Assembly: GCA_963699705.1 (NCBI GenBank)
Contig: CAVOUW010000003.1
Coordinates: 2,161,776-2,225,775 of the forward strand
Reading direction: 5' to 3'
DNA length: 64,000 bases
From: an uncultured delta proteobacterium
GTDB taxonomy: Bacteria; Desulfobacterota; Binatia; Binatales; Binataceae
The position numbers and the translations under genes are program-made. Positions within the stretch are counted from its first letter, which is position 1; every line of letters begins with the position of its first letter. Below the pieces are notes generated by a model, which made no database searches, had not been told where the DNA came from, and worked only from the letters and a program-made list of their open reading frames with translations. Positions 1 to 64,000 of this stretch are shown piece by piece.

Positions 1-672
1 GAGGTCGGGCGAGATTTTCACCAGCACCGGCCGCGCCGACTCGCCTGATTCTCCCAGCATCGCCGCGAACAGCTCGATCATTTTCTCCGGCGATTGCCAG
101 TTCCGCAGTCCGGGCGTATTCGGCGAGCTCACGTTGATCACGATGAAATCGGCCATCGGCCCGAGCCGTTTCATCAGCGCGCTGTAGTCGGCGGCGACCG
201 CCTCCGGCGGCGTATTGCTGTTCGGCCCGAAGTTGAGCCCGATCCGAATCTTGCCTCCCGCCTTGCGCATCCGCTCGATCCTCGGCGCGACCGCCTCCAT
301 CCCTTCGCTGGGAAACCCGAGCCGGTTGATGAGCGCGTGGCGGTCGGGGATTCGCCACAGACGCGGGATTTCATTTCCCGCCTGCGGACTCGGCGTGATC
401 GTGCCCAACTCGGCGAAGCCGAAGCCAAGCGTCTCCCACGCGCGAATCGCGATTGCGTCCTTGTCCATCCCGGCAGCGAGTCCGATCGGATTGCGAAAGT
501 CGGTCCCCCACATCTTGATCGCGAGCTCGGGCAGGTAGCGCGGCGGCGTAAACGGCGGCATCAGCGAGAGCGTCCGCAGAGTAAGGCGATGCGCATACTC
601 GGCGTCGAGGCGGAAAAGAACTTGCTTGAATAACTGCCGATAGGCGGCGTCGATTGCGGAAACAGCGCGCAT
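1..672 (-). CDS. pyrD: dihydroorotate dehydrogenase (quinone, class 2), N-terminal ~224 aa; the gene runs off the left edge
   Basis: Minus-strand translation from the ATG at 670..672 gives MRAVSAIDAAYRQLFKQVLFRLDAEYAHRLTLRTLSLMPPF...NRLGFPSEG...GLNFGPN...VINVSSPNTPGLR, which are class-2 DHODH motifs. It is absent from the ORF track because there is no stop inside the window. Confidence 0.8.
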   Translation of the reverse strand, partial: MRAVSAIDAAYRQLFKQVLFRLDAEYAHRLTLRTLSLMPPFTPPRYLPELAIKMWGTDFRNPIGLAAGMDKDAIAIRAWETLGFGFAELGTITPSPQAGNEIPRLWRIPDRHALINRLGFPSEGMEAVAPRIERMRKAGGKIRIGLNFGPNSNTPPEAVAADYSALMKRLGPMADFIVINVSSPNTPGLRNWQSPEKMIELFAAMLGESGESARPVLVKISPDL

Positions 673-854
673 GGGTCGACAGGCAATCTTGCAACGATGC
701 GCGGATAGCGCAATCGAAACCGATAGTGTGGATTAAACGCACGCGCCCCTGATGCAGTCGCACCGCGGCTTGGAATAAGATGATGGGTGCTGGCGGGGTC
801 GGGCGCCGGGCGATTTGCGGGAGGGGTCAGGAGAGCGTGGAAAATCAGGCGAAA

Positions 855-1664
855 ATGCAAGTCAAGTTGATCGACTACGCGCAGCAGCCGTTGGAAAAAC
901 TCTACGCGGCGTTCCGCACCTGCTACTCGTCCGACACGCCGATCGAAGTGTGGGAAAAAATTCGATCCGAGAAGATCACCCACGACAAAATTCGCGAGTT
1001 CATCACCGAGCGGCTGAAGACCGGCCATGCCTCCCCGCTCGAGCAGATTGTTTTCTGGTTCGGAATCGCCAACGTCTCGCGCTCGCTGTCGCATCAGTTC
1101 GTGCGTCATCGGATCGGCATCAGCTTCGAGCAGCAGAGTCAGCGCTACGTGAAATTCAAGCAGGACAAGCTCGCATTCGTGCTGCCGGATTCGTGGTCGC
1201 GCGCGGGGCTCGAGGATGAATTCTCCGACCTGCTTTCGAAGACGTCCGAGCTCTACGCCAAGGCGCTGAAGGCCGGGATTCCGGCGGAGGATGCGCGCTT
1301 CGTGCTGCCCAACGCCGCGCCGACCAATTTTCACGTGATGGTGAATTTCGCCGAGATGCTGCACATCTGCGACCTGCGGCTGTGCGTGCGCGCGCAATGG
1401 GAAATCCGCCGGATGGTCGCGATGATGCGCGCGGAAATCAAGCACGTGCTGCCGGAGATCGCGGTCTTCCTGCAACCGAAATGCGGCGAGAACCGGATGG
1501 GCTACTGCGACGAGTCGCTTGATGAATACCAGAAGTGCCCGCTGAGCAAGGTGCGTCCGCACAAGTCTAGCCTGTTCGATCTTTACGAGCGGTACGGCTC
1601 GCGCAAGGCGCAGGCGCTGGGCGAGGCCGAATATCGCGCGGTCGAGGAAAAAGAGCAGCTCTGA
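855..1664 (+). CDS. thyX: flavin-dependent thymidylate synthase ThyX
   Basis: MQVKLIDYAQQPLEKLYAAFRTCY... with the ThyX signature RHRIGISFEQQSQRY (RHR-x7-S). The ORF opens at 780, but ATG 855 aligns with ThyX N-termini. GTG 835 with an upstream AGGAGA is an alternative start. Confidence 0.85.
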   Translation: MQVKLIDYAQQPLEKLYAAFRTCYSSDTPIEVWEKIRSEKITHDKIREFITERLKTGHASPLEQIVFWFGIANVSRSLSHQFVRHRIGISFEQQSQRYVKFKQDKLAFVLPDSWSRAGLEDEFSDLLSKTSELYAKALKAGIPAEDARFVLPNAAPTNFHVMVNFAEMLHICDLRLCVRAQWEIRRMVAMMRAEIKHVLPEIAVFLQPKCGENRMGYCDESLDEYQKCPLSKVRPHKSSLFDLYERYGSRKAQALGEAEYRAVEEKEQL

Positions 1665-1679
1665 TTTTCCAGGTGCCGC

Positions 1680-2072
1680 GTGAGCGACCAAACATCGATC
1701 GACGACGCGATCGCTTCATTCAATCGAGGCGCGTACTTCGAAGCGGCGGAGATGTTCGAGACCGCGTCGCACGCGGCCGATGACGATCTGAAAGGTCTTA
1801 TCGTCGCGTTCAATCAAATCGCCGCGGCGCTTCATCTGCGCTTCGAGCGCGGCGGACGGCAGGCGTCGATTAACCTGATGTCGCAGGCGATGATCGCACT
1901 CGACGACATGAAGCCCGAGCGCGCCGGGGTTGACGTCGAGCGGCTATGCGCGGAGCTGGCGGCCTACACCGAAGAAGTGCGCGCGACTCCCCGCGACGAG
2001 CGCGACGGCCTCAAGCATCGCGCACGAATTTTCCTGGAGCGCCGCCGCGCGCCGAAGATCAACCGCGTCTGA
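1680..2072 (+). CDS. DUF309 domain protein
   Basis: GTG start. SFNRGAYFEAAEMFE...GLIVAFNQIAAALHLRFERGG matches the DUF309 (PF03745) consensus FNxGxYFEAHExxE...GLIqxAxAlxHxxrgn. Confidence 0.65.
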   Translation: MSDQTSIDDAIASFNRGAYFEAAEMFETASHAADDDLKGLIVAFNQIAAALHLRFERGGRQASINLMSQAMIALDDMKPERAGVDVERLCAELAAYTEEVRATPRDERDGLKHRARIFLERRRAPKINRV

Positions 2073-2077
2073 CCGCC

Positions 2078-2959
2078 ATGCAAATTACCCACGAGCAGAT
2101 CTCTGACGGACTCAAGCGGGCGCGCTACGTCACTAACGAGCGCGTCGAGACTGCGATCTTTCTCGCACTGGCGCTGGAAAAGCCGTTGCTGATCGAAGGT
2201 CCCGCCGGTGCGGGCAAGACCGAAGTCGCCAAGGTGCTCGCGGAAATTCTCCACACCGAGCTCATCCGCCTGCAATGTTACGAGGGACTCGACGAGGCGC
2301 GCGCGCTCTACGAATGGAATTATCAGAAACAACTTTTGCGGATGCAGGCCGACGAGCAGCAGGGCCTGCGATGGGAGGAACTGAGCGAGCACATTTTCTC
2401 GCGCGATTTTTTACTCGAGCGCCCGCTGCTCAAGGCGATCACGTCGCCGAGCCGGGTCGTCCTGCTGATCGACGAGGTCGATAAAGCCGACGAGGAGTTC
2501 GAGGCTTTTTTACTGGAGCTGCTTTCCGACTTCCAGGTGAGCGTTCCCGAACTGGGAACGTTGAAAGCGCGCGAGCGGCCGGCCGTGATTCTGACCTCGA
2601 ATCGCGCGCGCGAACTGTCGGAGGCGCTGCGCCGCCGATGCCTGCATCTGTTCATCGATTTTCCCGGGACCGAGCAGGAGCGGAAAATTATCGAGCTCAA
2701 GGTGCCCGAGCTCGATGCGAAGCTGGCGGCCGAGGCTGCGCGTTTTGTCGGCGCGATTCGCAAGCTCGGACTGCGCAAGCCTCCGTCGATTGCGGAGACG
2801 CTCGACTGGGCGCGCGCGCTGGTGCAGTTGGGCGTGCGCGAACTCGACACCGACGCGGTGCGCACGGCGCTCGGCGTGCTGCTCAAGCATGAAGACGATC
2901 GCGCAAAGGTGGAATCCAAAGCCTCAACGCTCGCGCCGCGCCGCAAGTCCGCTACGTAG
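2078..2959 (+). CDS. MoxR-family AAA+ ATPase (CoxD/CbbQ-like)
   Basis: MQITHEQISDGLKRARYVTNERVETAIFLALALEKPLLIEGPAGAGKT (Walker A), LLIDEVDKAD (Walker B). ATG 2078 sits inside the longer ORF 1946..2959. It is immediately followed by a VWA partner gene. Confidence 0.85.
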   Translation: MQITHEQISDGLKRARYVTNERVETAIFLALALEKPLLIEGPAGAGKTEVAKVLAEILHTELIRLQCYEGLDEARALYEWNYQKQLLRMQADEQQGLRWEELSEHIFSRDFLLERPLLKAITSPSRVVLLIDEVDKADEEFEAFLLELLSDFQVSVPELGTLKARERPAVILTSNRARELSEALRRRCLHLFIDFPGTEQERKIIELKVPELDAKLAAEAARFVGAIRKLGLRKPPSIAETLDWARALVQLGVRELDTDAVRTALGVLLKHEDDRAKVESKASTLAPRRKSAT

Positions 2960-2965
2960 ATTCGG

Positions 2966-4231
2966 ATGGCGCGGCTTCGCGATCAGCTGGTCAATTTTAT
3001 CGCGTCTCTGCGAGATGCGGGCGTCAGAATTTCGGTTGCGGAATCGATCGATGCGATGAATGCGGTCGCGGCGGTTGGGCTCGAGCGCGCGAGGATGCAT
3101 GAGGCGCTGGCGGCGGCGTTGATTAAGGACGAAGCTGACCGCGCAGTCTTCGACGAAGCGTTCGAGTCTTTTTTCAAAGCTAGTCGTACCAATCGCGGAG
3201 AGCATCCAGATCAACGCGGCGAGCAGGTTTCGGCTGCTGCGGGACGTGGCCGGCCGGGAGAAAATCCAACTCCGCGCGACGATGCGCAATTGCGAACGGA
3301 TCAGCCGCGTGACGGCGAGCAGTCAAGCGATCGCGATGAGAAAAGGTCGCCGTCAGAAGCGAAGCCGTCGAAGAAAACGAAGACAGCGCATCGTGATGAC
3401 GCGGAAGGCAAGGACGCTGATCGCAAATCCGATGAAGCGCGCGGCCGCGAAGAGCAGGATGGGGCGGACTCGCGCGAAGAGTCGCGCACGCCTGGTATCG
3501 ACGCGGCGCGCGTTGCGAGGCTCCGCGCGATCGAGCGCAGGCCGTTCGACAATTTCTCTGACCTGGACTACGACGAGGCGCGCGACGCGCTCGCGCCGCT
3601 GATTCGACGCTTCCGGATTCGCCTCGGACGCCGGCTGCGTCTCGCGAAGACCGGACGCATCGATTTTCGCCGCACGATTCGCGCGGCGATGCAGCGCGGC
3701 GGCGCGATGATCGATCTCAACTTCCGCGCGCGGCGCCCGCGGCATGTCGATCTCATGATCCTCGCCGACATCTCGGGTTCGGTCCGCTACGCCGCGCAGT
3801 TGATGCTCGAATTGATGGCGGGCGCGCGCGGATGCTTCCGCCGCGTCAGCAGTTTCGTTTACGTGGACCATCTGGCGGAGGCGGACTTCGAGCAGGGCCA
3901 CCTGGTTATGACGCCGGCGCTGGACCTGTATGCGCGATCGGATTTCGGCCGCGTGCTCGGCGAGCTGTGGAAGCGCCGGACCGGGTTGCTGACGCGCAGC
4001 ACGATCGTCGTGATCATGGGCGACGGCCGCAACAACCGCTTGCCCGCGCGCGCCGACGTAATCCGCGAGATCGCGCGTACCTGCCGCGCCGTAGTGTGGC
4101 TGAATCCCGAAGATCCTGCGCGCTGGGGTACCGGCGACAGCGCAATCAAACAATACGCACGCGAAGTGAAGCTGCTGGTACCGTCGCGAAACCTGCGCGA
4201 GCTGCAGCTCGGCCTGAGCGCGATCGGCTAG
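2966..4231 (+). CDS. VWA domain protein, CoxE-like (partner of the MoxR ATPase)
   Basis: C-terminal VWA with the MIDAS-like DLMILADISGSVRY and IVVIMGDGRNN. A central charged low-complexity linker (DRDEKRSPSEAKPSKKTKTAHRDDAEGKDADRKSDEARGREEQDG). The start lies 7 nt after the ATPase stop. Confidence 0.8.
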   Translation: MARLRDQLVNFIASLRDAGVRISVAESIDAMNAVAAVGLERARMHEALAAALIKDEADRAVFDEAFESFFKASRTNRGEHPDQRGEQVSAAAGRGRPGENPTPRDDAQLRTDQPRDGEQSSDRDEKRSPSEAKPSKKTKTAHRDDAEGKDADRKSDEARGREEQDGADSREESRTPGIDAARVARLRAIERRPFDNFSDLDYDEARDALAPLIRRFRIRLGRRLRLAKTGRIDFRRTIRAAMQRGGAMIDLNFRARRPRHVDLMILADISGSVRYAAQLMLELMAGARGCFRRVSSFVYVDHLAEADFEQGHLVMTPALDLYARSDFGRVLGELWKRRTGLLTRSTIVVIMGDGRNNRLPARADVIREIARTCRAVVWLNPEDPARWGTGDSAIKQYAREVKLLVPSRNLRELQLGLSAIG

Positions 4232-4237
4232 CGCCGA

Positions 4238-5743
4238 TCAGAAATCGAACAGCTCGCGCATCTTGGCGAGCAGCCATCGATGCGGGCCGCCTTTGCCGTC
4301 GAGCGCGTCGCCGGATGAGAGTTTTTCCAGGCGGTCGCGGTTTCGCGCGGCAATAATATCGCCGATGCTGGCGGCGGCGTCGGGATGCTCCTTGAAGAGG
4401 CGGGTGAAGCCCTCGCGGTCCATTTCGATCACTTCCACGTCGGTGAGCGCGCGCACGTTTGCGTTGCGCGGCTCTCCGGTCATCAGAGCCATCTCGCCGG
4501 TGACGACGCCGCGGCCAATCTCGGCGAGATGTCGAAGCTGGCCGTCGGCGGTATGACCGATGACTTCGGCCCGTCCGCTGCGCACGATGAACATCGACTC
4601 GCCGGGTTCGCCGATGCGCACCAGCATCTCGCCCGCGCCGAACTGGCGCACCGAGACAGTCGGCACCAGCATGCGAAGCTCGTCGTCGCTGAGACCGCGC
4701 AGCCAATCGACCTGGCGCAAGTCGGTTATCAGCTCGCGCTCGAACTGCGCGTCGGCCTTTTCGTCTTCATCGCGGCCGGCGTCGCGCACATGGACGGTGC
4801 GGGTCGGGAACGGAATCTCGATCGAATGCCGCCGCAGCGCGTACCAGAGGCTCGACGCGACGCGATCTTTGACGCGCTCCTGCGCGCCAAAATCCGCAAT
4901 CCAGTACTTGATCCGATATTGAATTGCGAAATCGCCGTAGCTATCTACCTGGACTTCCGGCGCCGGCTCGCGGAGCACTTGCGGCACGTCACGCAGCAGG
5001 GTCATCACGACCTCGCGCACGTGATTGGGCGGCACACCGTAGCTGATCCCGACCGTGATTTCGTCCCGCACAAAGCCGGTCGCGTAGTTGAACAGGGTGT
5101 CCTTGGCGATCACCGAGTTAGGAATCTCGAGACGCTCGTTGGCGCGGGTCACGATAGTGGTGGCGCGCCATGCGATTCCCTTGACCTGCCCGACGTGAGT
5201 GCCGCTGCGAATCCAGTCGCCCGGCTCGAACGGACGCCCCATCGAAAGCGACAGGCCGCTAAAGATGTTGCCGAGGGTTTCCTGCAGCGCAAAACCAAGG
5301 ACCGCCGCGAAGACCGTGGTGGTGGTCAGGATCGAAAGCGGCTGCACCCCGAAGTCGGTGTACAGCACCACCATCACGACCACGAACCACAACGTCAGCA
5401 TCAGCAGGTCCTTGCTGATGGTCGAGAAATGGACCTTGCCGCGGCGCGTGATCGAATCGACGAACTCGAGCACCAGCCGGATCACGCCGAACAGGAAAAT
5501 TACCAGCGCCGCGACCGCAACCTTCTGGCCGACCAACTCGTTGGGAATGAAGCGCGAGCCGGCGTCGATCAATGCGCTGCCCGACAGCAGCAGGAAGGTC
5601 GTGGCAGTTACCGCGCGCTTGCGCCGGCGCACGGCGAAGGCGCCCAGCAAGCCGATCAGCACGAGCACGCTTTCGAAAATCGTGCGTACGTCGCGCGGCA
5701 GCACGTCAATTTGCAGCATCGACTGAAGAGGCGTCGCCACCAT
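4238..5743 (-). CDS. MscS-family mechanosensitive channel fused to a C-terminal cyclic-nucleotide-binding domain
   Basis: N-terminal TM helices plus the MscS beta-domain (GDWIRSGTHVGQVKGIAWRATTIVTRANERLEIPNS). The C-terminal cNMP domain carries GEMALMTGEPRNANVRA. Confidence 0.85.
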   Translation of the reverse strand: MVATPLQSMLQIDVLPRDVRTIFESVLVLIGLLGAFAVRRRKRAVTATTFLLLSGSALIDAGSRFIPNELVGQKVAVAALVIFLFGVIRLVLEFVDSITRRGKVHFSTISKDLLMLTLWFVVVMVVLYTDFGVQPLSILTTTTVFAAVLGFALQETLGNIFSGLSLSMGRPFEPGDWIRSGTHVGQVKGIAWRATTIVTRANERLEIPNSVIAKDTLFNYATGFVRDEITVGISYGVPPNHVREVVMTLLRDVPQVLREPAPEVQVDSYGDFAIQYRIKYWIADFGAQERVKDRVASSLWYALRRHSIEIPFPTRTVHVRDAGRDEDEKADAQFERELITDLRQVDWLRGLSDDELRMLVPTVSVRQFGAGEMLVRIGEPGESMFIVRSGRAEVIGHTADGQLRHLAEIGRGVVTGEMALMTGEPRNANVRALTDVEVIEMDREGFTRLFKEHPDAAASIGDIIAARNRDRLEKLSSGDALDGKGGPHRWLLAKMRELFDF

Positions 5744-5746
5744 CGG

Positions 5747-6919
5747 TCAGATCCCCGCGGCCACCACGATTTCGTCGAGCAGTTTTATCGGATCGAAATA
5801 CTCGGCCGCTATCTCGCGGGCAACGCGCGCATGATGCGGATAGTCGGCATTGATTTGTGCGATCGCGTCCACCGCTTCGTCCGCTGTGTCGAATCCAAAG
5901 AGACCGGCACCGGTCGGGATGAATTTTTCAAACCCGGTCCGCTGGGTAACCACCGGACGTCCAGCGGCCAGGTAGCATACCGTGCGATCGCTGAACCATC
6001 CGGTGCGCGGCCGCACGTAGATGTCCTTGGCGACGGTGAACTCGCCGCGCGACCGGCTGATGTACTCGCGGTAGGCGTCGATATCGAGCGACATCGGCAC
6101 TACCGGCGTAATCGTGAAGCCGCCGGCAAGCGCGCGGTCGTAGTCGGGGCCGCTACTCAAGTTGGTGGCGAGCTCAATCGGCTGCTTCGCGCGCGCCGCA
6201 ACCTCGAGCATCTTGCGGAAATTCAAATGCTTCGACCAGTAGTACGTCTCGCCGGCAATTACCATGTCGTTGCCGTTATTCTGCCAGGTGCCGACAGTCG
6301 TGAACGCAGCCGGCTCCGCGGGGCCAACCCCCGGATGCCACTCGTCGAGATTTACCGGCGGACGCGTGGGATGCCAATCGCGGCCGCCCGTAGGGAGCAG
6401 GCAGTCCGGCGCGCCGATATTGTAGCAATACGTGAAAAGCAATTTGTGCGAATTCGCAAACGCCACCGCGGTCGGAATCTTCCGCGCCAGCTCGAGCTGC
6501 ACGACGCCGGGGTCGGTCTCGAGGTACACCAGGCAGCGGCTGCGCTGATGCTCCTCGCGCGGCTCGGTCGCGCCGCAAAGATTGATCACGGCGTCGGCGT
6601 CGCGAATCAATTCACCGCATCTTTCGCGCGACATGCCGACGTACTCTTCTTTCGCCGAATCGAAGAACGCCCAGCGGTCGCCGAAGCCATAGCGCTCGAG
6701 CACGCCGCCCAGCACCTTGAGATTTCGCGACGGATCCGGAGTGCTGGTTTCGATCGTCGGGTCGTAAACGTGAGCGCAGTGATCCTCGATATAGAAAACC
6801 TCGAGGCCGAGCTGCCGAAACCCGATCAGATGATGAAGCAATTGCCAGATTACCCCGGCGAACGGGTAACGCGCCGCCAGATGCAGCACGACGACTTTGC
6901 CCTTGCGCTTGCCGTTCAC
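5747..6919 (-). CDS. putative glycosyltransferase (GT-B fold, GT1/GT4-like)
   Basis: 390 aa. The C-terminal half (WFSDRTVCYLAAGRPVVTQRTGFEKFIPTGAGLFGF) resembles the nucleotide-sugar-binding domain of GT-B enzymes. The family is not firmly recognised. Confidence 0.5.
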   Translation of the reverse strand: MNGKRKGKVVVLHLAARYPFAGVIWQLLHHLIGFRQLGLEVFYIEDHCAHVYDPTIETSTPDPSRNLKVLGGVLERYGFGDRWAFFDSAKEEYVGMSRERCGELIRDADAVINLCGATEPREEHQRSRCLVYLETDPGVVQLELARKIPTAVAFANSHKLLFTYCYNIGAPDCLLPTGGRDWHPTRPPVNLDEWHPGVGPAEPAAFTTVGTWQNNGNDMVIAGETYYWSKHLNFRKMLEVAARAKQPIELATNLSSGPDYDRALAGGFTITPVVPMSLDIDAYREYISRSRGEFTVAKDIYVRPRTGWFSDRTVCYLAAGRPVVTQRTGFEKFIPTGAGLFGFDTADEAVDAIAQINADYPHHARVAREIAAEYFDPIKLLDEIVVAAGI

Positions 6920-6956
6920 CGTTTGGGTCGAGATCTTAGTCCGTGCTCCTGCGACA

Positions 6957-7598
6957 TCATAGTTGGCCGGCGCGGTCTGCGGCTATCCGCGCGAGCTCGT
7001 CGCGCAGCTTGAGCAGCGCAATCCGGCGCTGGCTGATTTGCGCCTCTTCCTCGTCGCCGAGTTCGCCCAGATAACAGTTGCGCCCGGGAATGACCAGCAC
7101 CGCGCGATACGGAAATCCGGCGCGAATTTTGGGATACGCTTGCGCGGCGATCACGCCCTCAATTGTGCCCTCCGCGGTCTTCTCGCGAATCATGCCGCCC
7201 GCTTCATGAATCAGCGCGAGGGTCGCACGAATTCGCGCCGTCCGCTGCGCCATCGGCACAGTTTTCATCCGGCGAATTACTTCAGCTACCAGCGCCTCGT
7301 CGGTATCGTCGCCACCCGAACCCAGCCATCGATGCGACCGCACTCCCGGCTCGCCGCCCAAAGCGTCGATCTCGAGGCCTCCATCGTCGGCCAGCGTCGC
7401 AATTCGCGCGCGATCGAAATAGTACCGCGCCTTGAGCAGCGCATTCTCGGTGAAGGTCGCGCCCGTCTCCTCAGGCGTCTCCGAAATTCCGGCTTCGGCG
7501 AGCGAAACGAGTTCGAGCTCGATCCCGAGGTCGCGGAGGATCAATCGATACTCAGAAAGTTTCGCGCGATTGGTAGTGGCGATCAGCAGCCGATTCAT
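6957..7598 (-). CDS. rdgB: non-canonical purine NTP pyrophosphatase RdgB/HAM1
   Basis: MNRLLIATTNRAKLSEYRLIL...FTENALLKARY matches RdgB. The start ATG at 7596..7598 sits inside the longer ORF 6957..7727. Confidence 0.8.
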   Translation of the reverse strand: MNRLLIATTNRAKLSEYRLILRDLGIELELVSLAEAGISETPEETGATFTENALLKARYYFDRARIATLADDGGLEIDALGGEPGVRSHRWLGSGGDDTDEALVAEVIRRMKTVPMAQRTARIRATLALIHEAGGMIREKTAEGTIEGVIAAQAYPKIRAGFPYRAVLVIPGRNCYLGELGDEEEAQISQRRIALLKLRDELARIAADRAGQL

Positions 7599-7606
7599 CG
7601 GCTCAT

Positions 7607-8773
7607 TTAACCCGAGGACTTGGGCTGATATGTGATCTTCAAAGAGGCGCGCTCGCGATGCTCCTCCAGTGCCAGCTCGATTAACCGATCGATCAGACGC
7701 TGCAACGGCAAGCCCGACGCCTCCCACAGCTTCGGATACATGCTGATGGAAGTGAAGCCGGGAATGGTATTCACCTCGTTGACGTAGATCTCGCGCAAGT
7801 CGCGACTCGCCAGAAAATCGACGCGCGACATTCCGCGCAGCGACAATGCCTTGAACGCCGCCACCGCCATTGCGCGCAACTTCTTGGCCTTGGCGGGCGG
7901 CAAGTCGGCAGGAATTTTCGTCGAGGAACCTTCGGGATCGACGTACTTCGATTCGTAATCGTAAAAATCGTGCGCACCCTTGACCAGCACCTCGCCGGGA
8001 ATCGACGCCTCGGGACGATCGTTGCCGAGCACGGCGACCTCGAACTCACGACCCTCGCATGAGGCCTCGATCAGCGCCTTGCGATCGTACTGAAAAGCGT
8101 CGTCGAGCGCGGCGTTTAGATCGGCGGCGCGCTTCACCTTGCTGATTCCGATCGACGATCCGAGCGCGTTGGGCTTGACGAACACAGGATACCCAAGTTT
8201 GCGCGCGAGCTTTGCCCCAAGCTGAGGAGTGTCGCGGTAATCGGCGCGCTCGATCGCAAAATATTTGACGACCGCCACGCCCGCATCGCGGAGCAGTCGC
8301 TTCTGCGCATCCTTGTCCATCCCAATCGCGGAGCCGAGCACGCCCGCACCCACGTACGCGATCCCCGCGAGCTCGAGCAGCCCCTGCACCGTGCCGTCCT
8401 CGCCGTAAGTCCCGTGCAACACCGGGAACACCACGTCGACGCCCGGAATCGCATCTTGTGCGCGCGTCACCTCGCCGCGCGCACCGTTGGCCGGCGTCGC
8501 GACCAGCGCCTGCCCCTCCGGATGCGGCAGCAGTGTCACCTGCGTACCTCCCGCACTAAGCGCAGCAAGATGAGGCGCCTTCTCCGCGAGCAGTTTCAGC
8601 GCATTGCGTTCGAGATACCATCGCCCGTCGCGCCCAATCCCAATCGGAACAATCTCGTAGCGCGCCGGATCCATCGCCGACATCACAGTCAGCGCCGATC
8701 GCAGCGAGATCTCATGCTCGCCCGATCGCCCGCCGAACAGCACGCCAACCCTGAGCCGTTTGTTTTCCGCCAT
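7607..8773 (-). CDS. ddl: D-alanine--D-alanine ligase
   Basis: MAENKRLRVGVLFGGRSGEHEISLRS...EVNTIPGFTSISMYPKLWEASGL. The ATG at 8771..8773 is the 23rd codon of the ORF. The upstream extension runs into an intergenic repeat. Confidence 0.85.
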   Translation of the reverse strand: MAENKRLRVGVLFGGRSGEHEISLRSALTVMSAMDPARYEIVPIGIGRDGRWYLERNALKLLAEKAPHLAALSAGGTQVTLLPHPEGQALVATPANGARGEVTRAQDAIPGVDVVFPVLHGTYGEDGTVQGLLELAGIAYVGAGVLGSAIGMDKDAQKRLLRDAGVAVVKYFAIERADYRDTPQLGAKLARKLGYPVFVKPNALGSSIGISKVKRAADLNAALDDAFQYDRKALIEASCEGREFEVAVLGNDRPEASIPGEVLVKGAHDFYDYESKYVDPEGSSTKIPADLPPAKAKKLRAMAVAAFKALSLRGMSRVDFLASRDLREIYVNEVNTIPGFTSISMYPKLWEASGLPLQRLIDRLIELALEEHRERASLKITYQPKSSG

Positions 8774-8816
8774 GTGCCCGCCCCGCCCCGAGAAGGAACT
8801 TGGGAACTGATTGTAT

Positions 8817-8873
8817 GTGAAACCCGCGGTGGGTTTCACGCTTCCTTCGGCAGGGGTGACCCCTGCACCCAGT
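8817..8873 (+). repeat. intergenic double-hairpin repeat, family 1, full copy A
   Basis: GTGAAACCCGCGGTGGGTTTCACGCTTCCTTCGGCAGGGGTGACCCCTGCACCCAGT. Hairpin 1 is GAAACCC/GGGTTTC and hairpin 2 is CAGGGGT/ACCCCTG. Near-identical copies are at 10729, 12186(rc) and 43377(rc). Confidence 0.8.
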
Positions 8874-9054
8874 AGAAAGAAATCGCAAAATGGCGAGGAC
8901 GCCCTTTTGCTCTAAGGTTCTCTTTCCGCGTGTGACAAAATCCCGCTCTTATCTAAATCACCCAGGTAAGCTGCCGGCGACTAAGTCGCCAGCAGCGGAC
9001 AACACCCCCAACTAGTTCGAACAGGGACGAAGTCCCGCATCTTTATCTTTTTAC

Positions 9055-9080
9055 ACTGGGTGCAGGGGTCACCTCTGCCG
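9055..9080 (-). repeat. family 1 repeat, half copy (hairpin-2 half) in inverted orientation
   Basis: ACTGGGTGCAGGGGTCACCTCTGCCG is the reverse complement of CGGCAGAGGTGACCCCTGCACCCAGT. Together with copy A it forms 26-bp inverted termini around about 180 bp. Confidence 0.65.
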
Positions 9081-9107
9081 CGGGTGCGGGGCGCGCAGCC
9101 CCGCGTC

Positions 9108-10565
9108 CTAGTGTCTGTAATTCGGCGCTTCCTTCGTAATAAACACGTCATGCACATGACTTTCGCGCATGCCCGCGTCGCTGACCTTCACGAACTTCGC
9201 CCGCTTGCGCAGCTCCGCCAGATTTGCCGCGCCCAGGTATCCCATTCCGGACTGCAGGCCGCCGACCAGCTGCTCGATATTCGACGCGAGCGACCCGCGA
9301 TGCGGCACGCGACCTTCGATTCCCTCCGGCACATGCTTGCCGTCGGTCACGTTGAGCTGCTGCCCGTAGCGGTCGCCTGTGCGCTCGTTCATCGCGCCGA
9401 GCGATCCCATCCCGCGATAAAGTTTGTACGTGCGCCCCTGGTAGAGAATCGTCTCGCCGGGACTTTCTTCTGAGCCCGCGAACAGCGACCCAATCATCAC
9501 GCTGTTAGCGCCGGCCGCAATCGCCTTGGTGATATCGCCTGAGAACCGGATTCCACCGTCTGCGATCACCGGGATATTGCGCGGCTCGGCGACCGCGATC
9601 GTATCCATGATAGCCGTGATCTGCGGCACGCCGACGCCTGAGATCACGCGCGTAGTGCAAATCGAACCCGGCCCCATCCCGACCCGGAGCGCATCGGCGC
9701 CCGCGTCGCACAGCGCCTTGGCCCCTTCGCTGGTCGCGACGTTTCCCGCAACCACTTCGACGCCGGGCCATTCGCTCTTGGTCGCTTTGATCGCATCGAT
9801 CACGTTCCGCGTATGCCCATGCGCGGTGTCGATACAAATCACATCGACGCCCGCACGCCTGAGCGCCGCCACGCGCGCCTCGCGCTCCGGACCGACGCCG
9901 ACCGCAGCGCCAACCCGCAGCCGCCCGAGCTGATCCTTGCTCGCATGCGGATGGCGAATCGCTTTGTCCATATCCTTAACTGTGATCAGCCCGCGCAGAC
10001 GATTCTGATCGTCGACCAGCGGCAGCTTCTCGATCCGATGCGCCTGCAGAAGCTCCTTGGCATGCTCGAGATCGATTCCCGGCCGCGCCGTGATCACTTT
10101 GCTCGTCATCACGTCGCGCACTTGCTTGTCGAGCCGCCGCTCGAAGCGCAGATCGCGATTAGTCAAAATCCCAACCAGCCGTCCGTCGGAAACCACCGGC
10201 AATCCCGAAATCCGAAAACGTTCCATCACCGCCAGCGCCTCGCCAATTTTCTGCTCGGGGCTGACGGTGATCGGATCGACGATCATCCCGGTTTCATATT
10301 TCTTGACCGTCTCGACCTCAGCCGCCTGCCCCTCGATCGAAAGATTGCGATGGATAAATCCAATGCCACCCATCTGCGCGATCGCAATCGCCGTGCGCGA
10401 TTCGGTAACGGTATCCATCGGACTCGAGACCAGCGGAATGCGCAGGCGGATCTTCGGCGTCAACGCAGTAGATACATCGCAATTGGATGGCAACAGGTCG
10501 GACGATTGAGGCAACAGCAGAACGTCATCAAAGGTAAGTGCTTCGCGAAGCTCCTGATGCGCCAT
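9108..10565 (-). CDS. guaB: IMP dehydrogenase
   Basis: [26 protein letters not shown]...two CBS domains...GIGFIHRN...[17 protein letters not shown] at 10563..10565 (codon 21 of the ORF). Confidence 0.9.
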
Positions 10566-10728
10566 AAAAATGTCCTCCTCAACTAGAAAATAAAAAAAGA
10601 GCCCGCGGTTTTTCCGCGGGCCCAATCCAGCCGTCAGTTGTTACACGCAGTCCGTTTAATCAGATGCGCCATAACCGACCCTAACAAGAGCCGCGCACCC
10701 GATCAATACGGGGATTAGGAGATTGAAA

Positions 10729-10784
10729 GTGAAACCCTCCGCGGGTTTCACGCTTCCGCGGCAGGGGTGACCCCTGCACCCAGT
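10729..10784 (+). repeat. family 1 repeat, full copy C
   Basis: GTGAAACCCTCCGCGGGTTTCACGCTTCCGCGGCAGGGGTGACCCCTGCACCCAGT, in the divergent region between guaB and the desaturase. Confidence 0.8.
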
Positions 10785-11009
10785 GAGTCGAGTTCGCGCG
10801 ACTAGCGGGAGCTTGATTAGAAACTTCGGGCGTTCGAGTATCACAGTCCGACTAGCCCCTCGCCTTCGACCAGATTTTCGGGACCGACCACCATCTCCGG
10901 GCTATAAGTTTTTGGATGGGCTCCATCATCAGTACGTTCGGGCTTGGGTTTTGGCGAGAACAAGCGGTCGAAGGGAGACATCGAGAGCATTCGCTGTCGA
11001 GATCGAGAT

Positions 11010-12179
11010 ATGAATTTTGGAGCCAATCGCAAACTCGGCTTTCGATGGGCTGGAGTCCCGATAGCTCTGGCCAGCGCGGTTGCCATATCGCTCGTGGCCT
11101 TGCTTTCCTTCGGAAGCTACGGCGCTGCGATGACTCTCGGGAGGGTTCGTCCGCTACGTAACGCGTATCAATTTCTCTCGAAGTCTTACGACCGGTTAAT
11201 CGATCAGATTGGCCATGAAGTTCTGCAGGACTCCAGAGATACGCCTGCGTTACGACTTATGGTTTCCCTTAGCCTTAGCGCCATACCAATTTTCCTGATC
11301 CAACTCGCTTTGGGAAAACCTCGAGTGCTGCTCGCGATCGCTTTCTACCTTTCCCTTTATGGTCTCAAGTTTCAGCGGTTTGTCAGGATGTTCAGCGCCA
11401 AACACCTGGAAGCGCATCGGCGCCAGGGCTACTTTTCGAAGAAGTACGATAAAGTCTTTGGCCGCTACTTCGAGTTCTTTCTGGGGTATCTCTATGGAAA
11501 CATTCCGGAACTCGATAGGACTGTTCATGTCCATCTCCATCATAGAGAGAATGGCGGATTCGATGACACCGCGGAGTCACGGGGCTACGATCGAACAAGT
11601 CGACTGGATTTCCTCCGGTATCTCTCTAACAACATTTGGACGGTTTTAGGGATTGCCCCATATACCTACTTTAAGGCCAGAGGCGATGAGGAGAACCGAA
11701 GACGCCTGTTATGGGGTATGGTGCGGTACTATGCCTACTTCGGAGCCGTCGTTATCTACGACTGGAGAATTGGGATCATGTTCGTGTTAGTTCCATTTCT
11801 CTGCATGAACTTTCTCACGGCAATAGTCGCATGGGTTCAGCACGCCTTTTACAACTCGGACCGGCCCGAGGACTATTTTGCGCATACCGTAACCGTTCTG
11901 GATGAGGTCAACTTCATGAACGAAGGATACCACCTATGTCATCACCACCGAGCTGGCCTGCATTGGACCGAGATGCCGGCCCATCTCGAGCGGCTTCGTG
12001 ACAGGATGAAAGAGTCTGGCTCCTTGGTGTTCCGCGATCTGGATTTTTTGGGACTCTTCTTTGAGTTGACCCTCCTTTGCAGAATGGATGTGCTTGCCGA
12101 GAAACTTGTCCCTTGGGAACCTATAAGTCACGAGCAGAGATTGGCGTTGCTGGCTAAGAGAACTGCGGTCGAGACTTAG
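11010..12179 (+). CDS. fatty acid desaturase family membrane protein (low-GC, likely acquired)
   Basis: His boxes HLEAHRRQG, HVHLHHREN and HLCHHHRAG with multiple TM segments. Local GC is about 50-55% against about 65% in neighbours. An alternative TTG start is at 10944. Confidence 0.7.
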   Translation: MNFGANRKLGFRWAGVPIALASAVAISLVALLSFGSYGAAMTLGRVRPLRNAYQFLSKSYDRLIDQIGHEVLQDSRDTPALRLMVSLSLSAIPIFLIQLALGKPRVLLAIAFYLSLYGLKFQRFVRMFSAKHLEAHRRQGYFSKKYDKVFGRYFEFFLGYLYGNIPELDRTVHVHLHHRENGGFDDTAESRGYDRTSRLDFLRYLSNNIWTVLGIAPYTYFKARGDEENRRRLLWGMVRYYAYFGAVVIYDWRIGIMFVLVPFLCMNFLTAIVAWVQHAFYNSDRPEDYFAHTVTVLDEVNFMNEGYHLCHHHRAGLHWTEMPAHLERLRDRMKESGSLVFRDLDFLGLFFELTLLCRMDVLAEKLVPWEPISHEQRLALLAKRTAVET

Positions 12180-12185
12180 CACGGG

Positions 12186-12244
12186 TGTAGGGGTCAACCC
12201 GCCGAAGGAAGCAGTGAAAAATGAAACCCACCGCGGGTTCTCAT
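12186..12244 (-). repeat. family 1 repeat, copy D (reverse orientation, degenerate)
   Basis: Its reverse complement is ATGAGAACCCGCGGTGGGTTTCAtttttcacTGCTTCCTTCGGCGGGTTGACCCCTACAC. It lies directly after the desaturase stop. Confidence 0.7.
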
Positions 12245-12264
12245 TTTATTAAGTTATTCCACGC

Positions 12265-13053
12265 TCACTTCCCGCACCAGACTGGTTTGCGCTTTTCCAG
12301 GAAGGCGCCGATTCCTTCTTGCGCGTCCGTTGCCATCGCGTTCTGGCTCATCACTTCTTTTGTGTAGTCGTATGCCTTCGCGGTATCGAGATCGATTTGC
12401 TCGTAAAACGCACGCTTGCCGATTCCGATGATTAGCGGGCTGGCTTCGACTATCTGCATCGCGAGTTTGCGGGTCTCTGCGATTAGCTCCGCGTCGGCCA
12501 CCACTCTGTTCGCGAGTCCCCATTCAGCTGCGATGCGCGCTTTTACTGGCTGCCCAGTCAGCAGCATCTCCATCGCATGCTTGCGTCCGACTGCGCGCGT
12601 CAGCGCGACCATCGGCGTCGAGCAGAACAGTCCGATCCTCACACCCGGCGTCGCGAAACTCGCGCTCTCACCCGCGATGACGAGGTCGCAGGTCGCCGCG
12701 AGCTGGCATCCTGCGGCGGTCGCGATCGCATGCACGCGCGCGATCACCGGCTGTGGAATTCTTTGAATCGTCAGCATTAACTGCGAGCACAGATCGAATT
12801 CATTGCGGTAGAATGCGAGGTCGCGCCCCTTCAGCTCGCCTAGGTCGTGGCCGGCCGAGAACGCCGGCCCGTTGCCGGCGATTATTACCGCGCGCGCATC
12901 GTTGCGTTTGCCAATCGCGACCAGAGCGTCGTTCAGCTCCGTCATCATCGCGGTGGACAGCGCGTTGCGCTTCTCCGGCCGGTTCATCGTGAGCGTGACG
13001 AGCCCGGCTTCTTCTTCGATGATCAAATTCTTCTGCCCGTTTTCATTCGCCAT
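12265..13053 (-). CDS. enoyl-CoA hydratase/isomerase (crotonase family)
   Basis: AVIIAGNGPAFSAGHDLGEL...IARVHAIATAAGCQLAATCDLVIAGESASFATPGVRIGL. ATG at 13051..13053. Confidence 0.85.
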   Translation of the reverse strand: MANENGQKNLIIEEEAGLVTLTMNRPEKRNALSTAMMTELNDALVAIGKRNDARAVIIAGNGPAFSAGHDLGELKGRDLAFYRNEFDLCSQLMLTIQRIPQPVIARVHAIATAAGCQLAATCDLVIAGESASFATPGVRIGLFCSTPMVALTRAVGRKHAMEMLLTGQPVKARIAAEWGLANRVVADAELIAETRKLAMQIVEASPLIIGIGKRAFYEQIDLDTAKAYDYTKEVMSQNAMATDAQEGIGAFLEKRKPVWCGK

Positions 13054-13083
13054 CGGTTTTCACCTGCCTTTGATTTCAGTCTC

Positions 13084-13914
13084 TCACTCGGGCGGTTCGT
13101 TTTTCCATTCCTCGGGATAGAGCAGCAGCAAGTCCTGGCCGAGCGCGCGCACCAGGAATCGCTGCGTCTCATTGATCGCACGTTCGAGCGCCCGCCCGCC
13201 AATCAGCCAATGCCCGCGCCCGCGAATCGTCGTCAGCTTGGCGCCGATCGACTCGGCGAATTTCGTGGTCTGTTGCAGCGGCGCGAAGATGTCCGAATCG
13301 CCGGTGACGACGAGGCGAGGCGCGGCCTTGTCCACTGCCGCGAATTCGATTGCACCGGTGATTACGTCGGTCGCGAGCGCGCCCGAATCGGGAATCATCG
13401 CCTTGATCAACCCGTCGCGCGTGAACGGATCGGAATCGGCGATCAGCTCGAACAGAATTCTCCCGCTCGGCGGTTTGATCGGCCGGCCGAGCATCATCGC
13501 GATGCGATTTCCGATTCCGCCGATGAGCGGTGTGCGAAAGCCCGGCACCAGCGGCGCATACGCGACCGACGCTTTTACTCGGCGATGCTCGCTGAGCTTG
13601 AGCGCGACCAAGCCGCCGACGCCATGACCGAGCACGACCGCGTCGCGGCCGATTCCCTCGATCGCTTCAGCTGCCAGCGCGGTCAAATCATTAAAGCGAA
13701 GTTTCTCGATCGGCGGCGTCGAGTCTTTGCCGAACACGGCGCGCAGATCAGGCACGAACACTTCCCATCCGATCGACGCGAGGTAGCCGACCACCAGCGC
13801 GAGATGCCGCGGCCTCGTGAAGAGTTCGGGCAGGACGATTATCGGCCACGCAAACTTGACCGGCTCGGGCAGCTCGCGCTGTGCGGGGATGCGGCCGAGT
13901 ACGAGGTCGTCCAC
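13084..13914 (-). CDS. alpha/beta-hydrolase fold protein with an atypical nucleophile elbow (GHGVGG)
   Basis: PIIVLPELF...VVLGHGVGGLVAL...VTGDSDIFAP...GRGHW. Asp and His are retained, but the expected Ser in G-H-S-x-G is Gly (codon ggc at 13621..13623). Confidence 0.7.
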   Translation of the reverse strand: MDDLVLGRIPAQRELPEPVKFAWPIIVLPELFTRPRHLALVVGYLASIGWEVFVPDLRAVFGKDSTPPIEKLRFNDLTALAAEAIEGIGRDAVVLGHGVGGLVALKLSEHRRVKASVAYAPLVPGFRTPLIGGIGNRIAMMLGRPIKPPSGRILFELIADSDPFTRDGLIKAMIPDSGALATDVITGAIEFAAVDKAAPRLVVTGDSDIFAPLQQTTKFAESIGAKLTTIRGRGHWLIGGRALERAINETQRFLVRALGQDLLLLYPEEWKNEPPE

Positions 13915-13926
13915 AGCAATGCCGGG

Positions 13927-15189
13927 TTAGGCGCCGCGCGACGCCGCCGCCATCAGGCGCGCGAATCGGAACGAGAGAGACGCAGCCTTCGGCGCCAGCA
14001 TTTGCGCGAACCTGACCATCTCGTCCGCCGCCCATTGTTCGCGGCTCGCCGCGCGATGCGCCAGGTGGCTGCCCTGGTCGAGTGGCAGCTCGCGCGACAC
14101 GCGAATGCTCGCGTTGTAGTACGGCATCAACTCGGCATCGCGCCGCCGCGTGAAGTCGCTCAGCATATCGACCGGAATCGCATTGCCACGGCCGCCGGAG
14201 AACCACTCGCGCGCGAGCTCTCCGACCATCCACGCGCTCATCAACGCCATCGAATGCCCCTGGCCGAACAGCGGATCGACGTGCAGGCCCGCGTCGCCGA
14301 TCAGAATCGCGCCGTCGGTGACCGGATCGCGCCAGGTGTTGTTGAGGATGCCCGAGGAAAATACTTTGCCCGCGATGGTCGCGCCTTCGAGCATCTTCCC
14401 GACTGCGAGCGAGCGAGCGAGTGCGCTTCGCAGATTCGATGCGAGGTCGGTTCGAAAGGTTTGCATCTTCGACGCGTCGAACGCGGTCGCCGCGACCGTG
14501 AGTCCGTTTTCGCATCGACAAAGCAGGTTGGCCTCGCCGGGTGCGGACTCGAATTCCGCGATCAGATCGTCGCCGAGATTTTTCCGCGAGACGCCTTCGA
14601 AGTACGCGTAGTAGTACGCGCGCGCGCACGGCACATCGACGCGCTTGAACGCGTCGATCCGCTCCGACGCGATCTGCGCGACCGAGCTGCGCATCCCGTC
14701 GGCGCCAATCGTCAGCGTCGCACGAAACTCGTGGACGCCCGACGCATCTTCGCCGCGAATTCCGACCACGGCGTTATCTTCGATCAGCAGATCGGTAACT
14801 CTGAAGCGTTCGCGAAACGTGACGCCTTCGAAACTCCGCGCCGCATCGATCATCGCCGCGTCCATCAACACGCGTCCGAGGCAAAGTCCGCGATCGTCCG
14901 CACCGTCGTGCATGAGTTCGGCGCTGTAATCGAAGTCGGGACCGACCGTGCGTGAGCGCGCGAAGCGTACGCCGCCCACGCGCTCGAGCATTTCGAGCAC
15001 GCCCATCCGCTCGAGCACTTTGGTTCCACCGCCGAGCACGATATGCGTCGAGAGCCGATCCGACGGGAACACATCTTTATCGACAAGCAGAACGCGGCGG
15101 CCGTCACGCGCAAGTAAAATTGCGGTCGCGCTGCCGGCGACGCGCGCGCCGACAATTATCACGTCAAAAGTTTTCGCTGACTCGGACAT
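13927..15189 (-). CDS. FAD-dependent oxidoreductase (geranylgeranyl-reductase/monooxygenase-like)
   Basis: MSESAKTFDVIIVGARVAGSATAILLARDGRRVLLVDKD (Rossmann GxGxxG/FAD). The ORF extends to 15246. ATG 15187..15189 is chosen as the start and the exact start is uncertain. Confidence 0.7.
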   Translation of the reverse strand: MSESAKTFDVIIVGARVAGSATAILLARDGRRVLLVDKDVFPSDRLSTHIVLGGGTKVLERMGVLEMLERVGGVRFARSRTVGPDFDYSAELMHDGADDRGLCLGRVLMDAAMIDAARSFEGVTFRERFRVTDLLIEDNAVVGIRGEDASGVHEFRATLTIGADGMRSSVAQIASERIDAFKRVDVPCARAYYYAYFEGVSRKNLGDDLIAEFESAPGEANLLCRCENGLTVAATAFDASKMQTFRTDLASNLRSALARSLAVGKMLEGATIAGKVFSSGILNNTWRDPVTDGAILIGDAGLHVDPLFGQGHSMALMSAWMVGELAREWFSGGRGNAIPVDMLSDFTRRRDAELMPYYNASIRVSRELPLDQGSHLAHRAASREQWAADEMVRFAQMLAPKAASLSFRFARLMAAASRGA

Positions 15190-15265
15190 CAAGCTTCGCG
15201 AGGCTTCGCGATCGACCTCTATCATGTTGAACGCGCGCGCCCGCAAGCAAGCGCCAGCATAAGGA

Positions 15266-15293
15266 AAGAGCCCCCTCTTTCGAAGGGGCTCTC
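15266..15293 (-). terminator. GC-rich hairpin (AGAGCCCC-loop-GGGGCTCT) downstream of the small basic ORF
   Basis: An 8-bp perfect stem at 15267..15274 / 15285..15292. It is followed on the minus strand by the T-rich CTTTCCTTAT. A second hairpin is CCTTCGGGG...CCCGAAGG at about 15356..15385. Confidence 0.35.
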
Positions 15294-15395
15294 CCGTGTT
15301 GCGAGGCCTTTCAGCCTCGGCTTATTCCAGCAGCAATCCCTGGCAGCCTTAGCCAGCCTTCGGGGTATTAGCCCGAAGGTAAACTCGTTAAATGA

Positions 15396-15500
15396 CTACT
15401 TCTTTTTGGTCTTTTTGGCAGGCTTCTTTTTTGCCATTTTGCTCTTCCGCATCGGTTTGGACTTGGTGGCCTTTTTGGCCCGTTTCTTCATTCCTGGCAT
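15396..15500 (-). CDS. 34-aa lysine-rich small basic protein (unlisted small ORF)
   Basis: MPGMKKRAKKATKSKPMRKSKMAKKKPAKKTKKK*. The ATG at 15498..15500 is preceded by a GGAGG Shine-Dalgarno (plus strand CCTCC at 15507..15511, 6 nt from the ATG) and followed by hairpins. It is flanked by an AT-rich intergenic region. Confidence 0.4.
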   Translation of the reverse strand: MPGMKKRAKKATKSKPMRKSKMAKKKPAKKTKKK

Positions 15501-15745
15501 AGGTACCTCCTCTTCCTAGGCTGCTGCTGGAGAAGCGCCTTTTCTTATAGATGAGAAGTCATCTCTCATCGGTTCGAGGCGATTATAGAAACATGTTATT
15601 CTCAAATCAAGGGCCCGAGCGGGATTTATAAAGAAATTTTAAAGTCGAAAGAGTGCAACTGAACCGGTCTGTTTCGGGTCTTTAGAATGACGTTCAAAAT
15701 TAGATGTCTTGAACTGAGACTGACGGTTGAATTAACATCGCTGGG

Positions 15746-16081
15746 ATGACCCGCTTAAGCTTTGTACTCCGCCGCGAGTGGCTCAGCCTAATCTTCGGCG
15801 GGGTGCTAGTGATGCTTATCTTAAGCGCGCTGCTGGGCAACCTGGGTCCGCGCGACCTCGTTGCCCTCCAGAGCCATCGTGCCGCGTTGGAGGCCCGCCG
15901 TAGTCAACTGGCGGCAGAGAATGCGATGTTCAGAACGCGCGTTCAGAAGCTTCGTTCAGATGACCACTATATCGAGCGCCTCATTCGCCGCGAACTCGGC
16001 TACGCGCGACCCGATGAACTCGTGTACAAGTTCGCCGACGATCCCGACACCGATCGCGACAATCAAAACTCTGCTCGCTAG
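15746..16081 (+). CDS. ftsB: septum formation initiator FtsB/DivIC-like
   Basis: N-terminal TM (LSLIFGGVLVMLILSALLG) followed by a coiled coil (LQSHRAALEARRSQLAAENAMFRTRVQKLRSDDHYIERLIRRELGY). Confidence 0.7.
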   Translation: MTRLSFVLRREWLSLIFGGVLVMLILSALLGNLGPRDLVALQSHRAALEARRSQLAAENAMFRTRVQKLRSDDHYIERLIRRELGYARPDELVYKFADDPDTDRDNQNSAR

Positions 16082-17412
16082 AAAATTGCGCTCGAGATCA
16101 ACCGGTACTCGCGCGCCTGGCGTTCCAGGTCTTCGCGGAAATCCGGATGCGCGATCGAGATCAGCGCGCGCGCCCGCTCCGGAACTGATTTGCCTTTCAG
16201 ATTGACGATCCCGTATTCGGTCACGACGTACATCACGTCGGTGCGCGGCGTCGTTACGATATTGCAGTCGTCGATTCGCGCGACGATTCTGCTCGCGCGC
16301 CGTCCCGCGCGTTCGTAAGTCGAAGCGAGGCACAGAAACGACTTGCCGTCGCGCGAGGCATATGCGCCGCGCACGAATTGCAGTTGTCCGCCGGTGCCGC
16401 TTATCTGCCGCGTCCCTGCAGATTCGGAGCACGCCTGTCCGGTGAGATCGATTTGCGCGGCGTTGCAAATCGAAATCACACGGTCGTTCTGCATGATGTG
16501 ATTCGGCAGGTTGGTGTAGTCCACCGGGCCTGCGAAACACGCCGTGTTGCGATCGAGAAAGTCGTACATCCGCTTCGATCCAGCCGCGAACGTGTACGTC
16601 ATCTGGTAGCGATTGGTCGCCTTGTGCGCGCCGGTGACTTTTCCGCTCTCGAACAGCGACACAATCGAATCGACGAACATCTCGGTATGCACGCCGAGGT
16701 CCTTGATCGGCGCCGTCGCGAGCAATTCGCAGACCGCATTAGGCATCGCGCCGATCCCAATCTGCACGCACGCGCCGCTGGGAATCTCGGGCGCGATCAG
16801 CTCCGCGACTTTTTGATCGACCGCGTTCGCCGCCGGATTCTTCAGCTCGGGCATCTCCGACGCGCCCGCATCGATCACGAACTCGACATCATCTATATGC
16901 ACCGCGTTCTCGATTCCGAAAACATACGGCACGCTCGCGTCGGTCTCGACGATCATCGTCCTGGCCTTTTCGCTGATCGCTTTGTGATACGTGATCGACG
17001 GGCCGAAGTTGAAAAAGCCGTGCTCGTCCATCGGCGCGGTCTTCAGAACCGCGAGGTCAACGTCGATGAAGCGGCGATAGTTGTCGGGCGCTTCGCCGAA
17101 GTTCATCGGAATATGATGTGCGAGACCGCGATCGTGCATCTTGCGGTCGAGCCCCGAGAAATACCACGACATGTAGGTGAGATGACGCTCGTCGGGATCC
17201 GCCTCGACCGCCGCGCGCGGACGCATCGCGAGGCATCCGCGAATCTTCACGCGCTCGAGCTCTGTCACGCGCGACGCTAGCGCGCGATCGAAAACGTCCG
17301 GCTGCCCAAGTCCAAACCCGTATTCGACCCAGTCGCCGGATTTGACGCGCGCCGCCGCGTCCTCGGCGGTGATTTTTTTACGTTTGAGTTCCCCCTGGTA
17401 AACATTCGCCAT
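16078..17412 (-). CDS. acetyl-CoA hydrolase/transferase family protein (4-hydroxybutyrate CoA-transferase-like)
   Basis: MANVYQGELKRKKITAEDAAARVKSGDWVEYGFGLGQPD...GIGAMPNAV...ISGTGGQLQFVRGA. ATG at 17410..17412 inside the longer ORF. Confidence 0.8.
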   Translation of the reverse strand: MANVYQGELKRKKITAEDAAARVKSGDWVEYGFGLGQPDVFDRALASRVTELERVKIRGCLAMRPRAAVEADPDERHLTYMSWYFSGLDRKMHDRGLAHHIPMNFGEAPDNYRRFIDVDLAVLKTAPMDEHGFFNFGPSITYHKAISEKARTMIVETDASVPYVFGIENAVHIDDVEFVIDAGASEMPELKNPAANAVDQKVAELIAPEIPSGACVQIGIGAMPNAVCELLATAPIKDLGVHTEMFVDSIVSLFESGKVTGAHKATNRYQMTYTFAAGSKRMYDFLDRNTACFAGPVDYTNLPNHIMQNDRVISICNAAQIDLTGQACSESAGTRQISGTGGQLQFVRGAYASRDGKSFLCLASTYERAGRRASRIVARIDDCNIVTTPRTDVMYVVTEYGIVNLKGKSVPERARALISIAHPDFREDLERQAREYRLISSAIF

Positions 17413-17575
17413 CAGTGCGTCCTCGTGTCGATTCCGATGATTCGCTTGACTGCGCGGTTGGCGTAAGATTCTCTTCAACCGGCGTACTCCAATCAATGCC
17501 AAGTATCGAACCAGTCACGCAAGCGCCCACCAGCCGATCGCGACGCGCGCCGTCTGACGCCACCGGGGGAATTTA

Positions 17576-18004
17576 ATGTACTTTGTTCGCGGCTTCGTTC
17601 TCGCTCTTCACATCTTCGGCGTGATCTTCTGGATGGGCGGACTTTTGATGGTCACCAGCCTGCTCGCGCGGGTACCCGAAGAAGTCGGACTGCCCAAGGA
17701 GCGTTTTCTCGGCGCCGCGCGCGGTTTGTTCGAATCCACGGTCAACCTCGGCGCCGCTGTCAGCATCATACTCGGCCTGCTGATGATTCTTTTGGATCCG
17801 ACGGTGCTGCAGCACGGATGGATCCTCGCGAAGTTGCTGCTGGTCGCAATCCTGCTTTTCTATCACGTGCGCTTTTATCGCCGGATCAAGTTCCTGGAGA
17901 ACAATCCGAGCAAATCATCGAGCCGCGAGTTCCGCGTCATCCACGGGATGGTAAGCGCGCTACTGATCGCAATCCTCGTACTGACAGTGCTCAAACCCTT
18001 CTAG
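17576..18004 (+). CDS. HemJ/CopD-like (UPF0093) small integral membrane protein
   Basis: 142 aa, 4 TM. LHIFGVIFWMGGLLMV...KLLLVAILLFYHVRFYRRI resembles the HemJ family. The assignment is tentative. Confidence 0.5.
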   Translation: MYFVRGFVLALHIFGVIFWMGGLLMVTSLLARVPEEVGLPKERFLGAARGLFESTVNLGAAVSIILGLLMILLDPTVLQHGWILAKLLLVAILLFYHVRFYRRIKFLENNPSKSSSREFRVIHGMVSALLIAILVLTVLKPF

Positions 18005-18007
18005 CGA

Positions 18008-18391
18008 TTAAGTCGGGCTCGCGATCGAAGCGTGAATATGCGCGATACACCAGCGTCCGTCGCGCTTGCGCAAAATGAAGCTGCGCCGATGCAAAGGACC
18101 CGGCAGCTTCAGATGAAACGTCACCAGCGCGATATCTCCGAACTCGCGCACGACCATTTCCTGCGGATCGATCCGGATTGGCGTCGGCATCTGCTTCAGA
18201 GCCTCGCTGATCGCCTTGAACTGCTCCATGATTGCCGCGCGGCCATCGAGCCTCGCCGGATACGTTCCCAACGGCGAGAACATTTGCGCGTCTTCCTCGA
18301 AGTACGGAGCGATTCTATCGAGATCGCGCGACTCGACCGCCCGAAAAAATCCATCAAGCGTCTCGCGGATGTCGGAATTTTCTTGGGCCAT
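18008..18391 (-). CDS. SnoaL-like/NTF2-family protein (DUF4440-like)
   Basis: 127 aa. LDGFFRAVESRDLDRIAPYFEEDAQMFSP...RKRDGRWCIAHIHAS is the ketosteroid-isomerase-like fold signature. Confidence 0.6.
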   Translation of the reverse strand: MAQENSDIRETLDGFFRAVESRDLDRIAPYFEEDAQMFSPLGTYPARLDGRAAIMEQFKAISEALKQMPTPIRIDPQEMVVREFGDIALVTFHLKLPGPLHRRSFILRKRDGRWCIAHIHASIASPT

Positions 18392-18404
18392 TTTTTTAAC
18401 TCTT

Positions 18405-19181
18405 CTAGAAATGATCTTTCAATTCGCGCGCCTTTGCGAAAATTGCGATCGGGTCGTCGCTCACCGATGGATCGCGCTGTTTCAGATGAGTGCGCAGCTC
18501 GGGGCTGTCGGTGCGCAGAAACGGGTTGGTCTGCTTCTCGTCGGCGATGGTCGAAGGCACCGTGAACTTGTTCTCTGCGCGTGCTTTCACGCTCCACTCA
18601 TACTTTTTTTTCAGCGCCGCGTTGTTCGGCTCGAGCGTCAGTGCGAAGCGCAGATTTTTTTCCGTGTATTCGTGACCGCAATAGACCTGCGTCGAGTCGG
18701 GCAGTGACGCGAGTTTCTTCAGCGACGCGACCATCGTTGCGGCTTTGCCCTCGAACACGCGGCCGCATCCGCCGACGAACATCGTGTCGCCGGTAAATAC
18801 CGCGCTGAGCGTCGGAAAATAGTAGGCGACGTGTCCGTTGGTATGCGCCGGGATTCCAATCACGCGGCCTTCGAGCGCGCCGATTCGCACCTTGTCGCCA
18901 TCTGTCAGTGGATTCGTCAGCGCGGGTATTTTCCCGCCTTCCGCACTTGCGCCGTAAATTTTGATCCCAGATATTTTCGACGCGATGTCGTTATTGCCGC
19001 CCGAATGATCGCCATGCCAATGCGTAGTCAGCACTGCGACGATTGTTGCGCCGTGCGATTTCGCCGCCGCGATCACTTTGTCGGCCTCGGCGCAATCGAC
19101 CACCGCGCATTCCTTGCTGCCGTCGTCGATCACCAGGTACGCGTAGTTATCCGATAGCTGGGGGACTGTGACGATAGCCAT
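18405..19181 (-). CDS. gloB: hydroxyacylglutathione hydrolase (glyoxalase II), MBL fold
   Basis: MAIVTVPQLSDNYAYLVIDDGSKECAVVDCAEAD...THWHGDHSGG...CGHEYT. ATG at 19179..19181. The ORF track extension to 19907 overlaps fabI in another frame and is not real. Confidence 0.8.
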   Translation of the reverse strand: MAIVTVPQLSDNYAYLVIDDGSKECAVVDCAEADKVIAAAKSHGATIVAVLTTHWHGDHSGGNNDIASKISGIKIYGASAEGGKIPALTNPLTDGDKVRIGALEGRVIGIPAHTNGHVAYYFPTLSAVFTGDTMFVGGCGRVFEGKAATMVASLKKLASLPDSTQVYCGHEYTEKNLRFALTLEPNNAALKKKYEWSVKARAENKFTVPSTIADEKQTNPFLRTDSPELRTHLKQRDPSVSDDPIAIFAKARELKDHF

Positions 19182-19195
19182 CGCGTTACTCCTTA

Positions 19196-19969
19196 CTAAA
19201 CGCCGACGATATTGTAGCCCACGTCCACGTAAAGCGTCTGGCCGGTGACGCCGCTGGAAAAATCGCTCAGCACCGCGGCCGCCATCTTGCCGACTTCTTC
19301 GATTTTCATCGCGCGCCGCAACGGCGATCGCTCCTCGACCTCGTGTTGCATCGAATGGAAGTCTCGAATCGCCGACGACGACAGCGTCCGCGCAGGGCCG
19401 GCGCTGAGCGCGTTGACACGAATATTCTTGGCCCCGAGATCCACCGACAGGTAGCGTACACAGGCTTCCAGAGCCGCCTTCGCCACTCCCATCATGTTGT
19501 AATTGGGGATCGCGCGGACCGCGCCGAGATAGCTGAGCGTCAGGATCGATCCGCCGCCGCGCGCTTCCATCAACGGTTCCGCCGCGCGCGCGAGCGCGAC
19601 CAGCGAGTAGGCGCTGATCTCGAGCGACTTTTTGAAATTCTCGCGAGTCACGGTCAGAAATCGATCGCGCAGATCTTCGCGCTCCGCAAATGCGACCGCA
19701 TGCACCAGCAGATCGAGTCCGTCCCATTTTTTCTTGAGCGCCGCGAACACCGACGCGATTTGCGTATCGTCGTTGACGTCGAGCTCGCCGATCACGTCCG
19801 CTTCGATCTGCGCCGCCAGCGGACGCACGCGCTTTTCGAGGATCTCGCCCTGGTAGGTCATCGCGATCTCGGCGCCTTCCGCCGCGAGCGTTTGTGCGAT
19901 CGACCATGCCAGGCTCTTGTCGTTCGCGACGCCGACGACCAACGCTCGTTTGCCTTCTACTATGCCCAT
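19196..19969 (-). CDS. fabI: enoyl-[acyl-carrier-protein] reductase (NADH)
   Basis: MGIVEGKRALVVGVANDKSLAWSIAQTLAAEGAEIAMTYQGE...YNMMGVAKAALEA...RVNALSAGP. Confidence 0.9.
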   Translation of the reverse strand: MGIVEGKRALVVGVANDKSLAWSIAQTLAAEGAEIAMTYQGEILEKRVRPLAAQIEADVIGELDVNDDTQIASVFAALKKKWDGLDLLVHAVAFAEREDLRDRFLTVTRENFKKSLEISAYSLVALARAAEPLMEARGGGSILTLSYLGAVRAIPNYNMMGVAKAALEACVRYLSVDLGAKNIRVNALSAGPARTLSSSAIRDFHSMQHEVEERSPLRRAMKIEEVGKMAAAVLSDFSSGVTGQTLYVDVGYNIVGV

Positions 19970-20010
19970 GGAAGTTCCTTGTCTGTGGAGGTGCGCGCGG
20001 GCCCGGATCT

Positions 20011-20784
20011 CTACAGCGTGATCTTCATACCGTCATAGCCCATTTCGAGCGCGATCTCATCCTCGCGGCTCAGCACTTCGCGTCCGAGATGTGTCAGCAC
20101 CATCCGCCGCACCTTGAACTTGTCGCGATTCTTCGCCAGCAGCGGATAGTTGAGATGAAACTTCAGATGCGCGCTCTCGAAGTACGTGCATTCGCACAGG
20201 AACAGATCGGCGCCGTCGCTGAGCTCCACCAGTTCATCATTCCATCCGCTGTCGCCCGAGAAAACTATCGATTTGCCGCCGCCGTCGACTCTCAACGACA
20301 GCGAAATGTCCGGCTTGGTATGCGGACTGCGAATCGCGCTCACCTTGAACTTGCCCAGTCGCGTCGATTTACCCGGCTCGAGCACCACGAACTTCAGTTT
20401 ATGTTTGATCTTGTCGAGCTCGAAATGCGGGAACATCGTGCGCATCAGCGACCACGTCCGCTCCTCGAGCTTGGCCGGCCCCGCGATGGTCAGCACCTTT
20501 TTGCGGCGCGTCTCCCACATGTAGTCGAGGATCAGAAACGGCAGGCCGCCAAAATGATCGCCGTGCAGATGACTGATCAGCAGCAAATCGAAACTGTCGG
20601 GCGCGACCCTGTTGCTCTTGAGCGCCTGCATCAAGCACGGTCCCGCTTCCATCAGGATTCGTCCCGCGGGCGCGTCGATCAGGTAGCCAGATTGTGAACG
20701 GCCAAAACTCGCGAACGCATCTCCGGTGCCCAACAGAGTGACGGTCGCCTTCGCACCATTCGATGTCGTAGGATTCTGATTCAT
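20011..20784 (-). CDS. MBL-fold metallo-hydrolase (RNase Z / beta-lactamase-like)
   Basis: TLLGTGDAFASFGRSQSGYLI...LLISHLHGDHFGGLPFLI...VFSGDSGWNDELVE. Confidence 0.75.
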   Translation of the reverse strand: MNQNPTTSNGAKATVTLLGTGDAFASFGRSQSGYLIDAPAGRILMEAGPCLMQALKSNRVAPDSFDLLLISHLHGDHFGGLPFLILDYMWETRRKKVLTIAGPAKLEERTWSLMRTMFPHFELDKIKHKLKFVVLEPGKSTRLGKFKVSAIRSPHTKPDISLSLRVDGGGKSIVFSGDSGWNDELVELSDGADLFLCECTYFESAHLKFHLNYPLLAKNRDKFKVRRMVLTHLGREVLSREDEIALEMGYDGMKITL

Positions 20785-20841
20785 TCAGGCGAGCTATGCT
20801 ATTATCATCAAGTGAGCCGCGCAAACGAGGGAGCGCCCGCG

Positions 20842-21789
20842 ATGAAACAGGTAAAAATCGGCGTCGGATTCGGACTTTGGCGGCTTGGGATGCCCTCGGC
20901 GGAAACCATCGCGCGCGTTGCGGAGCACGCCGAAGACTGGGGCCTCGATTCGTTCTGGCTCTCCGATCATTTGCTCGCACCGTCGCCGGAACTCGACGTC
21001 GTCGCGACCTTGTCGCTGCTGGCCTCGCGCACTTCGCGCATGAAACTCGGCCCGAGCGTACTGCTGCTCAACCTGCGTCACCCGCTGATGGTTGCGAAAT
21101 CGTTCGCGTCGCTCGACTACCTGTCGAACGGCCGCATGGTAATGGCGGTCGGCACCGGCGCCAATCTCAATGACTATGCGGCGTGCGGAATTCCAGTCGA
21201 GGGCCGCGGCAAGCGTCTCGACGAGGGCATCGAAGTACTGCGCACCGTTTGGCGCGATCGCGTCGCAAGCTATCATGGTCGCTTCTTCAACTTTGACAAC
21301 GTCACGATTGAGCCGCGTCCCGCCGCGCGCACCAACAATGATTTCGGCACGATGGATATCTGGGTCGGCGGCCGCTCCGACGCGGCGCTGAAACGCGCGG
21401 CGCGCCTGGCCGACGGCTTCTTCGCGTCGTTCCAGACTCCCGACGAATTCGGCGCGAGCATGGCGAAGATTCGCGACTATGCGGCCGGCTACGGTCGCGC
21501 CAACGCACACATCGAATCCGGATTGATCTTATTGTGCCGCATCTCGACGTCGCGTGCGCGCGCACTCGAAGAAATGCGCCCGATGCTGACCGCGATGGGC
21601 CGCGGCGCGGAGGCTTACCTCGAGCGCACGGTTTACGGCTCGCCCGACGACGTCATCGCGCGCCTCAGTGAATATGTTGCGAAGGGTCTCGACAAGTTTG
21701 TACTGTGGCCAATCGCGGCACCCGATGCGTGGCCGAAGCAAATCGAACTGGTCGGCCGCGAAATTGCCTCGCATTACGCCGCGGCCTGA
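20842..21789 (+). CDS. LLM-class (luciferase-like) flavin/F420-dependent oxidoreductase
   Basis: MKQVKIGVGFGLWRLGMPSAETIARVAEHAEDWGLDSFWLSDHL...GRMVMAVGTG. ATG 20842 lies inside the ORF that opens at GTG 20812. Confidence 0.8.
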   Translation: MKQVKIGVGFGLWRLGMPSAETIARVAEHAEDWGLDSFWLSDHLLAPSPELDVVATLSLLASRTSRMKLGPSVLLLNLRHPLMVAKSFASLDYLSNGRMVMAVGTGANLNDYAACGIPVEGRGKRLDEGIEVLRTVWRDRVASYHGRFFNFDNVTIEPRPAARTNNDFGTMDIWVGGRSDAALKRAARLADGFFASFQTPDEFGASMAKIRDYAAGYGRANAHIESGLILLCRISTSRARALEEMRPMLTAMGRGAEAYLERTVYGSPDDVIARLSEYVAKGLDKFVLWPIAAPDAWPKQIELVGREIASHYAAA

Positions 21790-22363
21790 AAATTTCGCGC
21801 GGACCGCAGTTGTCATCGCGCTCGCATTTGCGATCGCCGTTTTTTCAGGATGCGCCAAGTCTCCGCCAGTCACACGGCCGCCGAGCATCTATGCCAGCGC
21901 CGAGGATGTCGAGATAAACTTTCGCGACCGCACTTTCGTGCTCGGTGACAACAATGAAATCGCCGAAGTGCGCCCGCTCCGTTGGCGTAAGGACCAATTC
22001 CTCAAACTGCCATTCTGGTTCGGCGTCAACATTCTCGTGCCCGGCGTTAACGCGCCGAAGGAAGGCGACTTCTACGTCATCAGCGAAGCGACGCTCGAAA
22101 AGCCGCTCGACGCACCCGGCGAATGGATGATCGAAGCGGGCAGCTCGCTCGTCAAGCAGGAGACGGTCTTCGTCACGACCCGCACGCAATATACGGGTAC
22201 TGGAAAAATTCTGCCGACCATCGTGCAATACATGGGCAAACGCGAATTCAAACGCTCCGACGGCAAGACCGTGCAAATCCCCGTGCTGCGCGAGGTCTCG
22301 CTGCCGATGAAATGGACGCTCGGCGGCCATATCCCCGCCGACTACGCGAGATATCACACATGA
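21764..22363 (+). CDS. lipoprotein of unknown function (paralog 1)
   Basis: Proposed TTG start at 21764 gives LPRITPRPENFARTAVVIALAFAIAVFSGC (lipobox FSGC) and overlaps the LLM gene 3' end. It shares motifs with the next gene (WRKDQFLKLPFWFGVN, TRTQYTGTGKILPTIV, VPVLREVSLPMKW). Confidence 0.5.
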   Translation: MPRITPRPENFARTAVVIALAFAIAVFSGCAKSPPVTRPPSIYASAEDVEINFRDRTFVLGDNNEIAEVRPLRWRKDQFLKLPFWFGVNILVPGVNAPKEGDFYVISEATLEKPLDAPGEWMIEAGSSLVKQETVFVTTRTQYTGTGKILPTIVQYMGKREFKRSDGKTVQIPVLREVSLPMKWTLGGHIPADYARYHT

Positions 22364-23010
22364 CTCGCGCCAGAACCTACGTCGCCGCGATTGCAATGAC
22401 GCTGATGGCGCTCGCAATCGGATGCACTCCCGACAAAGCGCTCGATTTCGGCCCGGTCGGCGAAATCACCACGCCGCCCGAAGATCAGTTGAGCCGCGAC
22501 ATCATGCGCGATTTCGCCGGCCGCGATTTCAATCTCGACAACAACGATCACGAGGCGCACATCAGCCTCACCGATTGGAAGCCCGGCCGCCGCATCATCA
22601 TGCCGTACTGGCTCGGCGTGAACCCGCTCTACCCCGGGTTTTTGCGCCCAACCGTCGGACATCTATATGTGATGAGCCAATCGACGCTAGTCCGCCCACT
22701 CGGTAACCGCCCGCTCGGCAACAACCAAAACGAATACCTGATTCGCGCCGGCTCGAAACTCTTCAAGAGCGACACCGTCTTCGAAGCCACGCACACGCAC
22801 TACACCGACACCGGCGGAATGCTCCCGACGGTAGTCCGCTTCACCGGCACGCGAATAATCACCGTCCCTAAGGACGCCCCCGCCACAGGAACAATCACAG
22901 AAAAGGTCCCGGTGTTACGCGAAGTGTCGATGCCAATGCACACGGCGTCGGATCAGGATTTATCCGGCTACGCGAAGTTCGAAGCGGTCGCTGCTACTCG
23001 ATCGCCATAG
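22359..23010 (+). CDS. lipoprotein of unknown function (paralog 2)
   Basis: MTRARTYVAAIAMTLMALAIGC (lipobox AIGC). It overlaps paralog 1 by ATGA (22359..22363). Paralogous motifs: WKPGRRIIMPYWLGVN, THTHYTDTGGMLPTVV, VPVLREVSMPMHT. Confidence 0.6.
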
Positions 23011-23096
23011 CGCCTAAAGATTTTTCCTTCGTTTCTCAGATTATCCAAAATGAAGGAAAATAGTCCGTTCAACGAATTATCGGAGGAACTTGCCGC

Positions 23097-23519
<423 letters not shown>

Positions 23520-23524
23520 CGCCC

Positions 23525-25525
23525 TTACGTCTCTTCGGATTCCTGCAGCGTTGCGGTTTGCAGCAACTCTGCCGGGACGTCTTCGAGGAAGCGCGACACG
23601 CGGCCCATCACGAAGCCGAAGTTGCGGTCGAACATGTGTATCGGATACGACAGGTACAGCTCGTCGCGCGCCCGCGTGCTCGCGACGTACATCAGCCGCC
23701 GCTCCTCTTCGATCTCATCGTCGCCGACACTTTGCGGTCCCGGGAACCGTCCATCCGCGGCCCAGATCAGGAACACCACTTTCCACTCGAGTCCCTTGGC
23801 CGAATGAATCGTCGTCAGCGTCATGTGCTCATCTTCCGAATCGGTCGCGAGCACCCCGTCGAGCGAATCATTCGGCGGCTCGAGCGCCATATCCGCCAGC
23901 ATCTGCTCGAGGCTCTTGTAGCGCTCCGTGAGATTCTGAAAATGTTCGAGGTCGCGTTCGCGCTTGGGATAATCGTCGGCGTACGCCTCGCGCATCACGG
24001 GCAGATAGTATTCGAGCGTCATCGCGATCTGCTCGGGCGGCCGCTTTTCGCCCGCGCGCAATTCCGCCAGCAGCGTGCCCAGTCGCTTGAGGCCGCTCTC
24101 AGAGCCACCGCGAGCCTTTTCAGCGAATTTCGCTACCGCTGCCGCTGGATCGTCGGATGCAACCAGCATGTCGATCGTCCTCTCCGCCGTGCGATGGCCG
24201 ATACCCTTCACCAGCGTCAGCACGCGCAGCCATGACACCGCGTCCGCAGGATTCGCGATCACTCGCAGATGCGCCAGCACATCCTTGATATGCGCGGTTT
24301 CTATAAATTTGAATCCGCCACGCTTGATGAACGGGATGTCGCGCCGCTGCAGCTCGAGTTCCAGGTCGAAAGAATGAAAGCTCGATCGAAACAGCACCGC
24401 GATTTCGTTGAGCTCGACGCCTTCTTCGCGCAACTCGAGAATCCGTTGCGCGACGAATCGCGATTGCATGTGCTCGTCCTGCGCGCGCACCAGGAACGGC
24501 CGAAAGCCGCCCTCGCGCTGCGTGAACAGCGCCTTGGTGTATTTTTCACCGGCGCGCGAGATCACGTCATTTGCGACGTCGAGGATCCCCTGGATCGAGC
24601 GGTAGTTCTCTTCGAGCTTCACGATCTTCGCGCCCGGAAAAATCGTGGGGAAGTCCATGATGTTGCGGAAGTTGGCGCCGCGAAACGAGTAGATCGACTG
24701 CGCATCGTCGCCGACCGCCATCACGTTGCGATGATTCATCGCGAGCAGCCGCACCAGGTCGGCCTGTATCAGGTTGGTGTCCTGGTACTCATCGATCATG
24801 ATGTAGCGATAGCTGTCCGACAGCCGGCGGCGCACGTTCTCGTATTGCTCGAGCAACTCCGCCAGCCGATACAGCAGGTCGTCATAGTCGAGCAGCGCGC
24901 GCTCGCGTTTGTAGCTCTCGTAATTTTTCGCGAGCTCGAGAATTTCCGTCTCATGCTCACCGAGATGCGGAAAATCGATCTCGATCTCCTCTTCGAGCGC
25001 GCGCCGTTTGTTGCGCGCCATGCTGATCGTCTCGGCAATCGTGCTCTTCTTCGGAAACCGGCGCTCGCGCGACCCGAGTCCCATCCGCGTCCGGATCAGG
25101 TTGATCACGTCTTCCATGTCCGATCGATCAAGGATGGTGAAGTTGGGCTTGAGGCCCATCGGCGCGCCATGCCGCCGCAGCACGTTGTTCGCGAATGAAT
25201 GAAACGTCCCGCCCGCGACCGCGCCCGCACGATCTCCAACCAGTTGTTCTGCGCGACGCAACATCTCTTGCGCCGCACGCCGCGTGAACGTCAGCAGCAG
25301 AATCGCGCCCGGCGGCACGCCGCTCTCGATCAAGCGTGCGACCCGATAGATCAGCGTGCGAGTCTTGCCCGATCCCGCCCCCGCAACCACCAGTAGCGGC
25401 CCGTCGCGATGCGTCACGGCCGCAAGCTGCGCGGGATTCAGCAGCTCGGCGTACTTGATTTTGAAGTTGCGCTCGTCGGCCGGCAGCGCCGGCTTTTCGC
25501 GCAGGTAAATTACCTTGTCGGCCAC
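23525..25525 (-). CDS. UvrD/PcrA/Rep-family ATP-dependent DNA helicase
   Basis: ELLNPAQLAAVTHRDGPLLVVAGAGSGKTRTLIYRVARLI...helicase motifs through to the C-terminus. The in-frame GTG at 25523..25525 is preferred. The ORF's first ATG (25639) would overlap the upstream BON gene by 75 nt. Confidence 0.75.
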   Translation of the reverse strand: MADKVIYLREKPALPADERNFKIKYAELLNPAQLAAVTHRDGPLLVVAGAGSGKTRTLIYRVARLIESGVPPGAILLLTFTRRAAQEMLRRAEQLVGDRAGAVAGGTFHSFANNVLRRHGAPMGLKPNFTILDRSDMEDVINLIRTRMGLGSRERRFPKKSTIAETISMARNKRRALEEEIEIDFPHLGEHETEILELAKNYESYKRERALLDYDDLLYRLAELLEQYENVRRRLSDSYRYIMIDEYQDTNLIQADLVRLLAMNHRNVMAVGDDAQSIYSFRGANFRNIMDFPTIFPGAKIVKLEENYRSIQGILDVANDVISRAGEKYTKALFTQREGGFRPFLVRAQDEHMQSRFVAQRILELREEGVELNEIAVLFRSSFHSFDLELELQRRDIPFIKRGGFKFIETAHIKDVLAHLRVIANPADAVSWLRVLTLVKGIGHRTAERTIDMLVASDDPAAAVAKFAEKARGGSESGLKRLGTLLAELRAGEKRPPEQIAMTLEYYLPVMREAYADDYPKRERDLEHFQNLTERYKSLEQMLADMALEPPNDSLDGVLATDSEDEHMTLTTIHSAKGLEWKVVFLIWAADGRFPGPQSVGDDEIEEERRLMYVASTRARDELYLSYPIHMFDRNFGFVMGRVSRFLEDVPAELLQTATLQESEET

Positions 25526-25563
25526 GTCGAACGTGATCCTACCACGCCACGCGACGCGATTGC

Positions 25564-26016
25564 CTATGGCAGCATCGGCCCGCTGCCCGACGGCAGTTGC
25601 CCGCCGTTTTTGTAGATGCCTTGCATCGTCTTGTTCCACAGTTGGTCGGGACTGTTGGGCGATTGCGCACTCGATGCGGCCGCTGCCGATCCCTGAGGCG
25701 CGCGCAAATCCTCGACGTGCGGATCGAGCAGAATCTGGTCAACCAAATTGACGCTCGGATCGTTCAAGTACGCATTCGCGATTCGTTCCGCATCGTTGCG
25801 TCCAAACTGCGTCGCCACAAAGCCGGTGAGTATCAATTGTTTACTGCCACCCGGCGACGTCGAGAACTGCGCGGTGACCATCGGCAGCTCGTTCATGTGA
25901 AGATACTTCGTGAGCGCATCGCTGGTCCCCTGATCGATCACGTAATCCTGCCCCCGCGCGACACCGCACAGACTCATAACGATGATCACCGACATGAATG
26001 CTTTCACTCGTCGCAT
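25564..26016 (-). CDS. secreted BON-domain protein
   Basis: A signal peptide (MRRVKAFMSVIIVMSLCGVARG), then ELPMVTAQFSTSPGGSKQLILTGFVATQFGRNDAERIANAYL (BON-like), then a Ser/Ala/Pro-rich tail. The start is chosen at ATG 26014..26016. Confidence 0.5.
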   Translation of the reverse strand: MRRVKAFMSVIIVMSLCGVARGQDYVIDQGTSDALTKYLHMNELPMVTAQFSTSPGGSKQLILTGFVATQFGRNDAERIANAYLNDPSVNLVDQILLDPHVEDLRAPQGSAAAASSAQSPNSPDQLWNKTMQGIYKNGGQLPSGSGPMLP

Positions 26017-26109
26017 CACCATCCTCGACGATACCTGACGCGCTCGAAGAAAAGAAAACGCGGGCGTCATCTTCAACGCCCGCGCCTCTTTGTGTTTGCG
26101 ATTATCGGT

Positions 26110-27145
26110 TTACGGAACCTGGATCTGCTGAATCTGCGCAGTCTCTTTCTGCACTACCGCGGGAGGAAGCGGCGCGTACTTCAGGTCCGGCGCGTAGGTC
26201 TGTCCCTCGGTCAGCGCCCAGCCCAGGAACTTCTTGATCTGCTCGCCGACTTCCTTGTTGGTCTGCTTCTGATAAACCAGCAGCCACGTGAACGACGAGA
26301 TCGGGTACGCATCGGGGCCCGGCGCGTCCGTGATCGACACGCGGAAGTCCGCCGGCATGTTGCCCGCCGTTGACGCCGCCGCGGCCGTCACGCCCGCCAG
26401 GCTCGCGTCGACCCAGTTGCCCGCTTTGTTCTGGATCTGCGCGAATGGAATTTTGTTGTTGAGCGCGTAGATCAGCTCGACGTATCCGATCGAGCCGGGC
26501 GTCTGCTGCACCAGCGCCGTCACGCCCTCATTGCCCTTGCCGCCGAGTCCGGTCGGCCACTTGACCGCGGTGCCCTTGCCCGGATCCGACGCCCAGCTCG
26601 AGCTCACCTTCGAAAGGTAGTCGGTGAAAATATACGACGTGCCGCTGCCGTCCGACCGGTGGCATACGACGATGTCCTGCCCCGCCGGGATCTGCGCGCT
26701 CGGATTCAGCGCCCTGATCTTGTCGTCATCCCATTTCGTTATCTTGGCCGAGAAAATGTCCGCGATAACCGGACCCGTCAGCCGCAGCGTGCCGGTGAAG
26801 CCAGGCAGATTGTATGCGACCACGACCGCGCCCATCACGCTCGGGAAGTGCAGAATTTTTCCCGGCGCATCGGAAAGCTGTTGATCGGTCATCGGCGCGT
26901 CGCTCGCACCTAGATCAACCGTGCGATTCGACAGCATTCTGATTCCGCCGCCCGAACCAATCGATTGGTAGTTGAATTTGACCCCTGGATTTTCCTTCGC
27001 GTAAACGTCGAACCACTTGGAATAGATCGGATATGGGAACGTCGCGCCGGCGCCGTTGATTAATATGGTCGGCGAATCCGGATCGGCCGATTCCCGCAAT
27101 CGCAAGGAGTATGAAAAGGGCCAGAATGAGTCGTCGTTTGATCAT
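26110..27145 (-). pseudogene. pstS: phosphate ABC transporter substrate-binding protein PstS, apparently frameshifted within the signal-peptide region
   Basis: The mature PstS (ADPDSPTILINGAGATFPYPIYSKW...NYQSIGSGGG) is in the frame of ORF 26110..27105. The only signal peptide (MIKRRLILALFILLAIAGIG) is in the +1 frame of ORF 26915..27145. A TGA closes the PstS frame immediately upstream. Confidence 0.7.
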
Positions 27146-27383
27146 CTTTTGAACTTGCCTCGGTTAGTCGTGTCCGCTCCGCGAGTGGGGGTGCGGCGCG
27201 CAGAAGCTATGCACTGAACATTAACAGGGGATGAACCCGGCGTGTCGGCGAGTTGAAATCGTCCGCGTGGACCGCGATTCCCGTGGATAACCGCGCTTTG
27301 GCTGTAACCGTTTGCTTTTCTCGGCGTCGCTCGACGACAATTCAGATCGCCGTAACAATTCCGGTTCCTAAGCGTATTTTCCA

Positions 27384-28536
27384 ATGAGTAAATCACTCGA
27401 CGGAATCAACCTCGTCGAATTCGACTCCAACCTCGGCGCAGCTTACGCCGCGATGCTGCTCGCTGAAAACGGCGCGCACGCCATCAAAGTCGAGCCAATC
27501 GGCGGCTCGCGCCATCGCGTCACCCCGCACTTCCACGTCCTCAACCGCAGCAAGCGCGCGCTCGAGCTTGACCTCGACGATCCCGCATCACAGCCGCGCA
27601 TCGCCGATCTGATTCGATGGGCCGACATCGTCGTCACCGGCTTCACCCCGGCCCGCCTCAAACAACGGAATCTCGATCCAGAATCGATTCGCCGGATAAA
27701 TCCGCGCGCGATCGCGCTTGGCGTCCCTCCATTAGGCAGCCGCGGCCCCGACGCCGACTTCGACGCGAACGACGACCTTGTCGCGGCGCGCGGCGGAATC
27801 ACCGGCAGCCAATGGGCGCGCAGCGGCAATCCCGTCGCGCTGGTCTTTCCAGCGGCCAGTTATTCGGCCGGCGTGATGGCGGCGACCGCAGCGGTCGCAG
27901 CCCTCCTCGCGCGCGGTCGCGACGGAGGAGCAGGGCAGGCGGTCGAAGTGTCGCTTCTCGCCGGCGCCTTCTCGCTCCACACCGGCGGAATCCTGCGTCA
28001 CGAAAAAATGACGACGCTCTATCACGGGCCGCAGGATCCGCTCGGTCCGATTCCGGTTTATCGTCTGTTCGAAGCCGCCGACGGCAAATATCTGTTCGCC
28101 GCATGCGGCAACGCGACCTTCTGGGGCAAGTTTGCAATCGCAATCGATCGCCCCGATCTCGTCGGCGACCCGCGTTTCGAAAATGCGCCGTGGGGAATCG
28201 CGCAGGAACACTGGCAGCCGCTCAAGGACATCGTCGAGCCGATCATTCGCACCAAGTCGCGCGACCAATGGCTGAGCATCCTGCGCGAGGCCGACGTTCC
28301 ATGCGCTCCCGTGATGTCGCGTCACGAGTTTATCGATCACCCGCAGACGCGCTGCGCTCGGGATGCGCCATGAAATCGACGACCCCACTCTCGGCCGCAT
28401 GATTCAGATGGGCCTGCCGGTCTTTCTCAACGATACGCCCGGCGAAATCACCGGCGCGGCTCCGAAAAAGGGCGACGATCGCGCGGCCTTGCAATGGCTT
28501 CGAGAGCCAACCCGCGCCATCTCGCTAGAAATGTAA
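27384..28536 (+). pseudogene. CaiB/BaiF-family (class III) CoA-transferase, apparent 1-nt frameshift near the C-terminus
   Basis: The ORF stops at 28373 (…DHPQTRCARDAP*). The conserved C-terminal block continues in frame +1 (MRHEIDDPTLGRMIQMGLPVFLNDTPGEITGAAPKKGDDRAALQWL…EM*) to 28536. Removing one t at about 28351 restores …PQTRALGMRHEIDDPTLG. Confidence 0.7.
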
Positions 28537-28579
28537 GCCGCGTGTCGCTGAAAAAGGGCCTCCGCTCGATGGGGTCACG

Positions 28580-29710
28580 GTGCTCGACTTCGCCAGCTAC
28601 ATCGCCGGTTCGTACGGGCCAATGATCCTCGCGCAACTCGGCGCCAAAGTTATCAAGATCGAAAGCCTCGAGGGCGATTCGTTCCGCCATTTCGGCTTCG
28701 GCTTCCTCGGATGGAACCAGGGCAAGCGCGGCCTCGCACTGAATCTTACGACTGACCAGGGCCGCGAAATCATTCACGGACTCGCAGACAAAGCGGACAT
28801 CGTGGTCGAGAACCTGCGCCCGGGCCGGATGCGCAAGTTCGGCTTCGATTACGAAAGCCTCGCCGCGCGCAACCCGCGCATCATCTATATGTCGGTCAAC
28901 GCGTTCGGAAATCGCGGCCCCGAACACAATCAGCCCGGCTTCGATCCGCTGCTGCAGGCGCGCTCGGGCGTAATGGCGGCGCAGGGCGGCCATCACGGGC
29001 ATCCGGTGTACTTGACCTGCGCGATTTGCGATTACGGCGCCGCAATGCTCTCCGCGTTCGGATGCGTCCTCGCACTGCGTGCGCGCGAAATCACGGGACG
29101 CGGGCAATTCTGCGAGACCTCGCTCTTGCAATCCGCGATGGCGTTTCAGGCCGGCGAGTTCGCCTTCTATTCCGGCCGCCCCGACATGGAAAACGGCAGC
29201 TCTGAGAATCGCGGACGCTCCGCCGTTTCGCGCGCCTATCAATCGCGCGATGGCGAATGGCTATTCATCTCACTATCAAATGAAACTCAGTGGCTCGCGC
29301 TACTGACTATTCTGCCCGAACTGCGGAATACTAACTGGGATACGGCGCTAGCGGCTCCGAACGAAGGATCCCTCGCGACCGCACTGGCAGAGCAATTCGC
29401 CAGGCTCAATCGCGACGACGCACTCGCAGCGCTAAAGAAATCCGCAATCCCGGCGACACCGGTAAATCACACGCGCGAACTGTTCGATGATCCCCAGGTC
29501 GCCGCCAACGACCTGATCGCCGAGCTGTCCCATTCGGAATGGGGCCGCGTGAAGCAAACCGGGATGCTGACGAAGTTCTCCGCGACCCCCGGCAAGGTCG
29601 ATCGCGCCGCCCCGATGCTCGGCGAGCACACCGACGAGATCCTCCGCGAGTACCTCGGCTACTCGCCCGACCGAATCGCGAAGCTGCGCGCCGCCCACAT
29701 CATCAAGTGA
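28580..29710 (+). CDS. CaiB/BaiF-family (class III) CoA-transferase, second copy
   Basis: VLDFASYIAGSYGPMILAQLGAKVIKIES...GWNQGKRGLALNL. The listed GTG start truncates the conserved N-terminal GPLDGVTVLD motif (see findings). Confidence 0.8.
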   Translation: MLDFASYIAGSYGPMILAQLGAKVIKIESLEGDSFRHFGFGFLGWNQGKRGLALNLTTDQGREIIHGLADKADIVVENLRPGRMRKFGFDYESLAARNPRIIYMSVNAFGNRGPEHNQPGFDPLLQARSGVMAAQGGHHGHPVYLTCAICDYGAAMLSAFGCVLALRAREITGRGQFCETSLLQSAMAFQAGEFAFYSGRPDMENGSSENRGRSAVSRAYQSRDGEWLFISLSNETQWLALLTILPELRNTNWDTALAAPNEGSLATALAEQFARLNRDDALAALKKSAIPATPVNHTRELFDDPQVAANDLIAELSHSEWGRVKQTGMLTKFSATPGKVDRAAPMLGEHTDEILREYLGYSPDRIAKLRAAHIIK

Positions 29711-29721
29711 AAAAGTGATCG

Positions 29722-30264
29722 ATGGATCCTGAGGCGTCCGCCATCATCACGCCGCACCTGCTGGCCCGCGAAACCCTCCTCTGGTGCGGCCGCCCGCACG
29801 ACACGACCGCTCTTCGCTGGCGCGCCGGCATCGTCATCCTGGTAGGAATCGCGGCGCTCGCATTGCGATCGTTACCGCTCGACTCCGACCTCGCCGAGCG
29901 CGCCAACATCAATTCAATCCTCCTCGCAATCCTGGTGGTGGTCCTGATCGCAGAAGCGATGGTGTTCCATCGCTACCTGTCGAACACGTTCTACGGTGTA
30001 ACCAACCAACGCGTGATCATTGTCTCAGGGCTGCGCGAGCCAGAAATGATTGCGGTGTTTCTCGATCTGCTGAACACTCCGCAACTGCGCGTGCGTCGTA
30101 TCCGCGGCAATCTGGAATTGAGCCCGATGATTAGTCAGTCACCATTTCTGCCATTCGCCAACCCTAGTGTCGGACACGAATGCTATCGCCTGCTAGCCCT
30201 CGAGGACCCGCGACGAGTGTACGACCTCATCGTCGAATCCGCACACGCACTGAATAGTCAGTAG
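29722..30264 (+). CDS. bacterial PH-domain (bPH_2/YdbT-like) membrane protein
   Basis: Two TM helices, then YGVTNQRVIIVSGL (the YxxTNxRvi motif of bPH_2). Confidence 0.55.
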   Translation: MDPEASAIITPHLLARETLLWCGRPHDTTALRWRAGIVILVGIAALALRSLPLDSDLAERANINSILLAILVVVLIAEAMVFHRYLSNTFYGVTNQRVIIVSGLREPEMIAVFLDLLNTPQLRVRRIRGNLELSPMISQSPFLPFANPSVGHECYRLLALEDPRRVYDLIVESAHALNSQ

Positions 30265-30275
30265 CGACGTACTTA

Positions 30276-31373
30276 CTACACGATTCGCAAATAGTCAGGT
30301 GACGGCAGCGGCGGGAATTTTGCCGACGGCAGCGTCTGGTACCAATATGCTACCGACGCGATGTCGTCCTGGAGCGGCAGGAACTCGGCGCCCTTGCGCG
30401 GATCGCCCAGCCATCCGAGCGCCTGGATTGTCACCCGCAAATCCCGCGTGAACCTGATCGGGTCCGCGATATGCCATCGGTACATGCCGAATCTCTGCTG
30501 CGACGCGTACAGCCCGTCCGGCCGAATCACTTGCGCCAATCCTGCGTAGGGCGTGGTGAATTCGCGATAACCGCCGTTTTCCTTGCCGACGTCGAAATTG
30601 TACGAGCCGCAAAAATAATCCTCGGTGCCGGTGCCGCAGATCGTCGGAAACTCGGTATCGCCGTCGATGAAAAACTTGATCTCGCCTTCACCCCACCATC
30701 CGTTGTTGTTAACTCCCCACGCCATGTACGTGCCGACGTATTGCCCCCGCCCGGTTATCCCATCGACAATTGTGTAAACGGTTTTGTATGGCAGCGGATT
30801 GACGCGTCGGAACTGTGCATGGAAGTAGGCAGCGTCAGTAGCTACTTCAGTGAGTACATAGTTGATTTGATAAAATAGTATCATTGCCGTCTCGGCAGTA
30901 TTGGACATAGTAATCAGGCATCGCTTGCGAAATGGCATTTCCCAATAGCAATTGAACGCGCTGCCGGGATTTACGCACACCGCCAGCGACGAAACCTGCG
31001 CGTATTTGTTCCATCCACACGCGAAAAAATCTCCGACCGGACATTCCACCGACGGCTCCGGCGATCCGTCCCAGTAAATTCTGAGGATGCTCGAGCGCCA
31101 CTGTCCGGTCGGCGTCATCCAGATCTGCGCGATCGCGCCCGCGCCCGAAATATCGGCGAGTACTTTGACCTCGCCCGGCTCGATCACGACGTACGGCGCG
31201 ACCTTCCATCCGCGGCCGAGCTTTCGCGCCGGACTCTTGGCCAGGTCCGGCATTGCCATCGCACCTTTGCCCTTTTCGCCGGTCGGATTTTCGGGACTGA
31301 TCGATCGGCTCTCGGCATTTGAAAGTAGCGCGAGATTACCCAGGTGCATGCCGAGTCCGTTGAACGATGCCAT
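30276..31373 (-). CDS. DUF2961 (glycoside hydrolase family 172-like) protein
   Basis: MASFNGLGMHLGNLALLSNAESRSISPENPTGEKGKG...WGEGEIKFFIDGDTEFPTICGTGTEDYFCGSYNF is the DUF2961 signature. Confidence 0.75.
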   Translation of the reverse strand: MASFNGLGMHLGNLALLSNAESRSISPENPTGEKGKGAMAMPDLAKSPARKLGRGWKVAPYVVIEPGEVKVLADISGAGAIAQIWMTPTGQWRSSILRIYWDGSPEPSVECPVGDFFACGWNKYAQVSSLAVCVNPGSAFNCYWEMPFRKRCLITMSNTAETAMILFYQINYVLTEVATDAAYFHAQFRRVNPLPYKTVYTIVDGITGRGQYVGTYMAWGVNNNGWWGEGEIKFFIDGDTEFPTICGTGTEDYFCGSYNFDVGKENGGYREFTTPYAGLAQVIRPDGLYASQQRFGMYRWHIADPIRFTRDLRVTIQALGWLGDPRKGAEFLPLQDDIASVAYWYQTLPSAKFPPLPSPDYLRIV

Positions 31374-31446
31374 CGCGTGCGCCTCCTTGTGACGAGCCGC
31401 GCAATTCTAGTCAGGTCGCGTCGCGATGCGGAAGAAGTTCAGTCGC

Positions 31447-32409
31447 TTACAATTCGAGATCGACGGTCACGAAATCATGATCGGACACGCGGCGCATCAT
31501 GATCGGCGATCGCGGAGTGATCACCGCGGCCGTCCCGGCGATCGGATGGAGGTCGCGGACCGCGAGCCAATCAAGTTTTGGCCGCATCGATCGCGGAATC
31601 ACTCCGGAGAAGGTGAATGTCGGCCGATTCGCGACGTTGACGCCATCGATCTCGAGCCGATGCGCTCGCAGATGCTCGAACAGGGGCTCGTATGGCTGCG
31701 GCGCGCGAAACCGCGCGGGATTCGCGATCATCTCTCGCGCCGTCCAACGCAAATCATGCCAGCTCGACAGCTGAGTGGTCGTGGTATTCAAATCGCCGCC
31801 GAAAACGGCGCGCCCGGTGACCGGGAACGATTCGAGGTAAGTCGCCAGCTGACGCGCGCGCTCAGGCGGCGTGCATCGGCTATGCAGATGCGCGAGGCCG
31901 ACGGTCAATTCTCGACCGCCGAAATTGATTTTGGTGACGATTCCAGTCGGCGTTCCGACCCGCGACCAGTTCCGGTTGCGGCGCAACATGCGCGGCGTGC
32001 GCGGATTGTGCATCGCGACCGCGACCACATCATCGAATGGCACGGCGCTCAGGATCGCGTTGCCCAGGTACCCGCGGATTTCTCCGCTCTCGTTGATCAC
32101 GCCGAACTCGCGGACGTACGCGCAGCTCATCTCGAGCATCGATGCCATCTCCACCGCAACGTCGCGGCGCGCTGACGGCCTCGTCCCCTTCGCATTGACT
32201 TCGCACAAAAGGATGACGTCTGCGCCTTGCAGCGGCGGACGCTTCAGACATGCGACGATTTCGGGGAACCCTCTGCCCCCGGCCGCGTTGAGCAGCACGA
32301 CTCGCAGGCGCGATCCGGGCCGGCGCGCCGCGCGATTCACCACGATCGGCGGAAAAGGCGGTGCGAGCTTCGGGACAGCCGCGTTGAGATCGAGCGCGTC
32401 GCGATGCAT
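31447..32409 (-). CDS. endonuclease/exonuclease/phosphatase (EEP) family protein
   Basis: [11 protein letters not shown]...[10 protein letters not shown]...[10 protein letters not shown]...FGGDLNTT...[11 protein letters not shown]. Confidence 0.75.
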
Positions 32410-32418
32410 CGCCGGAAA

Positions 32419-34457
<2,039 letters not shown>

Positions 34458-34539
34458 CCGGTTCGGGCTTGCGCCCGGAATGACTGTCGGCGATTTTTTT
34501 CCTGGCTCATGAATCTCACATAATCCTATCTGCGTCCCG

Positions 34540-36365
34540 ATGCTCTGTCATACCGATCGAAACGACACCGTCGGATGGCAGAGGATGGAGCGCGCCAGTT
34601 ACAATTCGCTGCTATGGTCTCCGCATCCGCACCGCGCGACTCGATCGCATCGCAGCACGAATCGCACCGACGATTCGCGATTCCGCTTCTATGCCGGCGC
34701 CGTCCTCGTTCTCACTGCGATTCTTTTCTTCACGCGCCTCGGTGCGCGAGCGCTGTGGTCCTCGGAATTCCGATGGGCCGAAATCGCGCGCGAGATGCTC
34801 GTGACGCACAACTATTTCTGGCCGACGATCAACGGCCACGTCTATTACGACAAGCCGCTGGGCTCGTACTGGCTGGTAATTTTCTCGACACCGTTCACAG
34901 GAGGCCTCAACGAAGCGGCCACGCGTCTGCCCAGCGCGATCGCCGGACTGCTGGCGGTCGGCAATACTCATGCTGCTCGACGCGACGGCTCTACGACGCT
35001 CGCACCGCGATACTTTCCGGCGTCATCCTCGCGACCAGCTTCAGCTTCGTATTCTTTTCGCGCGACGCCAGCGCCGACGTCGAGACGATCGCCGGCGAAC
35101 TCGCGGCGCTGCTGCTCTTCAACTACAACGAGGAGCGCGGCACTGGAATCTGGATCGTCGGCCTGTGGCTTATCATGGCCGCGACGTCGCTCACCAAAGG
35201 CTTGCTCGGATTCGCGCTGCCGCTGCTGATGATTGGCGCATACTCATGCCTGCGCGACGGATGGGCACAATTGTTTCAGGAAGTTTCCCGAGGCTCACTC
35301 GCTGATCGAATACGGCGGCTCATCGATCGCAACCGATGGTTCTTCAACTGGTACACGATCGTTGGCATCGCGATCGGCGGCTTCGTTTACTACCTGCCGT
35401 TCGAAATCTCGGCGCGCATGATGGGCACGCAAAAGGGCCTCGCGATGGTTTATCGCGAGAACGTCGTGCGTTTTTTCCATCCTTTCGACCATCGCGGCCC
35501 TATCTACTTATACATCTACGTGATCTTCGGCCTGATGGCGCCATGGTCGGCGCTGTTGCCAGCCGCCCTGGTCGAAACGCACAGCTTGCGACGTGCCAAT
35601 GCCGAGCCGGCGCGCAGCGATCGATTCGCGCTGGTATATTTCTGGGCGACGTTCATATTTTTCACGCTGTCCGGATCGCGCCGCAGCTACTACATCCTGC
35701 CGATTCTGCCTGCCGCGGCGATGCTGGTCGCACGAACGCTCGCGTATCCCGGCGAACTACGCTCGACGTTCGCCCGCCGCTTGATGATTATCGGCTACGC
35801 GATCGTAGCGATCGCCGCTGTCGGAGGCATTATCCTGCTGATTCCGGCCTGGGCGGTTTTGCCGAGCCCTTATGACGCTCTGCCTGACCTGCCCGCGAAA
35901 TCCGCCTTCATAGTATTCTGGATTGTCTCAGTCGGCGCGGTCGTCTACGCGATTCGCAAATTCAGCCCATATCAAGTCGCAATTTCGATGGCGGCAATTT
36001 CCTACCTTGTGATGGCCTACATATATATCTTCGCGATGCCCGCTGCGGAGGCCTATCGGGGCGAAAAACCGTTCGGTTATGCGGTGCTGAACAAGATTGG
36101 CGGTTCCACGGATCACCTGGTCCTGTTCAAGACCGAGGGGCCGCTGTTCTATCTCAATCCGCCCAAGCCCCTGCCTGAGTTTGAAGACAAGCAGGACTTG
36201 CAGGATGCGATTGCGAATGGGGGCGCCAAATGGATGATTGTCCGCCGCCGCGACATGCCGAAGCTCGACACTGCGACGACGATTGAGCTTAGTGAGGCGT
36301 CATATCCGTGGGAGACCGATTACAATTTCCGGAATAAGGTGGTGCTGGTGAAGATCGGCAACTGA
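34540..36365 (+). pseudogene. GT39-family (ArnT/PMT-like) membrane glycosyltransferase, apparent frameshift(s) near codon 140
   Basis: N-terminus in frame 1 (RLGARALWSSEFRWAEIAREMLVTHNYFWPTINGHVYYDKPLGSYWLVIFSTPFTGGLNEAATRLPSAIAGLLAVG). The remainder is in frame 0 (…RRLYDARTAILSGVILATSFSFVFFSRDASADV… to 36365). A short ILMLL segment is readable only in frame 2 around 34960..34990. Confidence 0.65.
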
Positions 36366-36390
36366 GTCCGAAGGTCGTGCTGGATGCGAA

Positions 36391-36433
36391 GAACCTAACC
36401 CCTAACCCTTTCCCGAGCGGGAAGGGGAACCAG
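36391..36433 (+). repeat. family 2 GC-rich hairpin repeat (copy 1)
   Basis: GAACCTAACCCCTAACCCTTTCCCGAGCGGGAAGGGGAACCAG, with the stem CCCTTTCCCG/CGGGAAGGGG. It sits between the convergent GT39 and dnaN genes. Confidence 0.75.
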
Positions 36434-36450
36434 ATTTAAGGCATCGCTTG

Positions 36451-37593
36451 CTAGAGTCGCATCGGCATGACGACGTAGGTGTACTGCTGATCCGTCTCGG
36501 TTCTGATGACGCCGGGGCTGACGTCGTCGCTTAGTCCGAGTTCTACTGTCGAATCCGCTTCCTGCGAAATTACGCCGAGGGCTTGCTGTACGTATGACGC
36601 GTTGAATCCGATCGCGAATTCTTCGCTCTTGAAATCGACGTCGAGCGATTCGCTGGCTTCCCCGGTTTCGGGACTCGTCGATGAGACCGTCAGCGTCCCG
36701 GCCGATAGCGCGAATTTGACGCCGTGATATCGCTCGCTGGAGAAGATTGCCGCGCGTTTGATTGCCGCAAACAGCAGATCACGCTTTACCGTGATTTTGT
36801 ATTTCGACTGCTTGGGGATTACACCGCGATAGTCAGGAAATTCGCCTTCGACCAGCCGCATCGAGACTTCAGTCGCGCCGCGCTTCAAATACGCGAGCTG
36901 ACCTTCGAGGCTCAGGCGCACTTCCGGTTCGGTGCCGACATCCAGAATCTTGCGCAGTTCCGCGAGACCCTTTCGCGGAATGATCGCGCCGCTTGGCATC
37001 GCGAATCCCGGCACCTCGCGCTCGATCATCGCGAGGCGATGCCCATCGGTCGCGACCATCCGAACCGCTCCGGGAGCGTTGGACTCGACAAACACGCCGC
37101 TCAAGTTGTAGCGCGCTTCATCGGGACTGACCGCGAAGATCGTTTTGTCGATCATCTGGGCCAGCACTGTCGCTGGGATCGCCAGTTCGGCCTTGAGCTG
37201 TTTCTTCGCTGCGCCAGAATCCTTGCCGGTGCTCTGACTTGGCATCGCGGGGAAGCTGCGCGGATCGAGGCCCATCATTTTGAACTTCGCGCGCCCGCAT
37301 TTCAGCTCGACCCAATCGCCATCAAGCGTCGTCAGCGCGACTTCCTCGCCTTCGGTCTCGCGCACGATTTCAAAAAGTTTGCGCGCGTTGAGGGTCAGAC
37401 TTTTTTCCTTGCCGCTACACGCGACCTGGGTGCGAATTCCGACTTCGAGGTCGGTGGCGCTGAGCGTCAGCGCGTTTCCGTTTGGCTCGAGCAGGACGTG
37501 ACCGAGGATCGGAACCGTCGTGCGCCGTTCCACGATGCCCTGGACGAGTCCCAAACCGCTAAGCAGCGAAGCGCGCTCGATTGCGAGTCCCAT
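36451..37593 (-). CDS. dnaN: DNA polymerase III subunit beta (sliding clamp)
   Basis: MGLAIERASLLSGLGLVQGIVERRTTVPILGHVLLEPNGNALTLSATDLEVGI…three-domain clamp. About 380 aa. Confidence 0.9.
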   Translation of the reverse strand: MGLAIERASLLSGLGLVQGIVERRTTVPILGHVLLEPNGNALTLSATDLEVGIRTQVACSGKEKSLTLNARKLFEIVRETEGEEVALTTLDGDWVELKCGRAKFKMMGLDPRSFPAMPSQSTGKDSGAAKKQLKAELAIPATVLAQMIDKTIFAVSPDEARYNLSGVFVESNAPGAVRMVATDGHRLAMIEREVPGFAMPSGAIIPRKGLAELRKILDVGTEPEVRLSLEGQLAYLKRGATEVSMRLVEGEFPDYRGVIPKQSKYKITVKRDLLFAAIKRAAIFSSERYHGVKFALSAGTLTVSSTSPETGEASESLDVDFKSEEFAIGFNASYVQQALGVISQEADSTVELGLSDDVSPGVIRTETDQQYTYVVMPMRL

Positions 37594-37833
37594 GAATTGT
37601 TAGCCCGTCTTCCTATTCCGGATCTTTAGATCTCTAAAAAAGAATAGCAGTAATAGTAGGAGTTGTGGATTTGTTGATGGAGCCCGCAAGCGACCGAAAT
37701 TGAACGCCGATCGATCGCTGAAAAGCTGTCGGCGAAAAAACGGCTACTCGACAGGGCCGGCCGTCCGCGCACCGACCCTGTCGATAGCTCCAGGTTTATG
37801 CTCCCCTCGTCCACAGCCTCCCCCACAATCGAT

Positions 37834-39258
37834 TCACGCCGCATTCGCGCGGATCGATTTAAGCTCGCGCTCGATTTTCTCGATCGAGAGCCGAAAAGCC
37901 GAATCACTGGTCACGCGCCGCATGATCAGGTTGTACGCGTGAATCACCGTCGAATGGTCGCGCCCGAAATGTTCGCCGATGGTCGGAAACGAGCTGTCGG
38001 TCAGCTTGCGGCAGAGATACATCGCGACCTGGCGGCAGAATGCGATGTGCTGCGTGCGCTTCTTCGACTTCAAATCCGTCAGCCGGATATGGAAAAAATC
38101 CGCGACGGTTTTCTGGATCGATTCGACGTCGGGCTTCGCGTCGTGATTGCGAATCAAATCCTGTAGCGCCTGCCGCGCGAAGTCCACGGTGATTGCCGAT
38201 TGGTTGAGCGACGCGAGCGCCGCCAGCCGCGTCAGGCATCCCTCGAGCTCGCGAACATTCGACGAAACGCTCTGCGCGATATACATCGCGACTTCGGGCG
38301 CCAGTCGCAGGTTTTCGAGCACCGCCTTCTTCTGCACGATCGCGACGCGGGTCTCGAGGTCGGGCGGTGCGATGTCCGCGATCAAGCCCATCTCGAAGCG
38401 ATTGCGCAGCCGCTCCTCGAGCCCCGGAATTTCGCGCGGCACTTTGTCCGAGGTCAGGATGATCTGATGCCGTTCGGCATGGAGCGCGTTGAACGTGTGG
38501 AAGAATTCTTCCTGCGTGCGCTCGCGACCGGCCAGGAATTGCACGTCGTCGAGGATCAAAGTATCAACGCGTCGAAACTTTTCGCGAAACTCGTTCATTT
38601 TGTCGCGCCGCAGCGAGCCGATCAGCTCGTTCATGAAAATCTCGGCCGGCATGAACAGCACTTTCCGCGGCCGCTCGCCGACGGCGTAGATATGGTGCCC
38701 GATCGCGGTCACCAGGTGCGTCTTGCCCAGGCCGACCCCGCCGTAGATGAAAAGCGGGTTGTATTTTTCGCCCGGCTGATTGGCGACCGCCTGGGCCGCG
38801 GCATGCGCGAACTGATTGGCCGATCCCACCACGAACTCCGCAAAACTGTAGCGGGCGTTCAGGGTCGGATGACGATCTCCACGCGGCGCAGCCGCCGTGG
38901 TCGCGCGATTGGTCGCATACGCCTTGCCGTTACCGTTCCCGTTAGCATGGCCGTTGCCATTTGAATGGCCGTTGGCATGACCATTGGCCGGACGTTGTGG
39001 CGGCGTCACGGCCGCAGCATTCTCGCCCAGCGTCAGCCGCACCTCGATTTCGCCGCCGGCCTCGGCCGACAGCGCGGAGCGCATCATGCTCATGTAGCGA
39101 TCGTTGATCCAATCGCGAAAAAATCGGTTGGGCGCTTCGACCGTGACCGTCGAACCTTGATGAGCGACAAAATTAAGCGGCCCAATCCACGTCTCGTACC
39201 CGACCTGACCGAGCTCATCGCGCATACGGTCCGCAGCCCGCTGCCATAGTCCATTCAT
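37834..39258 (-). CDS. dnaA: chromosomal replication initiator protein DnaA
   Basis: [28 protein letters not shown]…[10 protein letters not shown] (Walker A)…DDVQFL…a C-terminal DNA-binding domain (HSTVIHA). ATG at 39256..39258 is preceded by GGGGGAA. The ORF opens at GTG 39276. Confidence 0.9.
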
Positions 39259-39345
39259 ATCGTTCCCCCTGACCACCCCGGAAGCCCAAGCCCGCTCCGG
39301 AAATTAGCGCGCCGGCATCGATCCGGCGCGAATTACGCACAGTCT

Positions 39346-39365
39346 TATCCACACCTGTGGATAAG
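39346..39365. promoter_or_regulatory. inverted pair of perfect DnaA boxes (TTATCCACA cc TGTGGATAA)
   Basis: Exact matches to the DnaA-box consensus at 39346..39354 and its reverse complement at 39357..39365, 88 nt upstream of dnaA. Confidence 0.75.
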
Positions 39366-39604
39366 CGGTTATTCCTTCGTTACAACCAACAATTTGACGG
39401 CACGACACGCCGGACTATCAACTCATCCGGGTTACGATCGGTTCTGTTAGGGTGAAAATTTTGTTCGACGATAGGGGCGATATACACGCGCTTCGGAGCC
39501 ATAGATCACGCGCCGCGAAATGAACCTGTCAGTGAAGATTGGTTCTTGTAAGTACGAAGTGTGCGGCCAAGTGAACGTGATAAACTTATTTCGTGGCGAG
39601 GACA

Positions 39605-39850
39605 AGTGCGCAAAAAAATTCGTCGCTATACGCGCGGAACGTAAAGGAAATTTCCCTGATCAGTGATCGCGCGCAGTGCGCACAAAATTTTGCATCGATC
39701 ATGCGATCGCGCATATCTGCTCTGGGAGCCATCATGCGCGATCGCAAATTTTCGCGTCTCGACGCAAATTTGTCACGCGATCGACGCGCGCGATCAAATT
39801 TTTCTTCGCGATCGAAAAAAAAATTTCGATCCCACGAGATCTTCGAGCAT
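39605..39850. repeat. AT-rich array of GATC-containing 13-mer-like repeats (candidate DNA-unwinding element of oriC)
   Basis: At least 6 copies of (C)GCGATCG(C/A)AAATTTT-like units (GTGCGCAAAAAAATTCG, GTGCGCACAAAATTTTGCATCGATC, GCGCGATCGCAAATTTTCG, GACGCAAATTTGTCACGCGATCG, GCGCGATCAAATTTTTC, GCGATCGAAAAAAAAATTTCGATCC). There are 8 GATC sites within about 150 bp. Confidence 0.55.
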
Positions 39851-39855
39851 TCGCG

Positions 39856-41154
39856 GTGACCTCACGAAAAAAATCAGATGAACTCGTCAAGCGCGCCAGT
39901 GTTAACATTCCTGGTGCGGTGAATTCTCCCGTGCGCGCGTGGAAGGCAGTTGGTGCTGCTCCAATTTTCATCGAGAGTGGCAACGGTGCAACAATCACTG
40001 ACGCCGACGGCAACAATTTTCTCGACTACGTTTGCTCCTACGGACCCGCGATTCTCGGACATGCTGATCCACGCGTCATGCGCGCGATCGCAGAGCAATC
40101 GCGATTGGGCTTGGGTTTCGGCGCGCCGACGCGGCTCGAAGTTGAGCTCGCCGAATTGATCTTGTCGTCGATCGAATGTGCACAAAAAGTAAGATTGGTT
40201 ACTTCGGGAACCGAAGCTGGTCTCACTGCGATCAGACTCGCGCGCGCCGCCACCGGTCGCGAGAACATAATTAAGTTTGACGGGTGCTATCACGGTCATA
40301 GTGACTCGATGCTGGTGCGCGCCGGTTCGGGCGGGATGACTCTTGGTCAACCCGACAGCGCTGGAGTTCCGGCCGCGCTCGCTGCGATGACGATGGTTGC
40401 GCGATATAACGCGATTGAAACGGTCGAAGGTTTATTTCGCGCCGCGCCTGGGAAAATCGCTGCCGTGATCGTCGAGCCCGTCGCCGCTAACATGGGCGTA
40501 GTAAATCCTGACCCGGGTTCACTGAAAGCGCTGGCCGAAATCGCTCACAACAACGGTGCGCTGCTGATCTGTGACGAAGTTATATCGGGGTTCCGACTCT
40601 GCTTCGGCTCCGTTGCCGAAAGCATGGGCATCGCGCCCGACTTGATCATGCTCGGAAAAATAATCGGCGGCGGGATGCCTGTGGGCGCGATCGCCGGCCC
40701 GTCGAAGATCATGGACCTGCTCGCGCCGGTCGGTCCGGTTTATCAAGCGGGCACATTGTCGGGAAATCCGCTTTCTGTTCGCGCCGGTCTCGAAACACTT
40801 CGCATCCTCAAAGACAGCAATCCATACGCCGCGCTTGACGACGCCGGCGCCCGACTCCAAGCCGGCCTCCGCGATGCTCTGAAAAAAACCGGACAGCCTG
40901 GATGCGTTAATCGCGCCGGCTCCCTACTGACGATGTTCCTCGGGCCCGAGCGGGTGCGCGACGCCGACGAAGCTCGCACGTCCGACGCCGCGAAGTTCGC
41001 TAAATTTTTCCATGGCATGATCGATCGCGGCATCAATATCCCGCCGTCGCAATTCGAAGCTATGTTCATCTCGACCGCACACACCAACACAGACATCGAC
41101 CGCACGATCGCTGCCGCCAACGAATCTCTGCGGGATCTCTCGCGAGCGACATGA
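39856..41154 (+). CDS. hemL: glutamate-1-semialdehyde 2,1-aminomutase
   Basis: (GTG)TSRKKSDELVKRASVNIPGAVNSPVRAWKAVGAAPIFIE…GTEAGLTAIRLARA…the PLP-lysine region GKIIGGGMPVGA. The start is uncertain (see findings). Confidence 0.85.
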   Translation: MTSRKKSDELVKRASVNIPGAVNSPVRAWKAVGAAPIFIESGNGATITDADGNNFLDYVCSYGPAILGHADPRVMRAIAEQSRLGLGFGAPTRLEVELAELILSSIECAQKVRLVTSGTEAGLTAIRLARAATGRENIIKFDGCYHGHSDSMLVRAGSGGMTLGQPDSAGVPAALAAMTMVARYNAIETVEGLFRAAPGKIAAVIVEPVAANMGVVNPDPGSLKALAEIAHNNGALLICDEVISGFRLCFGSVAESMGIAPDLIMLGKIIGGGMPVGAIAGPSKIMDLLAPVGPVYQAGTLSGNPLSVRAGLETLRILKDSNPYAALDDAGARLQAGLRDALKKTGQPGCVNRAGSLLTMFLGPERVRDADEARTSDAAKFAKFFHGMIDRGINIPPSQFEAMFISTAHTNTDIDRTIAAANESLRDLSRAT

Positions 41155-41213
41155 AAGCCGACTAGTGTTTTTCTTCACTGGTTGAGAATTCTCGAGGTCT
41201 TGAGGTCACAGCA

Positions 41214-41483
41214 ATGTGCCGAAACATCAAAACTCTTTTCAATTTCGAACCGCCGGTAACCGACGAAGAGGTTCGCGCCGCATCGCTCCAGTTCGTGCGC
41301 AAAATCAGCGGCTTCAACAAACCGTCGAAAGCAAATGAAGGTGCCTTCGCGGCCGCCCTCGACGAAATAGCCGGTGCATCCACTCGGCTTCTTCGCTCAC
41401 TTGAAACCAACGCACCATCGAGAAGTCGCGAGGAAGAAGCAGCAAAGGCGAAAGCCCGCGCTGCGGAAAGATTCGGTACCTGA
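41214..41483 (+). CDS. DUF2277 family protein
   Basis: MCRNIKTLFNFEPPVTDEEVRAASLQFVRKISGF is the canonical N-terminus of DUF2277 proteins. Confidence 0.7.
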   Translation: MCRNIKTLFNFEPPVTDEEVRAASLQFVRKISGFNKPSKANEGAFAAALDEIAGASTRLLRSLETNAPSRSREEEAAKAKARAAERFGT

Positions 41484-41503
41484 TCGCTCAAGGTGAATCA
41501 CGA

Positions 41504-41719
41504 TTGCCATTGATCCAGGGAAAATACGCGCGCCCGCTTGCGATGGCGCTTGAGATCCCGATGTCGCCAATCGCCGGCGGCATCTTCGGCCACTACATCG
41601 ACATGTACTTCCACACCGAGCCCTGGTTCACCGGAATTCTCGCGTTCGCGGGATTCATTCACTCAGTCGTGACTGTTATCAGGATCGCCAGGGAAGTTCC
41701 CCCGACTTCGCAAGGCTAG
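41504..41719 (+). CDS. atpZ: AtpZ/AtpI-like small membrane protein preceding the F0 genes
   Basis: 71 aa, 2 TM. TTG start with an AAGGTGA Shine-Dalgarno 8 nt upstream. It lies directly upstream of atpI-atpB-atpE. Confidence 0.5.
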   Translation: MPLIQGKYARPLAMALEIPMSPIAGGIFGHYIDMYFHTEPWFTGILAFAGFIHSVVTVIRIAREVPPTSQG

Positions 41720-41728
41720 CGACCCCGC

Positions 41729-42118
41729 GTGCGCAACGATCAGATTCCGACGATCCCGGCGATTCAGCGGATGAACGCGATTCTCGTCGCCGTCACCGCG
41801 GGTCTTCTATTTTTTTTCGATTCCACCGCCGCCGCAGTGGGATGTCTTCTCGGCGGCGCAGTCGTGATTGTGAATCTGTGGGTCCTCAGCCTGATCGGCG
41901 CGGCAATCCTTGCGGCCGCAGGCGCGGGAATCTCCGGCACCGCCGCGAAATTCGGCGTGATGGCGATACCGCTCAAGATGCTAATCGTGGTCGGCCTGGT
42001 CTTTCTGGTTTTCAGGCGCACGCACATTGATGGCGTAGGATTCGCCCTCGGAGTCTTGACTCAGATGACCGCGGCAATTATTGAAACCGGGCGTGCTTCG
42101 CTCCGCGGCTCCAGCTAA
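41729..42118 (+). CDS. atpI: ATP synthase protein I
   Basis: 129 aa, 4 TM. GTG start. Assigned by position before atpB. Confidence 0.6.
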   Translation: MRNDQIPTIPAIQRMNAILVAVTAGLLFFFDSTAAAVGCLLGGAVVIVNLWVLSLIGAAILAAAGAGISGTAAKFGVMAIPLKMLIVVGLVFLVFRRTHIDGVGFALGVLTQMTAAIIETGRASLRGSS

Positions 42119-42142
42119 GATCGCCGCGGCGGAGATAATTTT

Positions 42143-42838
42143 TTGCAGACCTCAATAAACTTTCTCGAAATAATCGGCGGCGGCAAAATCCCCGAAGTCC
42201 TGGTCGGCACCTGGCTGGTGATGGGAATCCTGCTGATTTTTGGCCTCCTTGCGCGTCGCTCACTGGCGGCAGCTGCTGATCCGATCGTCCCCGACGACCG
42301 GATCACCTTGCGCTCGGTCGCCGAGACGATCGTCGAATGGGCCGATGGCTTCGTTTCCGAAGTCACCCAGCTGCATCACTATCGCCAATTCGTCCCGTTC
42401 TTTGGCACCCTGTTCCTGTTCATCCTGCTCGCGAATTTTCTCGGGCTGGTGCCGGGGATGGAACCGCCGACCGCCGACTCCGATCTGACCTTCGCGCTCG
42501 GCACGATTTGTTTCGTTTACTACATCTACCAGGGGATGAAGGCGAACGGCGTCCTCGGCTACTTGCGCACCTATCTCGGCCCGATGCTCGCGATCGCACC
42601 GCTGATGCTGATGATCGAGATCGCCGACAACCTGTTTCGCCCGTTTTCGCTCGGCGTACGTCTTTACGCAAACATGTTTGCCGATCACATGGTGCTCGGC
42701 ATCTTCACCGGCTTGACCAAGTTATTCGTCCCGCTCGCCTTCCTGACGCTCGGCTCGATCGTATGCATCATCCAGGCGATGGTCTTCATGATCCTGTCGA
42801 TGGCGTATGTGCGGCTCGCGGTCGAGCACGAACATTAG
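42143..42838 (+). CDS. atpB: F0F1 ATP synthase subunit a
   Basis: LFLFILLANFLGLVPG…LMLMIEIADNLFRPFSLGVRLYANMFADHMVL carries the conserved Arg of subunit a. TTG start after GGAG. Confidence 0.9.
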   Translation: MQTSINFLEIIGGGKIPEVLVGTWLVMGILLIFGLLARRSLAAAADPIVPDDRITLRSVAETIVEWADGFVSEVTQLHHYRQFVPFFGTLFLFILLANFLGLVPGMEPPTADSDLTFALGTICFVYYIYQGMKANGVLGYLRTYLGPMLAIAPLMLMIEIADNLFRPFSLGVRLYANMFADHMVLGIFTGLTKLFVPLAFLTLGSIVCIIQAMVFMILSMAYVRLAVEHEH

Positions 42839-42966
42839 TCGAAACCCGAAAACAACAAATAGAGATTTCATGTGCCCGGGATTCCGCCCGGAAATTGTGG
42901 TGGTAGAGGAAAGAGAGGCGGCCGGTACTGGAACTTAGAGGCGCGCGAAACAAGGAGGAACGAGAA

Positions 42967-43311
42967 ATGGTTCGAAAGATTGGCAACGTCCTGGGATTTG
43001 TCACGCTCGCGATTGTCGCATCACCGCTGCTCGCGATGGCGCAGGAGGCCGCGGTCCCCGTGGTCCGCATGACGCAGTCACCGCTCAGCGTCGGATTGAT
43101 CGCGCTCGCCGCCAACCTGGGCGTCGGCATCGCAGCGTTCGGGAGCGCGCTCGGCCAGGGGCGCATGGCCGCATCGGCAATGGAATCGATCGGCCGCAAT
43201 CCGAACGCAGCCGGCCAGATTTTCACCCCGATGCTGCTCGGCCTCGCATTCATCGAAGCGCTGACCCTGTACGCGCTCGTGATCGGATTCCTGCTGCAGC
43301 TGAAAATCTGA
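42967..43311 (+). CDS. atpE: F0F1 ATP synthase subunit c with an N-terminal signal-peptide-like extension
   Basis: The core is GLIALAANLGVGIAAFGSALGQGRMAASAMESIGRNPNAAGQIFTPMLLGLAFIEALTLYALVIGFLL. The ATG 42967 has a strong AAGGAGG. The extra 34 aa are MVRKIGNVLGFVTLAIVASPLLAMAQEAAVPVVR. Confidence 0.85.
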   Translation: MVRKIGNVLGFVTLAIVASPLLAMAQEAAVPVVRMTQSPLSVGLIALAANLGVGIAAFGSALGQGRMAASAMESIGRNPNAAGQIFTPMLLGLAFIEALTLYALVIGFLLQLKI

Positions 43312-43337
43312 AGATTCGAGATGCGTTTCGGTACAAC

Positions 43338-43366
43338 GGGGCCCGAGACGGGCCCCGTTTCTTTTC
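43338..43366 (+). terminator. rho-independent terminator after atpE
   Basis: GGGGCCCG-AGA-CGGGCCCC followed by GTTTCTTTT, 27 nt after the atpE stop. Confidence 0.7.
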
Positions 43367-43376
43367 CTGTCACCAA

Positions 43377-43430
43377 GGTGCAGGGGTTACCCCTGCCGAA
43401 GGAAGTTTGAAACCCACCGCGGGTTTCAAA
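43377..43430 (-). repeat. family 1 repeat, copy E (reverse orientation)
   Basis: Its reverse complement is TTTGAAACCCGCGGTGGGTTTCAAACTTCCTTCGGCAGGGGTAACCCCTGCACC. It sits between the convergent atpE and Smr genes. Confidence 0.8.
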
Positions 43431-43452
43431 TTAAATTGCTAAAGTTCCACGC

Positions 43453-44259
43453 CTACCGTCTCTTCGCCCCTTGCAGAATATCGAATGGCGCGCGACTCTT
43501 CTCGCGCTTCAGCAAGACATACGTCGCACCTGCGCCGCCGTCCGCCGCTCGCGCGGTTGCGAATGCCAACACGTGACCGCCGATTGCGCCATGCGACAGC
43601 CATCCCGCCGACGCATGCTTGAGCACCGAATGCCCGTTCGGCGAGCGCAGACCGCGTCCGTGCACGACCAGCACCGCGCGCAGCCCTTTACGCACTGACT
43701 TGATGATGAATTCTTTCAGCGCTTCCTTGGCGTCACTCTGGATCATGCCGTGCATATCGAAATGATCCTGCATCGCGAACTCGCCACGGCGAAGCTGCGA
43801 CACCAGTCGCGGGTCCAGACCGACGCGGTAGCCCTCGACGTATTCGTCAGACTCGGTGATATCGAACGGCGCCTGTCCCGACACCAGGTCGGACAATAGA
43901 GCGACCACCTCCGCGTCCTCATCGACGATGGTGTGAGTCGTGGGAGGATCGAGCGGTATGCGCGCGTTGCGTTTGCCGTTCGCATGGAGCGGTCGCACGC
44001 CTTCGAACGCATGTCGCAGAAAAGATTCGTCGTCCAGCGGTTCTGCAACCGGGGCGGCGGGTTTCTCCACCACGGGCAACGGCGCAGGAACGTTGGGCTT
44101 GCTCGGCAATACCGACAGATCCCGCCCAGCCAGCATCTTCTTTAAATCTTTGAATGGTGACGAAAACACGCGCTCAGGCGCGGCCGTCGCCTTTTGTTCG
44201 CCGTCCGGCTCATCGTGACGTTGGCCACTTTTCGGGGCAGGCTTTCGCTTCTTTGCCAT
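43453..44259 (-). CDS. Smr-domain protein (MutS2-like Smr nuclease domain)
   Basis: A K/P-rich N-terminus. The C-terminal Smr domain is FDMHGMIQSDAKEALKEFIIKSVRKGLRAVLVVHGRG…VLKHASAGWL. Confidence 0.75.
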   Translation of the reverse strand: MAKKRKPAPKSGQRHDEPDGEQKATAAPERVFSSPFKDLKKMLAGRDLSVLPSKPNVPAPLPVVEKPAAPVAEPLDDESFLRHAFEGVRPLHANGKRNARIPLDPPTTHTIVDEDAEVVALLSDLVSGQAPFDITESDEYVEGYRVGLDPRLVSQLRRGEFAMQDHFDMHGMIQSDAKEALKEFIIKSVRKGLRAVLVVHGRGLRSPNGHSVLKHASAGWLSHGAIGGHVLAFATARAADGGAGATYVLLKREKSRAPFDILQGAKRR

Positions 44260-44448
44260 TAGAAAGAGCCGGAGGTTCAGGTAGATGACAGACTATGCTG
44301 AGGACACCTTGCGGTTCAAACTGGCGGTCGATCCCAAGCGCGCGCGACACAAAATCGAAAGCCGAAAATGATGCGCGTCAGGCGCGCATCGACTACACTT
44401 GCCCGCGTGTCGCGAACTGCTGCGAAGTCGTGAGGTGAGGATCCTCCT

Positions 44449-46983
44449 ATGCGCCGTGTCATCGTAATTGCCGCCGCAATTGTCGGAGCCATCGTGATTT
44501 TCGCCGGCGCGATCCTCTTCTACGCCGCCACCAACTTAAATTCGATTATCGCCGAGCGCCGCCAGACCATCCTCGACAAGGTCAGCACCGCGCTCGGCCG
44601 TCAGGTGCACGCCGACGACATCAAGGTGACCTTGGGTTGGGGAATCCTGGCCGACGTGACCGGCGTGCAGGTCGCCGACGACCCGGACATCTCGAAAAAA
44701 CCGTTTATCGAGGCGAGCAACGTTTACACCCGTCTGCAACTGATGCCGCTGCTGGCGCGCCGGATCGAAGTCACCGAGGTGGTCCTCGACAAACCGGTCA
44801 TCCGAATCGTCCAGACTCGCGACGGCACCTTCAATGTCTCGACTCTCGGCCGCAAAAAGGTCCACACCGAAGAGCAGTCGCAGCCCGGCGAGGGCGGCGG
44901 CGGGGGCGGCGAGAACCAGGAGTCGCCGATGGCGGAAGCGGGCAAGGCGCCCGCAACCCTCGGCTCGCTGCAGGTGCAGAACTTTTCGATCAACGACGGC
45001 ACTTTGACCTATGAGACGGAAGGCAAGCCGGAAAGCGCGACCGTCAACGCGATCAACCTCAAGCTGCGCGATTTCGTCTTCAACGCCCAGTTCACCATCG
45101 ACCTAACCTTCGCCGCGCTGAGCGATCAACAGAACTTCGATCTGTCGGCGACGATTGGCCCGCTGATCAACAACGGCGTGATCGATATCGACGTGATCCC
45201 CATCTCCGGCAAAGCCAAGGTCGGCCCGATTCTGCTGACGCAGTTAAAAACGATCCCGATGCTCGCGGACGTGATTCCGCCGAAGCTTTCGATTTCCGGC
45301 CCGATCGCCTTCGACGCCAGCGCTGACGGCACCGTTCACTCGATCAAATTCAACGCCTCGAGCGATTTGAGCGCGCCCGCAATCGCGTTTGGCGACACCT
45401 TCACCAAGCCCGCCGACACGCCGCTGAAAATTGATGCCGAGGGTTCGCGCACCGACTCGGTCGTGACGGTGACGCTCGCCAACATCACCGCCGGCGACCT
45501 GGAAGCCAAGGCGACGGATATCAAAATCGGCGGCGGCACGACCGCGGCGCACGTTGATAGCAACAATTTCGACATCGCTTCGCTTGCGAAAATGATTCCG
45601 GCGCTCGGCAAGTACAATGTCGCGGGCAAAACCGAGATTCATACCAGCGCGACGCTTGCGGACGGCAAGGTCTCCGCAGACGGCACGGTCGCGCTCGCCG
45701 GCGTCGGGTTGTCGATACCCGATCATAAGGCGCCGCCGTTGAGTAATCTAAGCGGGAACATCAAGCTCGAAGGAACTGGCGCCGACGTTGGACCGCTGAC
45801 GTTTAATATCGGCCCGCAGCAGGCGACGTTGAAGTCGCACATCGATCAGTTCCAGCCGCTGGTCATGAGCTACGAGCTGAATGCGGCCTCGGTGCGTCTC
45901 GCGGATCTCGTGCCCTCGCGTCCGCCCGACGAGGTTATCAACCAGCTTTTCGCCAAGGGTTCTGCCTCGACTGGCGCGAAGAACGTCAACACGATTGAGT
46001 CTCAAATCACTTCGCCGTCGGGCAACCTCGGCGGCGTTCCGTACCAGAACCTGGACTTGGCGGTGTCGCTGCAGGACAAATTCGCGCGCGTTGCCCGGCT
46101 CAAGCTGAAGGCGTTCTCGGGAGACATCGTCGCCACCGGAAGCACGCAACTCGAGCCCTCGGCGCCGATGCAAGCCTCGATCAGTTTCACCAATCTCGAT
46201 ATTCAGCAGGCGCTCGACTCGCAAAAATCCAAGGCCGCCGGCACTGTTCGCGGCACGCTCGGTGGAAATATCAAGGTCAGCGGAAAAACCGGCACGTTCG
46301 AGGAGATGAAGCCGACGCTCCGGGGCAACGGCAATCTCACGCTGACTAACGGCAAGCTGGTCGGCGTCAACGTCGGCGGACAGGCGCTCAGCAAGGTGCA
46401 GAACCTTCCCGCGATCGGCAACCTGGTGCCGGATGCCGTCGTCAAGAATCATCCGGAGCTTTTCAGCAATCCCGACACCGACATCCAGCTCGCGAGTCTG
46501 ACCTTCGTGCTCGAAGGTCCGCGAATCACGTCGCACGACATCAAGGTGCAGACCGTCGATTACAATCTGCTCGGCGACGGATGGTTCGACATGGACAAAA
46601 ATATCGATCTCGCCGCGCGAATCGTGCTCTCGCCACAATTCAGCAAGGAGCTGATCGAGCAGAAGAAGGAAGTCGCGTTCATCGCAAATAAGGACGGACA
46701 GATTGACGTCCCGTTGCAAGTCGTCGGCCAATTGCCCAAGCCGCAAGTGCTGCCCAACGTGACCGAACTGGCGCAACGCGCCGGAACTCACGCCATGCAG
46801 GCGCAAGGTCAGAAATATCTAGGCAAAGTCTTCGGCAAAAAAGGCCTGCCCGGAGGTTTGGACAAATTTCTCGGCGGCGGCTCCGGCAGCGACGGCTCAG
46901 GCAACGGGTCCGGCAACGGCAATGCCGGAGGCAACTCGAATCCACCGCCGAACCCACTGGACACTCTGAAAAAGTTGTTTTGA
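44449..46983 (+). CDS. AsmA-family outer-membrane biogenesis protein
   Basis: 844 aa. An N-terminal TM (VIVIAAAIVGAIVIFAGAILFYA), a long repetitive beta-rich body and an AsmA-like C-terminus. Confidence 0.8.
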   Translation: MRRVIVIAAAIVGAIVIFAGAILFYAATNLNSIIAERRQTILDKVSTALGRQVHADDIKVTLGWGILADVTGVQVADDPDISKKPFIEASNVYTRLQLMPLLARRIEVTEVVLDKPVIRIVQTRDGTFNVSTLGRKKVHTEEQSQPGEGGGGGGENQESPMAEAGKAPATLGSLQVQNFSINDGTLTYETEGKPESATVNAINLKLRDFVFNAQFTIDLTFAALSDQQNFDLSATIGPLINNGVIDIDVIPISGKAKVGPILLTQLKTIPMLADVIPPKLSISGPIAFDASADGTVHSIKFNASSDLSAPAIAFGDTFTKPADTPLKIDAEGSRTDSVVTVTLANITAGDLEAKATDIKIGGGTTAAHVDSNNFDIASLAKMIPALGKYNVAGKTEIHTSATLADGKVSADGTVALAGVGLSIPDHKAPPLSNLSGNIKLEGTGADVGPLTFNIGPQQATLKSHIDQFQPLVMSYELNAASVRLADLVPSRPPDEVINQLFAKGSASTGAKNVNTIESQITSPSGNLGGVPYQNLDLAVSLQDKFARVARLKLKAFSGDIVATGSTQLEPSAPMQASISFTNLDIQQALDSQKSKAAGTVRGTLGGNIKVSGKTGTFEEMKPTLRGNGNLTLTNGKLVGVNVGGQALSKVQNLPAIGNLVPDAVVKNHPELFSNPDTDIQLASLTFVLEGPRITSHDIKVQTVDYNLLGDGWFDMDKNIDLAARIVLSPQFSKELIEQKKEVAFIANKDGQIDVPLQVVGQLPKPQVLPNVTELAQRAGTHAMQAQGQKYLGKVFGKKGLPGGLDKFLGGGSGSDGSGNGSGNGNAGGNSNPPPNPLDTLKKLF

Positions 46984-46989
46984 TTTTTG

Positions 46990-47177
46990 TGTCATCCCGA
47001 GCGCAGCCGAGGGACCCCGGATCTTTCACGACGCCGGAAGATGCACCCTAACCACGCATCGAGAGATCTCTTTGGCACTCTCCCTCTTTAGGGAGCATCT
47101 CGATCGCTCCATGGTTGAGGGTGCGTCGGCGAGCGTTCAGAAAGATCCGGGGTCCCTCGGCTACGCTCGGGATGACA
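46990..47177. repeat. 188-bp nested palindromic (MITE-like) element
   Basis: 38-bp terminal inverted repeats TGTCATCCCGAGCGCAGCCGAGGGACCCCGGATCTTTC / GAAAGATCCGGGGTCCCTCGGCTACGCTCGGGATGACA (1 mismatch). Inner inverted repeats GCACCCTAACCA…TGGTTGAGGGTGC and a central CTCCCTctttAGGGAG. It lies between the convergent asmA and mutS2 genes. Confidence 0.8.
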
Positions 47178-47246
47178 CAAGAAAAAGATGGCACAAAAGA
47201 AAGATCACACCGGAAAACGGACTACAACGCGACGCCACCCACCGCA

Positions 47247-49583
47247 CTACAAATTCATCTGCACGATCGTTGCGCCCGCGCCACCATGATGCGGTTCGGC
47301 GCCGCGGAATGACGCGCAGTATGGCGACGTGCCCAGGTATTCGGCGACGGCCTTGCGCAGCGCGCCCGATCCAATCCCATGGACAATCCGCACTTCCGCG
47401 CGATTTGTCAGGAACGCATTGTCGAGGAACTCCTCGAGCTTGCGCAGTGCGTCCGTCGTGCGCATCCCAATCAGATTCAACTCGTTGCGCTCCTCGCCCT
47501 CGACGCTGTAAGTGACCGCCGCCTCCTTTGCCCGCGCCGGACGAAGTTCGGACACACTGGCCGCCGACCTGCGCAATCGCTCAGGTGCTACTTCGATCCT
47601 CAAACCGCCCCGGCTTATCACGGCGCGTCCCGGTTCGAGCACGATAAGTTCGCCGCGGATGTCGCCGACCTCGACGCTATCGCCGACCTTCAAAGGCGCG
47701 TCGGACTCAGATGCGCCTTCGGGCGCCGGCGCGAGGCTTTCGAGTTTCGCCGACGCCTGGGTGAGGAACCCTTTCAAGTCGGTGCGCGATTTCGTCCGCG
47801 ATTTTAGCTCGTCCATCAGCGCGGCACCGTCGCGCTTGATCTCCTCGATCAACTCTGCGACCTCAGCCCGCAGCCGTTTGCGTTCTAGCTCCACGCGCTC
47901 GCGAGTTTTTTCCGCTCTCTGCAAGACATCCTGCTCGGTCTGAGCCAGGTTCAGCTCGTGCTCGCGCAATTTTTCGAGCTGGGCATTGAGCTTCGCGCGC
48001 TCCGCGTCCAATCTCTTCAGCGTGTCGGTGAGCTCGATCGTCCCGGCGCCCATCGATTGCTCGGCGGCGCGGATTATTTCCTCGGGCAGCCCCAGCCGTC
48101 GCGCGACCGCGAGTCCGTAACTCTGCCCGATCGTATGCGGCTTCAAACGATACAACGGTGCGAGGTGTTCGGCGTCGAAATCCACTGCGGCCGCCTCGAA
48201 ACCGGCCTGCGAGTATGCGTGCAGTTTCACCGCGGTCGAATGCGTCGCGATCGCCAGCATGCAGCGCCGCGTCCCGAGATGGTCCATCAAGCCGATCGCC
48301 AGCGCCGCGCCTTCGGCCGGGTCGGTGCCCGCGCCCGGCTCGTCGAGAATCACCAGCGCCGGCTCGACCAGCGAACGGATTATCTCGGACAAGTTTGCGA
48401 TATGCCCAGAAAAGCTCGACAGGTTGGATTCGATAGACTGCTCGTCGCCGATATCGGCGAACACGCTGCGAAACACCGTCGCCTTGCTGCCGGCGAGCGC
48501 CGGAATCAGGAGGCCCGCCTGCGCCATCAACGACAGCAGACCGACCGTCTTGAGCGCGACCGTCTTGCCGCCGGTGTTCGGCCCCGAGATGACGATGCCG
48601 CGCTGGCCGGCGCCGATTTTCACGTCGATCGGAATCACGTCGCGGCCGCTGGTCATCAGCAGCGGATGCCGCGCGCCGATAAAATCGATTCCCTCATCGA
48701 CCAGCTGCGGCTCGACACATCGAAACCGCTCGGCGAAAAGCGCGCGCGCGTTGAGCGCGTCGATCGCGACCATTGCATCGAACGTGAGCTGCAACTCCGG
48801 CGCGTATCCGCCGACCATCGCGGTCAGCCGCGCGAGGATTCGCGTTTCTTCCGCCTCCGCCTCGCGCTCGAGCATCATTAGGCGGTTGTTCAGCTCGACC
48901 GCCCACATCGGCTCAACGAATAATGTTTCACCAGAAACGCTGCGGTCCTGCACGATTCCCTCGAACCGCTCCGAGTAGTTCAGCTTCATCGGCAGCACGA
49001 AGCGGCGGTTGCGAATCGTCACGAGGTAATCGGAAACGAACGATTCCATGCCCGACGCGTTGAGCGAACGCAGCAGCCGCGCTTCGAGTTCCGCGCGCTC
49101 ATCACGCAGCCGGCTGCGCAGCTTCTTCAGTTCAGGGCTCGCGTCGTCGAGTAGTGTGCCGTCGTCAGCCAGCGCACTTAGCATCGCGTCAGCGAGTTCC
49201 TTCGGCGCGAGCAGGTTATGTACGAGCGCCGCGACACTGGAAAAGCGCTCGACGCGCGATCGCAAAAATCCACTGACGTGTCGCGATCCCACGATAAAAT
49301 CGCGCACCTTCACCAGCGCTTCGCCGCCGAGAATCGCACCGACGCGCGCCGCCGCGAGCAGGTACGGCCGCTGATCGGTAAACTCGTTTATCGGAATCGA
49401 TCCGGCATGCGATCGCAGCTCGACCATCTCCGCGGTCGCGGTCAGCCGCCGCTGCACCTCGACTGTGTCGATCGACGGGCGCAACTCAGCAGTCGCCTCG
49501 CGCCCCGGTTCCGAGGCGCAAAGCTCCATGACGAGGTGAATCACCTTGTCGAATTCGAGTGCTTTCAGATCGCGTTCGCGCAT
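47247..49583 (-). CDS. mutS2: endonuclease MutS2
   Basis: 778 aa. GPNTGGKTVALKTVGL (Walker A), DEPGAGTDP, a long coiled-coil region and a C-terminal Smr (RIVHGIGSGALR). Confidence 0.9.
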   Translation of the reverse strand: MRERDLKALEFDKVIHLVMELCASEPGREATAELRPSIDTVEVQRRLTATAEMVELRSHAGSIPINEFTDQRPYLLAAARVGAILGGEALVKVRDFIVGSRHVSGFLRSRVERFSSVAALVHNLLAPKELADAMLSALADDGTLLDDASPELKKLRSRLRDERAELEARLLRSLNASGMESFVSDYLVTIRNRRFVLPMKLNYSERFEGIVQDRSVSGETLFVEPMWAVELNNRLMMLEREAEAEETRILARLTAMVGGYAPELQLTFDAMVAIDALNARALFAERFRCVEPQLVDEGIDFIGARHPLLMTSGRDVIPIDVKIGAGQRGIVISGPNTGGKTVALKTVGLLSLMAQAGLLIPALAGSKATVFRSVFADIGDEQSIESNLSSFSGHIANLSEIIRSLVEPALVILDEPGAGTDPAEGAALAIGLMDHLGTRRCMLAIATHSTAVKLHAYSQAGFEAAAVDFDAEHLAPLYRLKPHTIGQSYGLAVARRLGLPEEIIRAAEQSMGAGTIELTDTLKRLDAERAKLNAQLEKLREHELNLAQTEQDVLQRAEKTRERVELERKRLRAEVAELIEEIKRDGAALMDELKSRTKSRTDLKGFLTQASAKLESLAPAPEGASESDAPLKVGDSVEVGDIRGELIVLEPGRAVISRGGLRIEVAPERLRRSAASVSELRPARAKEAAVTYSVEGEERNELNLIGMRTTDALRKLEEFLDNAFLTNRAEVRIVHGIGSGALRKAVAEYLGTSPYCASFRGAEPHHGGAGATIVQMNL

Positions 49584-49650
49584 CGCTAATATCCAGCCAG
49601 CTTTCTAATATCTAGCCCAACTCTGGCCCTCAGGCATCAAGGATAACGAG

Positions 49651-51261
49651 ATGGATCGAATTGAATCGCGGCTGAACACCAACTCCGACGAGTTCCGCCG
49701 CAACCGCGACGCGATGGACGCGCTGATCAAGCGCCTGCGCGACAACATCGAGCGGATTCGCCAGGGCGGTCCTCCGTCCGCGCGCGAACGTCATGTTGAA
49801 CGCGGCAAGCTGCTCGCGCGCGACCGGGTCAAAAAATTGCTCGACCCCGGCAGTCCGTTCCTCGAACTGTCGCCGCTGGCCGCATTCAACATGTACGACG
49901 GCGACTCGCCGTCCGCGAGCATCATCACCGGCATCGGCAGAATCCACGGCCGCGAGGCGGTGATCGTCGCTAACGACGCGACCGTCAAAGGCGGCACGTA
50001 TTTTCCGATGACCGTGAAGAAGCATCTTCGCGCGCAGCAAATCGCCATCGAAAACATGCTGCCGTGCGTTTACCTGGTCGATTCCGGCGGCGCGTTTCTG
50101 CCGATGCAGTCCGAGATTTTTCCCGACGAGAGGCACTTCGGCCGCATCTTCTACAACCAGGCTCAGATGTCGGCGAAAGGCATCGCGCAGGTCGCGGTCG
50201 TGATGGGCAGTTGCACCGCGGGTGGCGCGTACGTGCCCGCGATGTGCGACGAAAATATAATTGTCCGCGAAGAAGGAACCATCTTCCTGGCCGGTCCGCC
50301 GCTGGTGCGCGCCGCGACCGGCGAGGAAGTGACCGCCGAGGAGCTCGGCGGCGGCGACGTACATACCAGACTGTCGGGCGTGAGCGATCATCTCGCCGAC
50401 GACGACGATCACGCGCTCCAGATTGCGCGCGCCATCTTCGAAAACCTCGGCCCTCGCACGCCCGCCGCAATCGAGCAAGACCCGCCCGAAGATCCGCACT
50501 ACGATCCCGCCGAACTCTACGGCATCATCCCAGTCGATACGCGCAAGCCCTACGATGTGCGCGAGGTGATCGCGCGGCTGGTCGATGGCAGCCGGATGCA
50601 CGAGTTCAAGGCCCGCTATGCGACCACTCTCGTCACCGGCTTCGCGCGAATCTACGGCTATCCTGTCGGCATCATCGCGAACAACGGCGTACTGTTCAGC
50701 GAATCGGCGCTCAAGGCCACCCATTTCATCGAGCTGTGCTGCGCGCGGCGCATCCCGCTGCTCTTCCTGCAAAACATCACCGGCTTCATCGTCGGCAAGC
50801 GCTACGAGCAGGGCGGCATCGCAAAGGACGGCGCCAAGATGGTCAACGCGGTCGCCAACGCGCAGGTCCCGAAGTTCACGGTGATCATCGGCGCGTCCAA
50901 CGGCGCAGGAAATTACGGGATGTGCGGGCGCGCGTACTCGCCGCGATTACTTTTCATGTGGCCGAACGCGCGCATCTCGGTGATGGGTGGTGAACAGGCG
51001 GCGAACACGCTGCTCACGGTGAAGCTCGATCAATTGAAGCGCGAAGGCGCGACCATGACCGACGCAGAGCAAAAAGAATTCCTCCGCCCGACGCTCGAGA
51101 AGTACGACCTAGAATCGAGCGTCTATTATTCCAGCGCGCGCCTATGGGACGACGGCGTCCTCGATCCCATCGAAACGCGCGCCGCGCTCGCGCTAGGCAT
51201 CGCGGCGTCGATGAACGCCCCAATCCCCACCCACGCAAATTTCGGCGTCTTCAGAATGTGA
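49651..51261 (+). CDS. acyl-CoA carboxylase carboxyltransferase (beta) subunit, methylcrotonyl-CoA carboxylase-like
   Basis: 536 aa with tandem carboxyltransferase domains. …VDSGGAF…GSCTAGGAY…ends with the MCC-beta-like HANFGVFRM. Confidence 0.85.
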
Positions 51262-51277
51262 GCGTTTTTTTCTTCTG

Positions 51278-51712
51278 TTATCCGCCGGATTGCCAAGATC
51301 GAATCGCTGGGATCGGATGGATCAACATTATGATGTTCAGGATGAGGCCGTCGCGAATCCACAGTGCAAGCGCCACTTCGAGCACGACGACTGTGATGAT
51401 GCTGACTCGGCGCGGCAGCCGGAACGCCAGCCCGAATCCCGCCATGCACGCGAGGATGTCGCACGTCGAGTTCATCACGCTGTCGCCGTAATAGTGAAGC
51501 GAGATCGTCGCTGCGCGATAGCGTTGGATGATCGTGTCGGTGTTCTCGACGATCTCCCACGCGGTTTCCACACCGAGCGCGATTAGCGCACGCACTCGTA
51601 CTGGTAGATTTCGCGCGACCAGCCACGTCAACGCGTAGAACAATACCCCATGCGTGATGTGGCTGAAGGTGTAGGGATCGGTCAGGTATTGCGAGTTGTG
51701 CGAGCTGTTCAC
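51278..51712 (-). CDS. DUF2585/UPF0314-like integral membrane protein
   Basis: 144 aa. GVETAWEIVENTDTIIQRYRAATISLHYYGDSVMNSTCDILAC. GTG start (plus-strand cac at 51710..51712). The family call is tentative. Confidence 0.5.
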   Translation of the reverse strand: MNSSHNSQYLTDPYTFSHITHGVLFYALTWLVARNLPVRVRALIALGVETAWEIVENTDTIIQRYRAATISLHYYGDSVMNSTCDILACMAGFGLAFRLPRRVSIITVVVLEVALALWIRDGLILNIIMLIHPIPAIRSWQSGG

Positions 51713-51845
51713 GTCGCCTGCCCAGACGCCGGGCTGACCGCCGATTCCCTGATTTTGCGGCCATTTATCAGTTCTACGGACGCCGCCAGCGCCATGATCG
51801 CGCCGCCGATCGCCCAGGATGCGGCTGCCGAGATGCGTATCTTCA

Positions 51846-52907
51846 TCAGCCCAGGAAATGCATTGCGATGATTGCGTTGGTCACTACGAATGACGCGGGG
51901 ATCAGCCAGCGCGAGTATTTGCGGATCTCGAGGCCCAGGTCGCGGCGGCGTTCCGAGCGATGGGTTACGTGGACTGTCATCAGTTCCACCACTGCGAGGA
52001 AAACGTAGATGTAGCACTCGAGGAAGAACGCATCGATGTAGGTCAGGTACGGTAGCCGCGGCATCGTCGCGGAAATCGCAAACGCGAACGCGATCACAGT
52101 CAGAATCGTCGTGACTGCGACTTGCACCTGGTTCGACAAGTCGGTGACCTCGATCCAGAACACCGCCCACGACAGGAACACCATCAGCAAGAGCGGCAGA
52201 AATACCTTCCATAAATAAAAGCTCGAGCGCCGCTGAACAGAAATCGCGAACCTGGCCTCCGGCACCGTCCGGCCGCCGTAGGTCGGAGCCACTCCTATTC
52301 GCGGCTCAACCGCTGCGACCCTCCACTGCGCCAGCGACGAGTAGCTCTCGAACTCGCTCGCCGTCCAGGTCGAGTGATCGCCCAGCCTGAACCTGATGTG
52401 AGGTCCATCGACCAGGAACGGGTGAATTATGATAACCAGCGACTGCCGGTCGAACGGGAATCGCCGGAGCGCGAACTTCGATGACAGCCCGACCTTGCAT
52501 CGCTCTGCATAGCGCACGGTGCCGTCGGGCGCGACGCGGATCGAAGTGTCGTAGCGCTCGCGCGGCGTGGCGGCGTTGATCATTTCGAGCTGCGGAATCC
52601 AGATTTGCCCGAATGAGTAGTTGCGCTCCTGATCGTCGGAACCGCTCGGCGTGAAGGCGAGCCGCGGATCGATCCATTTTGCGAACAGGTACGCGTCCAT
52701 CTGGAACTGCTCGTTCACTTCGTCGATCGACGAGATGTTCACGATGTGCAGTCCGATGTCGATGTCGAGCGGCTGTCCGTTGTAGGGCGGAGGTTGCAGG
52801 ATGGGATCGGTAGCGATGCCGGTCGGAGTTTGCGCCGCGCGCGACTCTACCGGCCACAACATTGCCGCGACAATCGCAAAAGCAAGCGCAACGATCCCCT
52901 GACACAT
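51846..52907 (-). CDS. prokaryotic pentameric ligand-gated ion channel (Cys-loop receptor superfamily, GLIC/ELIC-like)
   Basis: A signal peptide, a ~200-aa beta-rich extracellular domain, then the pLGIC M1 signature RRSSFYLWKVFLPLLLMVFLSWAVFWI, M2 QVQVAVTTILTVIAFAFAIS, M3 and a C-terminal M4. Confidence 0.75.
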   Translation of the reverse strand: MCQGIVALAFAIVAAMLWPVESRAAQTPTGIATDPILQPPPYNGQPLDIDIGLHIVNISSIDEVNEQFQMDAYLFAKWIDPRLAFTPSGSDDQERNYSFGQIWIPQLEMINAATPRERYDTSIRVAPDGTVRYAERCKVGLSSKFALRRFPFDRQSLVIIIHPFLVDGPHIRFRLGDHSTWTASEFESYSSLAQWRVAAVEPRIGVAPTYGGRTVPEARFAISVQRRSSFYLWKVFLPLLLMVFLSWAVFWIEVTDLSNQVQVAVTTILTVIAFAFAISATMPRLPYLTYIDAFFLECYIYVFLAVVELMTVHVTHRSERRRDLGLEIRKYSRWLIPASFVVTNAIIAMHFLG

Positions 52908-52913
52908 CCCGAC

Positions 52914-54398
52914 TCAGCCTTCCGGCGCCAGCATTTTGTCTGCGCGCACCAGCCGGTCGAACTCCTCTCCCGACAGCAGTTTCAGCGCGATCGCGGCCTC
53001 GCGCAGCGAGATATTTTCCGCATGCGCCTTCTTTGCGACTTTGGCCGCATTGTCATAGCCGATAGGTTCGCTCAGCGCCGTCACCAGCATCAATGAACTT
53101 TTGACGTTGCGCCGAAGCTGTTCGCGATTCGGCTCGATCCCCTCGACGCAGTACTTGCTGAACGACGCGCACGAATGCGCCAGCAGCATCGTCGAGTGCA
53201 GAAAGTTGTGGATGATGAGCGGTTTGAAAACGTTGAGCTCGAAATTTCCCTGCGATCCGGCCATCGTGATCGCCACATCGTTGCCGATCACCTGGATACA
53301 GACCATCGTCATCGCCTCGCTCTGCGTCGGGTTCACCTTGCCCGGCATGATCGACGAGCCCGGCTCATTCTCCGGCAAAATTAATTCCGCCAGGCCGGTG
53401 CGCGGTCCCGATCCCATCCAGCGAATGTCGTTGGCGATTTTCATCAGCGAGACCGCGAGCGTCTTGAGCGCTCCGGAAGCAGCCACCAGCGCGTCGTGAG
53501 CCGCGAGCGCCGCGAACTTGTTCGGCGCCGATTTGAATGGCAACCCAGTGTACTCCGCGATCTTTTTCGCGACGCGCTCCGCAAATTCGCGATGCGTATT
53601 GAGTCCGGTGCCGACCGCCGTGCCGCCAATAGCCAATTCCAGCAGGTCCGGCATCGCAACCTCGAGCCGTTTCAAGTCGTAGTCGAGCTGCGCGACGTAG
53701 CCCGAAAATTCCTGGCCAAGCGTCAGCGGCACCGCATCCATCAGATGCGTACGCCCGATTTTCACGATGTCGTCGAACGCTTTCGCCTTGCGCGCGAGCG
53801 CGTCGCGCAACTTTCGCACCGACGGAATCAGGTCGTGCGTGACTTCCTCAGCTGCCGCAATATGCATCGCGGTCGGAAACGTGTCGTTGGACGACTGCGA
53901 CATGTTGACGTCGTCGTTGGGATGAATCGGCTTCTTGCTGCCGAGCACGCCGCCCGCCATCTCGATCGCGCGATTCGAGATGACTTCGTTGGCGTTCATG
54001 TTGGTCTGCGTGCCGCTGCCGGTCTGCCAGATGCGCAGCGGAAAATGATCGTCGAGCTTGCCCGCGATCACTTCGTCCGCAGCCGCGCTCATCAGCCGCG
54101 CTTTGTCCGGCGGCAGCTTGCCGAGATCGCGATTAACTTCCGCCGCCGCCTTTTTCAAAATCCCGAATGCGCGCACCACTGACCGCGGCATCCGATCGAA
54201 TCCAATTGCGAAGTGCAGCAGCGACCGTTCCGTCTGCGCGCCCCAGTAGCGATCGTTGGCGACGTTGATAGCGCCCATGCTGTCCGACTCGACACGCTGC
54301 CCGGTCTGCGGCGTCTTGACCGTCACACTCGCCTTCGCGGTCGCGGCGCGCTTGGCGGCACTGGCCTTGCGCATCTTCGCGCTCGATTTTGATGCCAT
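52914..54398 (-). CDS. fumC: class II fumarate hydratase with a Lys/Ala-rich N-terminal extension
   Basis: The [16 protein letters not shown] signature and [25 protein letters not shown]. The first ~35 aa are [34 protein letters not shown]. Confidence 0.85.
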
Positions 54399-54627
54399 CT
54401 TCTATATACCTGCTCGATTTCCGATTCTTCGCGCCGAATATTCTAGCCCGCCTGCCTGCCGATCACAGCGCTTTTTCACCGTCACGATTCCCCCATCGCT
54501 GCCCTTTTCAGAGCCGCTGTGCCGATATAGGTTATGCGGCGTACTCCCGACAATAGGGTGTGCGATTTTAGATTCGTGACAATTTTCGAGATATTATAAG
54601 GACTCGATTCCAAGCGAGGCTGCAACC

Positions 54628-54987
54628 ATGCCCTGGACCATCACCCGTCTTTGCCGCGACTGCGTTGACACCGGATGCGTCAGCGTTTGCCCGGTCGATT
54701 GTATCTACGAATACGTCGGCCCCGACAAGGTAAAATTCCCCAACCAGCTCTACATCGATCCCGACGAATGTATCGATTGCGGCGCCTGCGAGCCCGAATG
54801 CCCATGGCAGGCGATTTTCGAAGAGCCCGCAGTTCCCGAGGTCCTCAAGGACGACATCCCGCTGAATCACGCGCTGCTTGAAATCAAAGACCAGTTTAAG
54901 GTGATGCCGTTCAAAAAGGTCGATCACCCAACCCCAGAGCAAGTAGCCGAAAACAAGAAAAAGTGGGGCGTCGACCCAAACAGCTGA
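54628..54987 (+). CDS. ferredoxin (7Fe FdxA-type, two Cys clusters) with a C-terminal extension
   Basis: [20 protein letters not shown] and [16 protein letters not shown]. Confidence 0.8.
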
Positions 54988-55056
54988 CGCTGCGGTTCGA
55001 ACACAATTCAAACCCAATTGTCCCCGTGCCCTCGGCGCAGTGGTGACTCCAAAAAT

Positions 55057-55099
55057 CTGGTTCCCCTTCCCGCGCGGGAAGGGGTTAGGGGTTAGGTTC
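55057..55099 (-). repeat. family 2 GC-rich hairpin repeat (copy 2, reverse orientation)
   Basis: CTGGTTCCCCTTCCCGCGCGGGAAGGGGTTAGGGGTTAGGTTC is the reverse complement of the copy at 36391. It sits between the convergent ferredoxin and hypothetical genes. Confidence 0.75.
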
Positions 55100-55342
55100 T
55101 CGGGCGTTAGCGATCCTCCCACTCCCTTCAAGGAAGCTGCGCCCAACCTCCGTCAGATCAACAATCAATTCGCGCCCGACAATATGCCGACGCGCAATAA
55201 ATCCCCGCTCGTTCGCATCCTCCCAAACCGTCAACCTCGGGCACGACGTGCGCCAAACCTCCATCACTTCTGAGTAAGGTCGCGGCCGTGCCGCTATCCA
55301 CTCCAGAAAATCCAAAATCAGCGGTGCGAGCGTGTCGCTCAT
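55085..55342 (-). CDS. hypothetical protein (last gene of a prx-dsbA operon)
   Basis: 85 aa, MSDTLAPLILDFLEWIAARPRPYSEVMEVWRTSCPRL…. Its 3' end runs into the family-2 repeat. Confidence 0.4.
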   Translation of the reverse strand: MSDTLAPLILDFLEWIAARPRPYSEVMEVWRTSCPRLTVWEDANERGFIARRHIVGRELIVDLTEVGRSFLEGSGRIANAREPNP

Positions 55343-55345
55343 CCG

Positions 55346-55876
55346 CTAGACGGCCTCCTCAATCGCCGCCATCAACGACTCAAGATCGAACGGCCCGTCG
55401 TGACGCGCGCCGTTAATGAAAAACGTCGGCGTGCCGTTCACTCCGCTCCTCACCCCGCTGCTAAAATCCTCGCGCACCCGCTCGGCGTGAGTATGCGCCT
55501 CCATCTCTTTGACGAATCGCGGCACGTCGAGCCGCAGCTTCTTGGCATATCGCACCAAATCTTCATCATCGAGCGCGTCCTGATTTTCGTACAGCAGATC
55601 ATGCATCTCCCAGAACTTGCCCTGCGCTCCCGCCGCCTCCGCAGCTTCCGCAGCGTGCTCGGCGTGAGGATGCGCCTCGGCTAGCGGAAAATTCCGAAAA
55701 ACGAAGCGCAGCTGATCGCCCAGCCGCTTTTGCAGCGCCTTGGTTACCGGATACGCTTCACCGCAGTAGGGGCATTCGTAATCTCCATATTCGACGATCG
55801 TGACCGGCGCTTTCGCGGGACCCTGCACGTGATCGTTCGCGCCGACCGGTGGCTTAAGTTTCGCAGATGGACTCAT
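55346..55876 (-). CDS. DsbA-family thiol-disulfide oxidoreductase
   Basis: VTIVEYGDYECPYCGEAYPV (CxxC) …GTPTFFING. ATG at 55874..55876 is preceded by AGGAG. The ORF opens further upstream at 55972. Confidence 0.75.
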   Translation of the reverse strand: MSPSAKLKPPVGANDHVQGPAKAPVTIVEYGDYECPYCGEAYPVTKALQKRLGDQLRFVFRNFPLAEAHPHAEHAAEAAEAAGAQGKFWEMHDLLYENQDALDDEDLVRYAKKLRLDVPRFVKEMEAHTHAERVREDFSSGVRSGVNGTPTFFINGARHDGPFDLESLMAAIEEAV

Positions 55877-55887
55877 CGGCCCGGCTC

Positions 55888-56373
55888 CTACTTTTTCGCC
55901 GCGAGCGTTTCGAGTGCCTCGAGTATTCCGTCGGCGCCGGGATTGACCCCGACCGGAGACAGGTAGCTCCACGCAATCGTCCCCTTCGGATCGATTACGA
56001 ACAGCGCTCGCTCACAGACGCCTTCGTGCTCGCGATACGCGCCGTACTTTCGTGCGACCGCACCCTTGGGCTCGAAATCCGCCAGCAGCGGAAAGTGCAA
56101 CTTGCGATTCTGCGCGAACGCATCATGGCACCAGGAGCCATCGACCGAGATTCCGACGATCGCCGCCTTGAATTTGTGGAACTCGGGCAGCACCTCATTG
56201 TAGAGCGCCATCTGATCGCCGCACACCGGACTCCAATCCGCCGGGTAGAACGCAAGGATCAAAGGCGCGCCGCGGAAATCGCTCAGCGAGACGAGTTGGT
56301 CGGGCGTGCTATGCAGCGAAAACTCCGGCGCCGCGGTGCCGGGACTAAGTATCTTGCTGGTGTTGTCGGCCAT
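55888..56373 (-). CDS. peroxiredoxin (AhpC/TSA/redoxin family)
   Basis: LILAFYPADWSPVCGDQMALYNEVLPEF…GISVDGSWCHDAF. Confidence 0.8.
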   Translation of the reverse strand: MADNTSKILSPGTAAPEFSLHSTPDQLVSLSDFRGAPLILAFYPADWSPVCGDQMALYNEVLPEFHKFKAAIVGISVDGSWCHDAFAQNRKLHFPLLADFEPKGAVARKYGAYREHEGVCERALFVIDPKGTIAWSYLSPVGVNPGADGILEALETLAAKK

Positions 56374-56595
56374 GATGTGACCCTCCTTGAATTTCCGGCA
56401 GGTCGAAGACTTGTTCGCAGATCGCCGATGCTAATCCCAGCGCGTTTCTGAGACAAACCGGTCACTCGACGAAGCCGGTACTTGCTCGGCTGCACTAGCC
56501 CAAGTATAAAGCCCGATCAGCCTCTTCAGGCGGTTATGTTCGTCCGCACATCGATAACACCAACCCGCAAGTACGCGGCGCTATCCTGACTGCCG

Positions 56596-57360
56596 GTGAC
56601 TGCTGGAGCGATGCATGAATCCCGCTCCACGCCATCGCCGATCGATCGTTACAGCCTCGCGAGCCTGCTGATCTATTTCGCGCTGTCGCTATTTTTTTTC
56701 GGCCGCTCGCTCGCAGGTCATCTTTCGAACGCGCATCTGGGTACCGGTCCCGACCCATCCGTCATGATCTGGATGCTGGTGTGGTGGTCGCATGCTATCG
56801 AGCACCGCTTGAACGTATTTATGACGCACGCGATCTGGGCGCCGTCCGGTTTCAACCTGGCCTGGGCAACCTGTATCCCGCTGGCTGCGTGGATCGCGCT
56901 GCCACTCACTCGCATCTTCGGGCCCGTCGTAAGTTACAATCTGCTGTGCCTGCTCGCCCCGGCACTGGCGAGTTGGACGGCGTTTATCCTCTGCCGCTAC
57001 CTGACCAACAGCTATTGGCCCGCGCTCCTTGGCGGCTACATATTCGGCTTCTCCTCATACATGCTCGGCCAGATGTACGGGAATTTGCCCCATCTCCTGG
57101 TATTCCCGGTTCCTCTGGCCGTATATTTAGTCGCGCGCAAACTTGCCGCAGACATAAAGACCGCGACCTTCGTAATGCTGCTGGCAATGGTTCTGGCGAT
57201 GCAGTTCCTGCTCACGATCGAAATCGTCGCGACCATGACGATGTTCGGCGCGATGGCGCTAGCGCTCGCAATATCATTTACCTCAGGCGATCTGAGAAGC
57301 CGTGTCTTGCGACTGATCGGTCCGATCCTCGCAAGTTATGCGATCGCAATCGCATGGTGA
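56596..57360 (+). CDS. polytopic membrane protein (N-terminal module of a two-part envelope protein)
   Basis: 254 aa, ~7 TM. GTG start. It ends in the GTGA/ATGGTGA overlap with the next ORF. Confidence 0.45.
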   Translation: MTAGAMHESRSTPSPIDRYSLASLLIYFALSLFFFGRSLAGHLSNAHLGTGPDPSVMIWMLVWWSHAIEHRLNVFMTHAIWAPSGFNLAWATCIPLAAWIALPLTRIFGPVVSYNLLCLLAPALASWTAFILCRYLTNSYWPALLGGYIFGFSSYMLGQMYGNLPHLLVFPVPLAVYLVARKLAADIKTATFVMLLAMVLAMQFLLTIEIVATMTMFGAMALALAISFTSGDLRSRVLRLIGPILASYAIAIAW

Positions 57361-58772
57361 GTCCCTATCTCTATTACCTCTTCGCCTTCGGATTTCCCCA
57401 CGGCCCGATGTGGTCGCTCGCGACGTTCTCCGGCGATCTGCTCAACTTCGTAGTGCCGACTAATTTGAACGTCCTCGGCCATATCGGCGCCTTCGAATCG
57501 ATCTCCAACAATTTCGCCGGCAACATCTACGAGGCCGCGGGATATCTAGGACTTCCACTCATACTGATCGCGATCATTTTCGCGCGCTATCACTGGCGCG
57601 AGCCGCTGGGCAAGTTGCTGATCGATTCGCTGGTGATCATTTGCGTCCTGTCACTGGGTCCTCTGCTTCACCTGGCAGGGAAGCCTTCAATCGGCCTGCC
57701 AGGAAAGTTGCTCGCGCGGTTGCCGATCCTTGAAAATGCGTTACCCGCGCGGTTCATGCTCTATGCTTTTCTGGATCTATCGATCTTAACTTCAATCTGG
57801 CTGGCCACCAGCTCCGCAAAAACAGTTTCGAAGTACGCAATTGCAGTTCTCGCGGCCTTGTTTCTGATGCCGAATCTCTCCGCGACCTCCTGGAGTGCGC
57901 CGATCGATACGCCGCCCTTCTTTTTGAACGGGCTCTACCGGAACTACCTGGCTCCCGACGAGACTGTGGTCATCCTGCCCTACGGGCTCAGAGGCAACAG
58001 CCTGCTCTGGCAGGCCCAGACCGACATTTATTTTCGCATGGCGGGCGGCTATACGGGCGTCATGCCTCCCGATTTCGAAAGTTGGCCGATTGTCGATGCG
58101 ATGTACGCTGGAGCTTACCTTCCCGACCCAGAAAATCAGTTGAAGGCGTTCCTCGCCAATCATGACGTAAGCGCGGTCATCGTCAGCGACAATGAAAAGG
58201 ACGCATGGCGGCCTCTGCTCGCCACCTTGGAAGTTACACCAATCGATGTCGGCGGCGTGGCACTCTACAAAATTCCACCTCTCAACCTTGCCGCTTATAA
58301 AGGTCAGACTCCGCTTAATTTGGAGCGCCAGGCCGATTCGACTCGCTTCGACGCTCTTATCGTCGCCGCCAACAAGTATCTCCAACGCACCGGCTCTCTC
58401 GACGGTCTCACTCCGCACGTGGCCGATAGCCTCGGCCTGATTCCCGCCGGTTGGCTCGTAGGTCCGCCGCTGCCGCCCTACTATTGGAGTCAGGGTTCGG
58501 AGCTTCGCCGCGACAAGGGTCTCTGGCTAGGTCCATGGCGCGACGGTCAAGCGAGCATCGGGTTGGAAGGTTCCTATGCCGCGATCAAACCGCTGATCGA
58601 CAAGTATCGCGCCTCGGCCAGCCAGATTTATTTTCCCTATCCAGATCAGTTCTCCGAGACTTCGCAGAAAGACGGCTCAGCGCTTCTGGTGATAGTCTTC
58701 GACCGCGAGCAATTGTCACGTGCAGCCGCTCAAATTGAAGCGTCCCCTTCAAGGCCGCGGGACGCCACGTGA
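57357..58772 (+). CDS. membrane protein with a large C-terminal periplasmic domain (C-terminal module, or a frameshifted continuation of the previous ORF)
   Basis: (M)VSPYLYYLFAFGFPHGPMWSLATFSGDLLNFVVPTNLN…4-5 TM, then about 300 aa soluble. Possible starts are GTG 57357 and ATG 57354. The ORF track extends it to 56781 in a non-coding frame. Confidence 0.45.
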   Translation: MSPYLYYLFAFGFPHGPMWSLATFSGDLLNFVVPTNLNVLGHIGAFESISNNFAGNIYEAAGYLGLPLILIAIIFARYHWREPLGKLLIDSLVIICVLSLGPLLHLAGKPSIGLPGKLLARLPILENALPARFMLYAFLDLSILTSIWLATSSAKTVSKYAIAVLAALFLMPNLSATSWSAPIDTPPFFLNGLYRNYLAPDETVVILPYGLRGNSLLWQAQTDIYFRMAGGYTGVMPPDFESWPIVDAMYAGAYLPDPENQLKAFLANHDVSAVIVSDNEKDAWRPLLATLEVTPIDVGGVALYKIPPLNLAAYKGQTPLNLERQADSTRFDALIVAANKYLQRTGSLDGLTPHVADSLGLIPAGWLVGPPLPPYYWSQGSELRRDKGLWLGPWRDGQASIGLEGSYAAIKPLIDKYRASASQIYFPYPDQFSETSQKDGSALLVIVFDREQLSRAAAQIEASPSRPRDAT

Positions 58773-59907
58773 GCGCGCTTCCTAAAGATTACCGTCCAAC
58801 TCTCGACGGATGGCGCGCGATAGCCATCCTGCTCGTGATGTTCGAGCATTGCGGCGGCGCCTTGTTCGAGCCGGGCGGTCGATTTCCCAATCCGACCTGG
58901 TTCGGAATCAGCCAGCACGGCGTATTCGGGGTTGACCTGTTCTTTGGTATCAGCGGGCTACTGATTTGCGGCCGCTTGCTCGACGAGAACGACAAAACCG
59001 GCGGGATAAGTCTTCGCAGCTTTTACACCCGGCGCGTGTTCCGAATTATTCCACCCGCATTCGCGTACCTTGCGACCATCGCCGTGCTCGCGATAATCGG
59101 CGTCATCGTATGTGACTCCGCGAGAATGGCTCGCCAGTCTGTTCTTTTCCCGCAACTACATCCTGATGCCAAAGGACGCCGGATGGTACACCGGACATTT
59201 CTGGTCGCTCGCCGTCGAGGAACATTTCTATCTCATCTGGCCGGCCGCGCTGATAGCACTCGGCAGTAGCCGCGCGCGGCGTTTCACGCCATGGCTGGCG
59301 ATCGCCGTCGCGCTATGGCGAGTGGTGGACTACGTCTATTTCCACGGACAAATCTGGCCCGGCGTCCTATCGAATCTCATATATGAGAGGACGGATACGC
59401 GCTTCGATGCTCTATTGTGGGGATGCTGGATCGCACTGATTGCTCGCGATCCGGCTTTCCGTGACGCTTACACGAAACCTCGGTGCGGGACTCATCATAG
59501 GACTTCTGCTATCGGCGCTGATCGCATTGCTCGCGCTGAATCCTCCGTTGCAGACGGGCGTCGAGGGTTTCCTGGTGCCCGCCATCCTGATCGGCACGGT
59601 TCTCAATCCCGGACTGTTGCTAAGCCGAATTCTCGAAACCTCACCGATGCGCTGGATAGGACGGATTTCCTACAGCCTCTACATCTGGCAGCAGCTTTTC
59701 CTCGGGACCATTCGCCGTCCGCTGCCGCTCGGAGTGCTGCAGGAATTTCCACTGAATATTGTCGCGGTATTCGTCTGCGCCGCCACGAGCTACTACCTGC
59801 TCGAGCGCCCACTGGTCCGCATCGGACATTCGTTGTCCGCCAGATTTCAAACTCCACAAATCCAGCCGAGCGCTCTTGTTCCGCTCTCCAGAAGGGAGAG
59901 GGGTTAG
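58769..59907 (+). pseudogene. acyltransferase family 3 (OafA/YrhL-like) membrane protein, two apparent frameshifts
   Basis: Frame 2: LDGWRAIAILLVMFEHCG…GVDLFFGISGLLI…RRVFRIIPP. Frame 0: WLASLFFSRNYILMPKDAGWYTGHFWSLAVEEHFYLIWP. Frame 1: IGRISYSLYIWQQLFLG…YYLLERP. All three acyltransferase-3 signature blocks are present but in three different frames (junctions at about 59105..59130 and 59455..59475). Confidence 0.65.
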
Positions 59908-59914
59908 GGGAGAG

Positions 59915-60361
59915 TTACTGCGTAATCACCATCGCGGCGGTGCGCGTGAGCGGGATTGTCACCGACGAAACCAGGTTCGTCAGCGGTGGAAAATTGTAGC
60001 TGACGCTTACGGTTACTTTGCTCCCGGGCTTGTTGTCCGGAGACCAGGTCGTGGTGACGGTCATCGAGCTCGTGGTCAGCACTCCGACGACGAGAGCCTT
60101 CACGTAATTCGTAACATCCGTCGAGGACACGACAGTTGTCGCGGTCGAGCCATGAACTGTCGCATAGCGAACTGCCTGCTGCGCGCTGTAACAGACGAAG
60201 TCGTAGCAATAGAGCGCCAGCGCGAAGTTGATGATCCCGAAAAACAGCGTCAGGCACGGCGTGATCACCAGCGCGAACTCCGCCATCGCCTGCGCCGGAT
60301 GCGATCGCCCCGCAGCGTCGCGTAATCGTCGCCACCCCTGCTTGAAGCCGCCGCGCTTCAT
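59915..60361 (-). CDS. TadE/TadF-like pilus assembly (minor pilin) protein
   Basis: MKRGGFKQGWRRLRDAAGRSHPAQAMAEFALVITPCLTLFFGIINFALALY is the TadE-like N-terminal motif. ATG at 60359..60361 overlaps the upstream stop (ATGA). Confidence 0.7.
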   Translation of the reverse strand: MKRGGFKQGWRRLRDAAGRSHPAQAMAEFALVITPCLTLFFGIINFALALYCYDFVCYSAQQAVRYATVHGSTATTVVSSTDVTNYVKALVVGVLTTSSMTVTTTWSPDNKPGSKVTVSVSYNFPPLTNLVSSVTIPLTRTAAMVITQ

Positions 60362-60819
60362 TGCACCACTCGCATGACAGCTTTGCCCGGCACCGTGATC
60401 GCCGGCAGGATTCCCATGAAGTTGATCAGCGGCGAATACGACGCGCTGGTATTGACCTGCGTGTACAGCAACCGATGGCTCCCTGAGCAGTCGGTCGCGA
60501 GGCAGGTTGACGCGCTTCCGTCCGAGCATTTGCAGAAATGAGACGCGACCGCGATCATCCCGCTGAGATTAGGTGCGTCGTTGGTCGCCGCCGCCTGCAT
60601 TCCCGCGTTGTCGGCCGCCGTCGAAAGATTCTGCGCACCATACTGGACGCCGGCCCGCGCCGCGTTCGCAACTGAAATCGCGATGTAGAACGCGCGCCCG
60701 GTTTCCACCACCACCAGGAACATCATCAGCAACAGCGGCAGACTGAGCGCGAGCTCCACCGACGCCTGCGCGCGACTGCTACGCCGCCGCATCCGCCTCG
60801 ATGTACGCAGCGCGTTCAT
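60358..60819 (-). CDS. TadE-like pilus assembly protein
   Basis: RRRSSRAQASVELALSLPLLLMMFLVVVETGRAFYIAISVANAARAG. Overlaps tadG by ATGA. Confidence 0.7.
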   Translation of the reverse strand: MNALRTSRRMRRRSSRAQASVELALSLPLLLMMFLVVVETGRAFYIAISVANAARAGVQYGAQNLSTAADNAGMQAAATNDAPNLSGMIAVASHFCKCSDGSASTCLATDCSGSHRLLYTQVNTSASYSPLINFMGILPAITVPGKAVMRVVQ

Positions 60820-62066
60820 TCGGCCAGCACCGCTCCTTTAATCGGTGAGCCGCCCGTCAGCGACGAATAGTTGCTGCCAATCGACGAGTTGCCGCTGACG
60901 CTCAGTTGATTCGCCACTACAATGCTGTAGCCGCTGGTGCTGCTGTTTCCGCCGAAGGTAACCGTTGTCGTCGGGAAGTAGAGCGCCCCATCGAAAGTCG
61001 AAGTGGAATTTCCGGTGATCGTGCTGCCTGCGGCAGTGCCCGGGATCGAGCGATCCTGAAAAAACAGGATTCCCACCAGCGGCCCCGAAGTCGGCGCGCT
61101 TAGGTTTGCTGTGCTGGTGCCGCTGAACGAAATTGCCCCGTATCCTCCCGTCCCCGTCGTGTTGTAAAAGGTGATCCCCGTGCCGGTCATTGTCGTGTTG
61201 GAGTTTATGCTCATTCCCCCACCGGCCAGCACGTAAGTTCCCGCGTTGAAATTCAGCACCGCATTCCCGTGGATCGTGATGCCGCCACAGTAGGTGCCGG
61301 AGTAGAGCTGGTAGGGACTGGCGCTGGTGCCGTTGTTTCCGCTCAGCGAAAAATTGGTGTGCGCACATGAGCCGACCGTCGGCGCAGAGACGTAGGCCAG
61401 CGGATCGGACGCCGCTATCACCCCGGTCTTCGGCGTCGGCGTTAGGCTCGTGCTGCCGCCGGCGCTGTATCCTCCAACCACACCGATGGTCGGCGCAGTG
61501 ATCGAGACGTTGCCCACTACCGACAAACCAGTCGAGGAACTCGAGTCCACCAGCAATCCGCAGCCGCTGTTAACGGTGACATTGCCGTTGGCCGAGAACG
61601 CCCCCGATGCGGACGGATTCAACACGTAAATGCAGTTCGGACCGTTGCCCTCATAAGCAACCGCGCGCGCCGATACCGTCATCGTGCTGACTCCGAGCAC
61701 GCGCAGAAAATAGGTCGGCTCGGGCTTGCTGACGGTCGCCTCGACGTAGGCTGAGTTCGCCGCGTTCGGTCCGGTACTGGGCGGATTGTTAATCGCCACC
61801 GTGACACTGCTGGCGCCGTCGGTGTATCCATTGCTGGCCGCGTCCGCTTTGCCCGCGACCACCTGGTCGCCATAGGCCAATTCCTCTGAACCCGCCATCG
61901 CTGCGCTATCCGCCGCCGTCTGCATCATGTTCTTTTGATGCTGCATGAAGCTGAAGTCGGTGACGACGCCGATCATTCCGATCATCGCGATCAGCGAGAC
62001 GCAGATCAGCACTATCGCCTGTCCGCGACCACTCGCCGCTAACGCCATCTTGTTCTTTGTATTCAT
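60816..62066 (-). CDS. TadG-like protein (Tad_N domain plus a Gly/Ser/Thr-rich beta-helical body)
   Basis: GQAIVLICVSLIAMIGMIGVVTDFSFMQHQKNMMQTAADSAAMAGSEEL (Tad_N), then a repetitive GxGxT/S-rich region. Confidence 0.7.
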   Translation of the reverse strand: MNTKNKMALAASGRGQAIVLICVSLIAMIGMIGVVTDFSFMQHQKNMMQTAADSAAMAGSEELAYGDQVVAGKADAASNGYTDGASSVTVAINNPPSTGPNAANSAYVEATVSKPEPTYFLRVLGVSTMTVSARAVAYEGNGPNCIYVLNPSASGAFSANGNVTVNSGCGLLVDSSSSTGLSVVGNVSITAPTIGVVGGYSAGGSTSLTPTPKTGVIAASDPLAYVSAPTVGSCAHTNFSLSGNNGTSASPYQLYSGTYCGGITIHGNAVLNFNAGTYVLAGGGMSINSNTTMTGTGITFYNTTGTGGYGAISFSGTSTANLSAPTSGPLVGILFFQDRSIPGTAAGSTITGNSTSTFDGALYFPTTTVTFGGNSSTSGYSIVVANQLSVSGNSSIGSNYSSLTGGSPIKGAVLAE

Positions 62067-63298
62067 TCGGCCAGTATGGTTCCCCTTATCGGCGAGCCGC
62101 CGGTTAACGAGCTGTAGTTGCTGCCAATAGTCGAATTGCCGCTCAGCGAGATCATGTCGGCGACCACGATGTTGTAGCCGTTGAGGCTGCTGCTGCCGCT
62201 GTAGGTGAGCGTTGTGGTCGGGAAGTACAGCGCGCCGTCGAAGGTCGAAGTCGAATTCCCGCTCACCGTGCTGCCATCAGCACTGCTTGGTATTGAGCGA
62301 TCCTGAAAAAACAGGATTCCCGTCAGCGGTCCCGAGGTCGGCGCGCTGAAATTCGCGGTCGAACCTCCGGTCAGGTTGATCGCCTTGTAACCGCCGGTTC
62401 CAGTGGTGTTGTAAAAAGTAATCCCGGTTCCCGCCATCGTCGGGCCGCCATTGGTGGTGAGCCCGCCACCCGCGAGTACATAAGTCCCTGCATTGAAATT
62501 CGTGTAGCCATTGCTGATCTTGATGCCGCCGCAATACGTCCCCGGATAAAGCTGGTAGTAAGTTGTGCTGGATCCGTTGTTGTTCACCGAAAAATTGGTA
62601 TGGGCGCATGATCCGACCGTCGGCGCCTGCACGTAGGCCAGCGGATCGGACGCCGCTATCACTCCGGTCTTCGGCGTCGGCGTAAAGCTCGCGCTCCCGC
62701 CAGACGTGTAGCCGCCGACCACGCCGATCGCCGGCGCCGTAATTGTGGCGCTGCCGCTGAGCGTCAAGGCAGTCGAGGAGTTGGAATCGATCATCACGCC
62801 GCATCCGCTCGAGACGCTCGAGCTGCCGCTGCCCGACAACGCGCTCGACGCCGTCGGATCCATCACGTAGATGCAGTTGGGGCCGTTGCCTTCGTACGCG
62901 ACCGCGCGCACCGACACGGTCATCGTGTTGATTCCAATCACGCTCAGAAAATACGTCGGCTCGGGCTTGCTGATAGTCGCCTCGACGTACGCCGTGTTTG
63001 AAGTATTCGGTCCGGTGCTCGGTGGATTGTTGATCGCTATCGTCACGCTGCCGGCGCCGTCGGTGTATCCATTTTTCGCCGCGTCAGTCTTCCCCGCCGC
63101 CACCTGGTCGCCGTAACTCAGCTCCTCCGCGCCCGCCATCGCCGCGCTATCCGCCGCCGTCTGCATCATGTTTCGTTGATGCTGCAAAAAGCTGAAGTCG
63201 GCGACGACCGCGATCATTCCCATCAGCGCAAACACCGCGACGCACACCAGCAGCATCACCTGCCCGCTCGGATTCGCGGACACCGTAAGCACTTTCAT
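62063..63298 (-). CDS. TadG-like protein, tandem paralog of the preceding gene
   Basis: MKVLTVSANPSGQVMLLVCVAVFALMGMIAVVADFSFLQHQRNMMQTAADSAAMAGAEEL. Over 70% identical to the neighbour throughout. ATG at 63296..63298. The ORF opens at 63394. Confidence 0.7.
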   Translation of the reverse strand: MKVLTVSANPSGQVMLLVCVAVFALMGMIAVVADFSFLQHQRNMMQTAADSAAMAGAEELSYGDQVAAGKTDAAKNGYTDGAGSVTIAINNPPSTGPNTSNTAYVEATISKPEPTYFLSVIGINTMTVSVRAVAYEGNGPNCIYVMDPTASSALSGSGSSSVSSGCGVMIDSNSSTALTLSGSATITAPAIGVVGGYTSGGSASFTPTPKTGVIAASDPLAYVQAPTVGSCAHTNFSVNNNGSSTTYYQLYPGTYCGGIKISNGYTNFNAGTYVLAGGGLTTNGGPTMAGTGITFYNTTGTGGYKAINLTGGSTANFSAPTSGPLTGILFFQDRSIPSSADGSTVSGNSTSTFDGALYFPTTTLTYSGSSSLNGYNIVVADMISLSGNSTIGSNYSSLTGGSPIRGTILAE

Positions 63299-64000
63299 TG
63301 CGCCACCCCGCGCAAGTGCTTTGGGATCGGCTGGCGTATAGCTGCTGCGCATTTTCGATTCTGCTCCAAGGGAACAGAGCACCGCCCGTGCCATCCGATT
63401 CCCCCGCCAAATCGCATCGCGCAGGCACCCACGTGTCTCAGGCTGACTCCGAAGTGTCCGGTTGTGATGCTGGCTGAGAAACTAACGTTCGTTAGACATG
63501 CGTGACAACTGGGGTAAAATCCGCACCGAACTGCGATCAGTCCTGCTTATGCAGATTTGAGCTAACGCTGCTTACAGCGACATACACCTTGCTCTTTGGA
63601 ACTGCATCGAAAACAGCATAAGTCCCATCAGCACAATAATACTAATGTTCTTACGCGTCGCCGATCGAAAAGGCTCGAGCGCTGCGGCCTCCACTACCGT
63701 GAAATGCCGAAACAGTCGGCCACTGCTCAGCACTTTTCACAGATCAGCCGCTAGTATCGGTACTTAAACGATCGTTCAAGTGACTAAAAGGTATTCAATA
63801 GTCGTTCTTTTCGGGCGCACCAGGGATCGACAAACCAGACGCCAGTTCATTAATAAAACTAATTCACTAGTGCTACCAAATCGCGGCACGCGACAAATGT
63901 CATTGACGATTTTGAGCCAGCGGCTCTAATGTCGGATCAGGGAAAAGACCGCGGCCATGAGCCGCTCGGGAGGCTATCGTATGCGTAGGCAGAAAACTTT

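Follow-up and report, generated by a model that had tools for sequence, protein, structure and literature searches.

A mosaic family of short hairpin-forming extragenic repeats in the Binataceae, probably of the REP/BIME type

Results

Repeat copies and their gene neighbourhood

The window, i.e. the whole stretch of 64,000 nt of Binataceae DNA that was analysed, contains five copies of a short hairpin-forming repeat, and the genes around them were assigned by Pfam as ddl, guaB, a fatty-acid desaturase gene, an enoyl-CoA hydratase gene, atpB/atpE and a Smr-domain gene. Five repeat sites had been listed in a preliminary description of this DNA; all are present at the positions and on the strands given there, all are intergenic, and they fall in three separate regions of the 64 kb. 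A covariance model trained on 99 copies (96 from other genomes and the three strong window copies) and run unfiltered returned exactly five full-length matches in the 64,000-nt window, namely three strong copies (79-94 bits), one decayed and one hybrid copy; apart from palindromic half-hits at the same five sites there was no other match below E=0.01. The hairpin-2 core GGTGCAGGGGTSACCCCTGCC was found with ≤3 mismatches at four window loci (0 in 100 shuffles) and the hairpin-1 core likewise at four loci (shuffle mean 0.09). Many of the long open reading frame calls in this DNA run into the repeat.

Copy 1 (8789-8877, plus strand; 93.6 bits, E=1.5e-30) is a full unit that consists of a leader (8789-8816), hairpin 1 (GTGAAACCC-GCGGT-GGGTTTCAC, 8817-8839), a linker (GCTTCCTTCG, 8840-8849), hairpin 2 (GCAGGGGTGACCCCTGC, 8850-8866) and the tag ACC-CAGT (8867-8873), all on the plus strand. 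The ddl start codon (8773, minus strand) is 43 nt away, with copy 1 upstream of it and antisense to ddl. On its own strand copy 1 is followed by a module, HP4 (AATCGCAAAATGGCGAGGACGCCCTTTTGC, 8884-8912), that forms a hairpin with an AGGA loop. Copy 2 (9055-9107, minus strand; covariance model match 9051-9132, 33.0 bits, E=3.5e-9) begins 3-4 nt beyond the stop codon of guaB (TAG, 9108-9110). This site had been taken for a bare half of the repeat, which is incorrect: it is a hybrid unit in which an alternative first hairpin (GCGGGGC-TGCGC-GCCCCGC, 9085-9105, minus strand) and the linker ACCCGC precede a hairpin 2 with one A.C mismatch (GCAGAGGTGACCCCTGC, 9062-9078, minus strand; tag ACC-CAGT). 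Another module, HP3 (GATGC-GGGAC-TTCG-GTCCC-TGTT, 9020-9041, minus strand), follows, and copies 1 and 2 together form a 36-nt inverted pair (8848-8883 / 9045-9080).

Copy 3 (10701-10788, plus strand; 78.9 bits) is a full unit between the divergently oriented guaB and desaturase genes, with a hairpin-1 loop TCCGC and a linker (GCTTCCGCG) that is one base short. Copy 4 (12176-12270, minus strand; 28.4 bits, E=1.4e-7) lies where the desaturase gene (stop at 12179) and the enoyl-CoA hydratase gene (stop 12265-12267) converge. Listed previously at 12186 as a further copy, it is a real site but a decayed unit: its hairpin 1 (12223-12241) is lengthened by an A-run and a T-run, and it has a 9-nt insertion (TTTTTCACT) and a degraded hairpin 2 (GGCGGGTTGACCCCTACACC). 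Copy 5 (43369-43457, minus strand; 83.9 bits) is a full unit and belongs to the 'loop A' subfamily (hairpin 1 TTTGAAACCC..GGGTTTCAAA; hairpin 2 GCAGGGGTAACCCCTGC; tag ACC-TTGG). It is placed between the Smr-domain gene and the atpE terminator (43340-43366), and its hairpin 1 starts 23 nt after the Smr-domain gene stop codon (43453-43455).

Architecture of the unit

The unit is polar, with the order leader, hairpin 1, linker, hairpin 2. The A/T-rich leader of ~25 nt reads …ATCACTTTATTGAATG or …GGAACTTAATTGAATG; hairpin 1 (23 nt) has a 9-10-bp stem, GTGAAACCC/GGGTTTCAC, and a loop of 3-5 nt; the pyrimidine linker (10 nt) reads CGCTTCCTTC or CACCTCCTTG; and hairpin 2 (17 nt) has a 7-bp stem and a 3-nt loop (GCAGGGG-TGA-CCCCTGC), after which comes ACC-CAGT. 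The two hairpins are unrelated in sequence and are arranged head-to-tail. Hairpin 1 is flanked by AATG / CGCTTCC and hairpin 2 by TTCG(G) / ACC-CAGT (reverse strand ACTG-GGT-GCAGGGG). Since the leader of ~25 nt precedes hairpin 1, the conserved unit measures ~85-90 nt, and the ~57 bp originally given for it are too short; the unit is both longer and more modular than that description had it.

The mosaic is organised around hairpin 2 as its hub, which can also be preceded by either of two other first hairpins and often has one of two further hairpin modules behind it. A recognisable hairpin 2 is present at ~115 of 122 hairpin-1-anchored sites and, conversely, HP1 at 109 of 144 Binataceae hairpin-2 sites; the 5' partner of HP2 is HP1 in 103-109 cases, HP1b in 11 and HP1c in 13. 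Among 150 sampled hairpin-2 sites, HP3 follows at ~51 (~37 of these full double-hairpin units) and HP4 at ~34 (~25 full units). Inverted HP2 pairs were seen at only 9 loci (8848/9058 in the window and eight others), where they are 139-210 nt apart with unlike interiors. Clusters and tandem arrays also occur, for example at the sampled loci L065 and L069.

Dispersal in the lineage

The hairpin-2 21-mer is exact across species in >115 stretches of Candidatus Binatus/Binataceae MAGs among the matches listed, and hairpin 1 plus linker is found in >120 soil and peat metagenome contigs, again among the matches listed; Binatus MAG contigs match the window at 79-86% identity. Copies thus occur lineage-wide and are not confined to this locus as a local duplication would be, and we estimate their density at about 1 per 20-26 kb. 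An Rfam search, which had been proposed as a check, gave no family for the repeat: there were 0 matches in the window at gathering thresholds and, for 8700-12400 at E up to 10, no match overlapping any copy. Nor was a match to the repeat found in the literature. The family is specific to the Binataceae (candidate phylum Binatota), uncultured soil bacteria; it is new, yet a fairly ordinary instance of the REP/BIME-type extragenic palindromes known from other bacteria.

Position relative to genes

Gene calls for the position statistics were made with a codon-usage caller written for this analysis. Among the 81 units that could be assigned to intergenic regions, 57% lie between co-directional, 28% between convergent (background 16%) and 15% between divergent genes (chi-square p=0.009). 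The leader end as a rule lies 0-40 nt downstream of a stop codon: of the 59 units with a co-oriented upstream gene, 49 have a stop codon 2-40 nt ahead of hairpin 1 (0-38 nt if measured from 2 nt further upstream), compared with 8 cases of a gene end no more than 60 nt from the end of the unit that carries hairpin 2 (binomial p=1.6e-8). In co-directional regions 25 units are sense and 21 antisense (p=0.66). The leader faces a gene start in 41 units, at a median distance of 88 nt.

Constraint on the stems

In hairpin 1, 96% of the cells are paired, and 38 cells are changed on both sides compared with 5.9±2.1 in shuffles (0/500). Its stem variants include GTGAAACCC/GGGTTTCAC, GCGGAACCC/GGGTTCCGC, GTGGAACCC/GGGTTCCAC, ATGAAACCC/GGGTTTCAT and TTGAAACCC/GGGTTTCAA. 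In a sample unselected on hairpin 2, 98.6% of the hairpin-2 cells are paired and the apical G-C pair is replaced seven times by C-G and four times by U-A. Both hairpins therefore have subfamilies with complementary stem changes of the kind that serves as a criterion for REPs, and the HP3 stems, too, vary between copies through compensatory changes. Whichever orientation is considered, the RNA is predicted to fold stably (-46.2 and -40.4 kcal/mol for the two orientations, z about -2.7). A further coupling involves hairpin 2: the base in the middle of its loop (G or A) covaries in Watson-Crick fashion with the base (C or T) that immediately follows the GCACC foot (counts 126:1 and 3:14, p=1e-15; in an independent sample, 85 of 95). 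This covariation persists on differing apical-pair backgrounds.

Gain, loss and age of copies

Orthologous sites of related genomes were found in filled and empty states: L004 (159 nt) and L043 (93 nt) are filled where L040 is empty (12 nt), L099 (140 nt) is filled where L102 is empty (15 nt), and L092 (272 nt) is filled where L018 is empty (2 nt) with both stop codons restored. The L092/L018 comparison also has the hairpin-1 module present or absent with hairpin 2 retained, and one orthologous intergenic site carries different subfamilies in different species and is empty in a third. Four filled/empty comparisons gave no consistent target duplication, and three of them none at all; at L004 a GAAGGAAC motif stands at both edges of the insert. 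Such sites are independent evidence of turnover. Recent activity had been deduced from a copy identity of 85-95%, a conclusion that does not hold, since copies at orthologous sites have been retained by genomes that share no more than ~79% identity in the flanks. The high identity of the copies therefore points to constraint or homogenisation.

Motif scans of the ~1.6 Mb around ~270 sampled copies revealed no gene of the RAYT or IS200-like kind. The E. coli RayT protein (L242) used as a tblastn query against this DNA gave a best E = 0.34, and no transposase gene was seen in it. The genes flanked by inverted copies and the recurrent neighbour families are ordinary metabolic genes.

Discussion

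We consider it probable that the repeat is a Binataceae-specific, REP/BIME-like mosaic family of short non-coding hairpin-forming extragenic elements that are copied in trans and may have a role at RNA 3' ends. The copying would be done by an enzyme, RAYT/HUH-like or of another kind, with a specificity for folded hairpins of single-stranded DNA; it is presumably encoded elsewhere in the genome. As the units are palindromic, transcripts of either orientation would fold into stable hairpins at the 3' ends of genes. These would shield mRNA lying upstream from attack by 3' exonucleases or insulate adjacent transcripts, and would not work as classical U-tract terminators; mRNA stabilisation is plausible as a putative function. 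Several observations stand against this explanation. Neither hairpin is flanked by an unpaired GTAG or CGTC tag, and a RAYT or IS200-like gene was not seen in the ~1.6 Mb around ~270 sampled copies. The 15% of copies in divergent (promoter) regions are in places where a 3'-end role cannot apply, and the strong conservation of the single-stranded leader and linker is unexplained by a pure hairpin function. A variant to which we give little weight is that the units are inserted site-specifically beside stop codons by a single-stranded-DNA enzyme that reads its cleavage or target site via base pairing with the element. It was suggested by the covariation of loop and foot base, by the differing subfamilies at one orthologous site that is empty in a third species, and by the lack of a RAYT gene, of a GTAG/CGTC tag and of a target duplication in the DNA sampled.

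The stop codons at the leader end would also suit a strand-specific cis-acting 3' UTR RNA element whose sense transcript acts on ribosomes, on the Shine-Dalgarno sequence of the downstream gene or on RNases, spread being secondary. Its parts would be the leader, hairpin 1, an exposed pyrimidine linker that mimics an anti-Shine-Dalgarno sequence, and hairpin 2. Leader and linker are indeed conserved though unpaired, the linker of one subfamily (CACCTCCTT) is identical to the usual 16S 3' end, and 50 copies have G.U and 1 has A.C as the innermost pair of hairpin 1, as fits folding of the sense strand. We nevertheless regard such an element as unlikely: sense and antisense units are about equally frequent in co-directional regions, units occur between divergent genes, most of the polarity can be put down to additional modules that extend the hairpin-2 side, HP3 stems have no G.U excess (6/185 pairs), the leader does not covary with the linker, and Rfam gave no match. 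The Shine-Dalgarno-like complement of the linker, pointed out in the preliminary description, does exist, but it is not regularly followed by a start codon. An orientation independent of transcription is what one would expect of DNA-level binding sites, with hairpins and A/T-rich leader recognised by a chromosomal protein (a nucleoid-associated protein, gyrase or an IHF-like factor), a role that has been proposed for E. coli BIMEs. The BIME-like mosaic architecture and the exact conservation of the hairpin-2 21-mer across species agree with this, and leader type 1 (AATCACTTTATTG), one mismatch away from the E. coli IHF consensus WATCAANNNNTTR, offers no more than a lead. Leader type 2 (GGAACTTAATTG), however, misfits that consensus, no candidate protein was found, and binding alone explains neither the compensatory stem changes nor insertion and loss at orthologous sites, so that we think this reading rather improbable.

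A classical MITE, i.e. an element derived by deletion from an insertion sequence of the DDE-transposase type and bounded by terminal inverted repeats and target-site duplications, might be seen in the convergent unit pairs 139-210 nt apart, which resemble elements with long inverted ends, in the two-armed block of L092, which is missing from L018 as one piece, and in the motif at both insert edges of L004. The conservation profile gives the single unit, the commonest form, unlike ends, however, and the arms of paired forms differ in compensatory changes and module content and are therefore two units, each beside its own gene end. With no duplication in three of four filled/empty pairs and no transposase gene in the DNA sampled, this origin is very improbable. 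Of the original label 'REP/MITE-like', the REP part stands (dispersed, extragenic, palindromic, lineage-wide, near gene 3' ends, with structure-preserving subfamilies), whereas the MITE part is unsupported because the unit is asymmetric, lacks terminal inverted repeats and has no consistent target duplication. We think it just as improbable that the copies are intrinsic terminators or outward-facing promoters that merely share sequence. In copy 4 and its relative L014, hairpin 1 lies between A and T runs and is terminator-like on both strands; this decayed window copy (12224-12240) is the only terminator-like one, and the terminator function suggested earlier is mostly unsupported. An intrinsic terminator has a stem and then a U-tract, but the consensus continues with CGCTTCC after hairpin 1 and with ACCCAGTATTAAG after hairpin 2, and ordinary terminators serve this lineage, such as that of atpE. 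An antisense GTGAAA-N18-TACAAT 37 nt upstream of ddl is promoter-like, and the leaders that face gene starts would suit promoters. The -10-like hexamer, however, is mostly TTCAAT or TTAAAT and lacks the key A at position 2, and the scanned region held 2 promoter-like matches compared with 1.6 expected from shuffles.

A probably REP/BIME-like family provides a defined repeat for the Binataceae, a widespread uncultured soil and peat lineage, and this repeat can account for breaks in assemblies, serve as a strain marker, and be masked or modelled during annotation. The way in which untagged extragenic palindromes spread is an open question raised for the CGTC REPs; the Binataceae repeat is a usable test case for it because it has no GTAG/CGTC tag, no RAYT found nearby, a fixed two-palindrome unit, and filled and empty sites. 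Pairs of such sites are also natural experiments on whether hairpins change the expression of flanking genes.

Relation to known repeats

The likeness to MITEs (Correia/NEMIS, ERIC, RUP, BOX) lies in their being small non-coding folding repeats of ~100-150 nt that occur in transcripts and can alter the expression of neighbouring genes; contrary to these, a single Binataceae unit has neither terminal inverted repeats nor a consistent target-site duplication. With REPIN/RAYT systems (Bertels and Rainey 2011, PMC3116915) the repeat shares its nature as a non-autonomous, vertically persistent short palindromic repeat with inverted doublets at some loci. In such systems a single-copy RAYT gene (an HUH Y1 transposase) is flanked by the REPs, and the mobile unit consists of two inverted copies of one REP that make up a single long hairpin. 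The basic unit of the Binataceae repeat is not an inverted doublet of one REP, its inverted pairs are wider-spaced with differing interiors, and no RAYT was found in the DNA sampled.

According to published work (Di Nocera et al. 2013, PMC3733652), REPs lie close to 3' ends, supply stop codons, fall into subfamilies whose stems differ by complementary changes, contain G.T pairs, and occur as dimers and groups. Like REP elements (the GTAG/CGTC superfamilies, PMC3733652; Stenotrophomonas SMAGs; Pseudomonas REPs), the Binataceae repeat consists of short G+C-rich palindromes with 2-5-nt loops, is dispersed and extragenic at high copy number, and lies mostly between co-directional and convergent genes near the upstream stop codon, which it sometimes completes. 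It has complementary-stem subfamilies, occasional G.T pairs, and singletons, dimers and groups, so that a short palindrome able to fold into a stem-loop (20-40 bp by definition), many dispersed copies, an extragenic position and stem subfamilies, which define REPs in the broad sense, are all found in it. It lacks an unpaired GTAG (or GYAG/GYRG/GTRG/GTMG/GTGG) or CGTC tag beside either hairpin (PMC3733652), and no associated RAYT gene was seen in the DNA sampled. Unlike REPs, its unit is a fixed head-to-tail pair of unrelated palindromes in which the linker (10 nt) and the leader are both conserved. Dimers in head-to-tail order, rare among the REP families described, are the common unit in the Binataceae, which belong to an uncultured candidate phylum outside earlier REP surveys.

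With E. coli BIMEs the repeat has in common a mosaic of palindromes with few conserved non-palindromic linkers, alternative combinations round one hub palindrome, and clusters. E. coli BIMEs bind gyrase, IHF or Pol I. The likeness is one of architecture only, not of sequence or homology, and the Binataceae grammar, in which the leader is followed by HP1, HP1b or HP1c, by HP2 and then by HP3 or HP4, is specific to this lineage.

Copies of the repeat in the window

Five copies of a ~57-bp double hairpin had been proposed in the preliminary description, and their positions and strands were confirmed by reading of the sequence, by shuffling and by a covariance model of the unit. With ≤3 mismatches the core of hairpin 2 was found at 4 loci of the window and at none in 100 dinucleotide-preserving shuffles; the core of hairpin 1 was found at 4 loci as against a shuffle mean of 0.09. 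The covariance model, R1, was built from the 3 strong copies of the window and 96 from other genomes (99 distinct copies). When run across the whole window with the filters off, it yielded exactly 5 full-length matches at 8789-8877 (+, 93.6 bits), 43369-43457 (-, 83.9 bits), 10701-10788 (+, 78.9 bits), 9051-9132 (-, 33.0 bits) and 12176-12270 (-, 28.4 bits). The further R1 matches with E<0.01 in the window are only opposite-strand half-matches to the same palindromes. Neither chance nor a local duplication accounts for the copies, given the results of the shuffles, of R1 and of the collection scans described below.

The unit itself had to be redrawn. A length of 57 nt is too short, since a conserved leader of ~25 nt lies 5' of hairpin 1 and extends the unit to ~85-90 nt. 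The copy at 9055 is not the bare half for which it had been taken but carries a different first hairpin (GCGGGGC-TGCGC-GCCCCGC) 5' of hairpin 2. The site at 12186 is real, but the copy carries a 9-nt insertion, and its hairpin 2 is decayed.

Modular architecture

The anatomy of the repeat was analysed at 150 hairpin-2 sites with their flanks. The leader occurs in two main forms, (GGGGAAGGGG)AAATCACTTTATTGAATG and GGAACTTAATTGAATG, and is followed by hairpin 1 with a 9-10-bp stem and a variable loop. The linker is CGCTTCCTTC, or CACCTCCTTG in the subfamily with the stem GCGGAACCC/GGGTTCCGC. Hairpin 2 is followed on its 3' side by ACC and then by CAGT or CGGT, or by TTAGT or TTGGT if the loop base is an A. 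The 5' partner of hairpin 2 is hairpin 1 at 103-109 of the 150 sites, the alternative first hairpin HP1b at 11 and a third form (AATCGCCTGCGCGGCGGGC) at 13. Two further modules stand 3' of hairpin 2: HP3, AAGAGAAGATGC-hairpin-TGTTAGAAC, at ~51 and HP4, AATCGCAAAATGGCGAGGACGCCCTTTTGC, at ~34 of the sampled sites. A recognisable hairpin 2 is present at ~115 of 122 hairpin-1-anchored sites. The partner and module counts around hairpin 2 identify the double hairpin as the most frequent combination of a mosaic in which hairpin 2 is the hub. Convergent pairs of hairpin 2, 139-210 nt apart, were found at 9 loci including the window.

Tandem arrays of hairpin 2 and a ~33-nt module (CAATGTTAAGGCCGCCCGCCGTTGGCGGGCGCG) are present at two fetched loci, L065 (731-990) and L069 (3276-3440), with periods of 81-130 nt, and are similar to BIME-2 clusters. 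Another hairpin family, 'HP0', is represented in the window by a 48-nt pair (36390-36437 and 55053-55100, 96% complementary) of the sequence AGAACCTAACCCCTAACCC-TTTCCCGAGCGGGAAGGGG-AACCAGATTT; it adjoins hairpin 2 at the Binatus loci L016 and L115, and its 3' half is resembled by the purine-rich leader GGGGAAGGGGAAATCAC. A different repeat family from the double-hairpin unit is also seen in a 200-nt inverted repeat at 46984-47183, in the convergent intergenic region past the gene at 44449-46983 (+), with two 66-nt arms that are 85% complementary, lie 68 nt apart and start with TGTGTCATCCCGAGCGCAGCCGAGGGACCCCGGATC. At 60815-62883 a stretch of ~1.24 kb is tandemly duplicated in several collinear blocks of 71-80% identity, probably representing two adjacent paralogous genes.

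Conservation of the stems

Pairing in hairpin 1 was evaluated in the alignment of 99 copies (A2), in which 96% of the cells are paired. Changes on both sides of the stem occur at three pairs and amount to 38 cells, compared to 5.9±2.1 after shuffling (0/500 shuffles reach this value), and pairing falls to only 32-51% if the partner columns are shifted. Since the collection of this first sample had fixed hairpin 2, we used a hairpin-1-anchored metagenome sample of 95 distinct rows (A3) for the latter. Here, 98.6% of the cells are paired, the apical pair is G-C in 76, C-G in 7 and U-A in 4 rows, and the longer variants GGGGC-CA-GCCCC and GGGGC-TGCA-GCCCC are still paired. The stems of HP3 show compensatory variants as well (GGGAC/GTCCC, GGGC/GCCC, GGCC/GGCC, GGGGC/GCCCC and GGTGC/GCACC). 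Because the copies are related, the pairing figures reflect the persistence of structure-preserving variants and not independent events. As a test of RNA versus DNA, the asymmetry of HP3 wobble pairs between the strands was uninformative. Conservation of orthologous pairs relative to their flanks suggests constraint; it is not counted as proof because an exact hairpin 2 had been the criterion by which the loci were selected.

The central loop base of hairpin 2 covaries with the first base 3' of the GCACC foot (window 8850-8873 and 43373-43396; loci L002-L241). G was combined with C in 126 and with T in 1 case, A with C in 3 and with T in 14 (Fisher p=1e-15); 85 of 95 rows of an independent sample have G-C or A-U, and the coupling is kept across the G-C, C-G and U-A backgrounds of the apical pair. 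Hitch-hiking of two old subfamilies is the simplest account of this coupling. The more interesting one is a functional contact, which would be analogous to the reading of the cleavage site by IS608-type transposases. A simple RNA pseudoknot is rejected, as the 3-nt loop cannot reach the flank base. The leader-linker helix of the minimum-energy fold is likewise unsupported: the leader GGAAGGG is the same with the linker CTTCC as with CCTCC, hence there is no covariation between the two. A coding function was also discarded, since the ATG-TGA of the leader and the open reading frames through the hairpins have no conserved frame owing to the variable loop and stem lengths.

Position relative to genes

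Genes were called with a custom codon-usage gene caller that matched the database calls of the metagenome contig L001 except for over-long start codons, and the neighbours in the window were named via Pfam. Copies 2, 4 and 5 (9055-9107, 12176-12270 and 43369-43457, all on the minus strand) each lie behind a minus-strand gene: they begin 3-23 nt past its stop codon, leader and hairpin 1 first. The minus-strand genes of these surroundings are guaB (9108-~10570), an enoyl-CoA hydratase gene (12265-13053) and a Smr-domain gene (43453-44259); a fatty-acid desaturase gene (10944-12179), atpB (42143-42838) and atpE (42967-43311) are on the plus strand. Copy 1 is antisense to ddl (7607-8773, -), 43 nt upstream of its start, and copy 3 is located in the divergent intergenic region of guaB and the desaturase gene. 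The guaB-ddl spacer of 334 nt consists nearly entirely of repeat modules, namely, in the direction of transcription, HP1b, hairpin 2 and HP3, then ~110 nt, and then HP4, hairpin 2, hairpin 1 and leader, all reversed. The region just upstream of guaB (10593-10714, -) contains a strong hairpin with a T-run (10623-10599) that resembles a terminator, GGGCCCGCGGAAAAACCGCGGGCTC followed by TTTTTTTATT, and could represent a leader/attenuator or a small RNA; the anti-hemB match of Rfam over this hairpin is weak (23 bits, E=0.025; gathering score 49.5). In the window (7607-8839) and at other loci, longest-ORF calls do not stop at the true start codon but continue into the repeat; that of ddl reaches 8839 instead of 8773 and includes hairpin 1. 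In the automatic annotation of Binatus MAGs the repeats will therefore inflate predicted protein N-termini.

In the placement sample of 109 full units, the stop codon of a co-oriented upstream gene (59 cases) precedes hairpin 1 by 0-40 nt in 49/59, i.e. it is located at or inside the leader, while a gene end lies ≤60 nt from the hairpin-2 side only 8 times (binomial p=1.6e-8). To a large extent this polarity is due to HP3, HP4 and other modules, which lengthen the hairpin-2 side. Units lie in co-directional (57%), convergent (28%) and divergent (15%) intergenic regions, compared to 66%, 16% and 18% of the background (chi-square p=0.009), and in co-directional regions 25 are sense and 21 antisense (p=0.66). 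According to these counts the family favours the 3' ends of genes without transcriptional strand-specificity. Published REPs show the same positional pattern, and their ends often provide stop codons, too (PMC3733652).

Gain and loss at orthologous sites

Syntenic pairs were obtained by comparing all fetched loci with one another. One site comprises a 12-nt spacer between two genes in L040, a 93-nt unit in L043 and a 159-nt unit with HP3 in L004. At another, the convergent stop codons of L018 are 2 nt apart and L092 has a 272-nt two-armed block, the ends of which re-form both stop codons; a third orthologous spacer measures 15 nt in L102 and 140 nt in L099. A further site of L092 and L018 has hairpin 2 in both but leader, hairpin 1 and linker in L092 only, so modules can be gained or lost separately. 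The single unit has no terminal inverted repeats, and no consistent target duplication was seen at filled and empty orthologous sites; an ambiguous GAAGGAAC motif is present at both edges of the L004 insert. The family is thus gained and lost without inverted termini.

Turnover is real as judged from filled versus empty sites. The deduction of recent activity from percent identity is unsound, as orthologous copies persist where the flanks are only ~79% identical. Some copies are old: the window and L033 share such a unit between the Smr-domain gene and atpE. The two Smr/atpE units are nevertheless of different subfamilies (TTTGAAACCC, loop A and TTGG in the window; GTGAAACCC, loop G and CAGT in L033), and so do the units of L004 and L043 at the site that is empty in L040. 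These differences between species suggest either that insertions have recurred at one position or that copies have undergone conversion.

Distribution and search for a mobilising enzyme

The window shares 99.3% identity with the ENA metagenome contig L001 and 79-86% with contigs of Binataceae MAGs (phylum Binatota) that are named Candidatus Binatus and 'Deltaproteobacteria bacterium palsa'. Exact matches to GGCAGGGGTNACCCCTGCACC were found in at least 115 stretches in a scan with one genome per species; among the matches listed, almost all were from Binatus/Binataceae MAGs and 6 stretches were from Polymorphobacter. The anchor of hairpin 1 and linker was present in at least 120 metagenome contigs. 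Six loci of Polymorphobacter (Alphaproteobacteria; L006, L031, L064, L074, L079 and L084) and the IMG/VR contig L119 share the identical 21-mer GGCAGGGGTGACCCCTGCACC, but their constant flanks differ, with GCCTCCGGCG to the left and frequently CGGTTGTTTG to the right, and the Polymorphobacter repeat is apparently a separate family with the same palindrome. Viral contigs gave 5 matching stretches only, with three Binatus-type units, two of the Polymorphobacter type, both on L119, and one unrelated match in low-GC DNA; these matches give no indication that the repeat came from phages.

No match to the repeat was obtained in Rfam at gathering thresholds, nor did any match of a permissive search of 8700-12400 overlap a copy, which rules out a known RNA family. 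A full-text literature search with the core sequences gave no match; the Binatota papers listed deal, by their titles and abstracts, with metabolism and ecology. From collection scans, Rfam and literature the repeat is neither a local duplication nor a known element. The repeat is real, as a mosaic element that is family-wide and not as a 57-bp one of this locus.

Regex scans of ~1.6 Mb around ~270 copies revealed no open reading frames with RAYT/IS200-type motifs, and the best tblastn match of E. coli RayT (from NC_000913) in the same sequences had E=0.34. Pfam scans of genes bracketed by inverted copies identified ordinary enzymes and transporters only, and those of gene families recurring near copies no mobilising gene; recurrent neighbours are short-chain dehydrogenases, CoA transferases, acyl-CoA dehydrogenases and luciferase-like oxygenases. 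A single RAYT per genome, with a few of ~200 copies at its flanks, would be expected to turn up a few times in so large a sample; its absence from the ~1.6 Mb sampled speaks mildly against such an organisation.

Mechanistic models and relation to known repeats

The data describe extragenic palindromes that form a modular family, dispersed and lineage-wide, with maintained stems and a location at gene ends. Its mechanism of spread and its function we infer only. The units have neither inverted ends nor target duplications and rely on hairpins, and we therefore assume that a trans-supplied enzyme handling folded single-stranded DNA would copy them, as RAYT does with REPs. The conserved unpaired leader and linker could be recognition sequences of the mobilising enzyme or of a DNA-binding protein; the linker could also be an exposed segment that is anti-Shine-Dalgarno-like in sense or Shine-Dalgarno-like in antisense transcripts. 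Transcripts of either strand are predicted to form stable hairpins (consensus unit: sense -46.2 kcal/mol, antisense -40.4, z ~-2.7), and at gene ends these would presumably impede 3' exonucleases or keep neighbouring transcripts apart. The function as a classical terminator that had been considered is contradicted by the lack of a U-tract 3' of either stem of the consensus, and the lineage has ordinary terminators, for example after atpE. An integron attC site, prompted by GTTAGAA 3' of HP3, is rejected: the sequence does not conform to GTTRRRY, there is no cassette array and the flanking genes are housekeeping genes.

The initial comparison to REPs was correctly sensed, since the family is dispersed, extragenic and sited at gene 3' ends, whereas that to MITEs does not hold for a single unit without terminal inverted repeats and without consistent target duplication. 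In its behaviour the Binataceae family is similar to REPs and in its organisation to BIMEs. Two large REP superfamilies are defined by an unpaired GTAG or CGTC tag (PMC3733652), and the Binataceae family has neither. A REPIN is an inverted doublet of one palindrome, and the unit is not built in this way; nor does the family belong to the MITEs or to any Rfam family. We file it as a family of the REP/BIME kind, new in a phylum from which none had been described before.

What the first reader, a model, noticed from the sequence alone, without database searches (positions are those of the whole stretch)
10729..12244. Low-GC fatty-acid desaturase cassette bracketed by inverted family-1 repeats
The desaturase (His-box membrane enzyme) is about 50-55% GC, while the flanking genes are about 65%. 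A family-1 copy lies just upstream (10729, + orientation) and another immediately after the stop (12186, reverse orientation). This pattern suggests a horizontally acquired gene mobilised or delimited by the repeat.
Basis: partly seen in the sequence, partly recalled or inferred. Interest (0 to 1): 0.55.

Follow-up and report, generated by a model that had tools for sequence, protein, structure and literature searches.

The report
Inserted low-GC desaturase between REP-like repeats
A single fatty-acid-desaturase-type gene of foreign base composition has been inserted into a highly variable gap between two core genes of an uncultured soil bacterium (Candidatus Binatus). It sits exactly between two inverted copies of a short hairpin repeat, but those repeats look like ordinary intergenic REP-type elements and not a vehicle that moves the gene.

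Summary
ORF 11010-12179(+) is a PF00487 His-box desaturase. Its GC is 51.5% against 61.4±2.0% for 32 window genes (z=-5), and its GC3 is 59.5% against 75.3% (z=-4.5). It is the lowest-GC 1.4 kb of the window. Two copies of a two-hairpin repeat flank it in inverted orientation: 10727-10785(+) and 12182-12245(-).

None of 80 related guaB loci has the gene at this site. The ancestral order is ECH-guaB with a gap of about 110-250 bp. In the genus, that gap runs from the ECH stop to the guaB promoter and holds different cargo in different species (for example McrBC), so it is an insertion hotspot.

Orthologues (84-90% aa) lie in at least 7 unrelated contexts. In Binatus-like contigs the gene's GC3 lies below the mean of its neighbours in all eight. 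In two Acidobacteriota MAGs it has native composition.

Homology to another desaturase locus runs exactly from repeat to repeat (10786-12178).

The repeats are a genus-specific REP/BIME-like family, with at least 120 metagenome contigs and usually convergent doublets. Three facts argue against them moving the gene:
- Other desaturase loci lack them.
- Other repeat pairs enclose native genes.
- C and D belong to different subfamilies.

"Acquired and delimited" is supported; "mobilised by the repeat" is not. Interest is modest.

The parts
10714..10785 (+). Family-1 repeat copy C. A short 5' flank (GGAGATTGAAAG) is followed by hairpin 1 (GTGAAACCC-TCCGC-GGGTTTCAC), a linker GCTTCCGCG, then the core hairpin 2 (GCAGGGG-TGA-CCCCTGC) and ACCCAGTG. 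Its core end faces the desaturase and its outer end abuts the guaB promoter region.
   Evidence: It is 96.9% identical to a metagenome copy in L147 over window 10722-10786.
10786..11009 (+). Upstream region carried with the cassette; it presumably holds the gene's own promoter. It is homologous to the region upstream of the desaturase in L085, within a 1403-nt alignment that is 87% identical.
   Evidence: homology window 10786-12178 = L085 7768-9169. No sigma-70 consensus site was found in it.
11010..12179 (+). Membrane di-iron fatty-acid desaturase/hydroxylase-family gene (389 aa) with low GC. Its last residues differ from the usual ...GTYSLR tail of homologues, and the stop codon TAG lies at the junction with repeat D.
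12180..12262 (-). Family-1 repeat copy D, in sense orientation behind the ECH stop. It is the most degenerate copy, with an 8-nt insertion and a broken hairpin 2. Its hairpin 1 plus T-runs on both strands matches an intrinsic-terminator pattern for both convergent genes (12224-12240).
12265..13053 (-). Enoyl-CoA hydratase (ECH), a core gene. Its stop codon is the conserved left edge of the variable segment.
10566..10711 (-). Conserved guaB promoter/leader. It has a -35-like TTGATC, then 17 nt, then an extended -10-like TGnTAnnnT. A conserved ATGGCGC and a terminator-like hairpin (10623-10599) with a T-run follow. It forms the conserved right edge of the variable segment.
9108..10565 (-). guaB (IMP dehydrogenase), a core gene used to fetch related loci.
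8813..9111 (.). A second convergent doublet of family-1 repeats: A at 8813-8874(+) and B at 9053-9111(-). It lies between guaB and ddl, with a 178-bp mosaic spacer that includes a third hairpin module (GATGCGGGACTTCGTCCC).
43375..43432 (-). A solo family-1 copy (E), in sense orientation behind the stop of the Smr-domain gene 43453-44259(-).

Best explanation
The window comes from a Candidatus Binatus (Binataceae, Binatota) genome.

A 1,393-bp segment (10786-12178) carries one desaturase-family gene and 224 bp of its own upstream DNA. This is accessory DNA that was inserted between the enoyl-CoA-hydratase operon and the guaB promoter. In this genus that spacer is a hotspot where each species carries different cargo.

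The gene belongs to a clade that circulates or relocates within Binatus-like genomes. In every Binatus-like locus examined it has lower GC and GC3 than the mean of its neighbours. The same family has native composition in two Acidobacteriota MAGs, so an older cross-phylum origin from a lower-GC donor is plausible (inferred).

The flanking family-1 repeats are genus-specific REP/BIME-like intergenic elements built from two hairpins. They normally sit in sense orientation just behind stop codons and often form convergent doublets. The cassette lies in the centre of such a doublet, with only about 4-9 nt of each repeat tail left.

The repeats mark the integration site, and as a break-prone or recombinogenic palindrome they may have favoured it (inferred). 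They also now do local work: copy D has the form of a bidirectional terminator between the convergent ECH and desaturase genes (inferred from sequence). They are not a dedicated vehicle for this gene.

How the DNA arrived was not shown. The two candidate routes are illegitimate or microhomology-mediated joining into the doublet, and replacement of the whole spacer by recombination in the flanking core genes.
For: Insertion. No desaturase lies within 10 kb of guaB in any of 80 related loci. The order AcCoA-hydrolase, FAD oxidoreductase, hydrolase, ECH, guaB, ddl, ham1 is colinear, and the ECH-guaB gap is only about 185-255 bp in L016, L018, L020 and L044.

Hotspot. In all genus-level relatives, homology to the window stops at the ECH stop (about 12265) and resumes at about 10711. 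The segment between is 113 bp in L044 and up to 4.6 kb in L014, with different content in each species. L011 holds an AAA_5 protein plus McrBC.

Composition. z=-5.0 for GC and z=-4.5 for GC3. It is the lowest-GC stretch of the window.

Wandering gene. Ten other loci fall into at least 7 contexts. Nucleotide homology is limited to the ORF plus 0-224 bp upstream. In 8 Binatus-like loci the desaturase GC3 is 0.61-0.68 against neighbour means of 0.66-0.75. In the Acidobacteriota MAG contigs it is 0.62 against 0.66 (L211) and 0.785 against 0.79 (L212). These proteins are 77-78% identical to the window's, while guaB is only 60-61% identical to that of Terriglobia.

Functional gene. dN/dS is 0.13-0.23 and the His boxes are invariant.

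Boundaries. L085 homology spans exactly 10786-12178, between the end of C and the start of D.

Repeat family.
- At least 120 metagenome contigs carry the exact 21-nt core.
- There are 169 copies in 683 kb. Adjacent pairs are convergent in 24 cases, against 11 and 7 same-strand pairs and 7 divergent pairs, with spacers from -3 to about 730 bp.
- 97.8% of hairpin cells are paired, and three pairs in hairpin 1 show changes on both sides.
- 88 copies lie within 120 nt behind a gene end on the same strand, against 32 next to a gene start.
- The family is found only in loci with guaB at least 92% identical.
- The spacers are mosaics of further repeat modules.
- Copy D matches the terminator pattern on both strands.
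Against: The exact coincidence of both cassette ends with the repeat ends is more than mere co-occurrence of intergenic repeats predicts. It leaves room for a direct role of the repeats.

The left boundary rests on a single comparison locus (L085).

Only L044 among the relatives has a repeat in the ECH-guaB spacer, and it is a solo copy. An ancestral doublet at this site is therefore assumed, not observed.

No promoter was identified for the desaturase.

The taxonomic labels of the Acidobacteriota MAGs could not be checked.

dS to the other loci (0.35-0.45) is only slightly below core-gene dS to the nearest sampled congeners (0.44-0.68). Long residence in the genus with relocation therefore cannot be separated from repeated within-genus transfer.
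Confidence: 0.65

Rival explanations
1. The unit C-desaturase-D is a REP-bounded mobile element, a REPIN-like doublet that captured a cargo gene. It would be moved in trans by a REP-associated tyrosine transposase (RAYT) or a similar enzyme that recognises the hairpins.
For: Both ends of the foreign segment coincide with the inner ends of inverted hairpin repeats. The family typically forms convergent doublets with spacers of very variable length. Hairpin structure is maintained through compensatory changes. REPINs are defined as two inverted REPs with a spacer, mobilised by RAYTs (abstract of PMC3337134).
Against: - No second copy of the unit was found: no desaturase in 120 repeat-bearing contigs and no family-1 repeat in six other desaturase loci.
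- C and D are not a matched pair. C is 97% identical to a copy in L147 and 84% to the L044 copy, whereas D is 73% identical to the L044 copy and carries an indel and a broken core.
- No target-site duplication flanks the unit.
- No transposase was recognised in the window ORFs scanned or between any repeat pair.
- D has the position and orientation of the resident repeat behind ECH in L044.
Confidence: 0.1
2. The desaturase is an old, vertically inherited Binatus gene. Its low GC is maintained by selection or results from its amino-acid content, and its position here results from ordinary rearrangement.
For: The closest homologues are all from Binatus-like contigs. dS among them (0.35-0.45) is close to between-species core dS. 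One third of the GC deficit is due to amino-acid composition. All orthologues share the low GC.
Against: The gene is absent from the syntenic site, and from 20 kb around guaB, in all 11 genus-level relatives. It lies in at least 7 different contexts, with homology limited to the gene. GC3 is 4.5 SD below the window's genes. The L212 orthologue has fully native GC3, so low GC is not intrinsic to the family. The gene is 77-78% identical across phyla, against 60-61% for guaB.
Confidence: 0.07
3. This is an assembly artefact. A metagenome assembler joined a desaturase segment from another strain or site into this contig through the shared repeats.
For: The foreign segment is bounded on both sides by a repeat whose 21-nt core is identical in many copies. 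The exact protein is not on record elsewhere.
Against: Copy D is highly diverged, with several core mismatches and an 8-nt insertion, so it offers little exact overlap with other copies. The outer flanks of both repeats continue into the expected ECH and guaB sequences. Comparable cargo insertions occur at the same spacer in independent, mostly long-contig assemblies.
Confidence: 0.05

Closest known systems
REP / REPIN / BIME elements (repetitive extragenic palindromes, their inverted doublets and mosaic clusters; Enterobacteria, Pseudomonas)
   Same: They are short (about 60 nt) hairpin-forming repeats that are mostly intergenic. There are many copies per genome and the family is lineage-specific. 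Copies frequently form inverted doublets with a spacer and are combined with other short modules into mosaics. They usually lie just behind gene ends.
   Different: The unit has two hairpins, and its 21-nt core is near-invariant among the copies retrieved (which were selected by that core), while hairpin 1 varies. Doublet spacers are far more variable (-3 to more than 700 bp). No RAYT gene was seen. The lineage is an uncultured phylum (Binatota) for which I know of no described REP family. No Rfam family matches.
Chromosomal integration hotspots / genomic islets between conserved core genes
   Same: The flanks are conserved while the content differs between congeners. The cargo has atypical composition and includes defence genes (McrBC in L011) and, in the neighbouring guaB-ddl spacer, an IS-borne methylase (L007). 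The edges coincide with a stop codon and a promoter.
   Different: The cargo here is a single gene of 1.4 kb. The window's cargo has no integrase or transposase, there is no tRNA in the window, and there is no target duplication.
Membrane-bound fatty-acid desaturase / hydroxylase superfamily (Pfam PF00487; includes acyl-lipid desaturases, AlkB alkane hydroxylases and carotenoid ketolases)
   Same: The Pfam match is above the cut-off, the protein has the histidine boxes, and it has paired hydrophobic segments.
   Different: No NCBIfam model matches and no solved structure is detectable by sequence or by profile. Plasmid-borne 'fatty acid desaturases' are at most 31% identical. The substrate and reaction are unknown.
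IS200/IS605-type elements and their non-autonomous derivatives with hairpin ends
   Same: Hairpins lie at both ends of a segment, and there is no target-site duplication.
   Different: There is no TnpA or TnpB. The two ends are inverted copies from different subfamilies, not the left-end and right-end hairpins on one strand. No multiplicity of the unit was found.

Membership tests
PF00487 FA_desaturase (membrane di-iron desaturase/hydroxylase) | Match to the family HMM above the curated cut-off | tested here: met
   64.4 bits against a cut-off of 29.7, covering residues 113-339.
PF00487 FA_desaturase (membrane di-iron desaturase/hydroxylase) | Three histidine boxes (HX3-4H, HX2-3HH, HX2-3HH) that bind the di-iron centre | tested here: met
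   HLEAH (132-136), HVHLHH (173-178) and HLCHHH (308-313) are invariant in the 10 aligned homologues. The motif definition is from established knowledge.
PF00487 FA_desaturase (membrane di-iron desaturase/hydroxylase) | Integral membrane topology with paired transmembrane hairpins | tested here: inconclusive
   Kyte-Doolittle segments lie at 11-43, 79-112 and 243-277. The AlphaFold model was too poor to use (pLDDT 39).
PF00487 FA_desaturase (membrane di-iron desaturase/hydroxylase) | Desaturase or hydroxylase activity on a defined lipid substrate | not testable with these tools
   No characterised close relative exists.
REP / REPIN | Short, extragenic, hairpin-forming repeat present in many copies in a genome | tested here: met
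   There are 5 copies in 64 kb, all intergenic, and at least 120 metagenome contigs carry the core. 97.8% of hairpin cells are paired, with compensatory changes. 18 of 193 copies fell inside crude ORF calls.
REP / REPIN | Two REPs in inverted orientation separated by a short spacer (the REPIN doublet) | tested here: met
   24 convergent pairs, against 7 divergent pairs and 11 and 7 same-strand pairs. Many spacers are between -3 and 160 bp. The definition is from the abstract of PMC3337134.
REP / REPIN | A cognate single-copy RAYT (Y1 transposase) gene, usually flanked by the REPs | not tested
   No candidate was seen among the window ORFs scanned or between repeat pairs, but no systematic search of a complete genome was possible.
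REP / REPIN | The C-D pair with its 1.4-kb interior behaves as one replicating unit | tested here: not met
   No second copy exists in the data held. C and D belong to different subfamilies.
BIME-like mosaic | REPs combined with other conserved short motifs in variable arrangements | tested here: met
   A hairpin-3 module and at least two further modules are shared among doublet spacers of unrelated loci.
Genomic island / integration hotspot | Presence/absence polymorphism between conserved flanking core genes in relatives | tested here: met
Genomic island / integration hotspot | Atypical base composition and codon usage of the cargo | tested here: met
Genomic island / integration hotspot | Integrase or transposase, tRNA target, or direct repeats at the ends | tested here: not met
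   There is no tRNA in the window, no target duplication and no mobility gene in 10713-12266.
Composite transposon / cargo-carrying MITE | Matched terminal inverted repeats plus a target-site duplication, with multiple copies | tested here: not met
   The arms are only 77-83% complementary, with an indel. There is no duplication and no other copy. Contrast L007, which has 97% complementary 30-bp ends and an 8-bp duplication.

The most novel reading that the evidence does not exclude
Convergent REP doublets of this Binatus-specific family might act as capture sites or carriers for single genes. The desaturase would then be a cargo inside a REPIN-like element that can be excised and re-inserted by a hairpin-recognising (RAYT-type) enzyme. 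This would explain how a lone gene with no mobility gene of its own reaches at least 7 unrelated chromosomal contexts.
Probability: 0.08. Interest if true: 0.75.

Novelty: new member of a known kind. Interest (0 to 1): 0.33.

Why it matters
The finding gives a clean, nucleotide-resolved example of how the flexible genome of an uncultured soil phylum (Binatota) is organised. A short spacer between a stop codon and a promoter takes up different cargo in each species: a lipid-modifying enzyme here, and McrBC elsewhere. In the neighbouring guaB-ddl spacer of L007, an IS-borne methylase sits in an equivalent repeat doublet.

It also documents a lineage-specific REP/BIME-like repeat family that I could not find described. 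Finally, it shows a desaturase-family gene that keeps a foreign composition while moving among many contexts.

None of this overturns current ideas. The value is descriptive unless the repeats prove to be the carrier.

Tried and rejected
- **Rfam.** Nothing at gathering thresholds for the whole window. At E up to 5 on 8700-12400 there were only sub-threshold chance-level hits. The repeats and the guaB leader match no described RNA family.
- **Structure.** AlphaFold on a 10-sequence alignment gave pLDDT 39, which is unusable, so no fold search was run.
- **Protein classification.** PDB sequence and profile searches and NCBIfam found nothing.
- **Plasmids.** tblastn found only distant homologues, at most 31% identical, so there is no sign that the gene is plasmid-borne.
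- **Exact protein.** The exact protein sequence is not on record.
- **Transposon and island signatures.** I searched for terminal inverted repeats, target duplications and tRNAs around the cassette and around the other desaturase loci, and found none.
- **Integron cassette.** I rejected this on inspection: there is no integrase in the locus, the gene carries 224 bp of its own upstream DNA, and I saw no attC-like site.
- **Shared repeats in other loci.** I asked whether flanks of the other desaturase loci share family-1 repeats. They do not. L003 has a different interspersed module at the gene's 3' end.
- **RAYT.** I looked for a RAYT-like ORF between repeat pairs and saw no candidate. These ORFs were judged by size and composition only, not scanned against Pfam.
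Full report
**What is there**

The ORF at 11010-12179(+) encodes a 389-aa protein that matches Pfam PF00487 (FA_desaturase) at 64.4 bits against a cut-off of 29.7.
- Its histidine boxes are invariant in an alignment of ten homologues: HLEAH at 132-136, HVHLHH at 173-178 and HLCHHH at 308-313.
- It has hydrophobic segments at residues 11-43, 79-112 and 243-277.
- It matches no NCBIfam model and no solved structure by sequence or profile.
- An AlphaFold model was unusable, with pLDDT 39.

I therefore call it a membrane di-iron desaturase/hydroxylase-family enzyme of unknown substrate.

The neighbouring genes are guaB at 9108-10565(-) and, on the other side, an enoyl-CoA hydratase (ECH) at 12265-13053(-). 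Beyond ECH lie an alpha/beta hydrolase and an FAD oxidoreductase.

**Composition**

| Measure | Desaturase | 32 window genes | z |
|---|---|---|---|
| GC | 51.5% | 61.4 ± 2.0% | -5.0 |
| GC3 | 59.5% | 75.3 ± 3.5% | -4.5 |
| Synonymous-codon fitness index (mean ln w) | -0.774 | -0.429 ± 0.071 | -4.8 |

If the protein used the host's synonymous codon frequencies it would be 58.2% GC. Amino-acid content therefore explains about a third of the deficit and codon choice the rest. The region is the lowest-GC 1.4 kb of the whole window.

**The repeats**

The repeat unit has these parts:
- a short AT-rich lead-in;
- hairpin 1, a 9-bp stem (for example GTGAAACCC/GGGTTTCAC);
- a CTTCC linker;
- a core, GGCAGGGGTGACCCCTGCACCCAGT, that contains hairpin 2 (7-bp stem). 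Among the copies retrieved, which were selected by that core, it is almost invariant.

The window holds five copies:

| Copy | Position | Strand |
|---|---|---|
| A | 8813-8874 | + |
| B | 9053-9111 | - |
| C | 10727-10785 | + |
| D | 12182-12245 | - |
| E | 43375-43432 | - |

Chance predicts none. On 76 distinct full-length copies, 97.8% of hairpin cells are paired. Three pairs of hairpin 1 change on both sides (30 cells), which no shuffle out of 500 reaches. Some of this reflects subfamily descent and not independent compensation, but the hairpin is kept in every subfamily. Rfam has no matching family.

**Source organism and synteny**

A scan of one genome per species with guaB returned 80 loci. 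The closest (92-98% guaB identity) are labelled Candidatus Binatus, Binataceae or 'uncultured delta proteobacterium'.

The gene order is acetyl-CoA hydrolase, FAD oxidoreductase, hydrolase, ECH, guaB, ddl, ham1. It is colinear on one strand in many of them, and no locus has a desaturase within 10 kb of guaB. In L016, L018, L020 and L044, ECH is followed by guaB after only 185-255 bp.

**A hotspot**

In every genus-level relative, homology to the window ends at the ECH stop (about 12265). It resumes at about 10711, at CCCGTATTGATCGG. That sequence is the -35-like end of a promoter/leader conserved across the family. What lies between differs by species:

| Locus | Length of variable segment | Content |
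|---|---|---|
| L044 | 113 bp | one solo family-1 repeat |
| L004 | 138 bp | a different interspersed module |
| L005, L006 | about 1.5 kb | not identified (weak, sub-threshold DUF3466 match in L005) |
| L009 | about 2.9 kb | not examined |
| L008, L011 | about 3.6 kb | L011 encodes an AAA_5 protein and McrBC |
| L014 | 4.6 kb | no Pfam match in the two ORFs scanned |

Most of these segments have lower GC than their surroundings.

The guaB-ddl spacer behaves similarly. In the genus it holds a convergent repeat doublet whose spacer ranges from 8 bp (L008) to 207 bp (L013). In L007 it is 3.7 kb. The L007 cargo is an IS1595-family transposon carrying a DNA methylase, with its own 30-bp inverted ends (97% complementary) and an 8-bp duplication GTAATTAG. 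That shows these spacers are permissive landing sites for elements that do not depend on the repeats.

**The gene elsewhere**

The 120 best database homologues are 76-90% identical. The few that are named are Candidatus Binatus (85%) and Candidatus Acidiferrales/Acidoferrales (77-78%).

I read ten other loci. They fall into at least seven unrelated gene neighbourhoods:
- L084 and L210 share one neighbourhood.
- L002 and L086 partly share another.
- L207-L209 are near-identical contigs from three samples.
- L001, L003 and L085 are each unique.

Nucleotide identity to the window is 85-90%, but it is confined to the ORF plus 0-224 bp upstream. It ends at 12178 in nine of the ten loci and at 12171 in L003. 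The C-terminal tails differ from locus to locus.

dN/dS is 0.13-0.23, so the gene is under purifying selection. dS is 0.35-0.45, against 0.44-0.68 for six core genes compared with the nearest congeners. The clade is thus about as old as the species of the genus. This is not a fresh import from far away.

In all eight Binatus-like loci the gene's GC3 (0.61-0.68) lies below the mean of its neighbours (0.66-0.75). In the two contigs from Acidobacteriota MAGs it is native: 0.62 against 0.66 ± 0.03 in L211, and 0.785 against 0.79 ± 0.03 in L212. guaB, a much more conserved protein, is only 60-61% identical between the window and Terriglobia. Together these facts suggest an older cross-phylum transfer from a lower-GC donor. 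That is an inference, and the MAG labels are unverified.

**How the cassette relates to the repeats**

Homology with L085 runs from 10786 to 12178. It starts at the base after copy C's ...CACCCAGTG and ends four bases before copy D's core tail. The rest of the variable segment is accounted for by the two repeat units, which abut the ECH stop and the guaB promoter.

At the right junction, the usual 3' end of the gene (...ACTTAttcattgag) and the consensus repeat tail (...CTTAACACTGGGTG on this strand) overlap by CTTA. The TAG stop codon is formed across the junction. The left junction is flush.

The first and last 15 nt of the cassette share GTCGAG in direct orientation. By my rough estimate this has a chance probability of about 2-3%, and I leave it unexplained. 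No target duplication flanks the whole unit, and the window contains no tRNA.

**What the repeat family is**

A profile search finds 169 copies in 683 kb of those contigs. In the guaB loci it finds copies only where guaB is at least 92% identical, so the family is genus-specific.

Adjacent copies are convergent, with cores facing each other, in 24 cases. Seven pairs are divergent, and 11 and 7 lie on the same strand. Convergent spacers run from -3 to about 730 bp, plus two of about 1.6 kb. The spacers are themselves mosaics of further shared modules, such as a third hairpin GATGCGGGACTTCGTCCC.

In 88 cases the hairpin-1 side lies within 120 nt behind a gene end on the same strand, against 32 cases next to a gene start. 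In form and distribution this matches REP elements, their inverted doublets (REPINs; definition in the abstract of PMC3337134) and BIME-type mosaics. The defining partner, a RAYT transposase, could not be looked for in a whole genome.

**Do the repeats move the gene?**

The evidence says probably not:
- Six other desaturase loci contain no family-1 copy. L003 has a different interspersed module at its 3' end.
- None of the 120 repeat-bearing contigs contains the desaturase.
- Genes enclosed by other repeat pairs, in all four orientations, mostly have native GC3 of 0.70-0.86.
- The other cargo in the ECH-guaB spacer of relatives has no repeats.
- C and D are not a matched pair. C is 97% identical to a copy in L147 and 84% to the L044 copy. 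D is 73% identical to the L044 copy, carries an 8-nt insertion and has a broken hairpin 2.
- D has the place and orientation of the solo repeat behind ECH in L044, so it is probably the resident copy.

What remains striking is that both cassette ends fall at the repeat tails. I take this to mean that the DNA was joined into the centre of a doublet, or next to a resident repeat. A long palindrome there may be prone to breakage and repair. Alternatively, the whole spacer was swapped in from a congener by recombination in ECH and guaB. Neither step is shown.

**Present function of the parts (inferred)**

Hairpin 1 of copy D, with T-runs on both strands, fits the intrinsic-terminator pattern for both ECH and the desaturase, which converge on it. 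The 224 bp upstream of the ATG travels with the gene and presumably holds its promoter, although no sigma-70 consensus was found there.

**Verdict**

In kind, this is a small genomic islet in an intergenic hotspot, flanked by REP/BIME-like repeats, in a little-studied phylum. It is a new member of known kinds. Interest is modest at 0.33. The one reading that would raise it, a REP doublet acting as a gene carrier, is not excluded, but I give it about 8%.

Noticed in passing
window 10566-10711 (- strand), upstream of guaB: This is a leader conserved across Binataceae. It has a -35-like TTGATC, then 17 nt, then an extended -10-like TGnTAnnnT, and an invariant ATGGCGC near the likely transcription start. 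A strong terminator-like hairpin (10623-10599, with compensatory G-C to A-T changes among relatives) plus a T-run ends only about 25 nt before the guaB ribosome-binding site. Within the genus a 12-codon upstream ORF (MAHLIKRTA[Y/C]KN) is conserved in eight of the eleven genus-level sequences; it is not conserved across the family. This looks like an attenuator or an undescribed riboswitch-like leader. Rfam gives only sub-threshold hits.
   Followed up: partly
L011 6412-9373; L007 11678-15155: The same spacers in relatives carry defence or mobile cargo. In L011 the ECH-guaB spacer holds an AAA_5 protein plus a McrBC-family protein. In L007 the guaB-ddl repeat doublet holds an IS1595-family transposon with a DNA methylase, 30-bp inverted ends and an 8-bp duplication GTAATTAG.
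   Followed up: partly
window 8875-9052; L010, L011, L013, L044 guaB-ddl spacers: A third hairpin module (AAGATGCGGGACTTCGTCCCTGTTAGAA) and other short shared modules accompany the family-1 core in many loci, sometimes on both sides in inverted orientation. The intergenic repeats are therefore modular mosaics.
   Followed up: partly
L004 9735-9765; L007 15160-15190; L003 11188-11237: Another interspersed module, of the type CCGGGATTCTTCGCTTCGCTCTGAATGACAC, recurs in unrelated loci. In L003 it sits about 30 nt beyond the 3' end of the desaturase homology.
   Followed up: no
window 10787-10792 and 12167-12172: The hexamer GTCGAG occurs in direct orientation within the first and the last 15 nt of the inserted segment. 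Homologues have GTCGGN at the 3' position. By my rough estimate the chance probability is about 2-3%, and its meaning is unknown.
   Followed up: no
window 39251-40650, 15151-16550, 57001-58400: These are the next-lowest GC stretches of the window, at 54.6-55.9%. The first covers a class-III aminotransferase gene (39676-41154, GC3 0.62). The third covers a 663-aa ORF with no Pfam match (GC3 0.615). They may be further accessory DNA.
   Followed up: partly
window 4385-7012(+), 12847-14955(+), 94-633(+), 561-1691(-), 19894-20697(+): These are long ORFs with GC1 well above GC3. That is the signature of antisense 'shadow' frames of real genes on the other strand in a high-GC genome. They should not be taken as genes.
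   Followed up: no

What the first reader, a model, noticed from the sequence alone, without database searches (positions are those of the whole stretch)
21764..23010. Translationally coupled pair of paralogous lipoproteins of unknown family
These are two about 200-aa lipoproteins (lipoboxes FSGC and AIGC) at about 35-40% identity. Their shared motifs (W[RK]…[FI][LM]…P[FY]W[FL]GVN, T[RH]TxYT[GD]TG…LPT[IV]V, VPVLREVS[LM]PM) match no family I can name. The first overlaps the LLM oxidoreductase 3' end and the second overlaps the first by ATGA. They are candidates for a two-component envelope module.
Basis: seen in the sequence. Interest (0 to 1): 0.5.

Follow-up and report, generated by a model that had tools for sequence, protein, structure and literature searches.

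The report
Paired OB-fold lipoproteins of Binataceae
Two overlapping neighbouring genes encode related membrane-anchored lipoproteins that belong to no described family, occur only in the uncultured soil bacteria Binataceae and always come as a pair; they probably form a two-part envelope binding unit, but their function is unknown.

Summary
ORF1 (21764-22363, TTG start, 199 aa, lipobox VFSG|C30) and ORF2 (22360-23010, ATG start, 216 aa, lipobox LAIG|C22) are paralogs (35% identity, E=2e-34). They overlap by ATGA, and ORF1 overlaps the 3' end of an F420-type LLM oxidoreductase gene by 26 nt.

Pfam, NCBIfam, PADLOC, PHROGs and PDB sequences give no match. A profile search of 1.84 billion representative proteins found 44 hits, mostly fragments, so no wider superfamily is detectable by sequence. 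Named relatives are all Candidatus Binatus or Binataceae.

In 78 species-level genome loci the two genes are adjacent in the same order in all but one truncated locus. The NTGA overlap is kept in 74 of 81 loci. dN/dS is 0.11-0.25. The LLM gene is absent from 19 of 74 loci, so it is dispensable.

Best reading: a lineage-specific, probably heterodimeric, membrane-anchored periplasmic binding module. Ligand and heterodimer are inferred, not shown. It is a real new family on a known fold, of moderate interest.

The parts
21764..22363 (+). lipo1 gene: 199-aa lipoprotein precursor, TTG start, TGA stop
   Evidence: Translation. 358 homologs. A TTG at the same position relative to the LLM stop occurs in 18 loci, including the window; other loci have TTG at -29/-32 or ATG at -17. 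dN/dS 0.14-0.25.
21764..21853 (+). lipo1 signal peptide and lipobox (LPRITPRPENFARTAVVIALAFAIAVFSG-C30)
   Evidence: The Cys is invariant in the 40-sequence alignment. A PROSITE-type lipobox is found in 84 of 120 database homologs; nearly all failures inspected are mis-called starts that still contain the Cys.
22360..23010 (+). lipo2 gene: 216-aa lipoprotein precursor, ATG start, TAG stop
   Evidence: Translation. 304 homologs. dN/dS 0.11-0.23.
22360..22425 (+). lipo2 signal peptide and lipobox (MTRARTYVAAIAMTLMALAIG-C22)
   Evidence: Invariant Cys. Lipobox found in 107 of 120 homologs. Residues +2 to +4 are mostly TPD, with no Asp at +2 among the variants listed.
22360..22363 (+). ATGA: lipo2 start codon overlapping the lipo1 stop codon (translational coupling)
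   Evidence: An NTGA overlap is present in 74 of 81 loci.
21764..21789 (+). 26-nt overlap of the lipo1 start with the 3' end of the LLM oxidoreductase gene
   Evidence: The same 26-nt overlap is seen in L001. An overlapping start (TTG -26/-29/-32 or ATG -17) is found in most LLM-containing loci.
20812..21789 (+). Upstream gene for a TIGR03619-family F420-dependent LLM-class oxidoreductase; probably co-transcribed with the pair but dispensable
   Evidence: Pfam PF00296, E=1.9e-56. TIGR03619 scores 190 bits against a cutoff of 167. Present in 55 and absent in 19 of 74 loci.
22010..22030 (+). lipo1 motif PFWFGVN (P83-N89), start of a conserved loop with reduced model confidence
   Evidence: P, W, G and N are invariant in both paralogs. 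Residues 88-93 have pLDDT below 50.
22603..22623 (+). lipo2 motif PYWLGVN (P82-N88), the same conserved loop
   Evidence: Ten-residue pLDDT block means for residues 81-100 are 76 and 69, against about 90 or more in the blocks on either side.
22280..22309 (+). lipo1 motif PVLREVSLPM (P173-M182)
   Evidence: P, V, L, R, E, S, P and M are invariant in both paralogs. The motif lies at the end of the last long beta strand.
22909..22938 (+). lipo2 motif PVLREVSMPM (P184-M193)

Best explanation
The region encodes two tandem paralogous lipoprotein precursors. Each has a Sec-type signal peptide ending in a lipobox, so each should be exported, lipidated on the invariant Cys and cleaved by signal peptidase II. 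This is shown at the sequence level only.

Neither protein has Asp at +2. By the E. coli sorting rule both would go to the inner leaflet of the outer membrane; that step is inferred, because the rule is untested in this phylum.

After a short Pro-rich tether, each mature protein (about 170-195 aa) folds into the same all-beta domain: one helix and three short strands, followed by an OB-fold-like barrel. This rests on predictions of moderate to good confidence.

The genes are always adjacent, always in the same order, 1:1 and joined by a 4-nt stop/start overlap. They are therefore most likely made in equal amounts and assemble into a pseudo-symmetric heterodimer descended from an ancestral homodimer (inferred).

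Both paralogs keep the same invariant residues. These include an aromatic and polar set (W, Y, N, R, E, S) in a conserved loop that the monomer models place with low confidence. This points to a shared binding surface for an envelope ligand or partner protein, for example a glycan or peptidoglycan, rather than to catalysis or metal or haem binding (inferred, weak).

The module is a vertically inherited core feature of Binataceae. It does not depend on the upstream F420-type oxidoreductase gene.
For: - Paralogy: 35% identity, E=2e-34.
- Export and lipidation signals: the lipobox Cys is invariant in 40 aligned members of both orthogroups. PROSITE-type lipoboxes occur in 107 of 120 and 84 of 120 database homologs, and nearly all failures inspected are start mis-calls.
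- Pairing: lipo1 followed by lipo2 in every locus but the truncated L081, across 78 species-level genome loci. NTGA overlap in 74 of 81 loci.
- Selection: dN/dS 0.11-0.25. Mean protein distance is lower than for the neighbouring MBL-fold enzyme (0.33 and 0.26 against 0.44).
- New family: no Pfam, NCBIfam, PADLOC, PHROGs or PDB sequence match. Only 44 hits among 1.84 billion representative proteins.
- Independence from LLM: absent in 19 of 74 loci, with deletion scars.
- Native composition: GC about 0.6.
Against: - No interaction between the two proteins was tested.
- The mirror-tree signal (partial r 0.40, p about 0.0015) is no stronger than between the unrelated neighbours MBL and UvrD (0.64), so it does not support specific co-evolution.
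- Gene neighbours are housekeeping genes (FabI-like reductase, GloB-like hydrolase, MBL hydrolase, YjbQ, UvrD) and give no functional clue.
- Outer-membrane localisation rests on an E. coli rule.
Confidence: 0.55

Rival explanations
1. The two lipoproteins are independent, subfunctionalised or partly redundant paralogs. They do not form a complex. The 4-nt overlap simply reflects compact operon organisation after a tandem duplication.
For: Four-nucleotide overlaps are common in compact bacterial operons (general knowledge). The mirror-tree signal is not distinctive. Each paralog has its own conserved specific segments: the lipo2 N-terminal ALDFGPxGEIxTPP, a TVPKDAPATGTITEK insertion and a C-terminal tail. 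A basal lipo1-like member (P0247) sits on a short contig with no overlapping lipo2 start at its stop codon.
Against: Gene order, 1:1 stoichiometry and the overlap are kept across the species-level genome loci examined, down to 55-60% identity. No genome locus shows loss of only one copy. The P0247 contig ends 48 nt after the stop, so its context is unknown.
Confidence: 0.25
2. The pair is functionally tied to the upstream F420-dependent LLM oxidoreductase. For example, it could be an envelope part of a pathway whose cytoplasmic step the LLM enzyme catalyses.
For: The lipo1 start overlaps the LLM 3' end in most LLM-containing loci, which implies co-transcription and possibly coupled translation. 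LLM is present in 55 of 74 loci.
Against: LLM is absent in 19 of 74 loci while the pair stays intact. One clade shows a clean in-frame deletion that fuses the LLM leader to the lipo1 signal peptide, and L056 keeps only a 41-aa LLM remnant. The LLM protein has no signal peptide by inspection of its N-terminus.
Confidence: 0.08
3. The proteins are periplasmic enzymes, for example hydrolases acting on envelope polymers, that use the conserved Ser, Lys, Arg and Glu residues.
For: Both paralogs share invariant polar residues: S45, N88, S106, S132, Y148, R165, R187, E188, S190 and Y204, plus a near-invariant K136 in AGS-x-L-x-K. Conservation exceeds that of a neighbouring enzyme.
Against: No sequence or fold similarity to any enzyme family was found. 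OB-fold domains usually bind ligands (general knowledge). Many invariant residues are Pro, Gly or hydrophobic, which is typical of structural constraint.
Confidence: 0.1
4. The proteins are cytoplasmic nucleic-acid-binding OB-fold proteins that work with the adjacent UvrD-type helicase, and the 'signal peptides' are misread.
Against: A hydrophobic N-terminus with an invariant lipobox Cys occurs in both orthogroups. The one divergent member without a Cys has a type-I-like signal peptide instead. UvrD is convergently transcribed, and in several loci no UvrD match lies within about 6 kb. Similarity to nucleic-acid binders is only the generic OB topology, at 3-14% identity.
Confidence: 0.02

Closest known systems
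BOF family / YgiW (PDB 1nnx; Pfam PF04076, accession from memory), periplasmic bacterial OB-fold stress proteins
   Different: No sequence match at Pfam E<=10 in any of 40 members. BOF proteins are about 110-130 aa, soluble and have type-I signal peptides (own knowledge). The proteins here are about 200-aa lipoproteins with an extra N-terminal helix and three strands, and they occur as tandem paralogs.
DUF3299 protein PA4066 (PDB 4hsp) and the Klebsiella 'putative nucleic acid-binding lipoprotein' (PDB 3f1z)
   Different: No sequence similarity. The proteins differ in size, and the alignment covers only about 90 residues. No paired-paralog architecture is known for these families.
CcmE haem chaperone (PDB 1sr3)
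   Different: CcmE is anchored by a transmembrane helix and needs a conserved haem-binding His (own knowledge). No His or Cys is invariant in the mature part here, and there is no Pfam match.
Small heterodimerising OB-fold subunits (RPA14/RPA32, Stn1/Ten1, Tetrahymena p45/p19, RMI1/RMI2)
   Different: They are eukaryotic or archaeal nucleic-acid-associated proteins that dimerise through C-terminal helices (own knowledge), which are absent here. Identity is 3-13%. The resemblance is analogy at the level of fold and pairing, not membership.
LptM/YifL small lipoprotein (the name JGI gives a few lipo1 homologs)
   Same: An N-terminal lipobox region.
   Different: The only Pfam signal is PF13627 at E=1.5 in 1 of 40 members, and that family is named as a short conserved region. 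LptM is a very small lipoprotein (own knowledge), whereas these are about 200 aa with a folded domain. I regard the JGI name as a lipobox artefact.

Membership tests
Bacterial lipoproteins (signal peptidase II substrates) | N-terminal signal peptide with a positively charged n-region, a hydrophobic h-region and a lipobox [LVI][ASTVI][GAS]-C, with the Cys at position 15-35 | tested here: met
   ORF1 has VFSG-C30 and ORF2 has LAIG-C22. The Cys is invariant in 40 aligned members. The PROSITE-type pattern is found in 107 of 120 and 84 of 120 homologs, and nearly all failures inspected are start mis-calls.
Bacterial lipoproteins (signal peptidase II substrates) | Actual diacylglyceryl modification and Lsp cleavage | not testable with these tools
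   This needs lipid labelling or globomycin sensitivity in vivo.
OB-fold superfold | Five-stranded closed or semi-closed beta barrel with OB topology, recognisable by structure comparison | tested here: inconclusive
BOF / YgiW family | Match to the family profile | tested here: not met
   No Pfam hit at E<=10 for any of 40 members.
DUF3299 | Match to the family profile | tested here: not met
   No Pfam hit. A profile search of PDB sequences gave 0 hits at E<=10.
CcmE | CcmE profile match and a conserved haem-binding histidine | tested here: not met
   No Pfam or NCBIfam hit. No invariant His in the alignment.
LptM (YifL) | Match to the LptM conserved region above threshold | tested here: not met
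   PF13627 matches at E=1.5 in 1 of 40 members.
Anti-phage defence or phage protein families | Match to PADLOC or PHROGs profiles | tested here: not met
   No hits for either protein.

The most novel reading that the evidence does not exclude
The pair is a Binataceae-specific heterodimeric outer-membrane lipoprotein complex with an essential envelope role. For example, it could be a lineage-specific tether or an accessory subunit of an outer-membrane biogenesis machine, standing in for a canonical lipoprotein that these bacteria lack. If so, it would be a new type of envelope component built from paired OB-fold domains.
Probability: 0.12. Interest if true: 0.55.

Novelty: new variant of a known kind. 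Interest (0 to 1): 0.3.

Why it matters
Binataceae are abundant, uncultured soil and peat bacteria whose cell envelope has not been studied.

This gene pair is a strongly conserved marker of the lineage. It is more conserved than a neighbouring enzyme, it occurs as a pair in the 78 species-level genome loci retrieved, and relatives were found only in Binataceae-type genomes and metagenome fragments.

It defines a new protein family that could be added to Pfam, and it is a clean example of a tandem duplication fixed as a translationally coupled pair. If the two proteins do form an envelope complex, it would be a lineage-specific piece of diderm envelope architecture.

At present it is a well-supported 'conserved hypothetical' pair, not a new mechanism.

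Tried and rejected
- **Sequence libraries.** Pfam, NCBIfam, PADLOC and PHROGs scans of the two proteins gave nothing meaningful. A Pfam scan of all 40 alignment members also gave nothing. A profile search of PDB sequences returned 0 hits at E<=10.
- **Structure libraries.** Foldseek against PDB had a best E of 0.2. The AFDB libraries (afdb50, afdb_sample) were not available on the machine, so the most informative fold search could not be run.
- **Exhaustive profile search.** The search of 1.84 billion representatives found no distant relatives beyond the clade.
- **Literature.** No paper on Binatia or Binataceae, or on OB-fold lipoprotein heterodimers, deals with this family.
- **Co-evolution.** The mirror-tree test gave a positive signal, but no stronger than between unrelated neighbours, so I treat it as uninformative.
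- **Regulatory scans.** The promoter and terminator scan of 19900-23700 found nothing inside or flanking the pair beyond chance level. There are no tRNA genes and no Rfam hits in the window.
- **Cytoplasmic DNA-binding role with UvrD.** Considered and rejected because of the conserved signal peptides and lipobox.
- **Metal or haem binding (CusF- or CcmE-like).** Considered and rejected because no His, Cys or Met cluster is invariant in the mature part.
- **The long 295-aa ORF 22123-23010.** Rejected as a GC-rich frame extension of lipo2. Its upstream ATGs at -241 and -52 recur across loci. At least the -52 one lies within conserved lipo1 codons (the K-W of PMKW), by my reading.

Full report
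**1. What is in the sequence**

ORF1 starts at TTG 21764 and ends at TGA 22361-22363 (199 aa). ORF2 starts at ATG 22360 and ends at TAG 23008-23010 (216 aa). The ORF2 start codon and the ORF1 stop codon share the tetranucleotide ATGA at 22360-22363.

ORF1 begins 26 nt before the stop of the upstream gene (20812-21789). That gene encodes a luciferase-like, F420-dependent oxidoreductase: PF00296 at E=1.9e-56, and TIGR03619 at 190 bits against a cutoff of 167.

Both N-termini are textbook lipoprotein signal peptides. ORF1 reads LPRITPRPENFARTAVVIALAFAIAVFSG-C30 and ORF2 reads MTRARTYVAAIAMTLMALAIG-C22.

BLASTP of the two proteins gives 35% identity over 192 columns with E=2e-34. They are paralogs beyond doubt.

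**2. They are real, constrained genes**

Word-indexed searches found 304 homolog clusters for ORF2 and 358 for ORF1, at 67-93% identity among the best 120 listed for each. None has a Pfam domain. Every informative source name is Candidatus Binatus or Binataceae, apart from one protein labelled Candidatus Acidoferrum.

An alignment of 40 members separates two orthogroups cleanly. It shows 33 columns invariant across both, including the lipobox Cys.

Against 12 related loci, dN/dS is 0.14-0.25 for lipo1 and 0.11-0.23 for lipo2. Mean protein distances (0.33 and 0.26) are lower than for the neighbouring MBL-fold hydrolase (0.44). Local GC content (about 0.6) matches the surroundings.

**3. Distribution and architecture**

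A scan of one genome per GTDB species returned 78 distinct loci. All are MAGs labelled Binatus or Binataceae, or carry generic or probably mis-binned labels such as 'uncultured delta proteobacterium'.

A tblastn survey of these loci shows lipo1 immediately followed by lipo2 in every locus except the truncated L081. The stop/start overlap NTGA is present in 74 of 81 loci. Most of the remaining seven are loci where my lipo2 lipobox pattern did not match.

A hidden-Markov profile of both paralogs was searched exhaustively against 1.84 billion representative proteins. It found only 44 hits, and most are fragments of the same two orthogroups. No larger superfamily is detectable by sequence.

One divergent member, P0247, branches at the base of lipo1 (51% identity to lipo1, 38% to lipo2). 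It carries a type-I-like signal peptide (…VALAFA/DD) instead of a lipobox. It sits on an 877-nt metagenome contig, so its context is unknown.

**4. Relation to the neighbours**

The order in close relatives is: MBL-fold hydrolase (minus strand), LLM, lipo1, lipo2, YjbQ, UvrD (minus strand).

In most LLM-containing loci the lipo1 start overlaps the LLM 3' end. The start is TTG at -26, -29 or -32 in many of the closer, Binatus-like loci and mostly ATG at -17 in more distant Binataceae. Where LLM exists, the three genes therefore behave as one tightly packed operon.

LLM is nevertheless missing in 19 of 74 loci.
- In nine of these, apparently one clade, lipo1 begins with the LLM leader MRANxGAPPMKQVK joined directly to the lipo1 hydrophobic region. 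This is the signature of a clean in-frame deletion of the LLM gene.
- Locus L056 retains a 41-aa ORF made of the LLM N- and C-termini.

The lipoprotein pair, not the LLM-lipoprotein trio, is thus the conserved unit. YjbQ is adjacent only in close relatives. UvrD is convergent, and several loci show no UvrD match within about 6 kb. The remaining neighbours are housekeeping genes and give no functional clue.

**5. Family and fold**

Pfam, NCBIfam, PADLOC and PHROGs give no meaningful match for either protein, and Pfam gives none for any of the 40 aligned members. A family profile finds nothing among PDB sequences at E<=10.

AlphaFold2 models built from the family alignments are of moderate to good confidence: lipo2 has pLDDT 83.5 and pTM 0.77, and lipo1 has pLDDT 78.9 and pTM 0.71. 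They share one topology:
- the signal-peptide helix;
- a low-confidence Pro-rich tether;
- one short helix and three short strands;
- a long conserved loop;
- about eight further strands.

The domain is therefore best described as an OB-fold-like barrel with an N-terminal alpha/beta extension. It has no specific characterised relative.

**6. How it most likely works**

*Shown at the sequence level.* Both proteins have export and lipidation signals.

*Inferred from the E. coli +2 rule.* Both would be sorted to the outer membrane. Residues after the Cys are AKS or AKP in lipo1 and TPD in lipo2, with no Asp at +2 among the variants listed.

*Inferred from architecture.* Invariant adjacency, fixed order, 1:1 copy number and the conserved 4-nt overlap are what one expects of subunits made in equal amounts. 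The simplest history is an ancestral homodimeric lipoprotein whose gene duplicated in tandem and became an obligate heterodimer.

*Inferred from conservation.* Both paralogs keep the same invariant residues (W84, N88, S106, S132, Y148, R165, R187, E188, S190, Y204 in lipo2 numbering). The most conserved motif, P-x-W-x-G-x-N, opens a loop that the monomer models place with reduced confidence: ten-residue block means of 76 and 69 in lipo2, and below 50 for residues 88-93 in lipo1. That pattern fits a partner- or ligand-binding loop.

The lipo2-specific N-terminal segment ALDFGPxGEIxTPP is likewise highly conserved but modelled with low confidence.

No His, Cys or Met cluster is invariant, which argues against CcmE- or CusF-like haem or metal binding. 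No enzyme family resembles the domain.

I therefore favour a membrane-anchored, heterodimeric periplasmic binding or scaffold module for an envelope ligand or protein partner. I put about 0.9 confidence on 'new family of paired exported lipoproteins' and about 0.4 on 'heterodimeric binding module'.

A mirror-tree test gave a positive partial correlation between the two proteins (r=0.40, p about 0.0015). The unrelated neighbours MBL and UvrD correlate more strongly (0.64), so I do not count it as evidence.

**7. Comparison with the known, and verdict**

The pair works like other exported OB-fold proteins but is a member of none of the families tested: BOF/YgiW, DUF3299, CcmE and LptM all fail the profile test. 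The JGI label 'predicted small lipoprotein YifL' on a few homologs appears to reflect only the lipobox region.

No paper in the searchable library deals with this family.

The finding is a real, new, lineage-restricted protein family on a known fold, in an unusual fixed paired-paralog arrangement. It is worth a family entry and a multimer prediction. Nothing yet indicates a new mechanism.

Interest is 0.3. Novelty: new variant of a known kind.

Noticed in passing
window 20812-21853; loci L012, L016, L018, L021, L022, L025, L027, L032, L033 (region between the MBL gene and lipo1); L056 5075-5500: The LLM oxidoreductase gene has been lost repeatedly. In nine related genomes lipo1 starts with the LLM N-terminal leader (MRANxGAPPMKQVK) fused in frame to its own hydrophobic region. 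This is a clean deletion from about LLM codon 17, counted from the window's GTG start, to about lipo1 codon 14. L056 keeps a 41-aa ORF made of the LLM N- and C-termini.
   Followed up: partly
window 22696-22740 (lipo2 residues about 113-127): The window's lipo2 reads RPLGNRPLGNNQNEY where orthologs read RPL[SGT]NNEY. It has an extra, partly repeated RPLGN-like stretch in the loop with the lowest model confidence (pLDDT below 50 at residues 118-120).
   Followed up: no
window 23022-23060: A 13-nt inverted repeat (TTTTCCTTCGTTT / AAATGAAGGAAAA, 92% complementary, 13-nt spacer) lies 12 nt after the lipo2 stop, in an AT-rich 86-nt spacer before yjbQ. In locus L001 the spacer is only 24 nt, so the hairpin is not conserved there. 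It could be a terminator or an operator.
   Followed up: partly
L082 236-829 (protein P0247); also fragment P0276: A basal lipo1-like homolog has a type-I-like signal peptide (…VALAFA/DD) and no lipobox Cys. It sits on a short contig of visibly lower GC content and has no overlapping downstream start. It may represent a sister lineage or a non-lipidated form of the family.
   Followed up: partly
L071 6933-8868: A 484-aa ORF follows the intact lipo2. After it comes a 5'-truncated, nearly identical second copy of lipo2 (8422-8868) that lacks the signal peptide. This looks like an insertion with a segmental duplication, or an assembly artefact.
   Followed up: no
proteins P0124 and P0125 (lipo1 homologs; their clusters hold 21 and 2 member sequences): The lipobox reads FSE-C, with Glu at position -1 where Gly, Ala or Ser is expected. 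This is an unusual variant or a recurrent sequencing or assembly difference.
   Followed up: no
window 25564-26076 (minus strand): A 170-aa ORF with an N-terminal hydrophobic segment has no Pfam, NCBIfam or PADLOC match. A 157-aa gene with no Pfam hit is called at the same position between uvrD and pstS in L001. It may be another lineage-specific exported protein.
   Followed up: no
window 20011-20784 (minus strand): The MBL-fold hydrolase gene is divergently transcribed from the LLM/lipoprotein operon and is present in nearly every related locus. It has sub-threshold similarity to RNase Z and to cyclic-nucleotide-degrading phosphodiesterases, including anti-Pycsar Apyc1 (all well below the curated cutoffs). 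Its start lies only 27 nt from the LLM start.
   Followed up: partly

Follow-up and report, generated by a model that had tools for sequence, protein, structure and literature searches.

Gene content and one-base lesions of the window

The stretch of DNA that was analysed (64,000 nucleotides, hereafter the window) belongs to a 3.27-Mb single contig, a metagenome-assembled genome of the soil bacterium Candidatus Binatus. Its genes were compared with those of a second assembly (ENA ERZ25039470 contig_137) and of outgroups with 87-93% nucleotide identity (L003, L083, L165, L166-170 and L175), and lesion positions were placed by alignment to contig_137 and these outgroups (Table 1). Eleven one-base frameshifts were located in the window, one of them (28353) common to both assemblies and 10 not found in contig_137, namely nine +1 insertions in coding sequence and one deletion (57358). 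The junctions listed in a first-pass annotation of the same DNA are real, each lying no more than about 20 bases from an identifiable one-base lesion. That list held up for pstS, for the two shifts in yyaL and for the two in the acyltransferase-3 gene; it gave the GT39-type gene a single indel where three +1 insertions were found, and it left out the frameshift at 57358, which splits a conserved gene of 720 aa.

Table 1. Genes and sites carrying one-base length changes in the window and in the second assembly
Assembly	Feature	Position	Strand	Change
Window	pstS (PBP_like_2)	26110..27145	-	extra base at 27065, + strand AAT[A]TGG
Window	fused two-domain CaiB/CoA_transf_3 gene, broken twice	27384..29710	+	extra T at 28353 and 28534
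Window	yyaL (Thioredox_DsbH/DUF255)	32419..34457	-	two extra T (+ strand) at 32454 and 32631
Window	spacer yyaL/PMT	34469	.	intergenic extra T
Window	PMT/PMT_2 (GT39-type) glycosyltransferase	34614..36365	+	+1 insertions at 34662 (T), 34960 (G) and 34978 (C)
Window	conserved 720-aa membrane protein, no Pfam match	56611..58772	+	one base missing at 57358
Window	Acyl_transf_3 gene	58769..59907	+	extra G at 59108 and 59482
contig_137	VWA_CoxE	3461		G-run length change
contig_137	metallo-beta-lactamase-fold gene	20375		G-run length change
contig_137	CaiB	28257
contig_137	Smr	44234		G-run length change
contig_137	carboxyltransferase	50462
contig_137	fumarase	53591		G-run length change

Conserved family blocks had been described as split between frames, and Pfam profile coordinates on the ORF fragments of the window agree. 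Through the extra base in pstS, signal peptide and mature domain fall into different frames, the PstS domain itself remaining complete; the orthologue is intact (344 aa) in contig_137 and L165, and the site reads AT in the window, T in contig_137 and A in L165. The CoA_transf_3 profile is matched from 1 to 324 in ORF 27384..28373 and from 330 to 365 in the next frame (28363..28536), and the second copy begins at profile position 7. Relatives carry a single fused gene, 771-775 aa long (812 aa in one of them), with HPQTRALGMRHEIDD, so that the earlier description of two broken CaiB-type CoA-transferases was correct in its frameshifts and not in its gene number. The extra T at 28534 is specific to the window and lies directly after an ATG in the inter-domain linker. 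This ATG is present in both assemblies (LEM in the window, LKM in contig_137), and relatives have Thr, Ile or Ala. At 28534 the outgroup alignment falls in the divergent linker and the match is weak.

The orthologue of yyaL in contig_137 is intact at 678 aa. Its first site (32454) reads TCT in the window, CT in contig_137 and TC in L165 and L003; its second (32631) reads TGA, GA in contig_137 and TG in L165. The three insertions in the PMT gene change its length by +3 in total, and ORF 34575..36365 consequently remains open; the PMT profile is matched only from 108 to 240, beginning at residue 139 of this ORF. Intact orthologues have 582 aa in contig_137 and 595 aa in L165. Site 34978 reads CG in the window, G in contig_137 and L165, and C in L083; site 34960 reads C+G in the window, where contig_137 shows C and both L165 and L083 show G.

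In the window, the 720-aa gene is read as ORFs 56596..57360 and 56781..58772, while the full 720 aa are encoded in contig_137, L175 and other assemblies. The base that the window lacks belongs to a T/C polymorphism, with TTG in contig_137 and CTG in L175. For the acyltransferase, the profile is matched from 4 to 95 in one frame and from 214 to 319 in another, and the orthologue is intact (378 aa) in contig_137 and relatives. Site 59482 reads GGTGCG in the window, GTGCG in contig_137 and GGTCG in relatives, and site 59108 reads G+TAT, against TAT (Tyr) or GTC (Val) in relatives. Two further apparent indel pairs, 28518/28524 and 52137/52141, are equal-length substitution clusters with no frameshift, the latter synonymous.

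Comparison with related assemblies

The two assemblies are colinear over 2408..62907 at 99.2-99.4% identity (about 99.3%). The pstS, yyaL, PMT, 720-aa and Acyl_transf_3 genes are all intact in contig_137; the CaiB gene is the exception. contig_137 lacks ten of the 11 lesions, and none of the 11 occurs in an outgroup that covers it, the extra bases of the window being missing from every outgroup. Comparison with orthologous loci in relatives, proposed in the first-pass annotation, showed orthologues in frame at the lesion sites, and full-length proteins are present in more than 60 relatives at the genes truncated in the window.

A scan of genome and metagenome contigs with yyaL returned species-level relatives only (L003, with 89% nucleotide identity, and L083), which are usable as outgroups and not as strain-level controls. 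Three Logan contigs from run ERR10755948 were found via neighbouring small genes. With 0-5 mismatches and no indels relative to the window, these contigs form a third haplotype, differing from that of the window, and show strain diversity in the population; none of the three extends across a frameshift junction. No independent contig of the window's exact haplotype was found to span any junction. Exact look-up of the repaired window proteins (pstS, yyaL, PMT, Acyl_transf_3, the 720-aa gene and the second CaiB domain) found none on record. The truncated products that are on record come solely from the 3.27-Mb contig, so the frameshifts gain no independent support from this test, which has low power. 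A look-up of window 52914..54398 (fumarase) gave no match, to which the frameshift of contig_137 in that gene probably contributed.

contig_137 has six frameshifts of its own (Table 1), at genes that are intact in the window with full-length Pfam matches and that include housekeeping genes. Comparable errors thus occur elsewhere in another assembly of the population, which argues for an artefact.

Allele signature and sequence context

Each insertion was examined by deleting a neighbouring base in place of the extra base and asking whether an outgroup allele results. This was the case for 10 of 11 testable insertions in the window, including all nine in coding sequence, and the intergenic T at 34469 has the same signature as the coding insertions. 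Random insertions pass at a rate of 8.9% window-wide and 10-14% locally (binomial P 3e-10 to 3e-8). For 59108 and 59482, the presence of both alleles was predicted from protein polymorphism and then borne out in the DNA. All nine window-specific coding insertions fall on sites that vary among relatives. In seven of them the inserted base differs from the bases on either side; runs of at least 2 identical bases contain none of the nine, whose contexts have no common motif. SNPs are also denser around the frameshifts, averaging 6.8 within ±250 bp, whereas random positions average 2.9 (P about 0.01; P about 0.004 with both assemblies pooled).

Distribution among genes and substitution patterns

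The 10 window-specific events fall in six genes or fewer (P = 0.008). The housekeeping ORFs had been reported as intact, and the lengths of UvrD, MutS2, AsmA, DnaA, DnaN, IMPDH and the carboxyltransferase do equal those of their orthologues. Their sparing is weakly significant, with P = 0.019 if the 10 events are treated as independent and 0.09 if the six hit genes are counted as single events. The argument that random error would not spare housekeeping genes so consistently is borne out as regards non-uniformity; the lesions follow strain polymorphism rather than gene category.

Substitutions between the window and contig_137 are overwhelmingly synonymous, in the broken genes as elsewhere. 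Synonymous to non-synonymous counts are 11:2 for pstS, 6:1 for yyaL, 24:7 for the 720-aa gene and 13:7 for PMT, where none of the 20 substitutions is at a second codon position.

Origin of the frameshifts

Judged from the assembled sequences, the window frameshifts are very probably consensus or polishing errors of a mixed-strain long-read assembly and not mutations of the organism. Strains about 99-99.9% identical would co-exist in samples of this kind, and at a substitution between two of them the aligned reads would divide into two alleles. Long-read consensus or polishing may score an indel as cheaper than a mismatch; retention of both alleles in tandem would give a spurious +1 insertion, and loss of the variable base a -1 deletion. 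Later polishing would leave the site unrepaired, as no one correction is backed by a majority. The remaining sequence would be accurate, so that residual frameshifts would be confined to strain-variable sites, and since such sites would be denser in less constrained genes, the accessory genes would appear to be selectively damaged. We infer that the source sample held both alleles, and likewise on which platform it was sequenced and at exactly which software step the errors arose. A strain-mixture artefact was one of three readings offered in the first-pass annotation, and it is favoured by the absence of the lesions from contig_137 and by the presence of both alleles at polymorphic sites. Two SNP-dense genes that carry no indel, uvrD (22 SNPs) and adh_short (25 SNPs), count against it.

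Another of those readings was genuine recent pseudogenization, in which the strain of the window would have lost pstS, the CaiB gene, yyaL, PMT, the 720-aa gene and the acyltransferase under relaxed selection. Clustering of several lesions per gene in a few non-essential genes, intact housekeeping ORFs and the recurrence of the 28353 lesion in contig_137 would all suit such losses. Pseudogene-rich genomes, such as those of Mycobacterium leprae and recent host-restricted symbionts, likewise combine intact core genes with numerous frameshifted genes that are not essential. In those genomes, however, lesions are reproducible across isolates, substitution patterns are relaxed, and deletions and repeated-base slippage predominate, none of which is seen in the window. 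Only 28353 recurs in the 99.3%-identical contig_137, whose fumarase and carboxyltransferase would by the same reasoning also count as pseudogenes. The mostly synonymous substitutions in the broken genes do not fit relaxed selection, and for a gene to gain two to three independent frameshifts and no neutral substitutions, indels would have to arise far more often than substitutions. Spontaneous indels typically arise by slippage at repeated bases and are biased towards deletion, with +1 insertions outside identical-base runs the rarest class, and nine of the 10 lesions are of that rarest class. Moreover, no known mutational process would place the two alleles of an adjacent polymorphism next to each other. 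We consider such gene loss improbable.

Context-specific long-read errors at identical-base runs or methylation motifs, independent of strain mixture, had been the remaining suggestion. They describe the errors of contig_137 rather well, which are largely changes in G-runs, and the shared insertion at 28353, inside a (CG)n tract, is a possible case. For the window-specific insertions they are hardly likely, given the scarcity of identical neighbours, the absence of runs and of a common motif, and the coincidence of the inserted base with the alternative allele, which such errors do not predict (P about 1e-8). Programmed ribosomal frameshifting or recoding, by which the genes would stay expressed, has in its favour the single, unspecific point that the downstream frames are open and conserved. 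The corresponding sites are in frame in the orthologues of contig_137 and all relatives, one gene would need up to three shifts, and the sites have no slippery or stop-codon context in common; on the in-frame orthologues this explanation was in practice rejected, its probability being negligible.

Relation to known assembly errors

Merging of strains into one consensus has been reported for Flye at 97.6-98.7% identity (Strainberry paper, PMC8302730), and polishers have been found to mix haplotypes and to leave indels in heterozygous coding regions (Hapo-G paper, PMC8092372). The cases in these papers resemble the window in that indels persist or arise at two-allele sites and a haplotype chimera breaks coding sequences; they differ in that haplotype mixing and uncorrected indels are treated in general terms, and the side-by-side allele signature of the window is not described. 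Indels at identical-base runs in Nanopore metagenome-assembled genomes (Sereika et al. 2022, PMC9262707) are also one-base changes that truncate predicted proteins, and the G-run errors of contig_137 fit them, whereas the window insertions are on polymorphic sites outside such runs. The Microflora Danica / mmlong2 pipeline (Flye and one Medaka round) is a plausible analogue only.

The value of these observations is practical and not biological. Genomes from long-read metagenomes are entering reference databases, where their frameshifts are readily mistaken for gene loss or for relaxed selection on accessory functions. If the present genes were read as pseudogenes, the inferred metabolism would wrongly lose phosphate uptake, a CoA-transferase, a glycosyltransferase and an acyltransferase. 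An inexpensive check without reads is available: where deletion of a neighbouring base in place of the extra one yields an allele of relatives, a merged polymorphism is the most likely source of the frameshift.

The shared lesion in the CaiB gene

Among the frameshifts, only the shared one at 28353 might be real. The extra T (GACGCGC[T]GCGCTC) breaks the (CG)n tract, where L165 reads GACGCGCGCGCTC; the T allele occurs in no relative, and the site is outside the reach of the both-alleles model. A genuine fixed lesion, which we regard as possible though rather doubtful, would split the ancestral two-domain CaiB gene of this population, its first domain truncated and its second with a start of its own, as gene fission or an early pseudogene in progress. 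With the bases at 28353 and 28534 both removed, the gene reads as one ORF of 774 aa that is 93.7% identical to P0098.

Methods

The GH172 gene, which is intact, led by exact-protein look-up to a second assembly (contig_137, ENA ERZ25039470; 211 kb), and two more look-ups widened the comparison to window positions 2408..62907 (contig_137 sequence handles L163, L001 and L164). The window (G+C about 60%) sits on a 3,267,514-bp contig, and its relatives are named Candidatus Binatus in the sources. Outgroups at 87-93% nucleotide identity were L003 (Stordalen genome palsa_1089), L083, L165 and L175 (one 41.9-kb JGI contig), and L166-L170. Three Logan contigs from run ERR10755948 (L002, L172 and L174) were also compared.

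An insertion was scored as holding both alleles of a variable site when removing a base at most 2 positions away, in place of the inserted base, recreated an outgroup allele. For the acyltransferase-3 gene, this pattern was forecast from amino-acid polymorphism (Tyr/Val at the first junction, Ala/Ser at the second) ahead of the DNA.

Frameshifts in the two assemblies

The frame splits flagged in accessory genes by the first-pass annotation were seen again in ORF translations and in split Pfam profile coordinates. The PstS signal peptide is in frame 26915..27145 (-) and the mature domain in 26110..27105; the yyaL C-terminus lies within ORF 32030..32662; the PMT-type glycosyltransferase has its N-terminal membrane helices in ORF 34540..35229 and the remainder in 34575..36365; and three frames share the acyltransferase-3 gene. 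In these fragments, the PMT match was limited to profile positions 108-240, and Acyl_transf_3 was split into positions 4-95 and 214-319.

Window and contig_137 are colinear at 99.2-99.4% identity, and five of the genes broken in the window are full length on contig_137 (see table). ORFs repaired by deleting the extra bases and restoring the missing one had exactly the orthologous lengths and were 1-7 residues off the contig_137 proteins. The PMT gene (GT39) is indeed shifted, but by three insertions (net +3) rather than one. A further broken gene had been overlooked: it encodes a conserved 720-aa predicted membrane protein, its stop overlaps the acyltransferase-3 start, and the gene pair is kept in relatives (L175).

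Positions of frameshifts and other features (window coordinates; extra and missing bases in the window from alignment to contig_137)
Position	Gene or feature	Event	Window	contig_137	Relatives
27065	pstS (344 aa on contig_137)	extra base, window	AT	T	L165 A
27384..29710	two-domain CoA_transf_3 (CaiB)
28257	CaiB	frameshift, contig_137
28353	CaiB	extra T, both assemblies	GACGCGC[T]GCGCTC	GACGCGC[T]GCGCTC	HPQTRALGMRHEIDD; L165 GACGCGCGCGCTC
28534	CaiB	extra base, window
32454	yyaL (678 aa on contig_137)	extra base, window	TCT	CT	L165, L003 TC
32631	yyaL	extra base, window	TGA	GA	L165 TG
34662	PMT (582 aa on contig_137)	extra base, window
34960	PMT	extra base, window	CG	C	L165, L083 G
34978	PMT	extra base, window	CG	G	L165 G, L083 C
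56611..58772 (+)	gene without Pfam match (720 aa on contig_137)
57358	same gene	missing base, window
59108	Acyl_transf_3 (378 aa on contig_137)	extra base, window
59482	Acyl_transf_3	extra base, window	GGTGCG	GTGCG	GGTCG
3461	VWA_CoxE	frameshift, contig_137
20375	metallo-beta-lactamase-fold gene	frameshift, contig_137
44234	Smr	frameshift, contig_137
50462	536-aa carboxyltransferase	frameshift, contig_137; called as 234 aa
53591	class II fumarase	frameshift, contig_137; called as 344 + 167 aa
10786	IMPDH/fatty-acid desaturase intergenic	117 additional bases, contig_137
36365/36451	gene order break vs L165 + L175
51846..52907 (-)	353-aa protein
60816..63394 (-)	Tad-domain paralogues

Breakage of what had been described as two CaiB-type CoA-transferases was also seen, but in more than 60 relatives these are the halves of one fused two-domain protein (771-775 aa, one 812 aa). 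The first half ends at 28373 and its conserved C-terminus resumes in the next frame, the CoA_transf_3 match being split into profile positions 1-324 and 330-365. Deletion of 28353 and 28534 gave a 774-aa ORF, 93.7% identical over its full length to P0098 (a relative's CaiB protein). Variation in the Candidatus Binatus protein is greatest in the linker between the two domains.

Six frameshifts were specific to contig_137, four of them G-run length changes, and all of the affected genes except CaiB have full-length Pfam matches in the window. If a frameshift meant gene death, the contig_137 population would be without fumarase and a carboxyltransferase; consensus errors in both assemblies are the simpler reading. 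The proposed sparing of housekeeping genes is only weakly significant in the window (P = 0.019, or 0.09 with the 6 genes as single events) and absent in contig_137. Clustering of the 10 window events in at most 6 genes was significant (P = 0.008).

Origin of the frameshifts

Orthologous loci in related genomes, a comparison the first-pass annotation had proposed, held none of the window's extra bases in any outgroup, and the outgroup genes were intact; the window lesions are derived. Relatives vary at the insertion sites, where the window holds both alleles adjoining. The acyltransferase forecast held in the DNA, and 10 of 11 testable insertions passed the both-alleles test (coding sequence, 9/9), against 8.9% of random insertions window-wide and 10-14% within 50-200 bp of real sites (binomial P = 3e-10 to 3e-8). 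The sole deletion is on a T/C polymorphic site. The contig_137 lesion at 28257 fits the same pattern: in the window, CGC CCG comes directly after the A of an AAG codon and would encode Arg-Pro, as found at this position in P0090, another relative's CaiB protein. SNPs within ±250 bp averaged 6.8 at frameshift sites and 2.9 at random positions (P ~0.01; ~0.004 with both assemblies pooled).

Among the three readings offered earlier, this comparative evidence argues strongly for a consensus artefact of mixed strains, which very probably explains the cluster. We infer that in a mixed-strain long-read pile-up, a consensus model with indels cheaper than mismatches could fit two alleles best by writing both, one deletion per read would then suffice, and in later polishing neither repair would have a majority. 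In published work, polishers are reported to mix haplotypes, with indels left behind in coding regions that are heterozygous (PMC8092372), strains 97.6-98.7% identical are reported to be collapsed by Flye (PMC8302730), and Flye with one Medaka round is a typical soil long-read pipeline (PMC12313526). The Logan contigs had 0-5 mismatches to the window and 1-11 to contig_137, a sign that this population has three haplotypes or more; look-ups of repaired and truncated proteins found no independent contig that spans a junction and has exactly the haplotype of the window. The hits on accessory genes would reflect that the errors track polymorphism, of which less constrained genes tend to have more. 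Polymorphic housekeeping genes free of indels exist (uvrD, 22 SNPs), which fits if the risk falls solely on putative variable sites within the source sample.

Genuine pseudogenization is unlikely. Substitutions between window and contig_137 were overwhelmingly third-codon-position and synonymous, broken genes included. Purifying selection on these genes lasted at least until very recently, so that for a gene to gain two to three frameshifts independently, indels would have to arise at an implausibly high rate. It would also imply loss of the fumarase and carboxyltransferase broken in contig_137. Seven of nine coding insertions had no identical neighbouring base, unlike replication slippage. 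The sole lesion that may be genuine is 28353, for which the both-alleles model does not account: its extra T breaks up a (CG)n tract and was found in no relative compared. A systematic basecalling error common to the two assemblies could account for it, as could real damage to the two-domain CaiB gene. The frameshift cluster is no biological feature; it matters as a warning, and for the read-free check that it offers.

Other observations

Logan contig ends lie near differences between window and contig_137 (L002 ends at 31839, SNP 31846; L174 at 26733, SNPs 26794/26795), which is what an assembly graph that branches at strain variants would produce in the ERR10755948 sample. The additional bases at 10786 are flanked by a GTGA direct repeat and are a small structural difference between strains. 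G+C falls to 0.54 at 10-12 kb. From about 4 kb to the window end, GC skew stays negative and does not switch sign at dnaA/dnaN (36.4-39.3 kb) or in the 820-bp dnaA-hemL gap.

On JGI Ga0599160_0001007 (L165 + L175), a DUF1329 gene comes after PMT, together with sequence that matches window 63.7-64.0 kb and into which the 47.2-64 kb block runs; the dnaN-asmA block (36.4-47.2 kb) is absent. Such a gene order suggests that an inversion or rearrangement took place, one of its breakpoints being between PMT and dnaN. The 353-aa protein has Neur_chan_LBD and Neur_chan_memb matches and is a bacterial homologue of pentameric ligand-gated ion channels. The adjoining Tad-domain paralogues (416 and 443 aa ORFs, ~75-77% DNA identity) come after two TadE genes.
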